From assembly GCA_001724265.1 (NCBI GenBank), contig MEDY01000022.1, forward strand, positions 62,001 through 126,000: 64,000 nucleotides of DNA. The letters are read 5' to 3'. The position numbers and the translations under genes are program-made. Source of the stretch: Rhizaria sp. SCN 62-66. Its lineage: Eukaryota. Shown here in pieces: positions 1-64,000 of this stretch; positions within the stretch are counted from its first letter, which is position 1; each line of letters starts with the position of its first letter. The notes beneath the pieces were generated by a model. That model was not told the DNA's origin. It did not search any database and was given only the letters and a program-made list of their open reading frames with translations.

Positions 1-3000
1 CGCGCTCACGCTCAGCCTCAGCCGCGGCCTCAGCGGCGCCGGCGCGGGCGTTCACGACTTCCTCGACGCGCGCAGAGCGTGCGATGGCGAGCTGCGCCTC
101 GTTCTCGATCGCGCGCGCGCGGGCCTCCCCGTCAGCCTCTGCGCGGCGCGTGCGCTCCTCGCTGTGTGCGAGCACCTCCGCGCTCTGCGCTTGCTCGGAT
201 GCGATCCGGGAGCCAGCGCGCTTGACGTCGGCCTCGGCGGCCGCGAGCGCCTGCTGCAGCAGCTCGATCGCGCCCTCGCGCTTGGCCAGCATCGCGCGCA
301 CGGCCTCCAGCTCGGCGCGCGCGCGGTGCCCGGCCTCGGCGTGGTCGCTGCGCAGCGCCTCAACGAACGTGGCATGCTGCGCCTGCGCGTCCCGCAGCGC
401 GGCGGCCGAGTCCAGTGCGAGCCGCTCCAACCGCGCGGCCTCGTCGTCGCGCGCAGAGTCTGCGCGGGTCTCCCACACGCGCTTCTGGTCGACCAGCTCC
501 CTCGTCAGCGTCTCGACGCGCGTGTCGGCGGCCGCGGCGGCCTCGGTGGCCTGCGCAAGCCGCGTGCGCAGTTGCGCCTGGTCGGCCTCCATCTTGGCGC
601 GGCGCTGCTCCTCCTGCGCCAGCTTGCCGCGCGTCTCGGCCGCCTCGGCGCGCGCGGCAGTGAGCTTGCCCTCGAACGCGGCAGCGTCGGCGCTCGCGGC
701 CGCCGCGTCTGAACGCGCCTCCGCGACAGCGTGGCGTAGGCGCGTTGCCTCGTCGTCGCTGTTGGCGCGGGCGTGTGCGTCAATGCGAGCGCGCACTTCA
801 GCAGCCGCGGCGAGCTCCTTCGCGGCCTGTGTGGCGGCGGCGGCGGCAGCGGCGTCGGCAAGTGCGGCGTCGAGCTTGCTCTGCATTGCGCGCACGGCGG
901 CGCGCTCGCGCTCGAGCCCGGCGCGCGTGTCTTCGTGCGCGGCCTCCGCGGTCGCCACAGCGCGGCGCCAGGTGACCGCGGCCTCCGCCACGGCGGCCTC
1001 GCCGCGCGCGCGCTCCTCGGCCAAGGACTCGGCGAGGCGGTCGCGCTCGCGCCGGGCCTCCTCAGCGGCGGCCTGCGCGCGGCGCAGCTCCTGCAGGTGA
1101 GCGCGCGCAGCGGCGTCGGCGGTGTCGCGCGCCTCCTTGGTGGCGTCCTGCGCGCGCGCGTGCGCCTCCGTCTCGCAACGGCGCACCGACTCCTGCGCGG
1201 CGCGCAATGCGGCCTCAGCGGTCTCAGCGCGAGCGGTGGCGTCGGCCGCGCGGCGCAGCGCGTCGTCACAGCGGCGCTCAGCATCAGCCGCGGCGTCCGC
1301 GCGCTGGCGCTCCGAGCCCTCCTTGACTGCGGCGAGGCGCGCGGCGGCATCGGCGGCGGCGCGCGTAGCCAGGTCGAGCTTCTCCTGCATGTGCGCGACG
1401 GCTGTGGCGGCGTCAGCGGCTGCGGCGTCGACCTTGGCCTGCCACGCCTTCTCGCGCGCGCCCGTCGCAAGCGCGCTGCGCTGGCCCTCGGCCGCTGCGG
1501 CGCCCAGCGCGGCCGACAGCTCGGCGCGCAGAGTCTCTTGTGCGACCGAGCCCTGCGTCAGCAGCACGTCCTTGGTCCGGATCTCGGCCAGCGCCGAGTC
1601 AAGCTGCGCCTGCATCTGCGTGCGCGTCTGCGCCAGCGCCACGGTGGTATCGCCGAGCTGCTTCTTAAGCTCCTCACTGGCGCTCTGAAGGGCGGACATA
1701 CGGCGCTCGTGGCCCTCCGCCTCGCTGCTCTTGCGCTGGCGCTCGGCAGTCTCGGTCGCGAGCAGCGCTTCAAGCTCACGGACGCGCGTCTCGTGCTGCG
1801 CGCGCGTTTCCTTAAAGCGCGCGGCGGCCTTCTCGGCGGCGGCCTTGGCCTTGGCGACCTCGTCCTCGGAGGCCACCGCGCGCGCAACAGCGCTCTCGGC
1901 CTCGGCAGTCAGGCGCGCGAGCTCGGCCTTGACGGCGCGGTCGCAGCGGTCCACGTCAGCGCGCGCCTGCGCCGCGGCCTGCGCGCGCTCGTGCTCCAGC
2001 GCGCTCTCGGCGCGGTCTGCGCGCGCGCGCTCGCGCTCGGCCTCGGCAGCGGCGTCCGTAGCGGCCGCGCGCGCGGCGTGCACTGCGGCGGCGCCGTCGT
2101 TGATCTTGCCCCGCAGATTGTTGGCTTCGCGCTCCAAAGCCTCGACGCGCTCCTCGCGGCCCGCGGCGTCGCGGCGCGCGCTTTCGCGCTCGCGGGCAAG
2201 CTCGGTCGCGCTGCGCCGGCGCTCTGACTCGACCGCCGCGCGCGCCTGCGTCAGCTCGCCCGCCGCGGCCTCGGCCTGCGCCAGCGCTGCCTCGAGCCGG
2301 CCGCGCAGCTGCATTGTCGCTTCCTCAGTGGACGCCGACACGGCCTTGAACCGCGCGCTCGCAGTGGCCTCCGCAGCGGCGACGCGCTCCCGCGCGTTCT
2401 CGGCCGCGCGGTCCGCGTTCGCCTGCGCCGCCTGCGCCGCGGCGAGCGCCCGGTCGGCCTCTCCGCGGGCACGGTCCAGCGCCGTCTCCGCGGTCTCGGC
2501 GCGCAGCCGCTGTTCGCGCTCGCGGCCCACTGCGGCCTGCCGCTCGCGCGCTGCGACGGACACGTCCTCGGTCAGCCGCGCGACCTCGGCCGCCAGCGCC
2601 GCCGTCTCCTGCTCGCGCGCGCTCTGTGCGGCCGCCGCAGCGCGCTGCTTCTCCTCGGCGCGGCACGCGGCATCGTGGCGTTCGCGCGCCGTCTCCTGCG
2701 CGCGCACCAGCTCGCGCTTCGTCTCGTCGAGTGCGCGCTGCAGCGCCGCCGCGTCCCGCGTGTACTGCGTCTGCGCGGCGGCCAGCTCGCACTCAGCCGC
2801 CGTGCGCGCAGACCGCGCGTCAGACACGGCCCGCTCCAGCTCCTCGCAGCGCGCGCGCAGCTCGGCGGCGTCGTCGGCAGCCGCGGTGCTGCGGCGCGCC
2901 TCGAGGCCCAGCTCATGCTCACGCTCCTCGCGCACGCGCAGCAGCGACAGCTTCATGTCGTCGACCTGTGCCTGCAGCGCGCGCTCTGCCGTCTCGAACG

Positions 3001-6000
3001 TCGCGCTCGCGTCCATACGCTTTCGCTGCTCGGCGCGCACGCGCTGATCGCCCAGCTTCGCCGCTGTGCGCGCCTCTTCCAGCTGGCCCTTAAGCGTCGA
3101 CAGGGCCTCACGGTGCGCCGTCTCGAGCTTGTGCATGCCCGCACGCGCCGCGTCGGCCGTCGCGTTGAGCTCGGACATGAGCTCGTCCTCGCGCCGCCGC
3201 GCCGCCGCCAGCAGCTCCTCCTCGCGCCGCGCGAAGGCCGCGGTGAGGTTGCCGTGTCGCTCGCGGAACTCGGCGTCGAGCACGGCAGAGGTCTTGCCGG
3301 TGCTGGCGGCGAGGTCCAGGTGCGCCTGCTTGAGGTCGCGCAGCGCGTCCTCGGCAGCGCGCGCCTCGGCCTCGGCGCGCCGCACGCGGTCCGCGGCCTG
3401 CTGCTGTACCGTCTCCTGGCCGCCCCGGAGCGCGCGCGCCTCGTCCACGGCGACGGCGCGCGCGGCTGCCTCGCGGGCCAGCGCGGACCGCAGCTCCTCG
3501 CACTGCGCGTGCACAGCCGCGCACCGCGCTTCCATCTCACCCAGCCGCGCGTTGCGCGTGGCGAGCTCATCGCTGTGCTCCTTGGTCTTGGCCGCAAGCG
3601 CCTGTTCGCGCTCGCGGCGGAGGATCTCGCGCTCCTCGCGGCGCTTGGCCACCTCGCGCCGCTCCACGTCCTCGCGGGCCTTGCGCCAGTGCGCTACAAC
3701 GCGGCGCTCCTCGTCCGCGCGCGACACGGCCGCCTCCTGCGCCTGCGTCTTGGCCTCGAGCAGCGCGCGCTCGCTGGCGTCGATCACGCTGCGCACGCGC
3801 GCGTCAGCCGCAGCGAGCTCCTCCTTGTAGCTGCGCGAGAGGCGGGAGATCTCCTCTTCGTAGCCCACCTGCGCGCGCGCGCGGGCGTCGTCGCTGGCGC
3901 GGAGCCGGTCTTGCAGCCGCTCAACAAGCGCCTTGAGGTCGCCATCGTCGGCCCGCAGCTGCGAGCACTCCTCGTCCTTCTTCCTGTTGACCGCTAACGC
4001 CGCCGTCAGCGCGCGATCCTTGTCCGCCAGCGCGGCGCGCGCAGAAGCCAGCTCGGCGGCCGCGGTCTCGTCGCGCGCGGCGGCGGCGGCGCGCACACGC
4101 GCGGCGTCCTCGTCGCCGGTCTCGCGCTTGCTCTTGAGCTCTTGTGCGTACCACTGCAGCTTTTCCTCCAGCTCGGCGCGCACCGCAGCGGCGGCGGCCT
4201 GCGCCGTGTCGAGCTCACGCCGGTGCGCCGCGGCGACGGCCTCCATCTCGCGCGCGTGCGCCGCCGCGAGCACGCGGTGCGTGTTGACGCTGTCGTCGGC
4301 CAGCGCCACCGCCGCCTGCGTCTGGCTGCCCGAGAGCAGCGCGTGGAACTCCCCTGCGGCGCCCTCGCGCGCGCGCTTCTCCGTCTCCGCCGCCGCCACG
4401 GCCTCGGCGGCGCGGGCCTCGGCGGCGGCGGCGCGCCGCTGCATCTCCTCCGCATGCGCCGCGGCCTCGGCCAGCGAGGCGTAGGGGCCCCGCGCGACGT
4501 CCTGCGCGGCGGCCTCGGCGCGGGCCAGCGCGGCGCGCGCGCGGGCGCAGTCCTCCCGCTCGCGCTCGGCGGCGCGCTGGGCGCGCGACAATGAGGCCTC
4601 GAGGTCGACGATGACGGCTCGCAGGTCGAGCACCTCGATGCGCGCGGCGTCCAGGTCCAGCATGTCGGCAACCGAGCCGGACGCGGAGCCGATGGCGGCC
4701 GCGGAGGACGCGGCGGCGGCGACGGCGGCCGTGGCGGCCGCGACGGGGTTCAGCAGGAACGAGACGTCGGCGTCGGCGTCAAGGTCGGCAGCAGAGCTCG
4801 ACGCGGCTGCTGTGGTAGATGTCTGCAGTGAGTTGGAGGCTGAGCTCTTAGCGCTGCCGCTCGTGCTGGACTGAGGACCAAACGAGTTTGCAGCGGCCTT
4901 GTTCGCGCGACTGTGGGAAGAACGACCCACAGTAGCCTTAGTGGCAGTGGACGCTTGGGTGGGAGCGTTCAGGAATGTGTTGTCCTCGTCGTCGTCATCG
5001 TTGTTATTGTTGTACTCGATTCCGCCGTGGACGTCAGTGTAATACGCATAGGCAGGGTTGCTTACAGCCGCGGTCATAGCCGGGGGGCCAAAGGCGCGGA
5101 CACTGGGCCGCACAGCAGGCGCAAACGCTGCCGTCCCAGCTGGCTTCAAACCAGCATTAAGAGAGCCACTCGCAAGGCTTGCTGCGTCGTGGTTGGCGAG
5201 GAAAACGTTATCGTAGCTGTCGTCCGTGGCGTACTCACCAGAGCTGTTGCCGTCACTGCCGGGAGCGTTCGAGTCGCTACTGCTGCTGCTGACGCCGTCT
5301 TCGTTCAGTGTGGTCACAGTTGCCTTCGCAACACCGCTATTGCGGTAGGCGGCGACGCCTGCTGCGAGGTCTTCGTCTTCCTCGTCGTCATATTCGCCGT
5401 CATTGGCAAATTTAGACATGAAGTCACCGTTGTAGCTGCTAGAGCCATCACCACGAGCTGCCGCAGCGGCAGCGCGGGTCGCGTACTTGTCATTCGCCGC
5501 GGACACAGGACGGTTGGTAGAGTACTCTCGCACGAACGCAGACAACGAGCCGGCATCGCTGTCTTTCGCAACTTTCCCAGCAGCAGCTATAGAGGCAGCG
5601 CGCGGCGCAGAGTAACGCGCGTTAATCTCCGCCGCGGCGGCCGCAGTCGCTGCGTCCAAACTGCTGCGGCTGTGGGTTGCAATGCTGCTGGTTCCTTCGG
5701 TGGAGTAAAAGAGCCCGGGGGGTCCGCAGAGCGCGTGCGTGCCCGCGGTCGCCGCGGAAAAGGTGCGCAGCGCGGCGGCTGTCTCGGGACAGTCGGCCTC
5801 GAAGTCGGTTTCGCCGGGCGCGAGCCGCGGGAAGTGCTGCGACGGCGCCGACGTGGGGTGGGGCTTGACGTGCACAGAGGCGGCGAGCTTGCCGATCTGG
5901 GCCGCGTAGAAGGCGCTGCTGCGGGCCGTCGAGTCAGCGTTCGACGACGCGGGCGCGGGCATAAACGGGAGGCGCGCGCTCGAGGTGGATGAGGCTGACG

Positions 6001-6197
6001 ACAGCGAGGCAGGGGGGCCGGCGCGGAGGGAGCGCTGGATGTCGGCCAGCAGCGTGTCGATGTCTGGGAGGCGTTGAGCGACATAAAACAAGAAATATGT
6101 CATAAGTGACTGCAGTATATGAAATTAAAACAAGTTGGGTTAGCGTGATAAATGAATTTCGTTTCTCCGTACCAGTCGATCCGGAGGAGTGCGACAT
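1..6197 (-). CDS. Very large Ala/Glu/Arg-rich coiled-coil protein with low-complexity N-terminus (>2000 aa, 3' end runs off the window)
   Basis: Exon 1 6197-6173 (ATG TCG CAC TCC TCC GGA TCG ACT G), intron 6172-6064 (GTACGG...CCCAG), exon 2 from 6063 to the window edge, giving MSHSSGSTDIDTLLADIQRSLRAG... The ORF track lists no stop in this frame; it misses the gene because the stop lies outside the window. Positions ~1-4700 read as heptad-like AEAAERARAE sequence. No family recognised. Confidence 0.85.
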
Positions 6198-7096
6198 GAC
6201 AGTCAGGAGCAGGTGTCTCCGCTCTGGGCACTAGGATGAGAGTCTGATCAAGGTGATGTCAGGGTTTCAGAAGTGTACGGCAAGGTCTAAGCAATAAAAG
6301 CGGATACAATTTGCATGATTAGTCGCGGGTAACATGAATACATTTCGTCTCAATGAGTATCCATGTTGGTTAGCAGTGGCAAAATGATGATTACAAGCCA
6401 GAGCGAGGAGGGCGGGAATCAGACAGAAATATGTCTCATACAAGGCTAGTCGACCGTCAGCAGGATTTTCACAAAAGTATACAATATCCCTGCTAAATGA
6501 GCCCCAGGTTCTTAATTTAACATTGCATAACAATGCGCATACCGGCCATGATTTCAAATCTTAACATGCCCCAAATTCGAAAGTTGTTGTGGCGCGACGA
6601 CGAAGTCAAACGCACGGTTCGCAAAAAATCTCCAGCCACCACAACGACAGACACGACAACAAGACTCGTGGCCTCGATATTTCCGATCATGCCAAGACCC
6701 ATACCATCCGCTAAACGATCTGTCATTGATATTATTTAATTGCCAGCGTTTTATGGTAGATATATTCTATTATCAGAGACTTACGAAACGCTGGGAACCA
6801 TTCGATGCAGAAGCTTTTCTGTAGATTGAGTTTTGCCTGTCTGAGTGACGATGTCACGCCCTAAGAATGACCCCAGTGACCATGTCTCCGAAGATCTATC
6901 CTCACCAATCTTTGCATCCCGTAAAACCACATTGCGTCTAGCTTTTACCGCAACTCATATTTCACCAGAGACGTAAACGGACCACAATCACTGGTCTGAT
7001 TCATCCCTACCACACCTCTTGAAACCACACCCTTCTTGTGTGTGATCTCCAACACTCCACAGCCGTCACAGCCGCACCAGCCGCATCTCACATATC

Positions 7097-8235
7097 ATGG
7101 CGACCCGCAACTTGACGAAGAAGTTTGAGGGCATCCGCGCACAGTGCCGCCTGTCCTCGGTGTCGAACCGGCAGACCGACTGGGACAACGGCTCCACCGA
7201 GGGCCGCGGCTCGCTCCTCTCGCACCAGGAAGACTCCGTACGTCGCCCTTGCTCACCACGGATTCATTTATTCGCATTCATGCGATATTCAAGTGCCAAT
7301 GAGTTTATACTACATTATCTCATTTTATTGGCACCTTTCTTGCTCACTTGTTTTTCCACCGTCTTTCTCTATCCTTCTCATCGCACACTTGCGTACTATA
7401 TCTTCCCCCTCAGGCCGCCGCCGGCCCCGGCTACGGCCTGGCACCGTCCCTGCCGCCTAAGTGGGTAGACGTCGTGGACGAGATCCACGAGGACTTTGCC
7501 AAGATCAAGGACACGATGGCACAGCTGCACGACCTGCACTCGCGCCGCCTCAAGGTCACTTTCGGCGGCGACGAAAACGCACAAGAGGCCGCCATCGACA
7601 ACGCGACAGTGGTTGTAACCGGCCACCTGCGCTCGGCGGAGACCAAGATCAAGCAGATTGCGATGATCGGCAACGACGGCACGCAACAGCTGTCCAAGGC
7701 CGAGTGCGACGTGCGCCTCAACGTCATGCGCAACCTCGGCACCGAGCTCTCGACGCTCTTTAAGACCTTCCGCTCGGGCCAGAAGGACTACCTTGCCAAG
7801 CTCAAGTCGCAGCAGAGCGTTGGCAACGACCTGTTTCGCGAGGTCAACGACGCGGGCTCCTCCGCGGCGGCCCGCGGGACGGGCAACATCGACGATGCGC
7901 TGGACCAGGGGCTCAACGAGGAGCAGGTGATGCAGCTCAAGGAGCTGGAGGAGCGGTCCGACGAGCGCGAGCGCGAGATCATCCACCTCGTGCAGTCGAT
8001 CAACGACCTGGCGTCGCTGTTCCAGGAGCTCAACGTGCTCGTCATCGAGCAGGGCACGGTGCTGGATCGCATCGACTACAACGTTGAGCAGACGCTCGTG
8101 CGCATGAAGGAGAGCAACGTGCAGCTGCAGAAGGCGGACGACTACTCGAAGAAGACGCACACGCTTAAGTGCATTGCAGTGCTCATCATTGTTATCATTC
8201 TTGAGCTTATCATTATCGTCTCTAAGCACTCATAA
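7097..8235 (+). CDS. STX16: Syntaxin-16/Tlg2-like Qa-SNARE (~320 aa)
   Basis: Exon 1 7097-7237 (N-peptide MATRNLTKKF), intron 7238-7413 (GTACGT...CAG), exon 2 7414-8235 with LPPKWVD, Habc helices, SNARE motif EREREIIHLVQSINDLASLFQELNVLVIEQGTVLDRIDYNVEQT and a C-terminal TM anchor; stop TAA. Confidence 0.93.
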
Positions 8236-8736
8236 GCATTGTCGCTTTAGATGTCTGTATCTTTTGTTAAAGTTTATATTGCTCAAGTTTTTGTTCTGGT
8301 ATAGTCGAAGTAATTACAGTAATTACTGAAAAATACACAATTGTATTGTTGATCGCAAAGAAGATGATCACGTTGAAGAGAGCCATTGTAGTGTCTCGAA
8401 GCGAATCGAACATCACTGTTGCAGGCGCAAGTGGTAGATTCTACAAGGCGAACCAGTCTCATGTCGATGATACTCACTGGTATTATAATATGAGGCAGCT
8501 TAACAAGAAGTTTTGCGGTGCGTGAAGTTTCAAGTAGCTTGGAATGCGGATGTGTTGTCTTGTTTGGTGTGGTTGTAGTTCGATTTTGCGTTTGTGGTGA
8601 GGGCGACAGAAAACTGGGGTAGAAGCAGGTATGGATGTGAAGCGAAAGTTTAGGTGAATAACACGTTTGATTTCTTTTGTTTCAGGCCTGCTAACTGTTT
8701 ACCCATTTTATCTTTATTTATTTTAGGAACAACTCA

Positions 8737-9206
8737 ATGCCTTACGTTGCTACTCTCCGGGTACGTTGAGATCTCTTATTTTTTATGTCAGTCCGTTTCT
8801 TCACTGTTTCACCTACTTGCTCACTTGGGAATCTTCTTCTTCTCTGCACTTTCTAGATTGGTATGGGCTACAACGGCAACGCCGCTCTTTAGACCTACAT
8901 TAGCGACGCTGTTAAACGTGGTCAGATCAAGGAGTCCGGTGGCGTTATGAAGAAGGTACGTCACTTTGCGTTATCCCTTGTGTTTCTGTTTGCCATTCTT
9001 GAGGTTTCATCATCATGCTGCGTGAGCTCGCTCTTGTTCATCCATTGCTCTGAACTCATAATTGTTTATTGCTTCTGACTCTGTTGTAGGGCGTCTTTGT
9101 CCACTTTCATGACGAGGACTCTGGCGAGTCTGACGTCAAGGAGATCTCCAAGCTCACCGTGCCCGAGGCTGTGGCTCTCTTCGCCACCTTCGATATCGAG
9201 ATCTAA
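8737..9206 (+). CDS. Small 79-aa protein, three exons, one in-frame TAG; possible Sep15/SelM-like thioredoxin fold lacking Cys/Sec
   Basis: Exons 8737-8760, 8857-8955 and 9090-9206; both introns are GTACGT...TAG, phase 0. Translation MPYVATLRIGMGYNGNAAL[TAG]TYISDAVKRGQIKESGGVMKKGVFVHFHDEDSGESDVKEISKLTVPEAVALFATFDIEI, stop TAA. A further upstream exon (ATG 8631, intron 8654-8726) is possible. Not in the ORF track. Confidence 0.75.
8890..8892 (+). other. In-frame TAG codon (putative Gln) in exon 2 of the small gene
   Basis: GCC GCT CTT TAG ACC TAC. Weaker case, because this TAG could instead be an alternative in-frame 3' splice site. Confidence 0.55.
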
Positions 9207-9801
9207 GCGCCGAGCGGTGTTTCTACGTCAAAAGACATCATGCGTTGGCAGGTATCTTTTTTCACTTCGTGATCCGCTGATGGCGTTTGCGCCATGAGCT
9301 TTATCCGGGTACTGAGTCGAAACACCACGCTTTGAGCATGCTTTGTTACGTTTACTCGCCATCCCCCATAATCAAATACATGATATGAGTTTTTTGCAGT
9401 TTACTGAAATTTCGGAACAAGTATGTTCTTTTATATGAAAATTCACGATGAACATTTCAATTTATCTCTTACACAAGTGTCCCAACTGTTGCTTTCTTGA
9501 TGCGTAGGCTAACCAGCAGATAATCTAAGTTTAACTGTTAACACGAACTCGTACTTATGATCAATCATATTGCTACTGCCATATGTCTCTTGTCGTCAGG
9601 CGCAGCAGCATTCTCGCTGTCGGCTTCAGTCACCAACCCGGAGGCAGCCTTTATATTGTAAGCATCCGTGCCAACAGAAAAACCATTGCTTATTGCGAAT
9701 GATGGAGAAGAGCATGACATTGCTTCAATAATCTACGTATCTTGTATTAAATAAACTAAAGCGGAAATACATATCTACCAATTTGTTTGTGAATTCACCG
9801 G

Positions 9802-12800
9802 TCACTTTTTCTTATTCTTGTCGTCGTCCTTCTTCTTCTGCTGCGAGTGCCCTCCCGCCTCCGCGAGCCGCTCCTTGGCCTTGTCCAGCGCGCGCTTGCG
9901 CTCCGCCTCGCTCAGCGGCTTCATCGCCGCCGACCCCGCAAAACGGGACCGAGCGCGCTCGGCCTCGGTCGCGCTGCCCACGGTGCCGCTGCCCCACCCG
10001 GGCTTGTCGGCAGCGCGCACTACACTGGCCGTCGCGTTCGCGATCGCCGTCGCGCGGTTCGCCACCTCGGCGTCTCGCTCGCAACCGTGGAACAGCGGGT
10101 TGCGGTGCTCCACGCAGTACTCGCGCCGGCAGTGCTGGCACGGGTACCGGTTGTAGCTGCTCTTGGTCTTGCAGCCCGCAAGGCCGCACTGGCCGACGCG
10201 GAGCTCAGACAACACAGCGTCGATGTCGTCGTCATCGTCTGTGTTAGCCTTCTTTTTGCCAGACTTGTTCTGACTTGCCTTACTCGACGCCGCAGTATCT
10301 ACAGGCTCGTCGGCGTTGCTAGATTCAGGAACTGCCGCGACAACAGGGAGCGCGAGCAACGGGTGCGACAGCGGCCGACTCGGGTCACTCGGAACCAACG
10401 AACTAGAGACAGCAGAGGATGCCTGCTGGCGGATCGTGTAGCCAAGGCGGGACACGCCCTCAGCAGCGCCGGGCGCAGAGCCCAAGGCGCCGCCGCCGGT
10501 GAAACGGGACGCAACGGGTTTCGCTGCCACAGGCACAGCGGCTGGGGCAGGCTTTGCAGCGGGCTTGTGACTCGTTGCGATCGCAGTAGGCTTGGTAGCA
10601 GAGACTGGAGCAGGAGCGAGAGCGGCGGGTTTCGCAGTCGGTTCGGGGACAGAGGCTGGAGCGGTTTTAACGGTAACATCAGAGCTGTTCTCCTGGGCCT
10701 GTAATGTTACTAAGGCAAGCTGCTTCTCTTTAAGCTTCGCGAGGAACAGAGGACCCGCAGTGGGCTCCCCGACACTGGCACCGATGACGACAAACTGCAC
10801 CACAGGCGACCGATGCTCCTCCGCAGTGTGAGCTGCGTTCGCGCTATTTGCTGCAGCGGCAACGCCAGCGCGCGCGCGCAGCGACAGCGCCGCGTCGACC
10901 GCAGTGTTCATGTCTGCGTCGCTCTTGACCATGCGGCCGCGGTGCGTGACCTTGAGCACGCCAGCGGGAACCCCCGTCTGCGCAGAGACGCTGTGCAGAA
11001 ACTCACCGAAGTTAAGCCGCGTGACTGGGGCGTGGAAGAAATAAGCCGAGTCAGAGTCGGTGCCTTGCAAAGAGAGCGAATGCGCCGCGGCGTACTCGGC
11101 TGCTGTGACAGCCGAGACTGACACAGCGGAAGTTGCTGCGTTGGCTGTCGCAGCAGCTGATACTGCAGCGATAGCAGGGATCGCGCTCAGACTGCCCGCG
11201 TTATCACTACTCTCGCTGCTGCTGATGACCTGCTTCGCAGTCGAGATCAAGTCGCAGCGCTCATCGACCACAAAAGGTGCCCACGGCGCGGCATCAGCGT
11301 CCTCTGCAGCGGCCGCTTCAAGACAACTGCTGACGCCGCCGGCGCCCACTGCCACGCCGGCGTAGGTGCAGCCGTTGGGCAGCGGCACGCGAGCCAACGC
11401 AGCGTTTGAGAGTCCTACCTGCGTGTTAGCCTTGGCGGACTTCTGGGCCGCCTTCTGCTCCTTGGTGACAGGGCCGGCGGCCGAGGGCGCAGTGTACCAG
11501 GAGCTCTTGCCCTTAGAACTCGCACCAGTAGCCGCTGCGTTGGTTCCATCAACAGATCCAGATGTCTGAACAGAAATCGCGTTGAAGCTCGAGACTGCGA
11601 CAGAGATGTCTTCGACTAACACAATGTCGTTCTTGACAGACTCTGCGGCCGCCGCAGCCACAGATGCCGCTGACGCCGTCGCTGCCGCGGCAGCAACGGC
11701 AGCTGCAGCCTCCGCAGCCTCCTCCGCGGTGGCGCAGCGGCGCGGCGCCGAGAGCGGGACCGTGAACTTGAGCTTCCCCCAGGCGACCTCTGCGTACGGC
11801 ACGAACGACACGGCGCGCTTTGCAGCCGCCGCGGCCGCAGCGGGGTCGGGGGACTGCGGCGGGCGCAGCGGCAACTGGCAGAGGCTGCCCAACGCAGCCG
11901 CTGCGGCGCGCGTGACCGTGGCCGGCGGCGGGGGAGTCGCAGGGCGTGCGGCCCGCGCGGCGGCATCGGCGGCGGCGCGCTTGGCGGCAGCGGCCGCCTC
12001 GTCGGCGAGACGCTGCTGGTCGGCGGCGGCGGCAACGGCGGCGAGCGCGGCAGCGGCGTTGTAGACGGGGACCTCGGTGTAGCCTTCGTCTCCGGCGGCC
12101 TCGGCCTCGGCGTGCCGCTGCTGCCACTCAGGTACCGCGGGCTCCTTGAGCATAGAAGTTGCATAAGCGGCGGATACAGCAGTGGAGTTAGTTGCTGTTG
12201 CAGAGACGTCAGTCGGAGCATCCTCCGGTTTAGACGTAGCATCGCTAGACACAGGCTCAGGTGTTGACACCGAAGCCTTGCTTGTTGCATTCAGCGCAGT
12301 CGTTGCAGCGGCAGCCATATCGACAGCTTGCTGCACCTTACTCTTCGCCGCATCGTAAGCAGCTGTCTCTTTGCTACTGTCTGCGTCCTTGCTCTTATCC
12401 TTATCGGAGAGAAAGCTGCCGTCCATCACAAACAGCTCGTCTGCAGTACGCACCTGGCCGTGCTTTTGCGAGTACTCGACAATGCCTTCGAGGAACTCAG
12501 AACAGCCGATCGTGTCGGAGTCACCCACGACGACGATGGCGCGCTTGGCACGGGTGATAGCGACGTTCATGCGGCGCTTGTCCTCCAGGAAGCCAACCTC
12601 GCCGTGCTCGTTGGAGCGCACCATCGAGACGAGGACCAGGTCCTTCTCGCGGCCCTGGAAACCGTCGACGGTGCCGATCTCGAGCCCCTCGGCGATAAAG
12701 GGCGCCAAGTACGCGCTGGCCTTGAGCAGGCGCACCTGCGCGCGGTAGGGCGTGATAACCGCCACACGCGACGGCAGCAGGTTGAACGACAAAAAGTGCA

Positions 12801-15800
12801 GCAGCAGAGTCACGACGACGGAGGCTTCGGCGGTGTTGGACCGGGAGACGTTCAGAGGGCTGCCACCGGTCTTGTTGCCATCGCTTTTCGCGGCGCTAAC
12901 TTCAGGCGCGGGCTCAGGGAAGTCTTCGGCGTCGGTCGCGGCGAGAGTGCGAGCCCTCGCAGCAGTCGCAGTTAGCGGCACGCTGTCCTCGCCCGCGCCC
13001 TGTTCTGCAGTCGAGTCGCTCTTCGCTGTCGCAGCAGCTGACTTCGCAGCAGGCGCGGCGGGCTTGCCCTTGCGCGCACCGGCAGCAGCAGCGCCCTTTT
13101 TACCCCCGGGACCTGCAGCACCGGCGGACGGCGCGCTGGACTTGGCGCCCCCGGCCCATCCGCAGCGCTCGTGCCACTCTTTAAGCTGTGGAAGCACGCG
13201 CACGCCGCGCTCGCCGTCAGCGCCGACGCGGCCCGCGACGCCCGCACCGCCCTCGCTGGCCAACTCGTCCTCGTTGGCGCCCGTGCCGGCCGTGTCGACA
13301 AAGATCCACGGGACGCGCAGACACGACGGCTGGTCCGCGCCGCGCTGCCGCACCGAGGCAACCTTCTTGCCCTGCGTCGTGTAAGCGACGGTGGGCGCGT
13401 CGAGCGCCAACGTCCGCGGGCCTGCTACGCCGGGGATCTGGTGCAGAAGCCGCGCGGCGACGGGTGCGGCGGCCTTGAGCTTCCCGCCGTAAAGCGCGTG
13501 GCTCGACCAGCGCATGATGTCGGCGTGCATACGGTACTGCACCGAGAGAATCGTCGCAAATCGCCCTACAGTCGGCGAGCAGCGCGGGACCACGCCGGAG
13601 GTACCGAAAAACGCCTTGCCCTCCGGGGTGGAGACACCGTCTGCGGACCGCATGACCCGTTCGAACAAAGTCACGCCGAAGCCCTTTGCGAGCGCGACGT
13701 CAGAGAGGATCGTGGGCGGGAGCTGCAGGTGGTCACCGGCTAGTACAAGGCGGGGAGCCTGCAGCAGAGGGATCAAACAGGCGATTTCGAGCGCTTGCGC
13801 AGCCTCGTCGATGACGACGACGTCGAAGATGCAGTTGCGCACAGCGTAAGAGCGTGCGCCCGCACAAGTCGTCACTACAACGTTGCTGCACGCAAGCACG
13901 CGGTTCACGGAGCGCCTACTCACCTTCTTAAGGTCGTCGGACAGCGCGCGGACCTCTGTGCGTGCCTCCCGCATCTCCGCCCTGGCCTGCGCGCTGGGCG
14001 CCTGCTTCTTGGCGGTGGCATAGCGCTTCTCGGCCTTGGCCAGGTCGCTGCGCAGCGCGGCGACCACGGGCCCGTCGTCGCTGGACGCAGTGAGGTGGTC
14101 GAGGCTGTGCGCAACGACGTCGGGCGTCAGCCGCGCCGGGTGGCCCACGCGCACAACCGACACGGGAATCGAGCCCAGCGCCTCCGCAACGCCGACATTG
14201 CCGCCGGCCGCCGCGGGCGCGGACGCGGCAGTGGCGTTGCCCTGCGTGGCACCCGCGAGCGCGAGCAGCGACGCCACGGCGGCAGCGCCCTCCGCGGGGG
14301 TGATGGCGGCCAGCGCGGCGGAGTCGACGGCGTGCTGCTCCTGCGCGGTGAGGGGGACCGGCGCCTCGGGCAGGCCGGCGCAGACCCAGCGGGCGAGCGG
14401 GATCAAGCGGGGGTCCTCGTCGAGATCATCGGTGACTCGGGGCGGCTTGATTTCAGCGCCCCCGTCGAGAGAGACGGAGTCAGCGGCCGCGAGCAGGGCG
14501 TTGGCCTTGCGGACAGCGCGCAGCCAGTGCGGCTGCGACATGGGCTTATGCAGGACACCATCGTACAGACTTGCGAGCGCAGTGCGCTGGACGGAAGTTA
14601 GGCCATAGGCGTCGACAGCATTAACATCGACTGCATTGCCGTCTTCCTCCGCTTCTTCGTCTGCCTCAACGTCGTCCCCTCCATCGGCATTCGCATCACC
14701 GTCATCTTTCTTACTCGCAGCGGAGGCAGCGGCAGAGGCAGCAGCAGCGGCGGCAACCGCGGCGGCCGCAGCGGAGCGCTTGAACCGCGCCGCCGCGTTG
14801 GCGAGGGCGGCCGTCTTGCGCTTCAGGTTGCGCGCGCGCTGGGCCTGATGCGCAGCGTTGCCGCCGTAGTCGCTCACGATGCGCTCAACGATGTTGTCCG
14901 CGGCCACGTTTGACGGCGCGCAGGCGAGCACGCGGAGCCCCCGGGCGGTGAGCTGCGCGATCAGCTCGACGACCGCGGTGGTCTTGCCAGTGCCGGGCGG
15001 TCCGTGAATGAGTGCGACGGGCGATTGCGAGGGGTACGGTGAGGGGCTGTAGGGCCCGGTGACGTTGGACGGCCGCAGCGGGGGCGCGAGCGCGCGCGAG
15101 ATGGCAATCAGCTGCGGCGCATTCAGCGGGCGCGTGGGGAACCAGCGCAGTGAAGTGGCCGTCACGGCTGCCTCGGCGGTAGGCGCAATGACTTCGGTGT
15201 CGATGTCGGCCGCCAGTGGAGGGGCCGTGCTCGCGGACGCCGCGGTGGCGGCGCCGGTGGCCGTGGTCGTGGCGGGGGTAACGGGCGTGTTCTCGCCCCA
15301 ACCCCACTTGTATGATAGGAGGTCGGCCTGGTGGGTTACTGTGTCGCGCAGGGCCTCGAGGCGAATCGCGTCACGCTTGCTATCCGCAACCACTGCAGCT
15401 GTGCTAGTATTGTCAGTCTTAGACTTTGCGTCGGACTTCTTCTTCATTTTCGCCTCAAGCGCTGTGAGCTGAGTCGCGACGGCGGCCAGCCCTGCGTCCT
15501 CAACGGCGCGCGTGCTTGGGTCGCCGACTGCGGTGCCCTTGAACAGCACGTCGATGACGGGGCGCGCGCGGGCCTCAAAGTTGGTATAGTCGCTCTCGAG
15601 CTGCGCCAGCACGTCCGAGTAGGCACGAAACGTCACATCATTGCCGGACTTGTAGATCGTGTAGGTGTAGCTCGACGCGTTGCTGTTGTCGCGAGTACTG
15701 GAAAAGCTCGCCAGGGTCTGCGACAGCGGACAGGATGCGTTGATGACGTCGAAGCAGACTGTGATGGAGTTGGCGTCTGTGGTGGTGACGACGCCGTTGG

Positions 15801-16305
15801 AGAATGACTTCGCGACGTTGCCGGACGCGGCGGACACGTTCGCAGCGAGATCTTTGCCCGTAACGGGCGCGTCGGCCTTCTGCACGCCCGCGGCGACCTC
15901 CATGGCGTGCTTGCGCCTGTCCCAGCGCGAGTCGTCATCGGCGCCGGCGGTGGACATCTGCGGCAGCGGCGTGCCGGTGATGCACACCTGCGCCAGGTCG
16001 CGCGTCGAGAACGAGTGCTCGTTGCCGATCTCCTGCGCGCTGGTAAAGGTCACGTGCGTGCGCCCGTACATGTCTTTGTGCGTGGCGGTGACGGCGAGCT
16101 TGGTGACGCAGAGGCCGTCTAGCACGAGCGAATGCTGCGAATTGTTGGCCAGCGTGTCCAGCTCCTTCGTAAGCTCCTCGAGACGCTCAACGTTGACGAG
16201 CTCGCGCATGTGGGTAGTGTAGTCCTTCAAATCAAATGGCTTTGCTGCCGCCGGGGCATCGGATGCTGCCGAGGAAGGCTTTGCCGATGTCTTTGATGTC
16301 GACAT
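9802..16305 (-). CDS. IGHMBP2: IGHMBP2/SMUBP-2-like SF1B (Upf1-like) helicase with C-terminal AN1 zinc finger (2167 aa, intronless, long low-complexity insertions)
   Basis: Motifs in order: HGPPGTGKTT, ACAPSNVAADN, VRVGHPAR, FDVVVIDEAAQALE, LAGDHLQLPPTI, TLFER, LSVQYRMH, FVDTAG, SRSNTAEA, VITPYRAQV, TVDGFQGREKD, VRSN...VGFLEDKRRMNVAITRAKR. AN1 finger CGLAGC...CQHCRREYCVEHRNPLFHGC. Stop TGA. Confidence 0.92.
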   Translation of the reverse strand: MSTSKTSAKPSSAASDAPAAAKPFDLKDYTTHMRELVNVERLEELTKELDTLANNSQHSLVLDGLCVTKLAVTATHKDMYGRTHVTFTSAQEIGNEHSFSTRDLAQVCITGTPLPQMSTAGADDDSRWDRRKHAMEVAAGVQKADAPVTGKDLAANVSAASGNVAKSFSNGVVTTTDANSITVCFDVINASCPLSQTLASFSSTRDNSNASSYTYTIYKSGNDVTFRAYSDVLAQLESDYTNFEARARPVIDVLFKGTAVGDPSTRAVEDAGLAAVATQLTALEAKMKKKSDAKSKTDNTSTAAVVADSKRDAIRLEALRDTVTHQADLLSYKWGWGENTPVTPATTTATGAATAASASTAPPLAADIDTEVIAPTAEAAVTATSLRWFPTRPLNAPQLIAISRALAPPLRPSNVTGPYSPSPYPSQSPVALIHGPPGTGKTTAVVELIAQLTARGLRVLACAPSNVAADNIVERIVSDYGGNAAHQAQRARNLKRKTAALANAAARFKRSAAAAAVAAAAAASAAASAASKKDDGDANADGGDDVEADEEAEEDGNAVDVNAVDAYGLTSVQRTALASLYDGVLHKPMSQPHWLRAVRKANALLAAADSVSLDGGAEIKPPRVTDDLDEDPRLIPLARWVCAGLPEAPVPLTAQEQHAVDSAALAAITPAEGAAAVASLLALAGATQGNATAASAPAAAGGNVGVAEALGSIPVSVVRVGHPARLTPDVVAHSLDHLTASSDDGPVVAALRSDLAKAEKRYATAKKQAPSAQARAEMREARTEVRALSDDLKKVSRRSVNRVLACSNVVVTTCAGARSYAVRNCIFDVVVIDEAAQALEIACLIPLLQAPRLVLAGDHLQLPPTILSDVALAKGFGVTLFERVMRSADGVSTPEGKAFFGTSGVVPRCSPTVGRFATILSVQYRMHADIMRWSSHALYGGKLKAAAPVAARLLHQIPGVAGPRTLALDAPTVAYTTQGKKVASVRQRGADQPSCLRVPWIFVDTAGTGANEDELASEGGAGVAGRVGADGERGVRVLPQLKEWHERCGWAGGAKSSAPSAGAAGPGGKKGAAAAGARKGKPAAPAAKSAAATAKSDSTAEQGAGEDSVPLTATAARARTLAATDAEDFPEPAPEVSAAKSDGNKTGGSPLNVSRSNTAEASVVVTLLLHFLSFNLLPSRVAVITPYRAQVRLLKASAYLAPFIAEGLEIGTVDGFQGREKDLVLVSMVRSNEHGEVGFLEDKRRMNVAITRAKRAIVVVGDSDTIGCSEFLEGIVEYSQKHGQVRTADELFVMDGSFLSDKDKSKDADSSKETAAYDAAKSKVQQAVDMAAAATTALNATSKASVSTPEPVSSDATSKPEDAPTDVSATATNSTAVSAAYATSMLKEPAVPEWQQRHAEAEAAGDEGYTEVPVYNAAAALAAVAAAADQQRLADEAAAAAKRAAADAAARAARPATPPPPATVTRAAAAALGSLCQLPLRPPQSPDPAAAAAAAKRAVSFVPYAEVAWGKLKFTVPLSAPRRCATAEEAAEAAAAVAAAAATASAASVAAAAAESVKNDIVLVEDISVAVSSFNAISVQTSGSVDGTNAAATGASSKGKSSWYTAPSAAGPVTKEQKAAQKSAKANTQVGLSNAALARVPLPNGCTYAGVAVGAGGVSSCLEAAAAEDADAAPWAPFVVDERCDLISTAKQVISSSESSDNAGSLSAIPAIAAVSAAATANAATSAVSVSAVTAAEYAAAHSLSLQGTDSDSAYFFHAPVTRLNFGEFLHSVSAQTGVPAGVLKVTHRGRMVKSDADMNTAVDAALSLRARAGVAAAANSANAAHTAEEHRSPVVQFVVIGASVGEPTAGPLFLAKLKEKQLALVTLQAQENSSDVTVKTAPASVPEPTAKPAALAPAPVSATKPTAIATSHKPAAKPAPAAVPVAAKPVASRFTGGGALGSAPGAAEGVSRLGYTIRQQASSAVSSSLVPSDPSRPLSHPLLALPVVAAVPESSNADEPVDTAASSKASQNKSGKKKANTDDDDDIDAVLSELRVGQCGLAGCKTKSSYNRYPCQHCRREYCVEHRNPLFHGCERDAEVANRATAIANATASVVRAADKPGWGSGTVGSATEAERARSRFAGSAAMKPLSEAERKRALDKAKERLAEAGGHSQQKKKDDDKNKKK

Positions 16306-16895
16306 CGCACAGCAAAGCTAACAGTGAATTAGGCGAGAGAATCAAGGATGGAGTAGAGCTTAGATGTGAGAGTTAGAGCATACAATTACATATTCGAACT
16401 GGTATATACATTACACATCGAATAATATAGCATATATATCATTTAACAGAGTATATGACACATAAACAACAATGCTAATTCGGAATCAAATGACTGCTGT
16501 AGTCGTGATGTTCCGTGTCGCAAAACAGCACTTGTGGCCAGATCTATAATTCGACGTATACATCGCGATAAAAAGGAATATAGATACGCTATGCGCTTTT
16601 ATGAACTGTAATGTTTGGAATCAATGCCGGATTCAAGTACCAAGACCATCAGGCATCATTAAAGCATGTACATCTTGAGTGTACGTTCAGTTGCAACCTA
16701 TTGCTGTGATGATCGTTCGTCTAAAAAATGTGGACGTATGCTTTGAATTAAACATCAATAGTGCAATAATGGCAAATGTGGAGAGTAAATTAATTGTATG
16801 ATCTGTGTAAGCTAATTCAGTAGTGTTGGCTAAGTAAAAAATAATGATCAAAGTCATCATACAATAGTGAAGTAACATGTAACACAGCGCCACAT

Positions 16896-17070
16896 TTACT
16901 GTTGATCATCTTCTTCATTCTGTTCAGACATGAAAGCAGGCAATGCAACCGACCACTCTGGGTGCACCCCGGTTCCGGCATCAGAGCGCCTAGAACGAGA
17001 CGCCTTGGTGTTTTTTTCGCTTTGACGACTTTGCTGCAAACTCGCCTGAGGCTGCACGAGCCCGTCTTGA

Positions 17071-17116
<46 letters not shown>

Positions 17117-20100
17117 GGGGCTGATTGTGCGGCAATTGTTGTTGATGTAGCTGGGCCTGTTCGGAATGCATCTGCTGTTGATGGTACATTGCATGCTGAT
17201 CCAACTGGTGCTGCTGCTGCTCGTAGTAAGGCTCCTGTGAGACAAAGCCTCTGTCAATATGAGCATGATCTGCAACAGCAGGAGCCGTGAGCTCAAGCGT
17301 CGACATGCCGCCATCGAAGCTGTGTTTACGGTCAACGCCCGCAGCCTCGGTAGAATACTGAGAGAACTGGGCGGAATCCACGGGCTGGTTCATGATCTGC
17401 TGCATATCGTGATGCTCATGTAGCTGTTTGTCTTGCTGTTGTTGGTAAAGTTCGTACTTGTGCCGCTCTTTGCTCTCCATCGCCTGCCGCATCGCAAGCT
17501 GGCGCTGCTGCTCTACCACCTCAGGCTGCTGCTGGTACAGCTCCTCTTGTCGCAGTTTGTCCTGGTGTTGGATGTAGGCTGCGTGGTCCAGGAACTCCTG
17601 CGGCGTCGGGAGCAGGGCGCCGTACTCAGAAACGTAACCAGACTGGAACTGAGCCTGCTGTGCTGGCTGATACTGGTCTGACTGCTGATGATACGCGGGG
17701 TTAGCGTTGAGAACGTCATGAATCGCACCAGCACCATGTCCATGTTGTTCATACTGACCGTCGTAGTTGTTCTGAGAATACACGTTAGTGCTATCATCAA
17801 CACTGCCAGCGTGAAAACTGTTGGGGATGTCGGCATTAGAATAAGACTGGCCTTGATACATAGACTCTTCAATCCGTGTATCAACACCGTGAATCTGCTG
17901 CTGTTGTTGGTATTGCTGGTGCTGTTGGGAATCAGCTTGCAACGGGTCGACTCCTGTTCCGTAGCCGTAACTCAGCGGCACTGGAGCCTCCATCATGCGC
18001 TCCTGCCGTTGCCTCTGCAGCAGTTCGGTCTGCTGACTATAGTCGGACATCGTGGCCTGCCACTGCAGGTACTGGTTGCGCAGATGCAGCCATTCGTTGT
18101 ACAACCCTTCCTGGCGGTACTGGTATTGATCCTGCGTCTCCCAGTCAAACGCGTTCGTGGGCACAAACTGGTCGCCGACGTCTTGCGGCACAGCGAGCTC
18201 GATCTCATGGTCAGGGCGCGGGTACTGACCGTGGTCCACGTAGCGAGGATATTGCCCGATGGCGTGACCATGAGGGTGTTGCTGCTGAGCGGGATACTGC
18301 GCCTGCTGAGCAGATGCATCCCCTGAGTTTTGATGAGCAATAGTACCGTCAGTATAGTGACTGTTGCCAGACGCACCCTCGTAGTTTTGCTCTTGACTAG
18401 GATAATCACTTGCGCCGTAGTAGTTAGGGTCAGAATACTACTGGTTGTGCCCATGCCAGTCAGAGCTGCTTACATCAGTCGCAACATAGTGTCCGTCAAC
18501 AGTTCCGTCATTGTAAGCATCAGCGTTTGGGTTGTACAAGGATGAGTTATCGATATTAGCGCCTGTGGGCATCGGTAACGGCACAACACAGTTTACGTCA
18601 CCAGCTTCGTCGTACGTCTCCTCAATCATAATACCGACGTTCGAGTCCGCGCCGCTTTCACCAGCAGTATCAATCGCAAGACTCTGATGATGAGGTTGGT
18701 GTTGATGTTGATGGTATTGCTGCAGGTGCTGTTGTGACTCCGACAGATCAGGGTGAAGAGCAGTCTCCAGTGCGTTCTGCCAGTCGTCTGGGCTGTTCAC
18801 GTTCACTTCAGCGATCGGCGACTGCATCTGGGAGTCATTGACCGTCCCGGTCTCCGCAGCAGCCGCAGCAGCCGTTGCGGCGGCAACGGCGTCAGCGAAC
18901 GGTTGAAACAGATTCTGCTGCCGCAACTGGTGGATGTGTTCATCGCTCAGCTGCGAGTACACACCCGTCACGAGCACCTCGGTATCACCTGCGTCGTCAG
19001 CTGCTGACTGCCCAGCGTGACCGAGACCGGAGCCCGCGCCGCTGCCGCCAGCACCAGCAACAACGGAAGCGACTTGGCGGTACAGGTGGGTATGCTTCAG
19101 CTGCGCCGGGATCCTGTCGGCGACTGGCTGCAGCGTGCTGGTGACTGTGTTGAACACAGACCGCAGCACACCGTTGCCGCTGGCAGCGCCACGAGCAGTT
19201 GCAGCAGCAACCTGCTGCTGTTGTTGCTGTTGCTGCTGTAAGCGATAGTCACTAGTACTCCCGTGAGCGTTCCCAGCTGCGTCATAGCCATAATAACTAC
19301 TCGCACCAGCCCGGCCGCTGCCTCCGCCACCGAGACCGACGAGCGCGCCGAGTCCGCCGCCTGCGTTACTATTTTGAGCCCTGGACTGCGACGAGTCGCC
19401 TGCAGCAGCCATCGCCTCGCGCGCGGTGAGAACGCGGTCGATATCGTTGCGGTACAGCGCGGTGTGTGTCTTGGCCATCCGGCGCCACTGAAACAGTAGA
19501 TCTCCCAGAGCGTCGCTGGTGACGGCAGAGCGCAGCTCAGCAGCAGCAGCAGAGGGCAGTGAAGGAAACAGAGCGCCGCCGCGGCTTAGCGTCTTCGTAG
19601 GATTCGACTTCACAGAGTGAGTTGCTGCGGCCGTAGTGTGGACAACACGCACGTGTGACTGTGTCGCTGCGGCGCGGCGTGAAGTGGCGGCACGCAGCAG
19701 CGACGTCTCAAGCAGTTGCCCTGCCTTAACAGCGGCGAGCGTCACCACAGCGCTGCACGTGTCAGAGTGACGGTAGCTGACAAACGGCGGCAACAGCACC
19801 GGCAGCGACGCAGCGTGTGCAGCACAAGCCTCGGACTGTTCCAGGTTGCTCAGAGTGGCGGCGCCGCGCCGACCGGCTCCAGTGTTCCGGCTTGTGTAAC
19901 CTGACCCCAGCGCCGGCGAGGTGGCGTCGTCCAAAGTCATTTGGCGCAGAGATATGATCGGAGTGCACGCTTCGGTTGATATACCAGCTGGCACGGCGGG
20001 CGGCTTGGTTGTAAAAACGCGCAACATGTTCGAGAGGCCCAGTGCAGCTGTGCCAAGCTTGGCATCCGCAGCGATGAGAGCTTGAGGTGGGAGGTCAACG

Positions 20101-23100
20101 GAAAGAGCACGAACTGCACTGTTGTCGTCGTTCATATCGCTTGCAGACTCGGTAAAGGCGAGCATAGGCGCAACGTCGGCGTGCGAAATCGATAGCAAGC
20201 GCGGCAGGTGTTGGACCAGCAGCTCGGATACACGATTGCTGGTGGCGAGCGCACTCGCCCTCTGTCCATCAGGACTGCTATTCAGGCCGAGAGTCGGGAG
20301 AGCAACCGTAGCAGAGTCCAACTGCGACGATGCATACCGTGGGAACTGTTTACTAGCGCGCTTGCTAGGATGCAAGCGACCTCCGACAGCGTCGGCAACT
20401 CCGCTAGTGTAGCTATCGAGCTCGTTCAGCATCAAGTGCAAGTGATCTAAGCGCACCGATGACCGCGCCGGGTCTGACAGCGGCACACGCCGCAGCAGCT
20501 GGCCTCGATCGCTGCACCGCGTTCCGGGCATGATGCGGGCGTTAGAGTATGCAACCACTGTGAGACCGAGTGCCTGCTGTTGCTGCTGGTGATGCTGGAG
20601 AAGAGAAACATGTGACTGCGCTGCCGTCGCGCCAGGGGGCGTGCGCGGGAGCTTGCCGCGGACGGTGACGGGCGTGACGGTAAGCAGCAGCTGTTTGCGG
20701 TTTGCGACATCGTGATAGAGGGCGCGTGTTGTGGCGTCAATGAAGTTAGTCCCCTCGAGTGCAATAGGAAGGCGCAACTCATACTTGCGAGCCCGAGCAG
20801 CATTTGCACCAAACGTACTGTCGGCAAGGCTTGATGTGATCGTGCTTTCACTTGGGGCATAGAACAGAGTACGGTGATCTAAAGCGGCTAGCGATGAAAC
20901 AGCAAGAGCCAGCACCGTGTCCTGGTCATTGTGCAGTTCAACAGCGGACTTCGGAGACGAAGATGCTGAAAGCTTAAGCGCGGCACGGCCGTATGCGTTC
21001 GCGACAAGTCCAACAAAGCTACAGAGACCGCATGCATTCGCAGTCACAGCGTTAAGAGCGTCGTGAGCTGTAGCGCTCGTCTCAGAAACTGAGTTTTTAT
21101 CAGCGGAAACCGCGTTGGCCGCAGCGAACACAGTGTTTGTATCCGGTGCTGATGCCGACAGCAGCCGCAGGAGTGTTGTGGTGTGCGCACGGTCTTGCCC
21201 TGCGTTGATGATCACGGGCATCCACCGAGTGCTGTCGACTGCGTAGCCCTGCAGAGCGGGCAGCACGCGCAGCGGCTGCGGGATAATCGCAGTCGCCGCC
21301 GCCACAGTCGCCGTGGAGGCCGCAGAGTACGGGTAGGACGGCATCGGCGACGTGCCCAGTGACGGCGGACTCAGCAGTGGCGCTGCCGGGGTCGCCGCTG
21401 CGGATGCCGTGGCAGTAATCGCGGAGTAAGCCGGCAGCGCGGAGAATGATGACGCGCCGGAGGACATTGGCGAGAGCGTATGGGGAGTCAGCGGGGACGC
21501 ACTGGGGCCTGGGTGCGTAATGTGGGTAGACGAGAGTGCAGACTGAGCGCGGGCTCTATCATTGTAAGCTGCATGAGGGTGTGTAAAAGAGCGGAGAGTA
21601 GTGTGCAGAGCGTCAAAGTTAAGCCGCGTTCGGACGCCCAATTGAGGTGCGTTGAGATGCGCGAGCAACTCAGAATACGAATGAACAGTAATGCATGGAG
21701 CGCCGTCAGTAGAACTCTTAGGTCCGAAGACAGACAACGAAAGAGAATAGAAGTAGCTGCAGTGGGCACATAAAGGGCGATCAGACGCGTCAGAGACACC
21801 TTGGTTCGAAGGCTTCGAAAGGGCCGTCTCATGATCAGACAATAACGGAGCGAGAATGAACATATCATGTGCAATCTCCGAGTTGCGCTGGTTCTCAACA
21901 ACAAGCGCCACAGGGAAGCTGGGGTAGCTGTGACTGGGAATGTTCAGACTGCTGCTCGACGGCACGTGTGCGACAGCAGCAGCGTCGACCGGTGGTGTGG
22001 CAGCATTGCCGCGGTCGCTGCCGACTCCAGGGACGCCACCGCGGCGCCCGTTGGGGTAGGGGTTGTGGTGCGAGAGCGTATTTACCGATGTAAACGAGGT
22101 CAGCGAGTCGGACGACATGAATAGACCAGGCGTCTCACCTGCAACTTCATCGCCGGCGTTGGGGATGTTGCGATGATGGTTAAGCTCGACTGCGGGTGAA
22201 ATCGCAAGCGGCGTATCCGGCCCCGCTTCAGGTGTACCGTCACGGTGCAGAGGGAACCGGTGGCTGTGGCCGCTGACAGCGCCCGAACTGGTGACTCGCG
22301 CCAGCGCAAGACGGTCTCCACCTGCGGCAGAGTGGCCCCCGTGACCTGATCCCAATGGTAGAGCGTTTGTAGACGCGGAAGCCAGTGGATCAATCGCAAA
22401 GTCTGGCATTGTTGCGGACGACACAGACCGCGCCCGTGCCGCTGTTCCGGGACTTAGCGGGTGGGCCACGGGGTGGCCAGCAGTGGCATTCGCATTACCG
22501 GATGTAGCCGAGTGCGCGTGCGCCAGCGCCAGCGTATGTTGCTGCTACTGCTGTAGTGTCGGCGCGGAAGTGTGCGGAGACTGTGAACGCGGGCGCGAAT
22601 GCGAGCTCGACCGCTGCTGTTGCTGATGCATCTGCTGCTGGTAATGTTGCTGCTGCATAACCGAAGATGATTGTGGACGCGTTGCATGGCGGTTGGAGCC
22701 AGAGTCAAACGTCGTGTTAGCGCGAGCAATCGCTCCAAATCCATTGGTATTAGTGTTAGGGCCTGCAGTTAAAATGCGCGCGCGTTGACTTAGTGGCGGT
22801 AGCGGCGCGGCCGAGGCAGCTGCAGCTGGGGCACTGGCAACAGGGACTGCGCTCTGTGGTGACGTGAGCCCAGGAGTACTACGTGTGGCTGCGTTCTGCG
22901 CAAAGTTCAGCCGGCTACGCTGAGTCATCATGCCAACTGCAACAGGCGGCACAGCGGTGACCGCGACATTAGCAGGGTGCTGTTGTTGATGTTGATGTTG
23001 CAGTGGTAGTTGAGGCACCGCAGTTGGGTACTCAGCTACGGGAAACGGAGTATCAGCAGCCGTTGCTGTCGCATTCGTCGGAGTGCCAGCAGTGACCATG

Positions 23101-26100
23101 CCTGGCACCATGCTCCTGATGGCGCCCCAGCCCGTCCACGTCGACGTTGTGACCGCTGCAACCACATTGCGCAGATTGGACCGTGTTGCCTTGGCTGCAG
23201 CAGGCTGCGCACTTGCGCCGACACCAGGTCCGCTGATATTCGCGGTGGATTGCGAGGCTTGCGCATTGCCGTGAGCCAGAGATTGGTATTGCGGCGATGC
23301 GACCTGACTATGGTTGACACCGATGGGTGACTGTGGAGACGCGCTAGCACTAAGCCCAGTCACTGCGACTGTCGCAACGCCGTTGAGGGCAACGGGCGAC
23401 GACGCGTTCTTAATCGGAGACGTCTCGTGGTCAACCATGGATTGTGCGAACTCAGAGCGACTGTTGTCAAGAGAAGCAACGCCCGCGCTCTGCGGGGACA
23501 GCGTTGTCCCAGCTGCAACACGCGAGTACTCACCGTAGCCGCCGTGAGCAGGACTGTTGTGGGCGTGACTAAGCGCGTAGCCGAGCACACTCAGCGGACT
23601 CTGCGGACCCTGCGCCTGGCCGTGATGCGCAGTCGCAGCTGCGAGGCGAGGGTCTGTGACGTCGCTCTTGCGCGGCCTGCCGGCCAGCGCACGCGTAGGG
23701 ACAACACCAGTGCTCGATCCGACGTCGTTGTTCGTCCCGGCGTGCGTGCCTGTCTGCGGCGGCGAAACAGCGGTGTCTGATGACAGTGCGTCAAACGTCG
23801 AGCTGGACGTGTTCGCAGTCAAGCCTTGCTGCCTGAGACTCAAAGCGCGCGGTGTCATCGTCGCATCAGGTGCGACAAACGACGTATCATCACCAGCGGC
23901 ACCGATCATGACACTATCCGAGGCAAACGACATCCCGCCGTCGCCGTCAATGTCAGTGAAGATTGGCTGTGCGACGGCATTCTTGGCGTGCATAAACTGG
24001 CGCTTGAATTCGGCTGATCGTTTCTCGGCAGTTGCATCAGCTTGGCGCCGTGACTCCTTGCGGGCGCGACTAGCATGCTCCTTGATCGCACTCGAAACAA
24101 GGTCTATCGGGACAAAGACACTTGACACGGGCGAGAAAGTCTCGTTTTCTTTGTTGCTCATGGAGTTATCTTCGTTAATGTGCAGCTTCATTGGAAGCGT
24201 AAACGAGACTGGAAGCAGAACGTTTGGATCGTGCGGCAACGCAGTCATATAGACGTCGCAGCCTGAAGGTGGGAAGCCAATGCCAGTCTGGGGGTCCACC
24301 TCACCGTGAGTCGACGAGCAGCCGCAGCGACTAAGCACAAGAGGTTCCGTGCTCACAGCGACGCGGAAAGCCGATGACTCCGCAGTTCCAAGCAAAAGCA
24401 CAGCTGACTCAACAGTAACGCTATTGCTGGTGAGCGCATACCACCTCTTGTCAGTCGAGTCAAACATCGCCCACACAGTCCTTGCAAACGGATCAGCACG
24501 GCAGCGGCTTAACTTGTCAGCATCACACAGTGAGTCCGCACCGCAGCGCAAGATCTCCCTTGCGCGCGCCACCAGCAGATTCCCGCAGTGCACGGAGGTA
24601 ATTGCAGAAGTAGTGATTGAGCTGCGAGCGACAATCGGTGACAAGTCACTGATTGAGCTCACTGCACAGCTCGCGTTTGCAACAGCAACCGCAGCATGAA
24701 CTGCGGCACTGGACTGAGGAATTGCGTAAGTGTGTTCCTCGGCTGCAGAGATCAAAGCAGCAGTGTAACCCCGGGCGTCGAAGCTCAGATGTTCAGCCTT
24801 GTTGATAGTCACGGGGACGAGCGCGTGTGCAACCAGCGCGCTCCTGCTGAGCAGCTGCGCAAACACGGCCGCGTTCATGCCTGCGCCACCGCCGCCGGTC
24901 ACGGTGCCGGTCGCGCGCTGCGCCTGCGGCAGCGTCCCGCCCGCGGAGCCGGAGAGCGAGGCAGACGCGAGCAGGTCGCGCAGGTGCGCCAACTCCTGCA
25001 GCGCGCCTGACTCTTGTTGGGGAATCTGGACTGCCACAGTCGCAGGGCGCTGGGGCTTGGTCTGCTTGTTGCTGTTGTTCGCATGCTGTCGCTAACTAGA
25101 CTGCTGTTGCAGTTGTTGACGGGCAGGGGTGCGACGAGTCGCGTTGCCTCGTTGGTCGTGTGCGATACTATTGGAGTTGTTGTTAGCAGTAACGGCGGGT
25201 TGGTGTTGCGGGTGTTGCTGGTGTTGCGCAATCACAACGTTATCTGTGAACAGAGCGCGGCGTGAGGACGACGAAGACGACGATGACGACGACGACGAAG
25301 ACCGTGGACGACGTGACGCCGTATTGACCACAGTTCCAGTAGCGGCAGCGGCAGCGGCTGGGGTACGACCAGCAGCAACACGCACTCCGGGGCTGAGCTT
25401 CGAGCTGTCCCCTGTGTTTGCAGGCACGCTCGCGGCAAGCGACCCTGCAAGTCCGGACGCAGTTGCAGGGGCGTCACGCTCCTCAGGTGGCAGGAAAGAT
25501 GACAGAGCGAGCACGCCGCCACCTGTGTGGGGAAACGAGCCCAGAGCAACAGCAGCTGCGTCGGGAGCGAGACGCGCGGAGGAGTCTACGCCGGAGTCCT
25601 TAACGATGTTGCTGTTGCTACTGGTGTTGTAGAGAGACGTGTAGAACTTGAAAGTTGCCAGTCGCGACTGAATGTGATGTAGTTGCTGCTGCTGATTAAT
25701 CGGAGCTGATGGATGCTGATAGTTTTGATCAAGCACATGCTGAAGCCGCGCCGGTGTGTGCGAGATACACGCGGTCGCAAGCATTCCTCTGCTGCTCGGT
25801 GTGGCCACCACGGTGGGCATTGGCAGCGAGTCGATCGTTGTCTCAAGCGTACTGTTGCTAGCTGACTGGGACAGCGAGGCTGATGCCAACGTCGCCGTTG
25901 TAGTTTCGTTACGTAGGCGTACATTCGCAATAGACAGAGGAGCTGTAAGAGCCCATTGTAGCATGGAGCGGCGAAACCAGTCTTCGGCGCCGGTCACGTA
26001 GTTGTACCCATTGACCCACCGCCCATCGTCCGCGGTGAGATTGATGGCACTTCCGGACGCTGTCGCATAGGACAGCGCTGAACTTGAGCTCGAGACCGAT

Positions 26101-29100
26101 GCGGCGGATGAGCTCGATGTAGCAGAGTCAGTTGATACAGCAGCTGCGTTGTTAAGAGTCACAGTGAGACGAGGACCGCCAACCCGCGCGATGCGGTCAA
26201 ACACTGGGCCAACGTGATCATCGCGGCCGGTCAATGACAGTGACTGTGCGGAGTATGCAGGCAGAGAGACTGCAGAGCCGCCGCGGACAGGATACAGAAA
26301 CGCAAAGGGGTGCAGTGTTAACGGCGCATTTCCATTCCTGTTCATGTTAGATCCCTTGCTAATTTGCTGAATCTGTGGCAGATTAGTCATGATCTTGGCA
26401 ATAGCACGCGTTTGGTCACGTGCGCAGAGCAAATCATGTGACGGTGCGGCAGTCACAAACACATGTGCTGTCATCGTCGCAGCAAAGGAAGCGCATAATG
26501 TGCTGACTGAGGGAGCAAAGGCACCGAGTTTGTTGGCGAACGCTGCAGGAATCGGGGCAAAAGCACTGGCGACAAGAGGTACCGTGAGCGCAAGCTCCCA
26601 GTCGACACGGGCACTGCCAGAGGCAGATGTCTTGTCCGATGAAGCTGGCGACGCGACTCGAGCTGCGTTCGGTGGGTGGCGTAACGAGGCAAACAAGTCC
26701 TCCTCAGCAGCAGCCGTAGACGCAGTCAGTGCATGCGCGCCCGCAGCCGCGTAGACAGCAGCGCCGTCGACAGGCAGCGTACTGTGCACGACAGCAGCGC
26801 GAGCAGCGGAAGACAAAGCATTCGCAAGCACACACTGCACAGACAGGCCACCGGTACCGTTGTCACTTGATTGGTCGTGTTTATGGCCAGTAACTGGCAC
26901 AGTTAGGTACGACCAAGGGAACAGGCGGCGGCCACTGTGAGATGTTTCGAGGACAGAAGTCCAGGTAGGAGCGAGCGCAGAAGTTAAGCCGCCAGAGGTT
27001 GGAGCGTGTGAAGCCGTCAACTTGTCGTGGGCGTTTCCTTCACTGTTCTTTGAGCTTGCAACAAGCTCATCATATGCGCGCTGAGCGGCATGCAGCTTTG
27101 TTGTCAGAACCTCGATCTGGGTGACCGCAATCGCAAGCGCACCGACACCGCCGCCGCCACCGGATCCCGGCAACGCCCATGGCGCCACGTCACTACCCGC
27201 GGTCTCACTGGCCGCGGCGAAAGCAGACGGCGGGGGCACTGACGCGGACACCACGGCCGCACCGCCAAGAGTGCCAGCGCCACCGGTGACGAGCGCAGCA
27301 TACAGAAAGGCGGCGTCCGTGGCCCCGGTGCGGGCAACGGGGAGGTACGCCTGAGAGTCATGCGCCAGTGCGAGCGGGATCGGCAGCGATGACACAAGCG
27401 CCACAGCAGCCGCGGTCGACGCGGTAGTTGCAGCCACGGCGGCAGCAGCACTCGCAGCATTAACGCCATTGAAGCCGCTGATGCTGTTGTTTGCAATATG
27501 ACTGGCATTGGACGTTGGTGAAATGTTGTGCAGGGCAGCGGCATGTGCAAGGCCGTGTTGTGACTGTTGCGGGAGCGCGGCTGCTGCTGTGATCGCAGTT
27601 GACAAAGCAGTTGCGAACGTAACGGCTCCGGTATCGGGCTCATCGCTACAGTCACTCGCGAGGGCAGCGACGGCGGCGCCAGCAGCAGCACACTCGCCTG
27701 ACATCACGGTCATGTCAGCAGCAGGGACAGCGCCGGCAGCAGGGGGGGGCGTGTCCAGCGGAATGGCATCGTTACTCACTGTAACATCATTAGAATTCAG
27801 AGATGCGGCGTCAGCTGCAGACACCGCAGCAGTGTTCGTCGCTGCAACGTGCGCCGCCCGCGGCGTGCCGACGGTCCCCGCGCTCTGCACTGGCACTGAC
27901 GGCGCCGAGGTGGGCGCGGCGTAGTGCTGCAGCGTGGCGGGACCCTGCGCGGCGGAGGTGCGGAACACTGTCGCGTTCGCGGGCGTCGACTGCCGCACCT
28001 TCATGTCGCCGCTGAGGCGCACTGAGCCGGTGACGTCCGGGTAACCGTGAGCTGACGCAGCGACTGCGGCAGCCGCGTGAGCACCAGAAATGTGCTCGCC
28101 CCCAGCCATAGTAGATATCGCGCCGCTGTTGTTGTGGCCGTTATTGCCGCCGCTGCTCCCATGCGTGGTACGACGCGTCGCCTCCTCGTGAGACATCAAC
28201 GGAGCGGGCACAAGCGCAATAGGCGCGCGGGCGGTTCGCAAAAAGTCGAGCGACCGGGCGCCGTCCTCGCCTGGATTGGGCAGCACTGCGGACAGACGGC
28301 CCCATGCCCCGGACAACGCAGCTGCAACAAACCGCACCCGGCGGCGCGCGGCCGCGAGTGCGCGCCTTGAAGGGGCAGCAGCCGACGGGTGTGACTTTGC
28401 GACGGGACCGTTGTCGCATGAAGTAGCGGATGTGGGATACAACGTCGACGCTGCTGGAGTTCCTGGTGGTAGCGTTGGTGTAAGCAGCTCGTATTGCAGC
28501 GCGGTGCCATCAGCGCTCGCAAATGCAGTGCTATGCAACAGCGCGGAGATGGCGCCAGCGGTCGGGATCAAGCCGCCGTTAGCGGCACGCGACCACGAAG
28601 CCAGTTGTCCAACCGTGATATCGTTGCCATCACTTCCCTGAGTCGCAGCCTTGGTGTGGCACGAAGGCACTGCGGCCGCCCGGGTGACTGTGAGCGCTGC
28701 AATGAGATCATTCGCGTGCGCCGCAGCGAGTGCACGGCGCAAACGCGTCTTAGGCGCCGGGATCGGGACGGTCACCACTGTCCTCTCGCAGTCACTACTG
28801 TTGGCAGTGACGAGAGTGTCCTGTGATCGGAGCACTAATGTGGCTGCGCGGGCGGAATAAGCACGCAGTGCAAGTGAGCGTGAGTGAACTTCAACATCTT
28901 TCTCAAGTGATGTACAGGCATCAACATCACGGCAACGCTCACCGACAGCCTGAGAGTGGTGCGTGCTGTGGCCGGGACTACGACTGTGATGACGGTGTTT
29001 GTTTACACACTTCTCGCAAGTTGTCCTACCAAACACATTGACTGTTGTTTGGGAATTTCCAGTCATTGGACGCAGTTGAGCGGCAAGTGTTAACGCCTCG

Positions 29101-32100
29101 CTCACAGTGACCTGCGGAAGTTGGTACGTCGTATGGGGCACCACGACAGCGCCCTTAATCGACGCGTCAGTGCCGAGAGGAAACGCAGCCGCGGCGGCCA
29201 GAGTCTCCTGCCTGTTCGCGACCACCACGGCGGAGTACGCGGGAGGCGTCAGCAGGGCGGCGCAGCGCAGGTGGTGCCAGTGGCCGCCAGCGCCGGTGGC
29301 GAGACTGTGCGAGGGCCCGGTGCCAGAGTAGTTTACACCGTATGAGGGGGGCAGCCAGTATGCGAACGTGGGCATTGAATGCACTCCACCGGAGACAATG
29401 CTATAAGCCTCAGCCTCGGTCAAAGTCACTGCAGCGTCACTCACGAGTCGCGAATGCTGGAGTTGCTGTTGCTGTATATGCTGCGCTGCGACCTGGTCGG
29501 CCCGCGCAATTGCTGCCGCGACGGCCGCCGTGACCGCGATCGCGGGCGACGGCTGGAGCGCCGCGGCAGCGGACCACGCGGCCAACGGTGTGACAGCGCC
29601 CGCGAGAGACGACGAGGGCAGCGCAAGTGAGAGCGCCTTGTTGTCGGTCGAAGTCGGCACGCGCGCTATGCCAGTCGCGGACAGTGCGGGGGGCACGTGG
29701 GCGTTGACGGTGACTGTGAGCACAGTTGGCTTCGTGTCGACATTGTCCACGCAGTGACTCCAGACTGCGTTGTTATTACTGCGCGTATTGTTGCTAAGCG
29801 TGATGCGGGTCGGATGGCGAGCCCAGGGATCGGCGACAGTCCGATGTGCAAGATGTGATGCCACGACGGCCGCAGTCAGCAGAGGCACATACTCAGGCAC
29901 GGCAGACACAACGGGCTTCGTAGTGCCGAAACAAGAGCTGTGAGAGCTGTACAGAGGAAGCTTGGCGTCTGGCACAGACACAGTGGGAATAACGAGATCA
30001 AGCATGGGAGGCAGCGGAAGAGCGAAGTCATTTACACGGTCACCACGGAGACCAGCTGTCGTAGTGTCGCCCAGGAATAAACGACGTGCCAAAGAGTCGT
30101 TGAGCAAGGGATCACCGGCAGTGTTACGCTGGCAGCCACACTCAACATCATCGCAATCACTCTCAGTGTCAGAGCATGAGGCACGGGCATCGGCGTTCGA
30201 TGCATCATGGCTATCGTCATCATCAGCAACGTCGGCAGCAGAAGCCGTCGCTGTCGCAGCAGAATCAGCATCTGAGCTGTTGCTGCGCTTCGAGTGACTC
30301 GTAGACGTCCGGCCCTTGGCTGCAGACTGCACACGCTTCTTAGACTTCGGCTGAGCCCCAGCGTCGGTGTCCGACTCTGACTGCGAGTCCACAAGGACAG
30401 AGCTCGTCTCCACCGCACGCCGCAGTCCCCACCGCGGCCGGCCTCGCAGCACGCAGTCGTCGCCGCCGTGCGCGCCGTATAGCCCCGACCGGGGGTCCGT
30501 GCCGGGGCCGAAGGCGCTGTCCGTCGCGCCGGCCGCGGAGACTGCGCCCACGGTAGCGTCCAGCATACTCGCGGCCACGGTGCGCGACTGGCCACGCGCT
30601 ACCCGCAACACGGCATCAGCAACTGCGTTCTTGGCGCTGACGCTGGCGCTGAGCTGCGGCTGAGAACGGGGTTGCGAGACTCCGGGAGTGTTGTTGCGCG
30701 CGGCGTCGGTCGCGGTGTGTGGTGACCGGTGGGGGTCGGTGTCAACGCCGGCGCGCGCAAGAGCTGCAACGGTCGCGCGGTAAAGACCGTCAATGCCTGC
30801 AATCCCGCCCTTTGCAGCACCGGTGACCCCGTCAGGAATGCGATGTGACACAATGGAGCCAGTCGATGAATCGGTAGATAGACCGGCAGCATAAGCGCTC
30901 AACAGCGCAGTGTTGCCAAATGCGCACTGGTGAGCCAGTGTCGCACGCGCAGGACCAGCAGCAGCAACGTTATTGTTTGCAGAAACCAGAGCAGAAGCAG
31001 TGCCGGCAAACCCACCACGCAGCGCAGCCCACGCAACTTGACCACGACGCGCACGGGCAGCGGCGCGCTTGCCAACAGCATTCACATCGCTTGCATCATT
31101 AACTCCGAAGCTAACAGTGCTGGTGCGAGGCAGAGTGCGCAGATACGCATCCTCGCCGCACCACGGCGCTGCGACTGTGCGCTCAGTGAAAATGCCGTCT
31201 TCAGCGCGCAAGGCACAGCGCAGCGCTGCGAGGAACGCGAGGAACGTGTCCACAACAACGCCAGTACGCGTCGTGATAGGCGCAAAAGCGGACGTGGTGT
31301 AAGGCGGGCTCGCATCAGTCAAACCTGCAGCGGACTGACTTTGAGCCGTATTATTGAGCGCAGCAGCAACGGTCGCAAAGTCTTGCTTGAGGTCAATGTT
31401 GTTTGCGTCGTTTGTCAGTGCAGACGGGTTCTCCAAGAAGTACGCCGCAAGCACCTTGGCCAGCACCCGCTGCGCCTTCTTCTCGCGCTTCGAATCATTC
31501 TTCGCCGAGACCTTGCCGGACTGCGCAGTCGTGTTGGCAGACATCGCGCTGGCGACCGCCAGCGTAGCCGAGAGCAAGGCGTCAGAGACGGTATTTGCAC
31601 TGGCAGGCAGGCCAACCAGCCGACCGGCCGCGGCGCCCGCAGCAGCAGCCGCAGCGTTGCCAGTGCCGCCACCGGCGCCGGCGCCATTGCCGCCACCAGT
31701 GGCTGCATCGGCAGTGGCGGCCGCGGCCGTGAGCCCAGTGAGTGTCGCCGAGAGCGTGACGGCGTCGCCGGCCTTGCCAGCCCCCGCGGCCGCAGCGCCA
31801 GCGCCGGCGGCACTGTGCGCGTTGGCCGCGCTCGCCGTGCCAGTCGCGACAGCGCCCGCAGCGACGAGCGACGTCACCGCGTGCGCGGCCGCGGTCGCGG
31901 CGGTCGTCGCGGTCGCGGCCACGGTGGCTGCGAACGCCGAGCCCGCGGTGAAGCGGGCGCCGCGCGCAAGCGCCATTTCGAACTCTACGGGCCCGGTAAC
32001 GTTGGCCTGCGCGGTGGGCTCGGAGAAGAGCGGGCACTGCGCCAGCGCGGCCGTGAGTGCGGCGGCCACGGCGTCGGGCGACGGCGGCGACAGCACCGGT

Positions 32101-35100
32101 GCGAGCGAGCGGCGCGGGGTCGCCCGGTGAAGCTCGCGCGCGAGGACGGCAAAGAAGCGCGGCGTGAGCCCAAGGCGAGTCATCGGGGCCAGCTGCTGAT
32201 GTTGCTGCTGCTAGTGCTGCTGCCGCTGGCGATATTGCAATGCAGCAGACGCAGACGCACGGGACGCAGCGAGGCGCGCAACCGTGCCCGCCGGAGAGGA
32301 CGTGAAGGCGAGGTACAACGACTGCGGAAGGGTCGGGTAGCGGTACAGACCGGAAGGCCAGGGGGTGACCGCGGGCAGAGCACGGCCACTGGTGGAGATT
32401 GCGCTGGCCACAGCGCCGGCAGCGGTTGCGGCACGTGCCGCAGCCGCTGCAGAGTTATGATTCGCAACGCTGTTGCAGGCATTGACACTCTCAGCACGTG
32501 GGCTGGTGTTACTGTTCGCAGCAGAGCAAGAGCGAGCGGTGCTGTTCACACTTGCGTCAGAGTTGGCGAGCAGTGTGAACAGGTCGCTGTCGTACGCAGC
32601 AGGCACCGGCACGGAGAGCACCGCGGCGCCCGCTCCGCCCGCAGGCGCGTGCTGACCGGGGTACTGGCCCGCCCCGGCAAACATCAGGTCGGCGGCGTTG
32701 TGTGAGCCCGCGGCGACGGCGTAGGCGCCGCGCATCGCCGTCGCGGCCGACACGCCACGCAAGAGGGACGCTGTGAGCACCGCGGCGCGGCCGGCGGTCG
32801 CAACGACGTCGGAGTCAGCGCTGAGAGTCAATGAGTTCGTGTACGCTTTTGAGGGGGTGCTCACGTTAGGCGCAAACGACTCGCGATAAGACTCAGTGTC
32901 AGTGCAAGAGAACAGCGCACAGAGAGTAAATGCACAGCGCAAAAGCGACTCGGCATTGGGAGGTAATCCAAGAAAACGCACGAGCAAGTCAATGTACACC
33001 GATGTAAACGTGTTAGCAGCCTTGTTGCTTGCAGCAACAACAGCACTTGTGTTGTTCATACGATCGTTTCCAGAGCTACCTGTTTCAGGGACAACCGCAC
33101 CGGCGTTATCAGGGGTCAAATCACCAGCAACGCGCGCGTCGCCGCTGTCCGCACCTGCATTGGCGTGCTCGTTGCGCACAGTCACTGCGCCGCCATTGCT
33201 GACGTTGATATCGCTGTAGTTCGTGGTCGCCAGCGCCGCGCCCCAAGCAGACCCGCGCAGGTAGGCGCCGATGCGGGCCGCCAGCAGCAGCGGCGGAACG
33301 CCCGCACCCGGCAGCGGCGGCGGCGCAGACCCGGTGGGGAAGCCCGCGGCGGGCGCGAGGGGCCGCCTGTAGAGGCGTTGCGCGTGGCGGTGCAGCGGCG
33401 AGTGCGGGCTGATGAGGAACGCAACGAAGGGCGAGATCTCAGTGTCACTGTCGTTGTTGCCGGGAAAAGCAGGGAGTGTACTCTCCGGTGACTGCGAGTT
33501 CAAGTGTGCAATCGTCGCCGCTGTTGTTGCACCTAATGCTGCCGTTGTTGCTGATGCAGGTGAGCCCGCACCGAACGTGCGGCGCACAGTGTCGGTCACT
33601 GTGGTGAGACCGTGGGTCACAAGGGACACTGCAGAGTTGGTCACTTTTGAGAGCAACGGCTCGACAGGAACAGGCGGGGCAGTGGCCGGCAGAGTGTGAG
33701 TCAGCAAAGCAAGATAGAAAAACAACTCAGAGAGTCCTGGAACAACGTCAGCGTTAGATTCAGCGCTAACATTGCTCTTATTGCTCGATTTGTAGCGTTG
33801 TACCCACTGAAACCACTGCTTGATCACCCTCGCGATCGCAGCCTCACGACCACTGCCGCCTGTCTGTGCTTGTGAGTTAGACTGCGGCTGCAACTGTGAC
33901 CGTGAGTGGGACCGGTACACACCGAGTCCCAGCGTCGCATCGAGATACTCTGCGGAATACGCGGTTGCAGTGCGCAACGCCACAGCGAGCTCGGATTGGC
34001 CCGACAGCCCCTGATGCACCGCGTTGCTGACCGTCACTGGGACTAGCCCACCGCTGCTGCCGCCGCTGCCGCCGCTGTTGCCACCGCTGCCGCCGCCGGC
34101 CGCCAGCGCCCAGATGGACGCGTGGGGTGCTGGAAAAGGCAGCGTGAGCGCGGCAGGGCGACTGTGGGCCGAATGACCGTGACCGCCCCCGGTTCCAGCC
34201 GCGCCGGCGCCGCTGTGCAGGTGCGAAGTCGTGTCCAGTGAGTGCGCGAGCAGGTAGCCGTGGTTGAGACCGTGAGCGGTGAACGCGCCGCCGCCGGCAG
34301 TGAAGCCGGACGATGGGTCGGCGGCCGCAGAGTGTTGGCAGTGCAAGTATCTGTCCACAGTCGAGGTCGCAAAGCCGTGGTTGATCCGCGCACTCTGCAG
34401 TGCGTGCGAAATCGCACTTACGCAGTCACGCTCGGTCAATGTTACGTCTGCGGTGATGTTGTTTGACTTTGCCACGTTCATCAGCGGCGTGGTGCTCATC
34501 GCCGGTGAATTGGACGATTTCTTACCAGAGTTCGCATGCAAGAGCGCGCGGCCGCTAGCACCCGTGACCGTGGGCAGCATGCGTGCCATGATCATAGCGG
34601 CCAAACTAGCCGTGTACTCGCCGCAGACCACGCCCGCGTCGCCCGGGGCGAGCAGGTGACCGTGGACAGCGCGATGCAGGGGGGTTGCGCCATCGGCGGC
34701 TAGCCCGACAGGAGGGCACTTGACGCTGAACACGGGAAGCAGACAACCACCGGTCACAGAGCCGTCATTGTCGAGTCGGCCCATTACGTTGATGTTACCG
34801 TAGGGGTCAGCAGTGGTAAGAGAGTGCAATTGGGCGCGCGCGTTGGCTTGGTCGAGCTCGATCTTATCATAGTCTTCATTGCGCGAATTCACGTCAACGC
34901 TCAACAAACTGGCACCAATGCCTGCATTTGCACTAAAGTTGACACCGGCGTTGTTGTACGCGTTATTGACGCCGTTGATGCCATATGCAGCAGCACCAGC
35001 GCCCAGATTAGCAATGCGCGCAAGTCCAGCCGAAATACCGCTTCCGATGCCACCGGCAATACTCGATGGTGTGACACCGTTGCTCGTGCTGGCATTCGCG

Positions 35101-38093
35101 TAGATCGCGGTGTGCGGTGTCGCCGTCAGCTGGCTCGCCCGCGCGCCGTGCGTCGCGACGGCCTGCGAGAAGACCATCGCCAGGTCCACGGTGTCATGCG
35201 GCGCCGTATACGTGGAGTCAGAAAGAATGTAGATGTTGGCCGGGATGGCGACTGTGGCGGAGAAAAAGGTCAGTCGCGCGACGTCTAGCAGCTGATTTTG
35301 GTGCACAAATCCGTGCGTCGTCGGTGCAGTGTGGCGCTTGTTGGACTCTGCAGCGTTCTTGCCTGTGCTGTTATTGGCAATGCTTTGATCTTCTATCGGA
35401 CCCAGCAATGTGGGGCGGAATTGTGCGCTGGTGTACGTCACATCAGTGTCATCCTTCCTGTCATGAAGCTGTTCGCGTTCGATCTTGCCCTCCTCGGAGG
35501 CATCGCTGTCGCTGTCACTGTCGCTGCCATTGTTGTTGCCGGCATCCGTGAAGTCGGCGTCGTCGGAGTCGTCGGCGCAGTCGGCGATCTCCGGCAGCGC
35601 GATGACCTTGCTGCCGAGCGCGTGCACGTCGAAGATCCGCACCACGCTCAGCACGCGCGCGGCCACGGCGCGGTGCACGGTTGCGCGGAGCGCGTGGTGC
35701 CACTGGAAGTGGGCCGCCAGCAGCACCGGCAGCGACACAAGACCCGCGCCATGGGGCTTGTTCACCAGAGCGGCTTGGGTCACGGGAGATGACGATGAAG
35801 ACGACGCAATCGAACGAGTCAGTGGGAGACGGAGTGTCGTAGCGAATAGCAATTGCGCAGCGCGCAAGTGGCGCAGCCCCCCGCGTAGCGACCGTGGTCC
35901 GCTAGCATTAAACGCGGCGAATGACTGTGAACACGCGTTGTAATACGCAATCGCAGCGTTCATAGCGTCAGCAGCCGTCGCAGGAACAACTGGCACGAGG
36001 CACACATCGTTGCGCGCAACAATAGCGCCGTCGGCATTCACTGTCACCGTATCTGCCGCACCAGTCTGCGCATCACCACTCGCACGTGCACCCGCCCCCG
36101 CAGCAGGGGCAGCGGCGTTGGCAACCAAGGCCTCAGAGGCGGCGACTGTGAGTCTGACCGGCGGCAGCGAGCGCAGCACCGGGTCCGCGGCCACGTTGTC
36201 CACGGCGGGGCGCCACCACAGCGGCAGTCGCAGTTCAGCAGCAGCAGCAGCAGCAGGAGAGCAACTGTTGTTGCACTTCTCCTCCTCACTGTGATTCGCA
36301 TTAGCGATCACAGACTTAGCGTTGGTGTTGGCACCACCGGTCGCAGCAACGGCGGCGGCGACCTCTCTGGTCGCCGGCGCCACCGCGGCCGAGACAGAGG
36401 CCGACGCGAAGCGCAGCGCCACTTTGAGGGCTTCGACGCGCGCGCGCTCGGCGGCCACATGCGTGCGCAAAGCGGCCAGCGCGGCCTGACTTTGGAGCAT
36501 AACGACCTGACTTTGAGACAGTCGCGGACTCGCCACAGTTTTGTTAGCCTGCCTGTCCTCATTAGTTGCATCAACAGTCGTTTTAGCCGCTATCCTGGCC
36601 TTGAGGGCCGCAAGCGTGGCCTCCGCCGCGTCGGCCTTAGCCTTGATCGCAGCGGCACGGCGCCGCGTCTGTGCCAGCGCCACCGTCTCCGCGTCGGCCT
36701 GCGCCTGTGCGACGGCCGTGCGGGCAGACAGCTCGGCCAAAGAGCAGGCCCAGTCTGATAACACACTGGGCTTGACGAACACAGCGGGTTCCGGCGTCAC
36801 AGCCGGGTGCGCGGGATCGACATAGCCGATCGCCGCAGTCTGGGTTGTGGTCTTGGACGTATATGTGGCGGCCGCGGGCCCGCGACCAAAGAGCGAGGCA
36901 AAGCCGTCAGCGCCTGAGCTGATGTGGGCGAAGTTAAAGTATGGCTTAAAGGTCGACGGGTGCGGAAAGGGCGCAATCGCGTTGTTATAGATGGTGTTGC
37001 TGTTCAATTTGATGTTGAAGCTCATTCCATCAGTACGCGGCGTCAGGTCGGCAGCGCCATTGACGACGTTACTATTGTTGTGCGCGTTATTAAGGCCACC
37101 GGGAGCGAACGTATTGGCAAACGGTGCAAACGCCGAGTTGGGAGCTTGCACAAACCCACCAGTGGCGTGCGTTTGCTGCATAATAGGACTAAAGAACTCC
37201 GCATAGTTCATCTCGTGCGGCTTGAAGAAGTCCTCGTTGACGTGCGTCGGGGTCAAGACGGAGTACGACGATGACGGCGCCCGCTGCTGCTGTTGAGACA
37301 ACTGAATTTGTTCGTACTCGTGTTGCTGCTCGCTCTGCAGTTGCTGTGGCGAGGGCTGCGGTTGCTGTTGTTGCCGTGTGTTGTAGTTCGAGTTGGAGCT
37401 CGGGCTAGAGCTGGGTACGGCTGCCGTAGCACTGCTACGTGTGGTGGTGTAGTTGTCTGCATTTGATCTTGACGCAGGGCCACGAGCTGAGCCAGCATCA
37501 GACTGTCCAGAGGCAACAGCAGGAGTAGCAGCGTTCGAGTTGCTGTTGCTGCTTGCAGGGGGGCGTGCGGGTCCGGCAACAACAACAGCAGCTGCAGCGT
37601 TTGCCGCTGCAATACCTGCGATGTTTGCGTTGATTGCGGTCTGGTGAAACACGTCATGCGGCACTGGAGCCATCACTCCCGCCGTCGCGCCCTCAGTTGT
37701 CAGTGTGAGCGCAGCCAGCAGCGGCGAGTGCTGCGGCTGCACATCGACTGCAGCGTGTGTTGCTGTCGCGGTGTTGTAGTGATGTTGGTGTTGAGAAAGC
37801 GCGAAGACGACGGCAGGTGTGTCGTCCTCATACACGGAGGGGACGACGTCGACGGCAGGGGAGAAACCGTCGCTGTCGCTGGGGTTAACGGTGAGCGCGG
37901 GGAACACGCCCGCAGTCCGCCCCGGCACAGCGAGCCCTGAGACTCCCACTGGCGAAGGTGCTGTGGTGGCCGCAGTGTTGACTCCGCCACTGGCAGCACC
38001 GCTAGCGGCCGACGCTGCAGCGACGGCTGGCGACGATGGGGCAGGTTGGGACGCGGCAGGCAGGCCACTATGGCTAGGCCCAACAGGCTGCAT
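16896..38093 (-). CDS. Giant uncharacterised protein, ~7065 aa, one reading frame containing four in-frame TAG codons
   Basis: ORF-track segments 32211-38093, 25092-32183, 22545-25037, 18438-22469 and 16896-18239 share one frame. I translated the four gaps by hand: each is open and separated only by a single TAG. No AT-rich spacer or intron-like sequence lies between them. The frame ends at TAA 16898-16896, followed by AT-rich UTR. Ala/Ser/Thr/Gln-rich; no family recognised. Confidence 0.85.
17071..17117. repeat. (TGT/CAA)n coding microsatellite, poly-Gln in the giant ORF
   Basis: Perfect tgt run on the + strand, read as CAA repeats on the minus strand. Confidence 0.95.
18438..18440 (-). other. 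In-frame TAG codon (putative Gln)
   Basis: Context ...HGHNQ[TAG]YSDPNYYG...; frame stays open to 16896. Confidence 0.8.
22545..22547 (-). other. In-frame TAG codon (putative Gln)
   Basis: Context CTA CAG CAG TAG CAG CAA CAT = LQQ[TAG]QQH, inside a poly-Gln run. Confidence 0.85.
25092..25094 (-). other. In-frame TAG codon (putative Gln)
   Basis: Context RQQLQQQSS[TAG]RQHANNSNKQTKPQRPATVAVQIPQQ; frame continues. Confidence 0.8.
32211..32213 (-). other. In-frame TAG codon (putative Gln)
   Basis: Context CAG CAG CAC TAG CAG CAG CAA CAT CAG CAG = QQH[TAG]QQQHQQ. Confidence 0.85.
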
Positions 38094-39140
38094 ATGATTT
38101 AAAGCGGTGGGAGCAAGCCCGAAGGCTGCTGTACGCTGTAAAGGGTGAAGTGACTGGGGTCGGTCTCGGTGGGAACGCTCTCAAGAGACTCCAGCAAAGG
38201 CGATTACAAACCTATAACAACCACAAATAAAAACAAAACAATAAACTTCAGCAACAAAGTAAATACACAAACGTGATAAGCTTGGTTTTTTGCATACACT
38301 TGAAATATTCAAAGAGCTTGGCAGCAAAGACAGCAAGTGGGAGTGTAGGCCAAAGTTGAGTCTGAATCTATCATCTTTCCTGTATGATAGTGAGACCTCT
38401 GAGTAGTTTTAAGCAATGGTGCAAATACATCGAGCCCGTATTAGTCGTGTATATGTGATATCAAGTTATTGCCCGAGATTACGGATCCTGCGTCGTACAA
38501 CTCGTGATGTTTTGAGTCACACACACGACCAATCCGATCTTGTGGTGTCGCTGTCTCATCCTGGCTGAAGTAATCCTTTTAGTCGTCATCGCCGTGTCAA
38601 CGACGGCGCGCGCCCACCGCCAGCCTGCCGACTGAGCTGGCGCGAAGGGCCCCAAGACAACCTTACCTCTAGCGGGGCATCCTTGCACTCATTCTCTGCA
38701 CGAGGCAGCTTATGGTTTTGTCTTTAATTGACGTGCAAATTTTAAATGCACCTGTTAGATTCTCTTTCAATTGATTTCTTGGTAAAAATTGCTGGTTGGA
38801 GCGCACTAAATGACTTCTTGTGGTGAGGGGCTCAAGGAGAAGCAATTTCCCCCCTCACCTTCATATCAAGCCCGTCTTGTGTCATCCAAGAGCTCGATAT
38901 GGTCTCATGGCGATTTTCGCAACTAATACCCGCTTGCATATATTGCGTTATTAGCTCACGTGCCGCGTTCATCCCGCGTTGAGGCATGTACGTTCGCTTT
39001 CCTCTCTTTTCGCTCATAACAAACCCACGCTCCTTCCGTACTGTTCTCTTTCTTAACTGCACCTGTTCCGCGTTAATCAAGGCGCTTGTCGCATCAAGTA
39101 ACAGAAAAGGAGTGTATTCGCTTTTCTTTCTGTTTCGAAC

Positions 39141-42100
39141 ATGTCGGCCCCCAAGGAGCGCGCTCGTGTCGAGGTACGTCTATCCCCTCCCAGAACTACT
39201 CACACGTGCGTTATTCCACTCCATCCCGCTCTTATACGCTCATCCCACTGCTCTAAATCAATTGATTCGTATGCATCGCCTCTTCTTGTTGTTGTATTTT
39301 CGTTATCACAGTACGACTACTCGCCGCAGTACCCTAACAGCGATGAGCTGACCCTCAAGGTAGGTGACATCGTCGAGATCGTCTCCCGCGAGAACGAAAC
39401 CGACGGGTGGGTCACCGGCTCCATTAACGGCCGCCTCGGTGTCTTCCCGGGCAACTACGTTAAGACGCTCCCGCCCGCGGGCGCCGCGCCGCCGCCGCCG
39501 CCGCCGATGCCGAAGCAGGCTGTGGTATCTGCGCTGCCCGTGGTCTCCTCGGAGAACGTCAAGATCACGCTCGGGGGCGCCTCGCCGCCGCCGCCGCCGC
39601 CCTTCCAGCAGCAGCAGTCGCCGAAGTCGCCCGTGGGCTCGACTGCGCAGGGTATCCCGATGTCGTCCAGTACCAGCAGCGGACTCTCAGTCTCGTCCTC
39701 GACCAACGCGGCCTCGCCCGTCGGCTCCAACGTCCGCCTCGGCGGCAACGACAACGTGCGCCGCCGCCAGACGCTCATTGGGCTCTACGCCCACTACTCG
39801 GCCATGATGTCCGGCTCCTTCTACTGCCTTACGGGCCTCGGGCTGCTGCTCTGGGGCGCCTGGGGCTTTTCCCCCTCGCCCATCTACGACGACCACGCCT
39901 CGCCCCCCGCGTTCGACATCCTCGACGCGTGCGTCGGCTTCTTCGCCTTCTTCTGCGGCTTCGGCATCCTGCTCTACGAGATCCGCTACGGCAAGGCGCG
40001 CGGCGGCGTCTCCCGTGTGCCCTGGCGCGGCATCCTCTACGTGCTCGCCGGCGTGCCCGGCTGTTTCGCGCTGCCCACCGCGATCGGCGCAGGTACGCTT
40101 TTCGTCTCGGCTATTCCTAACTTCTACTCGTCCTACCTCGGCGAGTTCTACCGCCCGCCGCTGCCGCCGCGCAAGCCGGCGGCGGGCAAGGCCGGTGAGG
40201 ACGTCATGGAGGGCTTCTCGCGCGGCTCGCGCTGCCTGGCGCTCTTCGGCGGCCGCAACCCCGACAAGCAGGTGAGCCGCATCGTGTTCTTGGTTGCCTA
40301 CATCGCGGCCAACGTTATCGTCGGTGCCTTCAACGCCAAGAACGCCTATGACGCGATCCAGACCATCAAGGACTTTAACGACGACAACCAGCGCAACCCG
40401 AAAATCCCCCCCGTGGCCGACAAGCAGTACATGACCTACTGGGTCTGCGTGGCCAAGTTCTTCGGCGGCATGATGAACCTCAACTACTCGATCATCCTCA
40501 TCCCCGTCGCGCACAGCGTCATCCGCTGGTTCGTCGACAACTCGCGCACGCGCACGTGGTATTCGTACATCATCCGCGGCATCCTCTGGTTCTTCCCCGT
40601 CGATGACGCCATCAAGCTCCACAAGCTCATCGCCTGGACGGCCTTCGCCGCCGCGATTGGCCACACCGTCGCGCACCTCTTCAACTACGTGCAGAAGTCG
40701 CAGCTGGTGTGGGACACCTTCGGCCCGGGCATCTGGGTCACGGGCATCCTGCTCGTGCTCATCATCTTCACTGTCTACCCGGCCACGCACGTCAACGTCA
40801 AGCGCGGGCACTTCGAGATCTTCTGGATTACGCACATGCTCTACGTGCCGCTCTTCGTGCTCACGCTCATCCACGGCAAGAACATGATCGGCCCCAACTA
40901 CTGGAAGTTCTTCATCGGTCCCGGCGTCATCTACCTCGGCGAGCGCATCTACCGTGAGGTTGCCACCCGCAAGCCCGTCAACGTCATCTCGGCCACGTTC
41001 ATGTCCAACTCCGTGCTCTCCCTCGTCGTCGCCAAGTCCGGCGCGCTGGCCAAGTACACCGAGGGCCAGTACGCCTACATCTGCTGCCCCGCCATCTCGG
41101 GCCTTCAGTGGCACCCCTTCACCATCTCCTCCGCGCCCCAGGAGGACTGCGTCTCTTTCCACATCCGCGTTCAGGTACGAGTTTCAGAACGACATACTCA
41201 GAATTCCCTGTGTGACTATATTTTAATTGTGTTTGTATCTCTCGATATCTACTTTTGATTTCTCAAAGCGACAGTATGTCCTTCATATCTTTTTTTATTG
41301 TAAAATCTGACTCATTTTAGGACCGTGGCTCGTGGACGTTCAAGCTGCGTGAGTTCTTCCGCGTGCTCGGCGCCGGCACCAACAAGGCGTGCCTGAAGCT
41401 GGCCCACCTGGAGGACGGCCGCGCCGTGCCGGGCCTTATCGACGGCCCCAACGGTCTGCCCCTGTTGCGCATCCACGGCCCCTACGCGGCGCCCACGCAG
41501 CACTTTTGCGAGTACAACGAAGTCATGGTCTGCGCCTCAGGCATCGGCGTGACGCCGCTCGCGTCGGCGCTTAAGTCGATCGCGCACTTTCGCTGGCGCT
41601 TCTCGCTTGACCGCGCGTTCCCGGACTCGGCCACGTTCATTTGGGTCGTCGCCCACAAGGAGATCCCCTCGTTCCGCTGGCTTGTCCGCACCATCAAGGA
41701 GGCCGAGGACGCCGTGCTGAACCTCCAGTCCAAGGCGTCCAAGGAGAACAACAACCGGCGCATTAAGTTCCGCATCTTCATCACCTCGCACAGCAAGACC
41801 GAGACAGAGCGCTATCTGCGCCTCAAGGAGGAGGAGCGCAACGCTGAGGACGCCGGACTTTGGGGCATGCCCTACGCCAGCAACGACACCGTGTCCAAGC
41901 TCTCGGTCAACTTCACCGAGCAGCAGCTGTATGACGCGCTGATGAGCCCCAAGGAGGGCACGCAGACGTTCGGCAACGTGCTTATCACGCTCGGCCGCCC
42001 TAAGTGGGACGAGATCTTTGGTGCCGTCCAGGACACCACCGCCGAGAAGGACGTCGGCGTCACCTTCTGCGGCAACCCGCTCATCGGCTCCGACATCAAG

Positions 42101-42172
42101 AACGCCTGCCTCAAGTTCTCCCACAAGGACAACGGCAAGATCAAGTGGCACCTCCACAAGGAGGTCTTCTAA
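39141..42172 (+). CDS. NADPH oxidase (NOX/gp91phox family) with N-terminal SH3 and fused p22phox-like domain (~915 aa)
   Basis: Exons 39141-39173, 39312-41174 and 41321-42172. SH3: ARVEYDY...DELTLKVGDIVEI...DGWVTG...GVFPGNYV. Haem His pairs KLHKLIAW...IGHTVAH and FEIFWITHMLY...LIHG. FAD motifs QWHPFTISSAP, HIR, GSWT. NADPH motifs HGPYAAP, SGIGVTP, FIWV, GRPKW, VTFCG, HKEVF. Stop TAA. Confidence 0.93.
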
Positions 42173-42810
42173 GGCGTTCTCTTTTACTCTTTTAGAGCTA
42201 GTGGAGAACAGTCTCTCGAGTACAAGTAACTTAAGCTTTCTTTTGCGTCAAACACGGATTAACCTCATTATTTGACAATGAACTCGGTCTGCCTGACTGC
42301 ATCTGTGCGTCATTCATATTCATGAGGCTGATGCCGCAAGACGCGTAAGGCTTTTATCTCTTACTGTTTTTTTTTATTTTCCTTCTTCACGTTTGTTTTG
42401 TATACTTTGTTGTTTTTGCTGTTAATCTTTTCGGGTTGATTTTGCTTTTTATTCCTTCACTATCCATATCTCCTTTTCACTTTTACAACAAGCGATTGGT
42501 ATGCATTTCGTCATACAATCAGCCCCACTGTTGTGGCTGATGTGCGTTTTGTGTGGATGAATCGATTACCAACTCATCACAAGTTTTCCTTTTACTCATA
42601 CTACTCGTTGTTTGATAAAGAATACTAATATAATATAACCATACAAATATTCAGTATTAGACAATAACATCTCCGAACACTTCTTCTTTAAGTTGACCGA
42701 CTGACGCTTTTTCAAGTTGTTGTTGCTTTTAGTCACGTAACTTGAATCCTTCTGCAAGCGCACTTACCGTCGTGAAAGCGAGGTAATATCAGGCGGACTA
42801 TCAAGAGAAT

Positions 42811-44490
42811 ATGACTCTCTTGCTCGTGTGCCTCATGCTCCTGCAGATTGTGAATGCTAGCAGCTTGTTTAATTCTTTGCAATTCAGCAATTCACAACAG
42901 CAGCAGCCGCAGCTTCAAGAACACTTCTTTGATCGACGCGCCACGTTTCAAAACATCAACCCATCGCAGCATCAGCAGCAAATCGCCCTTGCATAGCAGT
43001 CTCCGCAGCAACGACAGCAGCTGCTGGACCAACAACTGCAGCAGCAGCAGGCACAACAGCAAGCGTCAAAAGAGATTCATCAGAACCCTCAGGGCCCCAT
43101 GCCGAGGCTGCGGCCGGATACAACCTCTGGACTCGATCTCTGTTATGCGTTAGTTGATACAAGCTACAGCGCACCGCCGGTGCTTGAAATAGCCGGACGT
43201 GGGCCATCGGTGTACACAGCTCCCAGCTACGGTGGCTACGGCGGCTCCAATGGCGGCAACGGGCTGGTGAGTAGAGGCGGCAGTTTGCAAGGACAGATTC
43301 CGGTGCAACAAATGCCGCAACAGCCAATTCAGCAAAGTCTGCGGCTTGGTATACCGTTTTCATTTGAATATAGTGGATACAAGCCGCTATCTCCACTATC
43401 AAGCGTGTCCAACGATATTTTAACTCGAATCAACTTGCTATCGTCGAGCGAACTGTCACAAACGCACACGTTCGTGACTCAGCAACAGCCGTATCAATCA
43501 TATCCTCTGCAGCAACAACAGCCCTATTACCAGCCTGCTCCGACTTACCCTGTTAAACAGCCGTCGTATCAAAAACCGGCGCCGCCTGCAGTCACCGCGA
43601 TCTCTGGTTACCGAGGCACGTACAACAACTACGGCCCTCCCATCCAGTACTACCACGGCGACGGATATGGCTACGCTGATGCAACGTATGAGTTCTCGTA
43701 TCTACCAAAGTACGACTATTACCAGCCGCCGACTTACACACCGCCGCCGCAACCCACTTACTCTCAGCCGCAGTCGGCATACGGAAGCAACGGCGGGTAC
43801 AGTAGCGGAAGCTACAACAGCGGCGTCCCGCAGTCCGGAGCGCAGCCCATCATCGCCGAGGCGAGCGACGTCGCCGACGTGTACTGGGCGCAGGAGCGGC
43901 TGCACCAGCTGGACCGGCAGCGCGTTGTAAATGATGCCGCGGGCGTGGGACAGGGGCTGCCGCAGACGCGCCTGATGGGGCAGGGCATCGGGGTGCGGCG
44001 CTTTTCGCTTGACACACCAGCGCCAGCAACTCATCCCCAGCTTTTTTTGTCCGGACACGGCACGAACACGCTTGCGGTGTCATATGGCGGCGCTCCAGCG
44101 ATGTCCTACGGCAAGGGTCTCTCTTCGTCCAAGGGAATGCAATCCTCTCAGCAAATGCAGCAGCTGCAGGGTAGCACGTACATCGGGGACAAGCCAAGCA
44201 CGTACACTGGCAGTAGCAACACAGGGATGCACTATGGCTACAACAACGCATACAGCGGCGCAAATAGCAACTACAATGGTTACAGTGGTTCCAATAGCTA
44301 CAGCGGCGGCTATAATACGCCACAGTACACGACAGTCCGACCCATCGAAGAGTTCCGAATCCCGTTCAACACCGGCGGGGTAATGGTGGGACGCAACGGG
44401 CTCGGTGGCAGGGATGCGGGCGGCAGCAACAACTGGGGCATCAGGTCAGAGTTCAACGACGGCAACTCGTGGGGGTGGGGAATCAACTGA
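42811..44490 (+). CDS. Secreted Gln/Tyr/Gly/Pro-rich protein (559 aa) with one in-frame TAG
   Basis: ORFs 42811-42996 and 43099-44490 are in the same frame and joined across TAG 42994-42996; the gap reads QSPQQRQQLLDQQLQQQQAQQQASKEIHQNPQGP. N-terminus MTLLLVCLMLLQIVNA looks like a signal peptide. Stop TGA. Confidence 0.8.
42994..42996 (+). other. In-frame TAG codon (putative Gln)
   Basis: Context SQHQQQIALA[TAG]QSPQQRQQ. Confidence 0.8.
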
Positions 44491-44953
44491 GTCATCGTGA
44501 AGATATCACCATTGATCGTATCTCATAGAAAGCGATCCAGGTATGATATCTAGATTGTTGAATGCATTGTACGTATGCAATAATGTGTGAGTGTGTATTT
44601 TGTGAACATCACAAGGAATAGGAGGCCTTTTTTGTTGTTGCTTAGAGCAACTTGTGACTGCAATGACGAGAGTTCACGAATAAATTATGTGTGTTTGAAG
44701 ACAGAAACAAGACTGAATATTGATTAGCATGCATTTCTACATATATGCATCCTACTGCTCACTAGAACTGTTAGTTACGATGTGTTGTACTGGATGACTC
44801 GTCGAAAAACTACGAAAGCAGCGAGCTCACTCTCACAAAGCTAAAACAAGGCACAGATCGCACAACACCGCCAATCACCGAAATATCACAACATCGGGGT
44901 GATGATGTACACTGCTTCGACTGCTTTGTGATGTCTCATCGACAAGTGTAGTC

Positions 44954-45358
44954 TTAGTGACAGCCGCGGACCTGGGAGCTCTTGATGAGGTCAAGGTTTT
45001 TCTCCGCTTTGCGCACAAGGAACTCGACCTTGAGGATCTGCTTGCGGGGCACGTCCTTGTTCATGCGGAACTCCTCTGTGAGAAAGCCATGTAAAACGCA
45101 GAAAGCAGAAATTGAGAGTGAAAGGACGTGAGCGGATGTCTCGGCGAGTGTGGGTTAAAACGAGGAGGTTATCGGCTAGACGCGGGAGTGTACAGAGACA
45201 GTAGGAGGCAAGTTGAGCGTACCCTTAACGGCGGAGGTGATAGAAGGATCCTTGCCTTTAGCACAGCGCAGCATCTGGCGATAGAGCGAGAGGATGTGCA
45301 CCTGTGCGGGGCTCTTGGCGGACGCCAGCGCGGTCGTGGTCTTGAGCAGGGACGACAT
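44954..45358 (-). CDS. SDHAF1: LYR-motif protein, succinate dehydrogenase assembly factor 1-like (85 aa)
   Basis: Exons 45358-45223 and 45075-44954 (intron GTACGC...CAG). Translation MSSLLK...AQVHILSLYRQMLRCAKGKDPSITSAVKEEFRMNKDVPRKQILKVEFLVRKAEKNLDLIKSSQVRGCH matches the SDHAF1 pattern VLSLYR...EFR...PR...IEYL.R. Stop TAA. Confidence 0.85.
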
Positions 45359-45689
45359 CGCGGTTATGTGCGGGGTGCGCGACAAGATGTGTCTTCCAAA
45401 AGTAATTAAAAGAGGGAAATTGACCTTCAACAAAGAGGTAACTGATGGGAGGCCTGTGTGTTGTTTAACGGTCAGAGCAGCGAGTTCCACTTGCCGAAAG
45501 TCGATCACCCCATCCCTGCCCCAAGCCGAACCACAACCGTCGGACAAACGAGCCTGCGTTTTCGCAAGAAACAGTGCCTATGCCTATGAAACAAACGCAG
45601 AAAGAAATAATCGTTATGTATTGATGCCATTTGGCTGTTGATAAAATCGAATTTACACTTATAATCGAATCACTACTTCATGACCGCGC

Positions 45690-47385
45690 TCAAACAGCGC
45701 CGCCCGTGAACCGCTTAGCACGGTCTCCCTTGGCCTTCTCCTCTTTGAGTTTGTCGATCTCGGTCTTGACGGCATCCAGTTGCTTCCCCAGCGCCGCAAC
45801 ATGACCCTTAAGCGTCGCCTTCTCCTCCGCGGGCATCTCGGCGCCCGCGGCAAGGATCTTCTTGGCGATCTCTTTGCGCTTCTCGATGATGGTCGACATA
45901 AACTGGGCCTTGGAGAGGATGTTGCGGTCGACGGCAGCGAAGTACTCCGCAGTGCCTGCCGCGCGGGACACGGCGCTAGGGCCAGCGCCCGCAGCAGCAG
46001 CAGCACCAGCAGAGCCAGGGCCGCTCTTGAAGCCAGGCTTCGCAGTCGCAGACTCACTGTCGGGCGCAGCGGCAGCGGCAGCGGCGGCCTGAGGAGCGGC
46101 GGCGGCGGGCTGGCCGTCAGTCATCGACGGCTGTCCATCACTCGTCATGCCCATCGGACCCCCCGGCTGGCCGTCACTGGCGACACGGTTCGCAGCGGCA
46201 GAGGCGGCGCCAAAGGGCTTCTTGCCGGGCTTGAAGTGACCGTGGGCACCGTGGGTTCCCTGCGCACCCGCGGCGGCGGCGGCGGCGAGCGCCTGCTGCT
46301 GCATCATGGCCATCATCTGCATCTGCTGCTGCTGCTGCAACTGCTGGATTTGCTTCTTGAGCTCAGCGACCGCACTAGCCTCCTTGTCGCCAGAGGAATG
46401 CCCCGCCTGCTTACTATGAGGGCCGTGGTTGTAGTGCTGGTCACGGTCACTCCTGTCACGGCCACCGCCCTGACCCCGCTGTTGCTGCTGCTCACGGTCA
46501 CCCTGACTTCGCTGCTCACGGTCACCTTGCCGCTGCTCACGGTCAAACCCCTGCTCGCGCTGCCACCCAACCCCGACGCCCGCGATGCCCGCCAAAACAA
46601 GCCCGGTCGCACCAGCAGCGCCCGCGGCAGCGCCGGTGGCAGCGGTGACGCCGGCCTTGACGCCGCCGTTGCCGTCCGCGATGGCGCCGAAGCGCGCGCC
46701 CTCGGCCGCCAGCGCCCGCAGCGCCTGCTCCGCGGCCACGCGCGAGGTGAAGGTGACCGTGAGCGCGCGGCCCGACGGCGCGGGCCCGTGGGCGGCGACG
46801 CCCGGATACCGCGCCGACACCGCGCCCGCGATCTCGCCCAGCGAGGACAACGACTGCGAGGCCGGGTGTCGCGCGAAGTAGGACTGCGGCAGCGAGAAGC
46901 GCAGAGTGCGCGCGTTGCCGTTGTACTCCAGCGCCCCCGTGCTGCCGCCAGAGTTGCCGCCCGCGCTGCCGCTGACGGTGCTCTCGCCGCGGCCACTGTA
47001 GCTCTCGCTGGGGATGTCGTTGTGGACGCTGAAGGTTTGGGGGCCGTCGTTGGCGATGGTGTTCTTCTTGACAACAATACGGCGACGAGGCGCTCCGTCA
47101 TCGGCCGCACTGGCGCCGCCAGAGTTGTTGCTCGATGCGGCGTGTGCGTCGGTGGAGTCGGAGCCAAACGCAGCGTGCACGGCGTTCGCACCTGTGTTAG
47201 CGCTGCTCGCGTTGGGGCCTGCGTTGGAGCCTGCGGCGGTCTTGATGCTGCGGCCGCTGCCGGCTGCGGCTGCACTGGGACCGCTCGCGCTCGTGTTGCC
47301 TGAGATAATGTGCGAGTCGAGAGTGGGGGTAGCGCGGACGGGGGCAACGCGGCCAATGCCAGAGACTGCGGACTGAAACAGACGA

Positions 47386-47436
<51 letters not shown>

Positions 47437-48001
47437 TGATGCTTAGACTGGCTCTGTTGTGCGGCGGCATTAAGAGCGACGCCGCCGATCATGCTGGGGA
47501 TCGTGGGAGAGCTCGCAACGGGCGTCGCGGTAGGGGGCTCTGCGGCGGGGGGCGCCGCGGCGGGGGGCACGGAGACTGAGAGCGGCGGGGCCTGTGCAGA
47601 GTCAGCGGCAGTCTCAGCAGGGCGCTGGGAGGCGATCCACGGGAACATCTTGTCGATAAACGCATCAAGAAGCTCTAAAAACAAAAAATAAAAGAGAATC
47701 AAGAAGCATGTACAATGTGAGCATTGTTTAGTTTCAAGAAATGGAGAGGGGTCGTGTGAAAGTTTGAAAAAGCGATTATGGACAGAACAATCCGTTGTGA
47801 TGTGGACGTACCTTGCTCAACGAACTCGGATAGCTCCTTGGCGACGGCGATGCGCATGTCCGCCTCGTGGCCCTCTTCGCTGAGCACGGCGACAACGAAC
47901 TGCGCGAGCATCTGCGGGTCAACCGTCTCCATAGTCGTGAACTCGGCCGTCGCCCAGTCTTCGAGGCGCTCGCCGAGCGCTTTGTCGATCCAGGGGGCCA
48001 T
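45690..48001 (-). CDS. PWI-domain protein with degenerate RRM and C-terminal coiled coil, RBM26/RBM27-like (~724 aa)
   Basis: Exons 48001-47812 and 47674-45690 (intron GTACGT...TAG). PWI-like segment DPQMLAQFVVAVL...KELSEFVEQELLDAFIDKMF; RRM-like ALTVTFTSRVAAEQAL; tail IIEKRKEIAKKIL...EEKATLKGHVAAL. Stop TGA. Confidence 0.7.
46108..46545 (-). repeat. Short coding tandem peptide repeats (3x DREQ, 3x S/T-DGQP) in the PWI protein
   Basis: FDREQRQGDREQRSQGDREQQQQ and ASDGQPGGPMGMTSDGQPSMTDGQP; ctgctcacggtca is repeated at DNA level. Confidence 0.8.
47388..47438. repeat. (CTG/CAG)n coding microsatellite, poly-Gln
   Basis: Near-perfect ctg run on the + strand. Confidence 0.95.
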
Positions 48002-48336
48002 CGTATGCAAAACAGAGTCTAATACGACGCGAAAAGGACTTCTGTGTGGCGGTTACAAATTAAAAAAAGAGTAATATGTTGATGTGAATATGTGTGTGAT
48101 ATTGTGTGGCTGTTAACGGAAGGCTCGTCGCATGAGCTACATCTTTCGATAACATCCCCGCGTCAACTCCGTGCGATGTTCCGCACCACAAACACGATTC
48201 ATTGAAAATGCCGTATTATAACGTCACAACGAGACTTTGACGCCCACTCACAGGATCACCCGTGCGATTTTATTTCTAATCGTAGTCCACACTCCCACTC
48301 CAGAGCCCGTTGTGCTCCTTAATATTGCGGACCCGC
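48002..48336. promoter_or_regulatory. Probable bidirectional promoter region between divergent genes
   Basis: 335-bp lower-GC spacer between two head-to-head ATGs; positional inference only. Confidence 0.45.
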
Positions 48337-49538
48337 ATGCCTCCCAAGAAGGGCAGCAAGGCCGCCGCGGCCGCCGCTGCCAAGACCTCCGCGACGACCA
48401 AGCCCGCAGCCAAGGGTCCCACGGGCCCCAACACTGTCATTTCGCTCGCGTTTCCGTCGATGGACATTATGGCGATCGGCCTGGGCCGCATCTCGGCTTA
48501 CCTGGAGGACCCCAAGCTCGAGGGCAAGCCAGTCAGCTTCCGCACTCTCATCGACGCCAACTCGCCGTGCATTCGTTACGCCGGACACAACTTCTCGCTG
48601 CAGCACTACAACGACGCGTGCAACGCGCTTAAGGACCTCTCCGTCGCTGAGAAAACCGTTCAGGTACGTCGATGTCAGTGCCAACGAAGCTATGAACGCT
48701 CCACTCTTGCTATGCTTTGCATTCGATCTTCATTATACTCCAGACATAGGTGATATATGCGTGTATTAATGCTGTTGCTGTTTGTCTTTGCTATAGATAT
48801 GTGCTGTATTCTTGAATTTGATCTTGTGTCACAAATCTCACTCGCACAATCTCACCTTATATACGCAATCAATGTGTCACCCTTGTGGCTCTTTCTCTGC
48901 TCCTAACACATACCTAGCGCTCCATCCTGGAGGTTGCCCGGAAGGTGAAGCCCCCCGCGACTGTGTACATCATTGCGCACGTCTCCGGCGACACCAAGAC
49001 GCTGGAGCACGAGGAGAAGCACGCGATGTTCCACTTCTGCGCCGATTACCGCGCGCGCGTTGCGGGTCTGTGGGCGGGCGTCGAGGCGGGCAACCCGTCC
49101 TGGGCAGCGCAGTTCAACGCTCACCTGGGCGGGCTCTACTGCGAGCGCGTATGGCTGGACGAGTTCCAGGCTATCGTGCTGAACCGCGAGTACGAGTGCG
49201 CCGCCAAGACCGTCTCGCTGCTGCAGTCGATCGTACCCGCCGTGGCCAGTTTGCCGTACCACTTCGAGTCGGTCGCGCTGCCCACCAAGGGGCTTGAGCC
49301 GGCGGCCGCGGAGGCGGCGTTCTGTCGAGGTGGTGGCGGCAGCGGCGGCAACGGTGACGATAACGACGATGACTGTAGTATCGACTGTGGCAAGGAGCAG
49401 AAGCAGAGGACGCAAGAGACTGAGACTGTTGTGGTTGTGGTTGCTGATGACAAGAGTGACTGTGAGCACGGCAGCAAAGATGCCAGTGACAAGGCTGTGG
49501 CCGACTTGACAAAGAAGCTTGCCAAGGCGTTCAAGTGA
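48337..49538 (+). CDS. Uncharacterised HExxH zincin-like metallopeptidase (~315 aa)
   Basis: Exons 48337-48663 and 48918-49538 (intron GTACGT...TAG). YIIAHVSGDTKTLEHEEKHAMFHF followed by WLDEFQA, a candidate third zinc ligand. Stop TGA. Confidence 0.7.
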
Positions 49539-50126
49539 GGCAACGGTCACGGAAGCTTAGCAAAGTGACTAACATCTACCGTTACAAGATTTACAAGAGC
49601 AACGCCGGAAATAGTCGTATTTAAGTGAACATCACCATTTAAGCAACAGTACTAACATGTTTCTTGTCATGTCCATTTCCCAAGTGGACAGCTAAAGGCT
49701 TGATTGGGCCAGAATACAGAAACAACAAGATTTAAGCAAATAGGCATTCAATCAAGAGGATGTTTAGAAAATGGTTATACAGTAGTTGCGAATGTATTAT
49801 AGTATTGCATTTTTTTAGGGGTTCTTGGTATACTATAATATCTCTTCATGCCGCATCATGTGCACACGTTTCTCGCCACACGTCTCTGCCGCAGCAGTGT
49901 CGATGCTGTTAACGCACCCGACTTACTGCAGCCGACACAGTGCGGGGAGAGACGCTGTGCACTCACATTCCACACACTCACACAGTCAAACTGGGTTAGT
50001 TCGTTTAATTAGACACTGCACAAACGCCCGCGAGTGAATCGCAGTCGCCTGTCGCAGTCATTGCTCTGAGTCATCGTCAAAGCAAAGTCAAGCCGAGAGC
50101 CAGCAGCTAGAGCACTTACTGGGCGC

Positions 50127-50946
50127 TTACTGGGGGTTGGCGGCCTGGAAGTACTCAAGCGAGGCCTTGGGGGAGGGCTTGATGGTCTTGTCGCCCTTGC
50201 GCCAGTTAGCGGGGCAGACCTCGCCGTGCTCAGCGACGTACTGGAAGGCCTCGACCAGGCGCACGATCTCCTCGGAGTTGCGGCCCGCGCCGGGCGCGTT
50301 CTGGGACACGTGAACGACCTTGCCATCGGGGTTGATGATGTAGGTCGCGCGGGTGTGGTGGCCATCGGCGAGGAGGCAGCCGTAGGCGGTGCCCCACTTG
50401 CGGTCGAGGTCGGCGAAGAGGCCGATGTTGATGGCGCCGAGGCCGCCCTTGTTGCGGGGAGTGTTGACCCAGGCGTTGTGGGTGAAGACGGAGTCGACGG
50501 AGCCGGCGAGAACGACGGTGTTCATGGTCGCGAGCTTCGAGGCCTGGTCGGAGATCGCGATGATCTCGGTGGGGCAGGTGAAGGTGAAGTCCTGTCATGA
50601 TCGAACGTAAAGCGATAGAATGGGATAGAAAGCCAAGAGCAAAGACCGAACAAAGAGAGAATAGACAGCAAATGAGAAAATTGTAAGCGACGAAATAACA
50701 TTTTTTAAAAGTAAAAACTCGTTAAAAGTTAAGATAATATGTTTTCCTCACGAGGCAAAAATGTTTATGGTGTCAAAGGCGCGATGATAGACCTGTGATG
50801 GAGTGATGACGTACAAGGGGGTAGGCAGCGAGGACGAGCCACTTGCCCTTGTGGGTCTCGTTGGTGACGGTGGAGAAGGTGCCGTCAACGTTGAGGACCT
50901 CCATGGAGAAGGCGGGGGCGGGCTGGTTGATGATGGTGGAGGACAT
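50127..50946 (-). CDS. Typical 2-Cys peroxiredoxin (Prx1/AhpC family, 198 aa)
   Basis: Exons 50946-50815 and 50591-50127. YPLDFTFTCPTEI (peroxidatic Cys), GGLG, GEVCPANW (resolving Cys), C-terminal EYF. Stop TAA. Confidence 0.96.
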
Positions 50947-51594
50947 AATGCAACTGTGCAAGAGAAGATGCGGGGAAGGAAGTGGCGAGAGTGAGAGGGG
51001 GTGGGGGGTGCTGCAACGCGGATGCTAGAAATGACAGCCAATATCACGTTGCTTCAGTGTACACAAATATGGATCGGATATTTCGAACAGAAAATCAGGC
51101 TAATTACGGAAATCTGAGTTCACTCCGTGGGTCGACATAGATATTTACTGTTTGATCGAAAGCGCTCGATCCTCACCCAGTCTGAAACGCCGAGTAGAGC
51201 GATGCTCGCGAATTAGCCTCTAAGGGTCCGTCTAAGGGGGGATAATATGTTGTGAGATCGATAAAACGACTCCGCCCGTCGTGATCCCGCATGATTTCAT
51301 GCATACTTTGATGAAATCGCATATTTCAACCTCGTTTACATTGAACTAAGTGTCATTAGCTTTGTTTGACGAGGTGTCGAGAGATATAATTGCTTCCAAA
51401 GTGGCCGGATTTCGCGCGCCAACTGCGAAACGTCACGATTGTCAAGTGATATTGTGTATTCTGTTAAAATAGACCCAAGATGCACCTTCGGTAGCGCATA
51501 TGGCCCGCACTCGCGCATAGTTCCATCTTCCAATCCACAACCATACACGCGCTATATCCCCAAACCCTGCTTGCATCATCTCTCTGCGCCCAGT

Positions 51595-54591
51595 TCAACG
51601 GCAGCGCACGACCATGCCCTCACCCTGGTACATCGCGCCCGCGAGCACCGAGGCAAAGGCGGCCGACTTCTCGTTCATGCAGACCTTGAACGTCTTGATC
51701 TGGCTCCACCCGTAGGGCAGGCTCGAGTCCGTGCCCTGTGCTGTCTCGGCCTTGGCCGCCGCGACGCCCTGCGCCAGCGCAGCCTCCTCGCCCTTAGACA
51801 CGCCCGAGAGCTTGATGAGCTCATCATCGGTGACAGACGCGCCGAGCCGCCACGCGCACTGCATGGGCCGCGCAGAGGTAACGTTACGCCAGCCCTTGCC
51901 GCCCTTGTGCTTGCTCCAGTCCCAGTAGGAAGTCCGGTAAGAAACGCCGGAGCTCGTGTCCACGAGGGACGGGTACGCGTGCCCGTCGCGCCCACGGTCG
52001 CGTGCTGACTCAGCAGCTGCCGCAGCAGAGTCGGCGTCAGCGTCAACGTACGCGGAGCGGCTGAGAGTGTCGGCGGGGTAGACGGGCAGGTAGTCGTAGT
52101 CGTCAGCGTTGGCGGAGGTATCCGCCCCGCTGTGGCGACGAGAGCCATCGCTGCTCGCGCTCTCCAGCAGGCTAAACAGCTGGTCGTCGCTAGCATTGCT
52201 ATCAAGCTCGCTGCCGCTGTGAAGCTGCCGGTGACGAGGCACGCGTTGCAGTACAGGGATGGCGTCTGCGCTGCCCATGTTGTACGCGTCGATGTCGTCC
52301 CGCGAGAAGAGGTATCCGCCAGCCTCGACGTCGCCGGCCAGCACAGCCGCGTGCACTGTCTCCTGCTCGCTCTCGGACAGCAGGCTGAACTCGGGCAGCG
52401 ACACCAGCACGTCGGCGGCCTCCCGGTTCAGCTCGGCCATCGAGACCTCGTTGGCCGTGTCGCTCAGGGCCCGCGCGGTGGCGGCGGCGGCGGCGGCGCG
52501 GTCGCGCTCAGCCTCCTCGGCGGCGCGCTCCCAGTGCGGCGCGCGGTCGAAGAAGGCGTCGCGCGCCCGGGCACTGGCCACCGTCGCGCCGACCAGCCCC
52601 GCGAGGTCCGCGTCGACCCTCCCAGTCGCGCTCGTCGCACTCGTCGCAGTTGTTGCTGTTTCCGTCGTCGTCGTCGCCGTCGAGGACTCGGCGGCTTGGA
52701 GGAAACTCTTCTTCTTGGCCGCCGCCGCAGCAGCAGCCTTGCGCCGCGCCATGACGCGGTCGCGGGCCGCTCCGTGGGCCTTAAGCATCGCCTCGCTGTA
52801 CTGGCCCTTGGGGGCCGCCTTCTTGGCGCCGCCGGCCGCGGGCTTCGCGGCGCCGCCGGGCTTGGCGGCGCGCTTGAAGCCCGCCTTGCGCGCTGCGGCG
52901 GCGTCAGCCTTGTCCTTAGCCTCGGCCGCGGCGGCCGCCTCACGCGCCTGCTGCTCCTGCTCAGGCGTCAGCCCCGGCGGCGGCGCGCCCGTCACGAGGG
53001 CGCGCAGCTCGTTGGTGTCGGTCGTGACGCTGCGCTTCATCTCCTGCTGCGCGCGCGCCAGCGTGAGCGCCGACTCAGCCTTAGACGCGCGGTCGGTCAG
53101 GAACGCCGTCCGCACGGGGTCCAGGTATGCCGTGCACTGGAAGCACTTGCGCTGCTTGCGCCGAGTGCCGGCCACCTTGTCCGCCATCGCCTTGGCGAAC
53201 TTCTTCGACTTGGTCTTGAAGGGGAATTCAAGCGGCTTGATCTTGTACAGCGAGAGCCGCTTCCAGCACGCCTCACCCTCCTGGCAGCCCGCGGGCCGCG
53301 CCTTGGTCCACGGGAACTGGGGCGCGTCGGCCTGCACCGCCCCGCCCGGCACCAGCTTCCCGCCACGGCGGCGATTCTTGCGGTCCTTGCGGGCGCGCTT
53401 GGTGTTTCTCCGCGCGCCGCGGCCGCCGCCGCGGCCGCCCGTGCTGGCGTCAACGTCGAGCTCCACGCCTGCGCCCGCGCCGGCGGTGCTGAGGTGGGCG
53501 ATCTCGGTGTTAAGCTCGGCCAGCAGCGCGCCGGACGCGGGGGCGGACTCGGACGCGGGGTGGGAGGACTCGGCCACAGCGTCGGTCTCGGCCTCAGACT
53601 CTGCATCAGCGTCAGAGTCAGCGTCAGCCTCAGACTCGGTGTCAGCGTCAGCGTCGGCGTCGGTCTCAGCCTCGGTCTCGGCCAGGGAGGCGGCCGTAAG
53701 CTCTGGCGCCGCGTCCGCAAACGAGAAGCCCGTGGGCCCGTTGGTCAGCCGAATGCCGTCTGTGTTCAGCGCGGCGGTCGCGGCGTTGGCCGCGGCGTCG
53801 GGGGCGGCGAAGAAGCCGCTGGTGTCTGCCGCGAGCGCGGCGGAGTCAAAGCTGGCGTCGACCGAAGGCCGGAAGCCCTGCGTCGCGGCGGCGTGCTGCG
53901 CGGCTGCGACGCGCTTGATCTCGTCCTGGCGCGCCATCCAGAGCTTGTCAGTGATGCGGCCGATGTTCAACCGCGGCGGGTTGAACAGGTCGAACTCGAG
54001 ATCCTCCTTCGTCTTCGCAGCAGTCGTTGCAGTAGTCGTTGCAGTTGCAGCTGTGGAGGCGTCGTTGTTATTGTTGTTGTCGGTGCCGGCTGCGGCAGAG
54101 AGAGAGGCGCCAAGCTCGATGAACGCCGCACTCACGGTGGGGCCAGCGGCGGCGTCAGCACTGTTGTGCTGGGCTGCGTTGTGGCTCCGTGAGCGCATAC
54201 GCATCTTGAGCGGCTGGCCCCCCATGGTCGCAGTGACCACGGAGTCGCGGGCGTCGTCCAGGGAGCGGCCCAGCGTCGCGCCGAGCAGGGCGTCCGCGGA
54301 AACGGTCGCAAATGCGCCTGTGGGGGCGGGGGCAGCGTTTGAGAAAGCAGCCGCACTGCGCAGGAGCAAAACAAGAGCATGGATGAAGATGGAGCTATGA
54401 GGGGAAGAGTCGAATGAAAAAGAGGGCGGTGCAAGGCCAGAACAAAGGACAGCAGGGGATTACGCATAGAATCGTGGTAGAAAACACATGATTCAATGCT
54501 GAAATCGCTGCTAAATACGCGTAAGAGAGTATATAGAGGTGCTGTTGACGTACCAGATGAGGAGGATGAGACTCTTTAGGACGAAGCTCAT
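51595..54591 (-). CDS. Secreted protein (~932 aa) with acidic repeats, Cys-containing basic modules and repeated S-hydrophobic-x-E/Q motifs
   Basis: Exon 1 54591-54554, intron 54553-54356 (GTACGT...CAG), exon 2 54355-51595. Splicing gives the signal-peptide-like MSFVLKSLILLICAAAFSNA. Stop TGA. Confidence 0.8.
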
Positions 54592-55095
54592 CGGCCTCCC
54601 CCCACTATAGAATGGGGGAACACTCATGTCAGGCAAAAGTCCAAAACGCGGATTGAGGAGAATACCACTTGCCAGAGCCAGGTATCCCAACAATATCAAC
54701 GCTGACGGACAGCAGACAGCAGGAGCCATCCAGCTTTGAACCCTTCTCATCACCTTGCTTCGGTCCGTTCCCCTTTGGGCTCGTTGGCGCTTTTCTGCGA
54801 ACCAACGCCGCCAGTCTGCTCCATCATCGATGGAATCGACCAACGAAGCCCGCGAAGAGTCTGATCAAATTCGACATATCCCGAACGCGTGCAGGTATAA
54901 TAACGGCGCGTGGTATAAACATACTCAATTTTGTGGTTATATCTGCTATTCTATCTCTTGTTTATCTCGTTCTACCGCGCTGTGCTGCCTCAAATCCAAC
55001 CCTTCCTGACCCGCCTCTCATCCCTCTCTCTGCCATTGCACTCGCACCTTGCCCCTCATTCCCTCACCCTGTCGCGATGCCTGCCCCTCAGCGCA

Positions 55096-55505
55096 ATGGA
55101 CAAGGCGAACCAGAACGCCGTGTCTGCCATGTCGGCGAACCTGGCTCGCATGGGCGGCTCCGTCGAGGCCGCCCGCGCCGGCGCCGCCGCGGGCCCCGTG
55201 ATCCGTGACCCCGTCACTGGCGCGCTGCGCCACGCGACTCACGACGAGTCGTCCTCGCTCGCCGGCCTGGCCGCCGCGGCACACCACGACGCCGCCTTTG
55301 CGGTCCCCGGCGCCGCGGGCCCAATGGCGGCGCAGCACGCGGGCATGATGGCGCGGCTGGCCCAGTACCGCGACCAGTCGGCCGCCGCCGCCGCCGCGTC
55401 GATGACGGCCGCGCCCGTCGCCGCGCCCGGTCTGGCGCTGAGCGCCGACGCGATGGCGCGCGAGTTCAGCGCGCTTGCCGTGTCCGCGCCCAGCGCCGTC
55501 GCTCT

Positions 55506-55542
<37 letters not shown>

Positions 55543-57824
55543 GTGGCGAGGATGGGCGTGCCGATGCAGGGTGGCCACCCGAATGCGATGGCCCGCCAGC
55601 ACGAATCGATGCTGCTGATGCAGCAGCAGCAACACCAGCACCAGCACATGGCGCAGATGCAGCAGCAGATGCAGATGCAGAGCGCCATGATCCAGCAGCA
55701 GCAGCAACAGCAGCAGATGCACATGCAGCAACAGCAACAGCAGGCTATCATGCTCGCCCAGGCCCAGGCCCAGGCGCAGCAGCTCCAGGCCCTCCAGCTC
55801 CAGCAGCAGCAGCAGCAGGCCGGTGGTGCCGACAAGGCCTCGTCGCGCCTTTTCTCGCAACTGCGCGCGCAGCGCGACGCTGGCGTCGTCTCGGACTCGG
55901 GTCTCTCCCAGTCCGCGGCCGCGGCGACGGCGACGCCCGAGGAGGCGCTAGTGGCGGGTGGCGGCGCGGCGCAGGCGATGGGCCCCGGCCTGAACGGGGC
56001 GATGCTGGGCGAGCTGATGGAGAAGAGCGAGAAGTGGCGCAACAGCGAGTTCGTCAAGTTCCTCAACGGCATCAACAGCAACGAGCTCGAGCTGCGCGGC
56101 GACGGCGTCTACGCGGTCGATCCCGCGGCCAAGCAGGAGGAGATGGAGATGTACAACCGGCTCTACGGCGATGAGGGCGACGACGACGTTGACTATGATC
56201 AGCAGGAGGAGGAGGAAGAGGAGGCCCGGCTCGCTAAGGAGGAGGCAGACTTTATCCAGCGCATCCAGAACGGCGAAACGTACGCAATCTCTCTATATTT
56301 CGTATTTATTCATCTAAGAACTGACTCACGTGTGTATTGAATGTATATCTAGCATGTAATTAAATTGTGTGACTCAATCCTTCACTTTCGCTAACTTGTT
56401 GCATTTTGTCCTTGTTTCCCTGATGTTTCTTTCTTTTCGCCCTGTGTGCAGTATCGACAACCCGTGGGACAAGAGTGTGAGCGAGGAGCTTAACGTCCAG
56501 AAGACGTGGGCGGAGCTGCTCGAAGAGGCTAAGGCGCGCCGCAACGAGCCCCCGGCGTACGATTTCCCCGCCGACAGCCAGACCAACGAGCTGCGGTACG
56601 TATCTGGCGCTAAATTAAAAACAAATATGTGAGGTTTCTTCTTTCTTGTGTGTGTGTCTCACTCTTTCCTCTCCTTTCTTGTTGCTTTTTTGCGTTGTCT
56701 TACCTCTTCACAGCAACGACCCCACCGTGCTGACCCGCGGCATCGCCCTCTTCGAAGCCGGCGAGCTCATGGAGGCTACGCGCTGCTTCGAGGCTGCGGT
56801 GCTGCAGGAGCCCAACAACGCCGAGGCGTGGCGCTGGCTCGGCCAGGCCTCGTCGCAGAGCGAGAAAGACACACAGGTTCGTGTCAACTCACACACACCA
56901 ACTCGTCGATTTGACAGCATTTGACAGCATTCACTGCAGTATCATGTCGTGAAACCCAATTTCCAATTTGGTATCTTTACTAAACCGATAGTGTTTTATA
57001 TTCTCAGCTCATTTTGCCCTTCTCTGTGTGTCATATTCTTGATTCCTTCATCACAAACCGTGCAGGCGATCGCGGCGCTGTCCCGGTGTGTCAAGCTCGA
57101 CCCTAACAACCTCGCGGGGCTCTACATGCTGGGAGTGGCCCACTCGAACAACTACAACAGCACTGCCTCGCTGCACTGCCTCAAGTCGTGGCTGCTGGCG
57201 AACCCGGCTTACCACGGTGCGCTGGACCTGCAGCCGCTGCGTGAGTACGACGAGCTCTACGGCAGTGACGAGACGGCCAACTCGGCCGCCGCCGCGGGAG
57301 GCCCGCTCAACATGGAGCTGCACGAGGTTGTGACGAAGCTGTTCGTGGACGCCACCAAGGCCAACCCGCAGGACGCCGAGGTGTGGACCGTTGTGGGACT
57401 GCTGTACCGCCTCAGTAGCGACTTCGACCAGTCGATCGCGGCCTTCCGCGAGGCCATCAAGCTGCGGCCCGACGACCCGCAGATGTGGAACAAGCTGGGC
57501 GCCATGATCACCAACTCGGGCGAGAATAGCGAGGAGGCCATCGCGGCCTTCAACCAGGCAGTGCGGCTGCACCCCAAGTACGTGCGCGCACTCAGCAACA
57601 TGGGCGTGTGCTACTACAACGAGCGCCAATACGAGGAGTCGGTCGACGCCTTCCTCCGCTGCCTCGCCATCAACGACGAGCCGACGCACCTGTGGGGCTA
57701 CATCCGCATGTCGCTGTCCAAGATGGGTCGCGAAGACCTGGCGCTGGTGGCGCGCGAGCAAAACGTCGAGCTGCTGCAGCGCCACCTATACGGCGACCTC
57801 CGCAACAACGGCGGCGCCGCATGA
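55096..57824 (+). CDS. PEX5: Peroxisomal PTS1 receptor PEX5 (~749 aa)
   Basis: Exons 55096-56279, 56452-56595, 56714-56876 and 57066-57824. Pex7-binding-like KWRNSEFVKFL; TPRs FEAAVLQEPNNAEAWRWLG, AIAAL, MWNKLGA...NS...SEEAI, PKYVRA..NMGV. Stop TGA. A possible extra upstream exon 54830-54894 (donor GTATAA, acceptor 55091) would add the N-terminal Cys. Confidence 0.93.
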
Positions 57825-59506
57825 GTCGGCAGCGGTGATTTGCGTAGCACGAGATAACGAATAAACTTGACTTGTGAGCAGGTTGTGGCTACGTAGGTCG
57901 GGTGGTCGCGTATGGCCAGGAGATTAAGTTCATTTTTCACAAAGGTTGAATAAAGACAAGAATAATGACAACCAAATTACATCGCACTAGATGAAACGGC
58001 TAATCGAGTGTGGGTGCAAATTGTTTGGATATGACAAAAAGGGACTGTATGTCTGAGAGTAAAGAAAATGTTGCTGTGTAATGGAAGTGTTTGTGATGTT
58101 ATTAAGGTAAACGGCTGAACTAAACGAACGGAGTAGGATGGAATGAAGTGAAGATACTACTTGTTTGACTTTGTGTTTGTGACTTTTTGGAGAGTGAGAT
58201 ATGATATGACATAACGTAACGTTGTGACGCTGTCATCACTCCACAAACAAAGCAAACTCGGAGTGAAAACGACGTGAAGCGAAGAGAAGTTGAAAACAAC
58301 GATAAAGTCAGATACATATGCGTGTGCGTAAATGTGAATGTCCTTGTGCTACGAATGAAGTTGCGAACAATGTCACCAGTGAAGATGAGAGTGAACCAAG
58401 AGCACGAACAACATTAACACGGTCCGCACACGCAGAGAATGTAATGACGGAGTGATAAAAGAAGCAGTAAAAAGAAAAAGAAAAAAAAAAAAAGATACAA
58501 AGCCGAAAAAAAGCCGACTAATGAAAATATAAATGAGGTATAAGTCAAGCGAATAGAAGAAAGCCCCACAGGGGAAGAACGAAAATCAAATTTGATTGGA
58601 ACGCGGAATGATATCGAAGATAAACGTCAACGAGACGATAAAAGAAACTACACCATGTGAATGTGATTGTGCGAGCGTCATTCCTTCGACAGTCTAATGC
58701 AGTGCCGGCAATGGCAGTGATAGTTATTAGAAGCCAGAGGTGAGAATGGTGATGGAAGTCTTCGGACGCACGCATTCAGACGCATCTCAAGCACGCACAG
58801 TGAGACACGAAGTGAAATCGATTTAACGAAACGAACGACAAAATACACGAAAAATAATTAAAAATAAAAAATGAAAATCGTAGCAAAGAAAAAAAAGCAG
58901 TGGGTTGGCGCATCTAAACGAAAATGTAACTGTGTTAAGGTTGTTAAATTCTAGTTTAGGGTTAGTAGTAACGCTGATGAAGCCACTGTACTTTGACTAA
59001 GAGAAAGAAGAAACAACTTAAAACACACAATCAAAATCAAAATCTACAACTCAAACAATAAGAATCTGAGTTTTTAAGAATCTAAGTCCCGTCCTTGAAG
59101 CCCTCAGCTGGTCAGTCACCCAGACTAGACAGCAGACGACCACACGACAAACAACGGATAGCAGAGAAAAAAAGATGCGAAAAAAAAAAGACGAACTATG
59201 GAACAAAGTTATGTGGTTGCTTTAGTGTGCGACAAAATACCCGAAGCGAGCAAGAAAGCAAACAACACACGAAGGGATACATGTGGTGGATGCCGCAGCA
59301 TCACGCCAGCTCAGAGTCAGTCGGAAAGTTGTGGTAAGTGCAGCAGGTACAGCAGGTGCAGCAGGTGCGTGCAAAACAGGCAGTGCTCCTCGCAGTGACT
59401 GTGACTGAGCACAAGATCAAAGAACAAGAATACAGATCGCCCACCGTGATATCCAACAGAGCGTAGATCATGGGCGGCGTGACGAGCCGTGCACTGGGCG
59501 GCCGCC

Positions 59507-62500
59507 TTACTCGCGGCCCTGGTAGTTCTCCACGATGAACGCCTGCACCGAAGGGATGGACTTGACGACGTCGGGTGGCAGCACGAGCATCATGGCGCGC
59601 GTCTGCCGCGCCGCCAGCTCGAGCCGGCGCGACACGGGGTGGAAGCCGAAGAGGTAGAGCATGCCGAGGATGATGGAGAACATGATGATCAGGATCAACC
59701 GGAGCTGGTTGAAGCTGTCAATGCGATCCAGCGTCTGCACCAGGTAGAGCGCCGAGGACCTGCCGAGCGCGACACGCATGAACTGGTTAGTGAGCGTGTC
59801 GGTGATGCGCAGCGTGTCCAACATCGAGTTCCACAGCGCACCGCCCTGCGAGAATCCAGGGACTGCTGGGAGCCCGACCCAGGGCCCGAAGATGCCAGAG
59901 AGTGAGGGAATGGAGATGAGGTCGATGCGGTTGAACGCCATGATAATAGCCTGGTGCAGGCCGCGGTTCAGGAAGCCGTCGGCAATGGTTGGGCACTCCT
60001 CGTTGTAGAACGCAGGCAGGCCTTCAAGCATGTACTTCGCGGCGCGGTCGTCAGACGGCAGGTCGCAGGCGGTGTCGAACAAAAGCCGTTCTTGCGCGGC
60101 GAACTCGACGGTGTGCGTGAGGCCGAGACTGGAGTTGCCGAACATCACAGCGTGGTGCAGAATCAGCGAGTCGTTGAGCGTGTCGCGCGCAATCGTGAGG
60201 AAATCACCGTTGAGCACGACGGGGTTCAGCGGATTCTGAGCCACAACCTCGGAGTACTTGCCGAAGAAGTTCTCACGCGCGTAGTAGAAGGCGCGCTGGT
60301 ACGTCGGCTGGCGGCGCGTCGCGTAGTCGATTGTCAACGAGACTTGTTCGATAAACTCGGTCGTCTGCCATGTCAGCACCGACATCATGATGCCGTATGC
60401 AGTGATGTACGAAATGAAGAGCGCGAAACGTGTGAAAAGCTGGCGCAGCGCGCGGCGCGCGAGCAGCGAGCGCTCGTTGGACGCCGACTCCTTGTTCTTG
60501 ACATGCTTGCGCTGGTCGCGCTGCTGCTGGCGCTCCGCCTTGGTGAGCTTCTTGTTAGCGGCATCTGCGTTCTGGTCCTCGGCGTTGTTGCGCGCGATTG
60601 CGGCCTTAGTAGCGTCGGCGAGCGAGCTGAGGTTGATGGCCACGTCGCCATTATCGACCTGCTCCGTCGTGTACGTGATTTGCCGCAGCTGCTTCGCATA
60701 CGGGTCGTTGTCGACGTTAAGCGCGTTCTTCTGACGCTTGACCGCCAGCGGGTCGTCGATATCCGTGCCGCCCGACGAGTTGCTGTCCTCAGCATCGAAC
60801 GCACCCAGGTACGCGTCGATGTTCTGCTGCGCCTCGAGTGCGCGCGCGCGGGCCTGGCCCGTGAGCTCGCCCTGCGCCTCGTTGGCCAGTTCGGCGCCGA
60901 ACTTCTTCGCGGCGCGCGCGCGCGCGACACGCATGAGGTAACGGCTGTGCGCGGTGCCGCCATGGCCGGCGTCGTCCTTGGCGTTGGCCGCCGCGACTGC
61001 GGTGCCACCCAGCACGGCGTCGGCGCTGCCAGAGGCGCCCGTGGCGGCCACGGCGGTGGCAGCGACGAGTTCTTCGTCGTCGATCTCTTGCTGGCGCGCG
61101 GCGTCGGCATCATCATCCTCAGCGCGCGACTCATCGTCGTGGTCCGACTTCATCATCATGAACACCGAGTGGATCTGGCGACGCAGCGCGCGGCGCACGG
61201 GCCGCTTGATGTCGAGGAACATGTCGAGCACGTGCGACTTGGACTCTTCGACACGTAGTACGATGGGGCGGATGAAGACCATGAGCACGAAGACCATGCT
61301 GGCCACGGCAAGGATGTAGAAGACGATGTTGAGCACCAGCAGCGTGTAGTGATGCGACTTCATCTGCTCGCGCAGCTGCAGCGTGTTTTGTTGACTAGCA
61401 AAGCGCAACGTGCCCTGCGCGTTGGCGAGGGGCCAGAAGCCGGCGGGCGTCGTGATATCGATCCACGAGCTCATAGATGCGCTGTATCGCACCGCAAGAT
61501 TCGCGAGTGTGGTAAAGGTCTGAAATGCCTCCTTCAGTGAGAAAAGCGAGTCGACAATCGTGTTGGACAGTAGGTTACGCAACTCGAGCGTGGGCACGTT
61601 GCGGAGCTCGTCTTGAATTGAGTTGATGTTTTCGGAGCCATCGACTTCAAGCGAGACGGACGTGAGCAGGTCGAGCGAGGTGAGTGTGCGCGAAACGAGC
61701 TCGTTGTAGACTTCTGTCATCGTGACTACCTGGTTCCCGATCGTGGAGTGGAAGGCCATGTAGCTGTCCGTAGTGATCATCGTAAGCGAGCGCAGGAACA
61801 GGTTGACGTCGATCATCATGGCGTTGCGGTCGGTCGAGATTAGCACGTGCTGCGTCTCGGTCGACGCGCGGTCCAAGTAGATGGTCGTGATGATGTACGC
61901 AATCACCACGCACGCGACGATGACGAACAGCAGGATGAGTGAGAAAATAGACATAACTCGAATCGCCTGACTCGTCTTCCTGTTTTCGTTCTCGATCGCG
62001 CGCGTGAGCCGGCGCTGGCCGAAAGAACGCGCCTGCTTGTCCTTGCCTACCACGAGCTTATCGTCGGACGCGCCGCTCGACATGGACTCGGTCTCGAACT
62101 CGTCGCCCGTGCCCTTCCCGCCGCCCGCGCCGCCCTTGCCCGCGACGGGGGCCAGCATTACCGAGCTGGCGGCGCTGCTGGCGGACCGCCGGCCAGCGGC
62201 CTGGCGACGCTTCTGCAGCGCAGCCGAAGGGGACTCCATGACTCCGCCGGCGTTGCTGTTGTCGGCGACGCCGGGCCGTTGCACGACGTCGAGTGACTGG
62301 TCGAACTTGCGCACCTGCCGCTGCGCTTGCGCGAGGCGCGCCGCGGCCGGGGTCATGAGGCCGCGGCTGCCGGGTGTCGCGGCGGGCTGGGGCGAGAGCA
62401 GCCCGTCCTTGCCGGCGCCGCCGCCGTTGGCCGCGCCGGTGGGGCCGGCGGCGATGGTGGAGTTGGAGGCCGTGCCGGAGACGGAGGTGGGTACGACATG

Positions 62501-64000
62501 GCCGATCATGCTGTTCGAGTCCATCTGGTCGTTTTCCAGCTCGTCGACGGCGAGTCCAGCAAGCAGCGAGCGGCCGACGCGGGGCCCGCCGTCGTCGTCG
62601 TCGTCGGCGCGGCGCCGCGAGTGCATCGACACGAAGCTGGCGTCCGAGTCGTCCTCGTCGTCCTCCTCCTGCACCACATCGGAGATCATAGCGCGGATGA
62701 ACATCACCGTCGTCTGAATCACCGTCATCGATAGCGACCACGCGCGCAGCGGCACTTCACGGTGCGTGTCGAAGTTGACACCGTTGCCGGTGTAGCCCGC
62801 GCGCGTGGCCATGCCGGCCCAGTTGCGCTCCGCGGCGTCTGAGTCGTCAGAGTCGGAGAGCGCGGGGATGATGTCGCTCAGCTTGATCTGACCCGACGCC
62901 ATCTGCTGGCGGCGGATGCCGAAGAACTGGTGGCAGTTGGCCGTGGCGTAGAGCACGCGGCCCGACTTGGGGTCAAGCAGGAAGTGCACGTCGCGCGGGT
63001 GGTCGATCGCCTGGATGACGCCGACCATCTTGGCGTTGGCTTCGTCGGACCAGCGCACGTAGAGGTTCACGGGCATGATGAAGTTGTGGCGGTGGCGCGC
63101 GTACGCTACACGCGTCTGGTTCACGATGCGCGATGTCTTGCGGACTAGGTAGTCAGAGACTATCTGGTCGTGCAGCTCCGCGATGGGCGAGGGCACGACG
63201 ATGTTGATGCTCTGGCCGACCAGGTCCGCGGTCTGGAAGTAGCCGAAGAGGCGCTTGGCGGCCGGGTTAACGCTCTCGATGATGCCCAGCTTCTGTCGGT
63301 CGACCGAGATGCCGAACACGGCGTTACGCTCGTCGAAGATGTCGAGGTTGCTCTCAAGCCGCTGGAGAAAGTCGCCGCTCTGCAGCGTGTCGCGCATCGT
63401 CTTGGCACGCTGGAACTCAATTGCCTCTGCGCGCTCGAACAGCGCCATGGCCTTGGAGGTGTTGCCCTGGAGGTCGAGCACGACGGCGCCGTAGGTGCGC
63501 AGCACGGGAACCGAGTTGGGGTTGATCTGCAGCAGCTTCTCGTAGTTGGACGTGCCGCGCGCGAGGAAGAGACGCGCATCGTGGCCGATCTTCGCCAGCG
63601 TGTCGATGTCGGGCGCGGGCCGTAGCAGCTCGGTCCAGAAGTCGACCAGCAGGCGCGAGGCCGAGACGATCGAGGAGTCAGCAACCTCCTTGCGCGACTT
63701 AAACTCGAGGTACGACTGAACCTCGGAAGACTGTGAGGCCATGCGGAGACTGTCAAGCATGAGGCGCAGCCGATGCTGCGTGAAGCGCGTGGGGAAGGAG
63801 CGCGTGCACGCCTCGCCGGCCTGGAGCTCGCCGTACGACAGCACGCGGTTGTCCATCACCTGCATCATGTAGCGCGCGAAAAAGGTGTGGAGCTCGGCGG
63901 AGCGCGGGAAGCGGTCGATGCCGAGCTGCAGCACCGTCTCGATGTGCTGGAAGACCTCCTTGCGGCGGTCCAGGTGCGCGCTAGTCGCTGCCTCGACGTA
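59507..64000 (-). CDS. TmcB/TmcC-like multi-pass membrane PAS-domain protein (5' end outside the window)
   Basis: TPR-like helical region (LGIDRFPRS...FWTELL), PAS domain GIIESVNPAAKRLFGY...LVGQSINIVVPSPIAELHD, a second PAS-like segment, four TM helices and a terminal TRAMMLVLPPDVVKSIPSVQAFI. Frame is open to the window edge; stop TAA. Confidence 0.8.
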   Translation of the reverse strand, partial: YVEAATSAHLDRRKEVFQHIETVLQLGIDRFPRSAELHTFFARYMMQVMDNRVLSYGELQAGEACTRSFPTRFTQHRLRLMLDSLRMASQSSEVQSYLEFKSRKEVADSSIVSASRLLVDFWTELLRPAPDIDTLAKIGHDARLFLARGTSNYEKLLQINPNSVPVLRTYGAVVLDLQGNTSKAMALFERAEAIEFQRAKTMRDTLQSGDFLQRLESNLDIFDERNAVFGISVDRQKLGIIESVNPAAKRLFGYFQTADLVGQSINIVVPSPIAELHDQIVSDYLVRKTSRIVNQTRVAYARHRHNFIMPVNLYVRWSDEANAKMVGVIQAIDHPRDVHFLLDPKSGRVLYATANCHQFFGIRRQQMASGQIKLSDIIPALSDSDDSDAAERNWAGMATRAGYTGNGVNFDTHREVPLRAWSLSMTVIQTTVMFIRAMISDVVQEEDDEDDSDASFVSMHSRRRADDDDDGGPRVGRSLLAGLAVDELENDQMDSNSMIGHVVPTSVSGTASNSTIAAGPTGAANGGGAGKDGLLSPQPAATPGSRGLMTPAAARLAQAQRQVRKFDQSLDVVQRPGVADNSNAGGVMESPSAALQKRRQAAGRRSASSAASSVMLAPVAGKGGAGGGKGTGDEFETESMSSGASDDKLVVGKDKQARSFGQRRLTRAIENENRKTSQAIRVMSIFSLILLFVIVACVVIAYIITTIYLDRASTETQHVLISTDRNAMMIDVNLFLRSLTMITTDSYMAFHSTIGNQVVTMTEVYNELVSRTLTSLDLLTSVSLEVDGSENINSIQDELRNVPTLELRNLLSNTIVDSLFSLKEAFQTFTTLANLAVRYSASMSSWIDITTPAGFWPLANAQGTLRFASQQNTLQLREQMKSHHYTLLVLNIVFYILAVASMVFVLMVFIRPIVLRVEESKSHVLDMFLDIKRPVRRALRRQIHSVFMMMKSDHDDESRAEDDDADAARQQEIDDEELVAATAVAATGASGSADAVLGGTAVAAANAKDDAGHGGTAHSRYLMRVARARAAKKFGAELANEAQGELTGQARARALEAQQNIDAYLGAFDAEDSNSSGGTDIDDPLAVKRQKNALNVDNDPYAKQLRQITYTTEQVDNGDVAINLSSLADATKAAIARNNAEDQNADAANKKLTKAERQQQRDQRKHVKNKESASNERSLLARRALRQLFTRFALFISYITAYGIMMSVLTWQTTEFIEQVSLTIDYATRRQPTYQRAFYYARENFFGKYSEVVAQNPLNPVVLNGDFLTIARDTLNDSLILHHAVMFGNSSLGLTHTVEFAAQERLLFDTACDLPSDDRAAKYMLEGLPAFYNEECPTIADGFLNRGLHQAIIMAFNRIDLISIPSLSGIFGPWVGLPAVPGFSQGGALWNSMLDTLRITDTLTNQFMRVALGRSSALYLVQTLDRIDSFNQLRLILIIMFSIILGMLYLFGFHPVSRRLELAARQTRAMMLVLPPDVVKSIPSVQAFIVENYQGRE

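Follow-up and report, generated by a model that had tools for sequence, protein, structure and literature searches.

Can a nuclear genome read UAG as an amino acid while UAA and UGA go on ending its genes? The question is raised by a 64-kb stretch of metagenomic DNA (hereafter the window, meaning the whole stretch analysed) from an uncultured, GC-rich eukaryote that turns up repeatedly, across several studies, in metagenomes from bioreactors and wastewater. The original prediction described six in-frame TAG codons in three genes and proposed that UAG had become a sense codon, probably for Gln. Our sample consists of two secure genes in this one 64-kb window and one gene in a distant environmental relative, locus L003. 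We judge it likely that UAG is a sense codon, whichever amino acid it carries; on the narrower proposition that it is sense and also specifies Gln, our judgement is evenly balanced.

In-frame TAG codons and gene ends

Four of the TAGs lie in a single giant frame (asterisks in peptides mark the TAG).

16896..38180, minus strand: giant frame of 7,094 codons (21.3 kb), ending in TAA, with four TAGs as its sole interruptions
32211..32213, minus strand: TAG, in frame (QRQQH*QQQHQQ); next codon CAG; GC 0.68 over +-90 nt
25092..25094, minus strand: TAG, in frame (QQLQQQSS*RQH); next codon CGA
22545..22547, minus strand: TAG, in frame (TLQQ*QQH); next codon CAG
18438..18440, minus strand: TAG, in frame (WHGHNQ*YSDPNYY); next codon TAT

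The codon count of this frame (16896-38180, minus) includes 4 TAG, 0 TAA and 0 TGA. The other two minus-strand frames of the region are full of TAG/TAA/TGA (17/19/115 and 52/77/191, with TAA and TGA together amounting to 134 and 268), so chance alone is far from accounting for so long an open frame. It stays open for 5,100 codons past the first TAG, and no frameshift lies beside the four TAGs, as had been predicted. Among the window's 147 TAGs with 40 TAA/TGA-free codons per side, TAG 18438 has the top two-sided coding score, computed with a training set that held the segment 45693-47650 out of frame. The encoded protein is a low-complexity orphan rich in Ala, Ser, Thr and Gln, with a GC3 of 0.63 and no matching Pfam family. 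A scan of JGI metagenomes returned 596 pattern matches and 0 relatives, and a search of a 5.8-billion protein set recovered, among 8,000 scored candidates, only the frame's own pieces (P0001 and P0002), although low-complexity words may have displaced true relatives in that search.

A fifth TAG occurs in a gene for a putative secreted protein.

42811..44490, plus strand: secreted-protein gene, Gln/Tyr/Gly/Ser-rich, with a signal-peptide-like N-terminus (MTLLLVCLMLLQIVNA), TAG as codon 62 and TGA as its end
42994..42996, plus strand: TAG, in frame (QHQQQIALA*QSPQQRQQ); next codon CAG

This TAG falls between the signal peptide, which was judged by eye and with no predictor, and the body of the protein, and the composition is Gln-rich on both sides. 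The gene matched no Pfam family and has no known family or relatives.

The sixth TAG belongs to a small spliced gene.

8737..9206, plus strand: small gene of three exons (8737-8760, 8857-8955 and 9090-9203), then TAA
8890..8892, plus strand: TAG, either an exon-2 codon (NGNAAL*TYISD; next codon ACC) or the end of a 132-nt intron (8761-8892)

The alternative intron 8761-8892 has the donor GTACGT, the acceptor CTCTTTAG followed by A at the 8892/8893 junction, a GC of 0.43 and a length mod 3 of 0, and its acceptor would drop the TAG yet preserve the frame. Because this TAG doubles as a 3' splice acceptor, we regard it as ambiguous on the sequence and do not count it as secure, which leaves two secure TAG genes and not the three of the original prediction. 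The coordinates and frames of all six TAGs stood, as did their peptide contexts and next codons (CAG, CGA, CAG, TAT, CAG and ACC). Searches with the small gene, which were run exon by exon and not with the spliced protein as one sequence, gave no Pfam family for the exons, no ESM Atlas match for exon 3 and no PDB sequence match for either exon.

The 13 gene ends visible in the window comprise 7 TAA, 6 TGA and 0 TAG, in agreement with the prediction, and none of five gene ends in the relatives L001, L003 and L006 is TAG. With TAG supplying 15-25% of stops, its absence from 13 ends would still have a probability of 0.02-0.12. Within 16,999 confident codons of the window, counted with segment 45693-47650 in the correct frame, we find 6 TAG, 0 TAA and 0 TGA. 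UAG appears only in genes of weak codon bias (GC3 ~0.63-0.65) and is absent from those with a GC3 of 0.77-0.87.

59507..59509, minus strand: TAA stop of a TmcB-like gene, at the orthologue-conserved C-terminus ...FIVENYQGRE

The orthologues P0123, P0124, P0125, P0126 and P0128 end where the window's TmcB-like protein ends, and TAA is thus a terminator here because it stands at the conserved C-terminus of this protein. The TmcB-like genes of L001 and L003 have TGA at that same position. UAA and UGA still terminate.

One alternative is a leaky or ambiguous code, in which UAG terminates some genes elsewhere and a near-cognate tRNA-Gln reads through it efficiently in the genes seen here, comparable to the known context-dependent stop/sense codes. 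This would fit the great rarity of TAG and its confinement to weakly biased genes, and the gene ends seen are 13 only. The bases after the six TAGs are C, C, C, T, C and A, hence C at 4/6 sites; a C after UAG is the weakest termination context, and the true stops are followed by G at 10/13 ends. The excess of C is, however, what follows ordinary Gln codons, since the base after CAG or CAA in the giant ORF is C in 51% and G in 15.5% of cases, against 26% C and 37.5% G at first positions in general. TAG accounts for 0/13 stops, the sites share no 3' motif of the CARYYA type, and four TAGs in one gene of 7,094 codons would each demand near-complete readthrough to keep the long remainder open, all of which makes a leaky code unlikely in our view. 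Programmed readthrough of the TMV type (UAG-CARYYA) resembles the present case in having an open frame that continues past an in-frame UAG, with CAG as the next codon at 3/6 sites. Judged by sequence context, we rejected it: the hexamers 3' of the six TAGs (CAGCAG, CGACAG, CAGCAA, TATTCT, CAGTCT and ACCTAC) have none common to all, the differing contexts having already been used as an argument in the prediction, four TAGs sit in one gene, the genes are cellular and come from two organisms, and the context is that of ordinary Gln codons.

Splicing, assembly and gene decay

The TAGs might never reach the ribosome, if they were spliced out within in-frame introns, changed to CAG by RNA editing or created by faulty assembly. 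An intron of the NOX gene served as the reference for splicing.

41175..41320, plus strand: reference NOX intron, 146 nt, GC 0.32, GTACGA...TTTTAG

Intron donors read GTACG in 5/5 introns inspected, and the organism's introns often end in TAG, which speaks for removal by splicing. The GC content over +-90 nt of the TAG sites is 0.49-0.68, compared with 0.32-0.43 in three measured introns, and an in-frame GTACG...TAG intron is impossible at 5/6 TAG sites, with 8890, removable by its 132-nt in-frame intron, as the exception. For TAG 32211 the sole upstream GTACG donor would give a 385-nt 'intron' with a GC of 0.64 and a length mod 3 of 1; an upstream GTACG donor is absent for TAGs 25092 and 42994, as is any GTRNG donor in the 600 nt upstream of TAG 22545. 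The five secure TAGs thus lack a consensus donor for an in-frame AT-rich intron, and the sequence around them is CAG-rich coding sequence.

Assembly errors were considered by comparison with contigs from three other studies (X3, X4 and X5) over a 20-kb stretch, outside which TAGs 22545 and 18438 lie. TAG 25092 is covered by contigs of X3 (25055-26631) and X5 (25054-25298), and TAG 42994 by contigs of X3 (42845-44899) and X4 (42144-43553), in each case with 0 differences, so that both TAGs are unchanged in independent samples. No variant rows occur at 25092, 32211 or 42994 in 4 runs, and none of the listed contig pieces lies over 32211. A polyA RNA run (X9) yielded short contigs that fall within the giant ORF and NOX, although contigs cannot prove transcription; none of the RNA contig pieces listed covers a TAG, nor is a joint listed at the NOX intron. 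As regards editing, we know of no established mechanism for U-to-C editing of nuclear mRNA at several sites. Given also that the TAG of L003, described below, is present in three data sources, we consider removal of the TAGs before translation most improbable.

The locus L003 carries an in-frame TAG (L003:3536) in a conserved TmcB-like gene, 224 codons ahead of the conserved C-terminus. The protein is 33.4% identical to its window orthologue before the TAG and 33.6% after it, so that conservation over the 1,094 residues ahead of the TAG is matched by that over the 223 residues behind it; the GC3 values of the two parts are 0.91 and 0.90. The proteins P0129, P0342 and P0343, predicted separately in ENA, Logan and JGI, share this TAG as their exact end point, and P0342 comes from a 45-kb contig. 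Among the environmental proteins, P0130 also ends early. The split TmcB-like gene of the P0123 cluster (P0348 and P0347) results from a one-base homopolymer frameshift and not from a TAG, and what look like TAG 'stops' in L004 and L005 are at or near GTAGC donor-like sites, for which reason they are silent on the code of that lower-GC relative. No relative was found among GTDB genome contigs.

A further possibility is that the giant, secreted and L003 TmcB-like genes are recently dead or truncated alleles, struck by CAG-to-TAG nonsense mutations. With neither a known family nor relatives, the giant and secreted proteins could be such remnants, and TAG is the commonest outcome of one-step nonsense paths in the giant ORF (53-57%), giving a probability of 0.08-0.11 that 4/4 nonsense changes would be TAG. 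The prediction had argued against decay from many CAA and CGA codons without any TAA or TGA; the giant ORF does have 136 CAA codons and no TAA or TGA, but CGA codons number only 19, and at that probability the argument is weak alone. For four nonsense hits the decay model also implies ~150 substitutions and no fewer than 6 indels that shift the frame, whereas the 21.3 kb contain 0 frameshifts, TAA or TGA (P of 0 frameshifts <= 0.002). Moreover, three separate genes would have to be struck by TAG alone, TAGs 25092 and 42994 are identical across the contigs of other studies, and the L003 gene is equally conserved, with the same GC3, beyond its TAG. We therefore regard decay as very unlikely.

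Introns, assembly errors and decay are thus poor explanations. Several samples carry in-frame TAGs as fixed codons, coding sequence continues in frame beyond them, and TAG closes none of the genes with a visible end. The predicted code, with UAG as sense and UAA and UGA as stops, is supported by TAGs from independent samples, by the exclusion of introns at 5/6 sites, by the lack of a frameshift with the four TAGs of the giant ORF, by the conserved TAA end and by the L003 TAG.

The amino acid that UAG may specify

The case for Gln comes from context. Four of the five secure TAG sites touch a Gln codon, and in the window's proteins a residue flanked by two Gln is itself Gln in 108/199 cases. A +-2 naive-Bayes context model gives Gln a value of 0.998 with a training set in which segment 45693-47650 was out of frame, a fault from which its variant trained on TAG-bearing genes alone is free. 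The more conservative +-1 context model, for which the segment was in the correct frame, places His (0.47) above Gln (0.25), so the inference of Gln from context is model-dependent. In addition, a CAG-to-TAG mutation would give a Gln context under any meaning of TAG.

No TAG could be placed on a Gln column, the six window sites being in proteins without detectable relatives and the sole alignable TAG, that of L003, falling on a column where, among the 9 homologues that cover it, 8 have Gly and 1 has Ala. This Gly column binds weakly because the L003 protein is locally divergent at the TAG, where a nearby conserved Arg is lost too, and one site in another organism is too little to reject Gln. 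With the context models in disagreement and no aligned column in its favour, the predicted Gln assignment did not gain the support that the sense reading did.

The synthetases for Ala, Leu and Ser do not read the anticodon. That UAG is sense and stands for one of these three, or for Gly, Glu or His, is possible: the single alignable site points to Gly or Ala, the +-1 model prefers His, and nuclear codes with UAG=Leu and UAG=Ser exist (PMC11687900, PMC5304391). Against these meanings, two sites break pure Gln runs (QQ*QQ and QH*QQ), a setting in which Gln far outnumbers any other residue, and the L003 evidence is from a different organism with a protein divergent near the TAG. For Leu in particular, UAG is frequent in the rhizarian exLh, with 71 in 8 genes in the account given by PMC5304391, and rare here. 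Gln is also the usual meaning in the known UAG-only codes that PMC11687900 and PMC5304391 describe.

If UAG is sense, the ribosome would decode it as an amino acid and UAA and UGA alone would serve as terminators, with UAG as a rare codon most likely meaning Gln. Decoding might depend on a tRNA-Gln with the anticodon CUA, one base from CUG, or on efficient near-cognate reading of UAG by tRNA-Gln(CUG), and the eRF1 would be expected to recognise UAG poorly. No tRNA genes of any kind were found in the window and 7 loci, and Rfam gave no match in either.

Known codes, lineage and implications

Nuclear codes that split UAG from UAA are rare; PMC11687900 and PMC5304391 describe them for Iotanema, for one rhizarian, for Scotinosphaera and for a few ciliate lineages. 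The list of UAG-only lineages in the original prediction was incomplete, as Protocruzia, two phyllopharyngean ciliate lineages and Scotinosphaera are reported too (PMC11687900). A close likeness is to Iotanema spirale (Fornicata), which reads UAG as Gln with UAA and UGA as stops (PMC5304391): UAG alone is freed, here probably so, both other codons remain stops, no gene ends in UAG (here among the 13 visible ends), and the organism is not a ciliate. The evidence differs in scale, with 204 in-frame UAG in 126 genes and Gln at 22/28 hyperconserved columns described for Iotanema (PMC5304391), against 6 in ~17,000 codons and no Gln column here. The window organism, in contrast to Iotanema, has SDHAF1, PEX5 and Prx, is GC-rich and is not known to be related to fornicates.

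UAG-only reassignment is also the subject of NCBI table 15 ('Blepharisma'), and together with the UAG-only ciliates it would be the same table as ours if UAG is Gln (TAG=Q, TAA/TGA stops). The window organism has a contig of at least 139 kb, 61% GC, AT-rich intergenic DNA and 96-146-nt GTACG introns, a combination unlike ciliate macronuclear DNA. The ciliates concerned are Protocruzia tuzeti and phyllopharyngean lineages, in which UAG alone is reassigned, to Gln or Leu (PMC11687900). The uncultured rhizarian exLh, in which UAG=Leu is documented by 71 codons on Leu columns of 8 conserved genes, with UAA and UGA as stops 56 and 15 times (PMC5304391), is likewise an uncultured protist with a sense UAG and UAA/UGA stops. 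It differs from the present case, where UAG is rare, its contexts are Gln-rich and no Leu signal is seen. Codes with UAR=Gln (table 6) occur in Amoeboaphelidium protococcarum, ulvophytes, hexamitins and many ciliates (PMC6299283, PMC11687900) and share a stop-to-sense change, probably to Gln. We rejected a UAR=Gln code here: TAA never occurs in frame, and 7/13 genes end with it, among them the TmcB-like gene at its conserved C-terminus.

Named matches say little about the lineage. The TmcB-like protein matches Cafeteria (30% identity over 24% of the query) and the helicase matches Saprolegnia (50% identity) and Phytophthora (47%), which makes a stramenopile affinity a weak lead from sequence comparison. 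The next named matches range widely, from Amoebozoa and Heterolobosea to plants, Ichthyosporea, fungi and ticks, and in a quick helicase tree (18 rows with long branches, the careful search being unfinished) the window joins only the environmental sequences P0138 and P0141. The PEX5 search returned mostly bacterial TPR proteins, with a best PEX5-like match of 37% identity. A literature search that left aside subscription journals and supplements found no report of a UAG-sense code in a wastewater eukaryote or stramenopile.

An independent UAG-only case is plausible. A more extended proposal, which we consider doubtful, is that a deep-branching, previously unsampled, GC-rich clade of wastewater reactors, comprising the window organism and L003 (TmcB-like proteins 33% identical), freed UAG independently and is at an early stage of capture, with UAG at 0.035% of codons and in weakly biased genes only; its UAG may mean Ala or Gly, which would make a new nuclear code table.

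Gene callers that use the standard code cut proteins at TAG, as public protein sets show with P0001 and P0002 (the pieces of the giant ORF) and with P0129, P0342 and P0343 (at the L003 TAG). Because the organism recurs in the metagenomes of several studies, its genome, tRNA set, eRF1 and metaproteomic peptides are within reach. The DNA runs X1-X4 contain 77-100% of the sampled words. If the sense reading is true, it would represent an independent origin of a UAG-only code in a non-ciliate, aerobic, GC-rich organism, and because UAG is so rare here, the genome could show codon capture in an early phase, one that is seldom observed.

In-frame TAG codons and true gene ends

The original prediction held that UAG is a sense codon, probably for Gln, with UAA and UGA kept as stops. 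The coordinates of its six TAG codons proved correct, and all six are in frame in the following genes:

16896-38180, minus strand: giant ORF, 7,094 codons ending in TAA, with TAG at 32211, 25092, 22545 and 18438
42811-44490, plus strand: gene for a Gln-rich secreted protein, with TAG at 42994 (codon 62)
8737-9206, plus strand: small gene, with TAG at 8890

The giant ORF contains no TAA or TGA internally, whereas the two other frames of the same interval carry 19 TAA plus 115 TGA and 77 TAA plus 191 TGA, which indicates that selection holds this frame open and tolerates no "stop" in it other than TAG. Its product, an Ala-, Ser-, Thr- and Gln-rich protein in which a few cysteine-containing stretches appear to be folded, has no match in Pfam, and two large searches returned no relatives of it. 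The gene with TAG 42994 has a signal-peptide-like start 5' of the TAG and a Gln-rich composition on both sides of it; its product has no detectable relatives.

TAG 8890 is an in-frame codon in one model of the small gene, as predicted, but also a splice acceptor in an alternative model, and it was hence left uncounted among the secure sites. The first model has three exons:

8737-8760, plus strand: exon 1
8857-8955, plus strand: exon 2, containing TAG 8890 in frame
9090-9203, plus strand: exon 3, followed by TAA

The TAG doubles as a good acceptor (CTCTTTAG/A), and the corresponding intron, 8761-8892, has a GTACGT donor, 132 nt and a GC of 0.43, and keeps the frame. The gene thus has two in-frame alternative 3' splice sites, 8856 and 8892, 36 nt apart, one retaining the TAG codon and the other excising it.

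A scan with one training segment out of frame ranked 147 TAGs flanked by 40 TAA/TGA-free codons per side; it placed all six known sites in the top 16 and gave no additional candidate, the rest of the top 16 being opposite strands or other frames of known genes. Confident coding sequence (16,999 codons) contains six TAG, no TAA and no TGA, so that UAG makes up 0.035% of codons and about 0.7% of presumed Gln codons, and it occurs only in genes with a GC3 of 0.63-0.65.

The predicted stop usage was borne out, as all 13 visible gene ends are TAA or TGA:

TAA (7): syntaxin-16-like gene, small gene, giant ORF, NADPH oxidase (NOX), SDHAF1, peroxiredoxin (Prx), TmcB-like gene
TGA (6): IGHMBP2-type helicase, two secreted proteins, the gene at 45690, HExxH protein, PEX5

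The lack of TAG among these 13 ends (P = 0.02-0.12) is only suggestive that UAG is not a terminator. The TAA of the TmcB-like gene coincides exactly with the C-terminus common to its orthologues, and a code with both UAA and UAG as Gln is therefore excluded. The base after the true stops (8233-59509) is G in 10 of 13 cases, A in two and C in one, and TAA accounts for 7 of the 13 although coding GC3 reaches 0.87; stop choice and the following G suggest strong selection on termination context.

Splicing, assembly error and decay

That the TAGs are never translated, because of splicing, editing or assembly error, we regard as extremely unlikely. Introns in the window are short and AT-rich (96-146 nt, GC 0.32-0.43 in the three measured), with a GTACG donor in 5/5 inspected. 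The five secure TAG sites are not intron-like, with a local GC of 0.49-0.68 and CAG/CAA-like codons. GTACG donors lie 5' of only two of them, 32211 and 18438, and the resulting "introns" (385 nt, GC 0.64 and 178 nt, GC 0.50) have lengths that are not a multiple of 3. Contigs from sequencing runs of other studies, compared over 24900-44899 (20 kb, with TAGs 22545 and 18438 outside), carry TAG 25092 (runs X3 and X5) and TAG 42994 (X3 and X4) unchanged. No variants appear at 25092, 32211 or 42994 in four runs, with no listed contig piece across 32211. The strain in run X4 is closely related: over the 20 kb it departs from the window at about 20 single bases and by one 2-base insertion (behind 39042), never at a TAG.

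The TAGs could also be ordinary nonsense alleles, which we consider very unlikely. The original prediction argued against decay from many CAA and CGA codons in a frame without internal TAA, TGA or frameshift; this is weaker than claimed, because 53-57% of the one-step nonsense changes possible in the giant ORF yield TAG, and four TAGs out of four would arise with P = 0.08-0.11. The absence of frameshifts is the stronger argument against decay: nonsense changes are only about 2.5% of substitutions there, so that four would come with about 150 substitutions in all, and even an indel rate of one per 20 substitutions predicts about six frameshifts, against none present (P ~0.002).

Relatives of the TmcB-like gene

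The TmcB-like protein has detectable relatives, and we examined seven metagenome loci (L001-L007) that encode orthologues. L001 and L002 are true relatives, because their proteins are 56% identical to that of the window in the multiple alignment and the window (56925-64000), L001 (90-7704) and L002 share a tail-to-tail arrangement of PEX5 and the TmcB-like gene. This order is a conserved microsynteny in an unplaced lineage. In-frame TAG is absent from L001 and L002 (about 2,300 codons).

A more distant relative, L003 (33% identity, GC 60%, GC3 0.9), has one in-frame TAG in its TmcB-like gene (L003:3536-3538), 224 codons 5' of the conserved C-terminus. The 1,094 positions before this TAG are 33.4% identical to the window protein and the 223 after it 33.6%, and the comparison is similar with five other orthologues. 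No intron-like sequence was found around it. Three separately predicted public proteins (P0129, P0342 and P0343, from ENA, Logan and JGI) all stop exactly at this codon. No other single piece of evidence speaks as strongly as the L003 TAG for readthrough of TAG in this group of organisms. With two genes in one window and one gene in a relative, we consider it likely that UAG is a sense codon.

The apparent TAG ends in the lower-GC loci L004, L005 and L007 coincide with donor-like GTAGC sites or fall close to them and were set aside as evidence on the code. In the lower-GC relatives (GC 51%), long ORFs of L004 (16508) and L005 (16003) end at a TAG within or close to GTAGC, which may be a variant donor site, and these loci apparently use intron signals other than the GTACG seen in the window. 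One public contig (P0347/P0348, P0123 cluster) splits a TmcB-like orthologue by a one-base frameshift at a T run, TTTTTT in L001 (~2040), which is probably a sequencing error and not a code effect.

The amino acid read and the lineage

The Gln-rich contexts cited for UAG = Gln stood, and no Gln column was found. A Gln codon adjoins the TAG at 4/5 secure sites, Gln would fill the runs in QQ*QQ and QH*QQ, and a residue flanked by two Gln is itself Gln in 108/199 cases in the window proteins. A ±2 naive-Bayes context model gives Gln 0.998; a ±1 trimer model prefers His (0.47) to Gln (0.25). A Gln context is expected for any CAG-derived TAG, whatever its meaning. The only alignable TAG, that of L003, falls on a column with Gly in eight homologues and Ala in one, which does not refute Gln because L003 is locally divergent and another organism. 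Provided that UAG is a sense codon, Gln is the probable reading; that both hold together is an even call.

An ambiguous or leaky code at UAG is rather unlikely. The bases after the six TAGs (C, C, C, T, C, A) are unlike the general first-position make-up and resemble those after CAG/CAA in the giant ORF (51% C, 15.5% G); the C excess is therefore no sign of a leaky-stop context.

Base composition, gene content and spliceosomal introns show that the window DNA is eukaryotic. Its GC is 61% overall, coding GC3 ranges from 0.63 to 0.87 and the spacers are richer in AT, and it encodes a syntaxin-16-like SNARE, an IGHMBP2-type helicase, an SH3-NOX NADPH oxidase, SDHAF1, peroxiredoxin, PEX5 and a TmcB-like PAS protein. 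The helicase (9802-16317, minus strand; 2,171 residues) is about twice the usual length, carries long inserts rich in Ala and has a zf-AN1 domain at its C-terminus. The oxidase (39138-42172, plus strand) has an N-terminal SH3 domain followed by ferric-reductase, FAD and NAD domains, its gene being interrupted by one AT-rich intron (41175-41320, 146 nt); we know of no SH3-NOX fusion from other organisms. Bioreactor, wastewater, activated-sludge and microbial-fuel-cell metagenomes from seven studies contain a searched 10 kb of the window (11 entries with some of it, four with at least half).

The only named TmcB-like match is Cafeteria (30% identity), and the best named helicase matches are two oomycetes (50% and 47%) with unrelated eukaryotes close behind; in a quick helicase tree the window clusters with environmental sequences only. 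A stramenopile affinity may be taken as a lead and no more. A fornicate-like anaerobe is ruled out because SDHAF1, PEX5 and Prx are present, and the genome architecture is unlike that known from ciliates.

With UAG as Gln, NCBI table 15 would be the same code table. UAG = Gln with UAA and UGA as stops is described from Iotanema, Protocruzia and some phyllopharyngean ciliates (PMC11687900, PMC5304391), and the mechanism proposed for Iotanema in the latter suggests, by analogy, the simplest route here. A tRNA-Gln(CUG) copy may have mutated to CUA, decoding UAG but not UAA, and eRF1 would have lost recognition of UAG. No tRNA genes occur in the window or in the relatives' loci. Full-text searches, outside subscription journals and supplementary files, turned up no account of a code of this type from wastewater eukaryotes or stramenopiles. 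The rarity of UAG and its restriction to genes with a GC3 of 0.63-0.65 are consistent with an assignment that is recent or little used. We judge the finding to be real and rare; if it specifies Gln, the code table would already be known and the lineage would be new.

Follow-up and report, generated by a model that had tools for sequence, protein, structure and literature searches.

UAA and UAG nearly always change meaning jointly, and the few uncoupled nuclear cases found in the literature consulted involve Leu, Gln or Ser. Codes in which only UAG has become a sense codon have been described from the rhizarian exLh (Leu) and from Iotanema spirale (Gln), as given in the available part of the source (PMC5304391), and from phyllopharyngean ciliates (Leu/Gln), Protocruzia tuzeti (Gln) and Scotinosphaera (Ser) (PMC11687900). 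UAG is read as Glu in Oligohymenophorea sp. PL0344, in which UAA encodes Lys (PMC10553269), and both UAR codons are read as Glu in peritrich ciliates (PMC11687900) and in Blastocrithidia, which additionally reads UGA as Trp (PMC12153298). Here we analyse a stretch of 64,000 nucleotides (hereafter the window; 61% GC) assigned to Rhizaria sp. SCN 62-66, an uncultured protist of wastewater, together with other loci of the same genome, and argue that UAG most likely encodes Glu in this organism, with UAA and UGA apparently still serving as stops.

As to the lineage, the genome has 23 ubiquitin matches, and no polyubiquitin was present among the eight loci read; the monomers start with Met-Ser-Met-Gln-Ile-Phe, the extra Ser being like the insertion of one or two residues at rhizarian polyubiquitin junctions. 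Rosculus vilicus is not a fit, as it has 37.7% GC and flagella have not been observed in it, against some 11 dynein heavy-chain loci here.

The giant reading frame and its TAG codons

The first-pass annotation had proposed that five ORFs lying in one frame and split by single TAGs form a hidden intronless gene, and the continuous frame itself is confirmed. On the minus strand, from 38093 to 16896, 7,066 codons follow one another in a single frame that starts with ATG, includes four TAG and no TGA codons and ends with TAA. With TAG taken as sense, this intronless ORF (16896..38093) encodes 7,065 amino acids (P0001). About 72 TAG, 29 TAA and 21 TGA codons would be expected in such a frame from its positional base composition, against the four TAGs seen. 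These occupy codon 1961 (32211..32213; in a Gln-rich linker), codon 4334 (25092..25094), codon 5183 (22545..22547) and codon 6552 (18438..18440), all on the minus strand. The fifth in-frame TAG of the window (42994..42996, plus strand) lies within ORF 42811-44490, the N-terminus of which resembles a signal peptide by eye. All five are situated within or next to Gln-rich runs.

The segments had also been described as lacking AT-rich spacers between them, and the GC content does stay at 0.46-0.81 over the 500 nt past each TAG of the giant ORF, with no spacer-like drop, whereas past the terminal TAA it is 0.28-0.44. The lowest GC content of any 150-nt stretch in the giant ORF is 0.45, and five neighbouring inter-ORF spacers have 0.36-0.48. 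The giant frame obtained the highest coding score of the six frames in 48 of 48 segments of 150 codons, a result that is partly circular because the training set included parts of the giant gene.

The TAGs of the giant gene are not assembly errors, since three of the four recur unchanged in assemblies from other studies: that at 25092 in bridging contigs of runs X3 and X4, that at 22545 in a bridging contig of run X5, and that at 18438 in bridging contigs of X3 and X5. The TAG at 32211 is inside none of the contig pieces listed, and no differing letter was reported there. Sequencing runs of several studies, from wastewater and from bioreactors, contain DNA of this organism, so that enrichment for proteomics is realistic.

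A lack of expression over the junctions had been named as an observation that would speak against a single gene. Contigs from polyA RNA (X9) match segments 1-4, and none among those listed crosses a TAG of the giant gene. The latter fits the standard code, under which the region would represent five separate genes, or else a pseudogene or an artefact of assembly that carries four nonsense mutations, and so do the four of six strain differences in the giant gene that are non-synonymous, the Met codons found downstream of the TAG in each later segment (amino acids 1971, 4406, 5229 and 6682) and a TAG elsewhere in the genome that stands where two paralogues both have Trp. Such an explanation is nevertheless very improbable, as it has to contend with the steady GC content after every TAG, the recurrence of three TAGs in other studies, the zero TAA or TGA codons accumulated over 7,065 codons, an orthologue unbroken over the region of the fourth TAG, the presence of a tRNA with the CUA anticodon, and the sole eRF1 gene found, which would be dead. 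The five annotated genes very probably constitute one giant gene, because UAG appears to be read as sense genome-wide, and we are highly confident that all four of its TAGs are read through.

Features of the giant protein

The family of the giant protein could not be named in the first pass, and our searches brought no family either. Pfam matched none of the five whole segments, none of 26 overlapping tiles reached a curated cut-off (best tile E 0.0095), and the relative P0123 had no Pfam match; NCBIfam gave zero matches out of eight, the PDB sequence search gave none, and neither of two ESM Atlas searches (aa 601-1960 and aa 5380-6250) yielded anything usable. A word-index search for homologues of aa 5380-6250 retrieved only the protein's own fragment, missing P0123 as well; the protein collection carries a 1,323-aa fragment of the giant gene as a separate protein (P0122).

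P0123, detected by phmmer among 1.84 billion representatives with a query limited to aa 5334-6200, is a hypothetical protein of 1,299 aa from a JGI metagenome contig, a partial orthologue from a relative. It is collinear with aa ~5881-7065 of the giant protein, running without a break through the part that holds the fourth TAG and on to the C-terminal motif. The shared features, all on the minus strand, comprise a conserved block (19683..20453; aa ~5881-6137) in which the best 182 aligned positions are 34% identical, two predicted amphipathic helices (19077..19520; aa ~6192-6230 and ~6307-6339), each matched in the same order in P0123, the Gln/Tyr/His-rich low-complexity tail noted in the first pass (16974..18746), which resembles the Gln/Tyr/His/Gly-rich end of P0123 in composition, and an HPxW.. 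motif common to both C-termini (16899..16964), whose match is the top-scoring site in the entire giant protein (43, against 35 for the second). The earlier notion of a conserved scaffold inflated by insertions is supported, through this one relative, for the C-terminal sixth alone.

The three CxxC pairs reported before are all there on the minus strand, namely CEKC at codon 3026 (29007..29018), CAHC at codon 5442 (21759..21770) and CGLC at codon 5688 (21021..21032), compared with 0.49 expected; three pairs were reached in 22 of 2,000 shuffles. The second and third may form one zinc site. No internal repeats were found in the protein, no paralogue among the own-genome loci compared, and no convincing transmembrane segment, most of its six most hydrophobic 21-mers containing proline. 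AlphaFold, suggested earlier as a check, returned a pLDDT of 38 for aa 4381-4720 alone and of 35 for aa 5881-6250 modelled with P0123. Our low-confidence guess is a lineage-specific scaffold that would be soluble, non-enzymatic and mostly disordered, with the helices, the possible zinc site and the C-terminal motif binding membranes or partners. Its size is not unique in the genome, as a kinase match on another contig (C53) sits in an open frame of 7,102 aa that bears TAG too.

Termination and probable decoding of UAG across the genome

Gene ends were tallied in 1,023,328 bases from 157 partly overlapping own-genome loci de-duplicated by flank (~1 Mb of 35 Mb), leaving out those stops (29 TAA, 10 TGA and 9 TAG) that have a splice-donor-like motif no more than 36 nt away. 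Coding signal continued past none of 41 TAA and none of 43 TGA codons, but past 12 of 16 TAGs; of the other four TAGs, one is followed by an open frame of 982 codons more, and the rest by 16 or 17 coding-like codons up to a TGA or by a TGA directly. None of the 16 TAGs sampled clearly ends a gene by itself, one being a TAG-TGA tandem. In the same tally TAA and TGA are kept as stops, and neither was seen as an internal sense codon. Five apparent gene ends at TAG turned out to lie just within introns, past a GTACG donor.

In-frame UAG occurs inside conserved, intact proteins: eRF1, a ubiquitin-like domain and five of 142 kinase matches, the latter with intact motifs on both sides of the codon. 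Nine kinase matches with a lone TAG had been considered, four of which were dropped as intron acceptor sites, as were two with mixed stops that fall inside introns. TAG-bearing matches were also seen for dynein AAA_6 (2 of 18) and Helicase_C (3 of 88) and not for ABC_tran (0 of 20), no site from these being used; a further 17 peptides flanking TAGs were checked, of which 16 lacked a Pfam match at E 0.01 and one matched weakly, below the cut-off. The codon is very rare, with 32 occurrences in 163,560 codons (~0.02%) against 66 for ATA, 109 for AGA and 149 for TTA, and it becomes scarcer as the bias of the ORFs grows (28, 10 and 9 per ~65,000 codons in the tertiles of codon bias).

A tRNA(CUA) gene was identified by ARAGORN on contig C84 (locus L038, 1489-1561, minus strand). 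Its Rfam RF00005 score is 58 bits, above the cut-off of 29, and a T run follows it; its minimum-energy fold retains only two cloverleaf stems (z -1.5). The remaining three of four CUA pattern matches are tRNA-Leu(CAG), and ARAGORN scans of 43 loci showed neither a UUA nor a UCA anticodon. Of the 73 positions of tRNA(CUA), 47 agree with tRNA-Glu(CUC), among them the T stem and the five outer pairs of the acceptor, compared with 46, with gaps, for Glu(UUC) and 46, with many gaps, for a Met tRNA. The stems were compared by eye, since the aligner slid off most other tRNAs and a numeric ranking against Gln is unreliable; the acceptor end differs from that of both tRNA-Gln types found. Judging from this similarity, the tRNA would be a descendant of tRNA-Glu charged with Glu, and UAG would be decoded accordingly.

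Of three eRF1-type Pfam matches in the genome, one is eRF1 and the two on contig C34 look like pelota. This sole eRF1 gene found is strongly codon-biased and nonetheless has an in-frame TAG in its N domain. Metagenomes scanned for eRF1 yielded one contig (L141) that is 100% identical and has the TAG as well, and 79 loci at 71% identity or less, none being a close relative with flanking DNA. The TAG column contains Glu in 120 of 120 homologues of one set and Glu (109) or Asp (10) in the 119 of another, i.e. Glu in 229 and Glu or Asp in all 239, P0127 excluded. P0127, the closest relative (84% identical, the other best matches being at most 72%), has Val there, which shows this lineage to be free of constraint at the column; it keeps T32 and G57. 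The eRF1 further shows T32S, M34V, G57S, T58K, L124M and K130Q, each at a column where all 120 homologues of the first set agree, and sequence comparison places several of these in stop-reading motifs (GTS to GSS, TASNIKS to KASNIKS, and K130Q in the YxCxxxF stretch). T58K is not specific, since Tetrahymena and Blepharisma eRF1 share it (PMC4695839 Table 2). Thr32 contacts the G of UAG, and Iotanema has T32G, according to the accessible part of Panek et al. (PMC5304391). T32S would weaken the grip of eRF1 on the third-position G, and a single tRNA gene serving UAG in a GC-rich genome might keep the codon as rare as it is.

A less settled state, in which tRNA(CUA) competes with an eRF1 still partly recognising UAG, would yield read-through mixed with termination and thereby nested truncated forms of the giant protein, and the TAG in eRF1 could then be a feedback switch. 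We regard this as unlikely, though it agrees with the scarcity of TAG relative to any sense codon tallied and especially in strongly biased ORFs, with the TAG-TGA gene end, with T32S being a mild change, with one CUA tRNA gene facing eight identical tRNA-Glu(CUC) matches, with TAG contexts unlike those of a settled synonym, and with the TAG in so codon-biased a gene as eRF1. It sits poorly with the lack of clear lone-TAG ends among the 16 sampled and with four TAGs in one ORF, which would steeply lower the full-length yield. The tRNA is not a fresh suppressor, since 26 of its 73 positions no longer match tRNA-Glu. As to the eRF1 site, the genome rate of TAG predicts one by chance in ~8% of genes of ~440 codons, and P0127 has Val. 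A Glu code combined with such competition, the UAG of eRF1 acting as an RF2-like negative-feedback switch for all UAG read-through, seems more doubtful still; the Glu code without the feedback claim we consider probable.

The probable residue at UAG and known codes

Pfam bit scores summed over six sites are highest for Glu (457.7), followed by Gln (456.1), Lys (455.6), Ser (451.4), Tyr (446.7), Leu (444.9) and Trp (441.6); the margin over Gln is 1.6 bits only, whereas Leu, Tyr, Trp and Ser, 6-16 bits under Glu, were rejected. The TAG columns overall comprise one strong Glu, one with Asp in a paralogue, two Gln, one Trp and two variable, the Trp being seen at a Sel1-like site in both aligned paralogues. 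Gln, as in Iotanema, was implied by the first-pass suggestion to look for CAG or CAA in orthologues, and it would require either that GlnRS charges the Glu-bodied tRNA(CUA) via U35 or that a second CUA tRNA was missed. The available part of PMC9976931 reports that, in E. coli, Gln can be attached to amber suppressors that carry U35. Further in its favour, Gln occupies the position of the TAG in five of five aligned paralogue stretches of the ubiquitin-like domain and in MST1/2 at one kinase site, and the five TAGs of the window are associated with Gln-rich runs; since CAG-to-TAG is a transition, however, TAGs in poly-Gln linkers are expected under either code. The contexts of 27 TAGs are unlike those of Glu codons, with a log-likelihood of -8.2 under a Glu model (-0.8 to 4.9 for GAA controls) and of -0.6 under a Gln model, at the lower edge of -0.3 to 8.5. 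A mixed-origin test, which has low power to separate the two residues, gave an E-Q difference of -1.3 (5-95% of the simulated values lying at -1.5 to 3.0 and at -2.8 to 1.4), and the estimated context mixture was CAG-like at 0.46 and GAG-like at 0.01, the CAG-like share dropping to 0.02 without the window sites.

Gln is the weaker candidate, and we deem it improbable, though not remotely so, because the sole CUA tRNA found resembles tRNA-Glu, because such Glu-derived tRNAs go with UAG=Glu in PL0344 and Blastocrithidia, and because the eRF1 column is one of Glu or Asp. Glu accordingly takes the larger share of the high probability given to read-through, and a single giant gene resulting from reassignment of UAG to Glu, with UAA and UGA as stops, is the account we favour, by a modest degree of belief. 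Under it, UAGs would arise by point mutation of several neighbouring codons in disordered linkers, such as those that hold all four sites of the giant gene.

Release factors that regulate their own synthesis are known, bacterial RF2 with its frameshift being one case. The plant eRF1 circuit of readthrough and NMD is another, as far as the available part of PMC5397192 describes it. The eRF1 studied here likewise has a stop-type codon within its own coding sequence; it differs in that this codon has a cognate tRNA and that conservation of the site in relatives is unseen (Val in P0127).

UAG=Glu with UAA and UGA as stops was not found in the literature searched, where the supplements of the cited papers may list further UAG-only codes, and, if borne out, it appears to be a new combination. 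With the UAG-only codes it shares UAG as sense, UAA as stop and a CUA tRNA predicted or found, and with Iotanema a changed Thr32 of eRF1; it differs in the residue, Glu being used by none of them, and in UAG making up 0.02% of codons. Codes with so rare a codon are therefore easily missed, long genes being silently fragmented by automatic annotation. PL0344 similarly reads UAG as Glu through tRNA-Glu-like CUA tRNAs (69-93% identity there, 64% here), but UAA is sense and UGA the sole stop there, while TAA is the commonest stop here, and it has ten CUA tRNA genes against the one found here. If the Glu assignment is true, the code would be a plausible first step towards codes with UAR=Glu or with UAA=Lys and UAG=Glu, and, with tRNA, release factor and codon usage accessible in one genome, codon capture and an ambiguous intermediate can be tested against each other. 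Blastocrithidia and peritrichs have a Glu-derived tRNA(CUA), as proposed here, and their highly expressed genes likewise avoid the reassigned codons. In them both UAA and UAG mean Glu, whereas TAA and TGA were not seen as sense here and Ser70 of eRF1 is unchanged. The reassigned codons of Blastocrithidia amount to 1.4-2.3% and are linked to AT pressure, a model with which a reassignment in a GC-rich genome such as this one, at 61% GC in the window, stands in contrast.

A giant frame interrupted only by TAG

On the minus strand, positions 38093 to 16896 form a single reading frame of 7,065 codons ending in TAA, with TAGs at codons 1961, 4334, 5183 and 6552 (32211-32213, 25092-25094, 22545-22547 and 18438-18440) and no in-frame TGA, just as the first-pass annotation had proposed for a hidden gene split by TAGs only. 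From the base frequencies at each codon position, such a frame would be expected to contain about 72 TAG, 29 TAA and 21 TGA. The five segments indeed lack AT-rich spacers between them, the 500 nt 3' of every TAG having a GC content of 46-81%, versus 28-44% 3' of the terminal TAA, a value comparable to inter-ORF spacers nearby (36-48%). A scoring model partly trained on this same gene ranked its frame first among six in 48 of 48 windows. Contigs from other public sequencing runs cover three of the four TAGs (that at codon 1961 lies outside the listed pieces) and span them unaltered: codon 6552 in runs X3 and X5, codon 5183 in X5, and codon 4334 in X3 and X4. PolyA-RNA contigs (run X9) match segments 1-4, none of them spanning a TAG of the gene, and strains differ at six single bases, four of them non-synonymous. 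The single giant gene is real and exposes a non-standard nuclear code.

A phmmer search with residues 5334-6200 against 1.84 billion representatives returned two matches, a 1,323-aa fragment of the gene itself and a partial metagenome protein of 1,299 aa, P0123 (E 1e-8). The latter is collinear with residues ~5881-7065 and thus joins segments 4 and 5 over the stretch where the fourth TAG lies. The two proteins have in common a block of 34% identity, two helical segments, the Gln/Tyr/His-rich tail already noticed from the sequence, and a C-terminal motif; across the entire giant protein, this motif matches best at the last 22 residues. Family, structure and Atlas searches with the giant protein gave no match, and both AlphaFold models of its parts were unusable. 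Windows with at least 35% large hydrophobic residues hold only 11% of its residues, no clear membrane span was found by hydrophobicity, and one helix, at residues 1420-1437, lies above the shuffled 95% level for amphipathy. The three CxxC pairs reported earlier are present and exceed chance (22 of 2,000 shuffles), and those at 5442 and 5688 form a possible zinc site. We propose, with considerable doubt, that the product might be a soluble, mostly disordered scaffold binding membranes or partners via short helices, the possible zinc site and the terminal motif. Its size is not unique in the genome: a second giant frame, with a kinase domain, is reported as 7,102 aa with TAG (locus L079, C53:69001-79000), and the 10 kb examined is open throughout, TAG excepted.

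The neighbouring genes include a SMUBP-2/IGHMBP2-like helicase with an AN1 zinc finger (9802-16305, minus), which Ala-rich insertions have enlarged to 2,167 aa, as anticipated; an apparently intron-split NADPH-oxidase/ferric-reductase gene with an N-terminal SH3 domain (39102-42172, plus); a TmcB-type PAS protein (59507-64000, minus); a PEX5-like TPR protein (54919-57824, plus); a syntaxin-like SNARE (7303-8235, plus); and, identified by eye, a peroxiredoxin C-terminal exon (50127-50600, minus).

TAG across the genome and the identity of the organism

The assembly is eukaryotic (34.9 Mb, 714 contigs). In a sample of 1,023,328 bases from 157 partly overlapping loci, the first stop met by coding stretches was TAA in 70 cases, TGA in 53 and TAG in 25. 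Once those adjoining a splice-donor motif were excluded (29 TAA, 10 TGA, 9 TAG), the coding signal persisted beyond none of 41 TAA, none of 43 TGA and 12 of 16 TAG, and a standard code is very improbable. As for the remaining four TAGs, one is followed by 982 open codons, two reach a TGA after 16 or 17 codons and one is directly followed by TGA; that UAG is ambiguous between sense and stop seems improbable. The sole sampled gene end with TAG, that of a peptidase S49 gene (L050), has TGA immediately next, and five other seeming TAG ends were dismissed as lying within introns. Across 135 long ORFs (163,560 codons), TAG is used 32 times (GAG 6,543, GAA 983, CAG 5,389, CAA 892) and is most frequent in ORFs with weak codon bias. 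An internal TAG flanked by intact motifs occurs in 5 of 142 kinase matches; four further lone TAGs were discarded as intron acceptors. The cause of the in-frame TAGs thus lies genome-wide, beyond the giant gene.

The organism's DNA occurs in 12 bioreactor and wastewater runs from 8 studies, with at least half of the sampled words in 4 of the 12. The presence of about 11 dynein heavy-chain loci points to a flagellate. An extra Ser near the start of ubiquitin monomers is reminiscent of the rhizarian ubiquitin junction insertion (PMC13746701, PMC3014934), and a divergent, intron-rich SSU rRNA gene of 4,445 nt (L042 1501-5945) carries four Rfam group I introns, another probable intron near its 3' end and an ORF for a His-Cys-box homing endonuclease (PF05551, E 1e-14); its contig, C706, belongs to the assembly and may derive from another organism. 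Both are hints of Rhizaria that do not place the organism, and Rosculus vilicus, as far as its published description goes (PMC10770858), does not fit. Among the ubiquitin loci read (L133-L140) there is no polyubiquitin; several single-unit genes start with Met-Ser-Met and close with a three-residue extension, some having internal deletions.

The residue read at UAG

A tRNA pattern search gave four matches, three tRNA-Leu(CAG) and one tRNA with anticodon CUA (C84, L038 1489-1561, minus; ARAGORN; RF00005 score 58 bits), with a run of T after it. Its Glu-like body favours Glu: it agrees with the organism's own tRNA-Glu(CUC) at 47 of 73 positions, including the outer acceptor pairs and T stem, and the acceptor ends of both tRNA-Gln types are unlike it, a comparison done in part visually, since the aligner lost register on most tRNAs. 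It carries A36-A37-A38, a sequence that usually signals i6A37 modification, where tRNA-Glu(CUC) has A37-C38. Glu-like CUA tRNAs likewise accompany UAG=Glu in PL0344 and Blastocrithidia (PMC10553269, PMC12153298).

Glu is also favoured by the TAG column of eRF1 (Glu in 120 of 120 and 109 of 119 homologues, the rest Asp) and by a kinase site with Asp in both paralogues. Against it stand Val in that column of P0127, the closest eRF1 relative (84% identical), and Trp in two paralogues of a Sel1-like protein (L080 2875-3414, minus), whose TAG marks either a decaying copy or a radical change that is tolerated. Gln, in turn, is the aligned residue at another kinase site and in five paralogue stretches of a ubiquitin-like domain, and amber suppressors with U35 can accept Gln in E. 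coli (PMC9976931). Pfam bits summed over six sites are 457.7 for E, 456.1 for Q, 455.6 for K, 451.4 for S, 446.7 for Y, 444.9 for L and 441.6 for W. TAG contexts are unlike those of GAA and borderline for CAA, and a mixed-origin context test does not separate the two codes. The giant gene's four TAGs would lie in Gln-rich linkers under either, because a rare TAG codon may arise alike from CAG, TCG, TAY, TGG and GAG in tolerant regions. On balance, UAG is probably read as Glu, and a reading as Gln is rather unlikely.

eRF1 and comparison with known codes

The sole eRF1 gene found (C63, L031/L086) is itself interrupted within the N domain by an in-frame TAG, so that making any release factor requires some read-through; the TAG is a possible feedback switch. 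It recurs in a metagenome contig that is identical and may come from the same sample, and the coding sequence around it is strongly biased. Numbered as in human eRF1 and anchored on the GTS motif, the protein carries T32S, M34V, G57S, T58K, L124M and K130Q, each at a column without variation in 120 of 120 homologues. According to Panek et al. (PMC5304391), the G of UAG is hydrogen-bonded by Thr32, a residue changed to Gly (T32G) in Iotanema, where UAG is Gln. T58K is not diagnostic, since Tetrahymena and Blepharisma have it too (PMC4695839). P0127 shares M34V and T58K and retains T32 and G57; it may mark a state preceding reassignment.

As listed by McGowan et al. (2024, PMC11687900), nuclear codes that reassign UAG alone read it as Leu, Gln or Ser, and UAG=Glu is given only alongside sense UAA. 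Searches of the open full-text literature (main texts, with few subscription papers) turned up no code in which UAG=Glu is combined with a stop function of UAA and UGA. The organism would add a new UAG-only variant to the nuclear codes if the residue is Glu, and a further independent case of a rare code if it is Gln.
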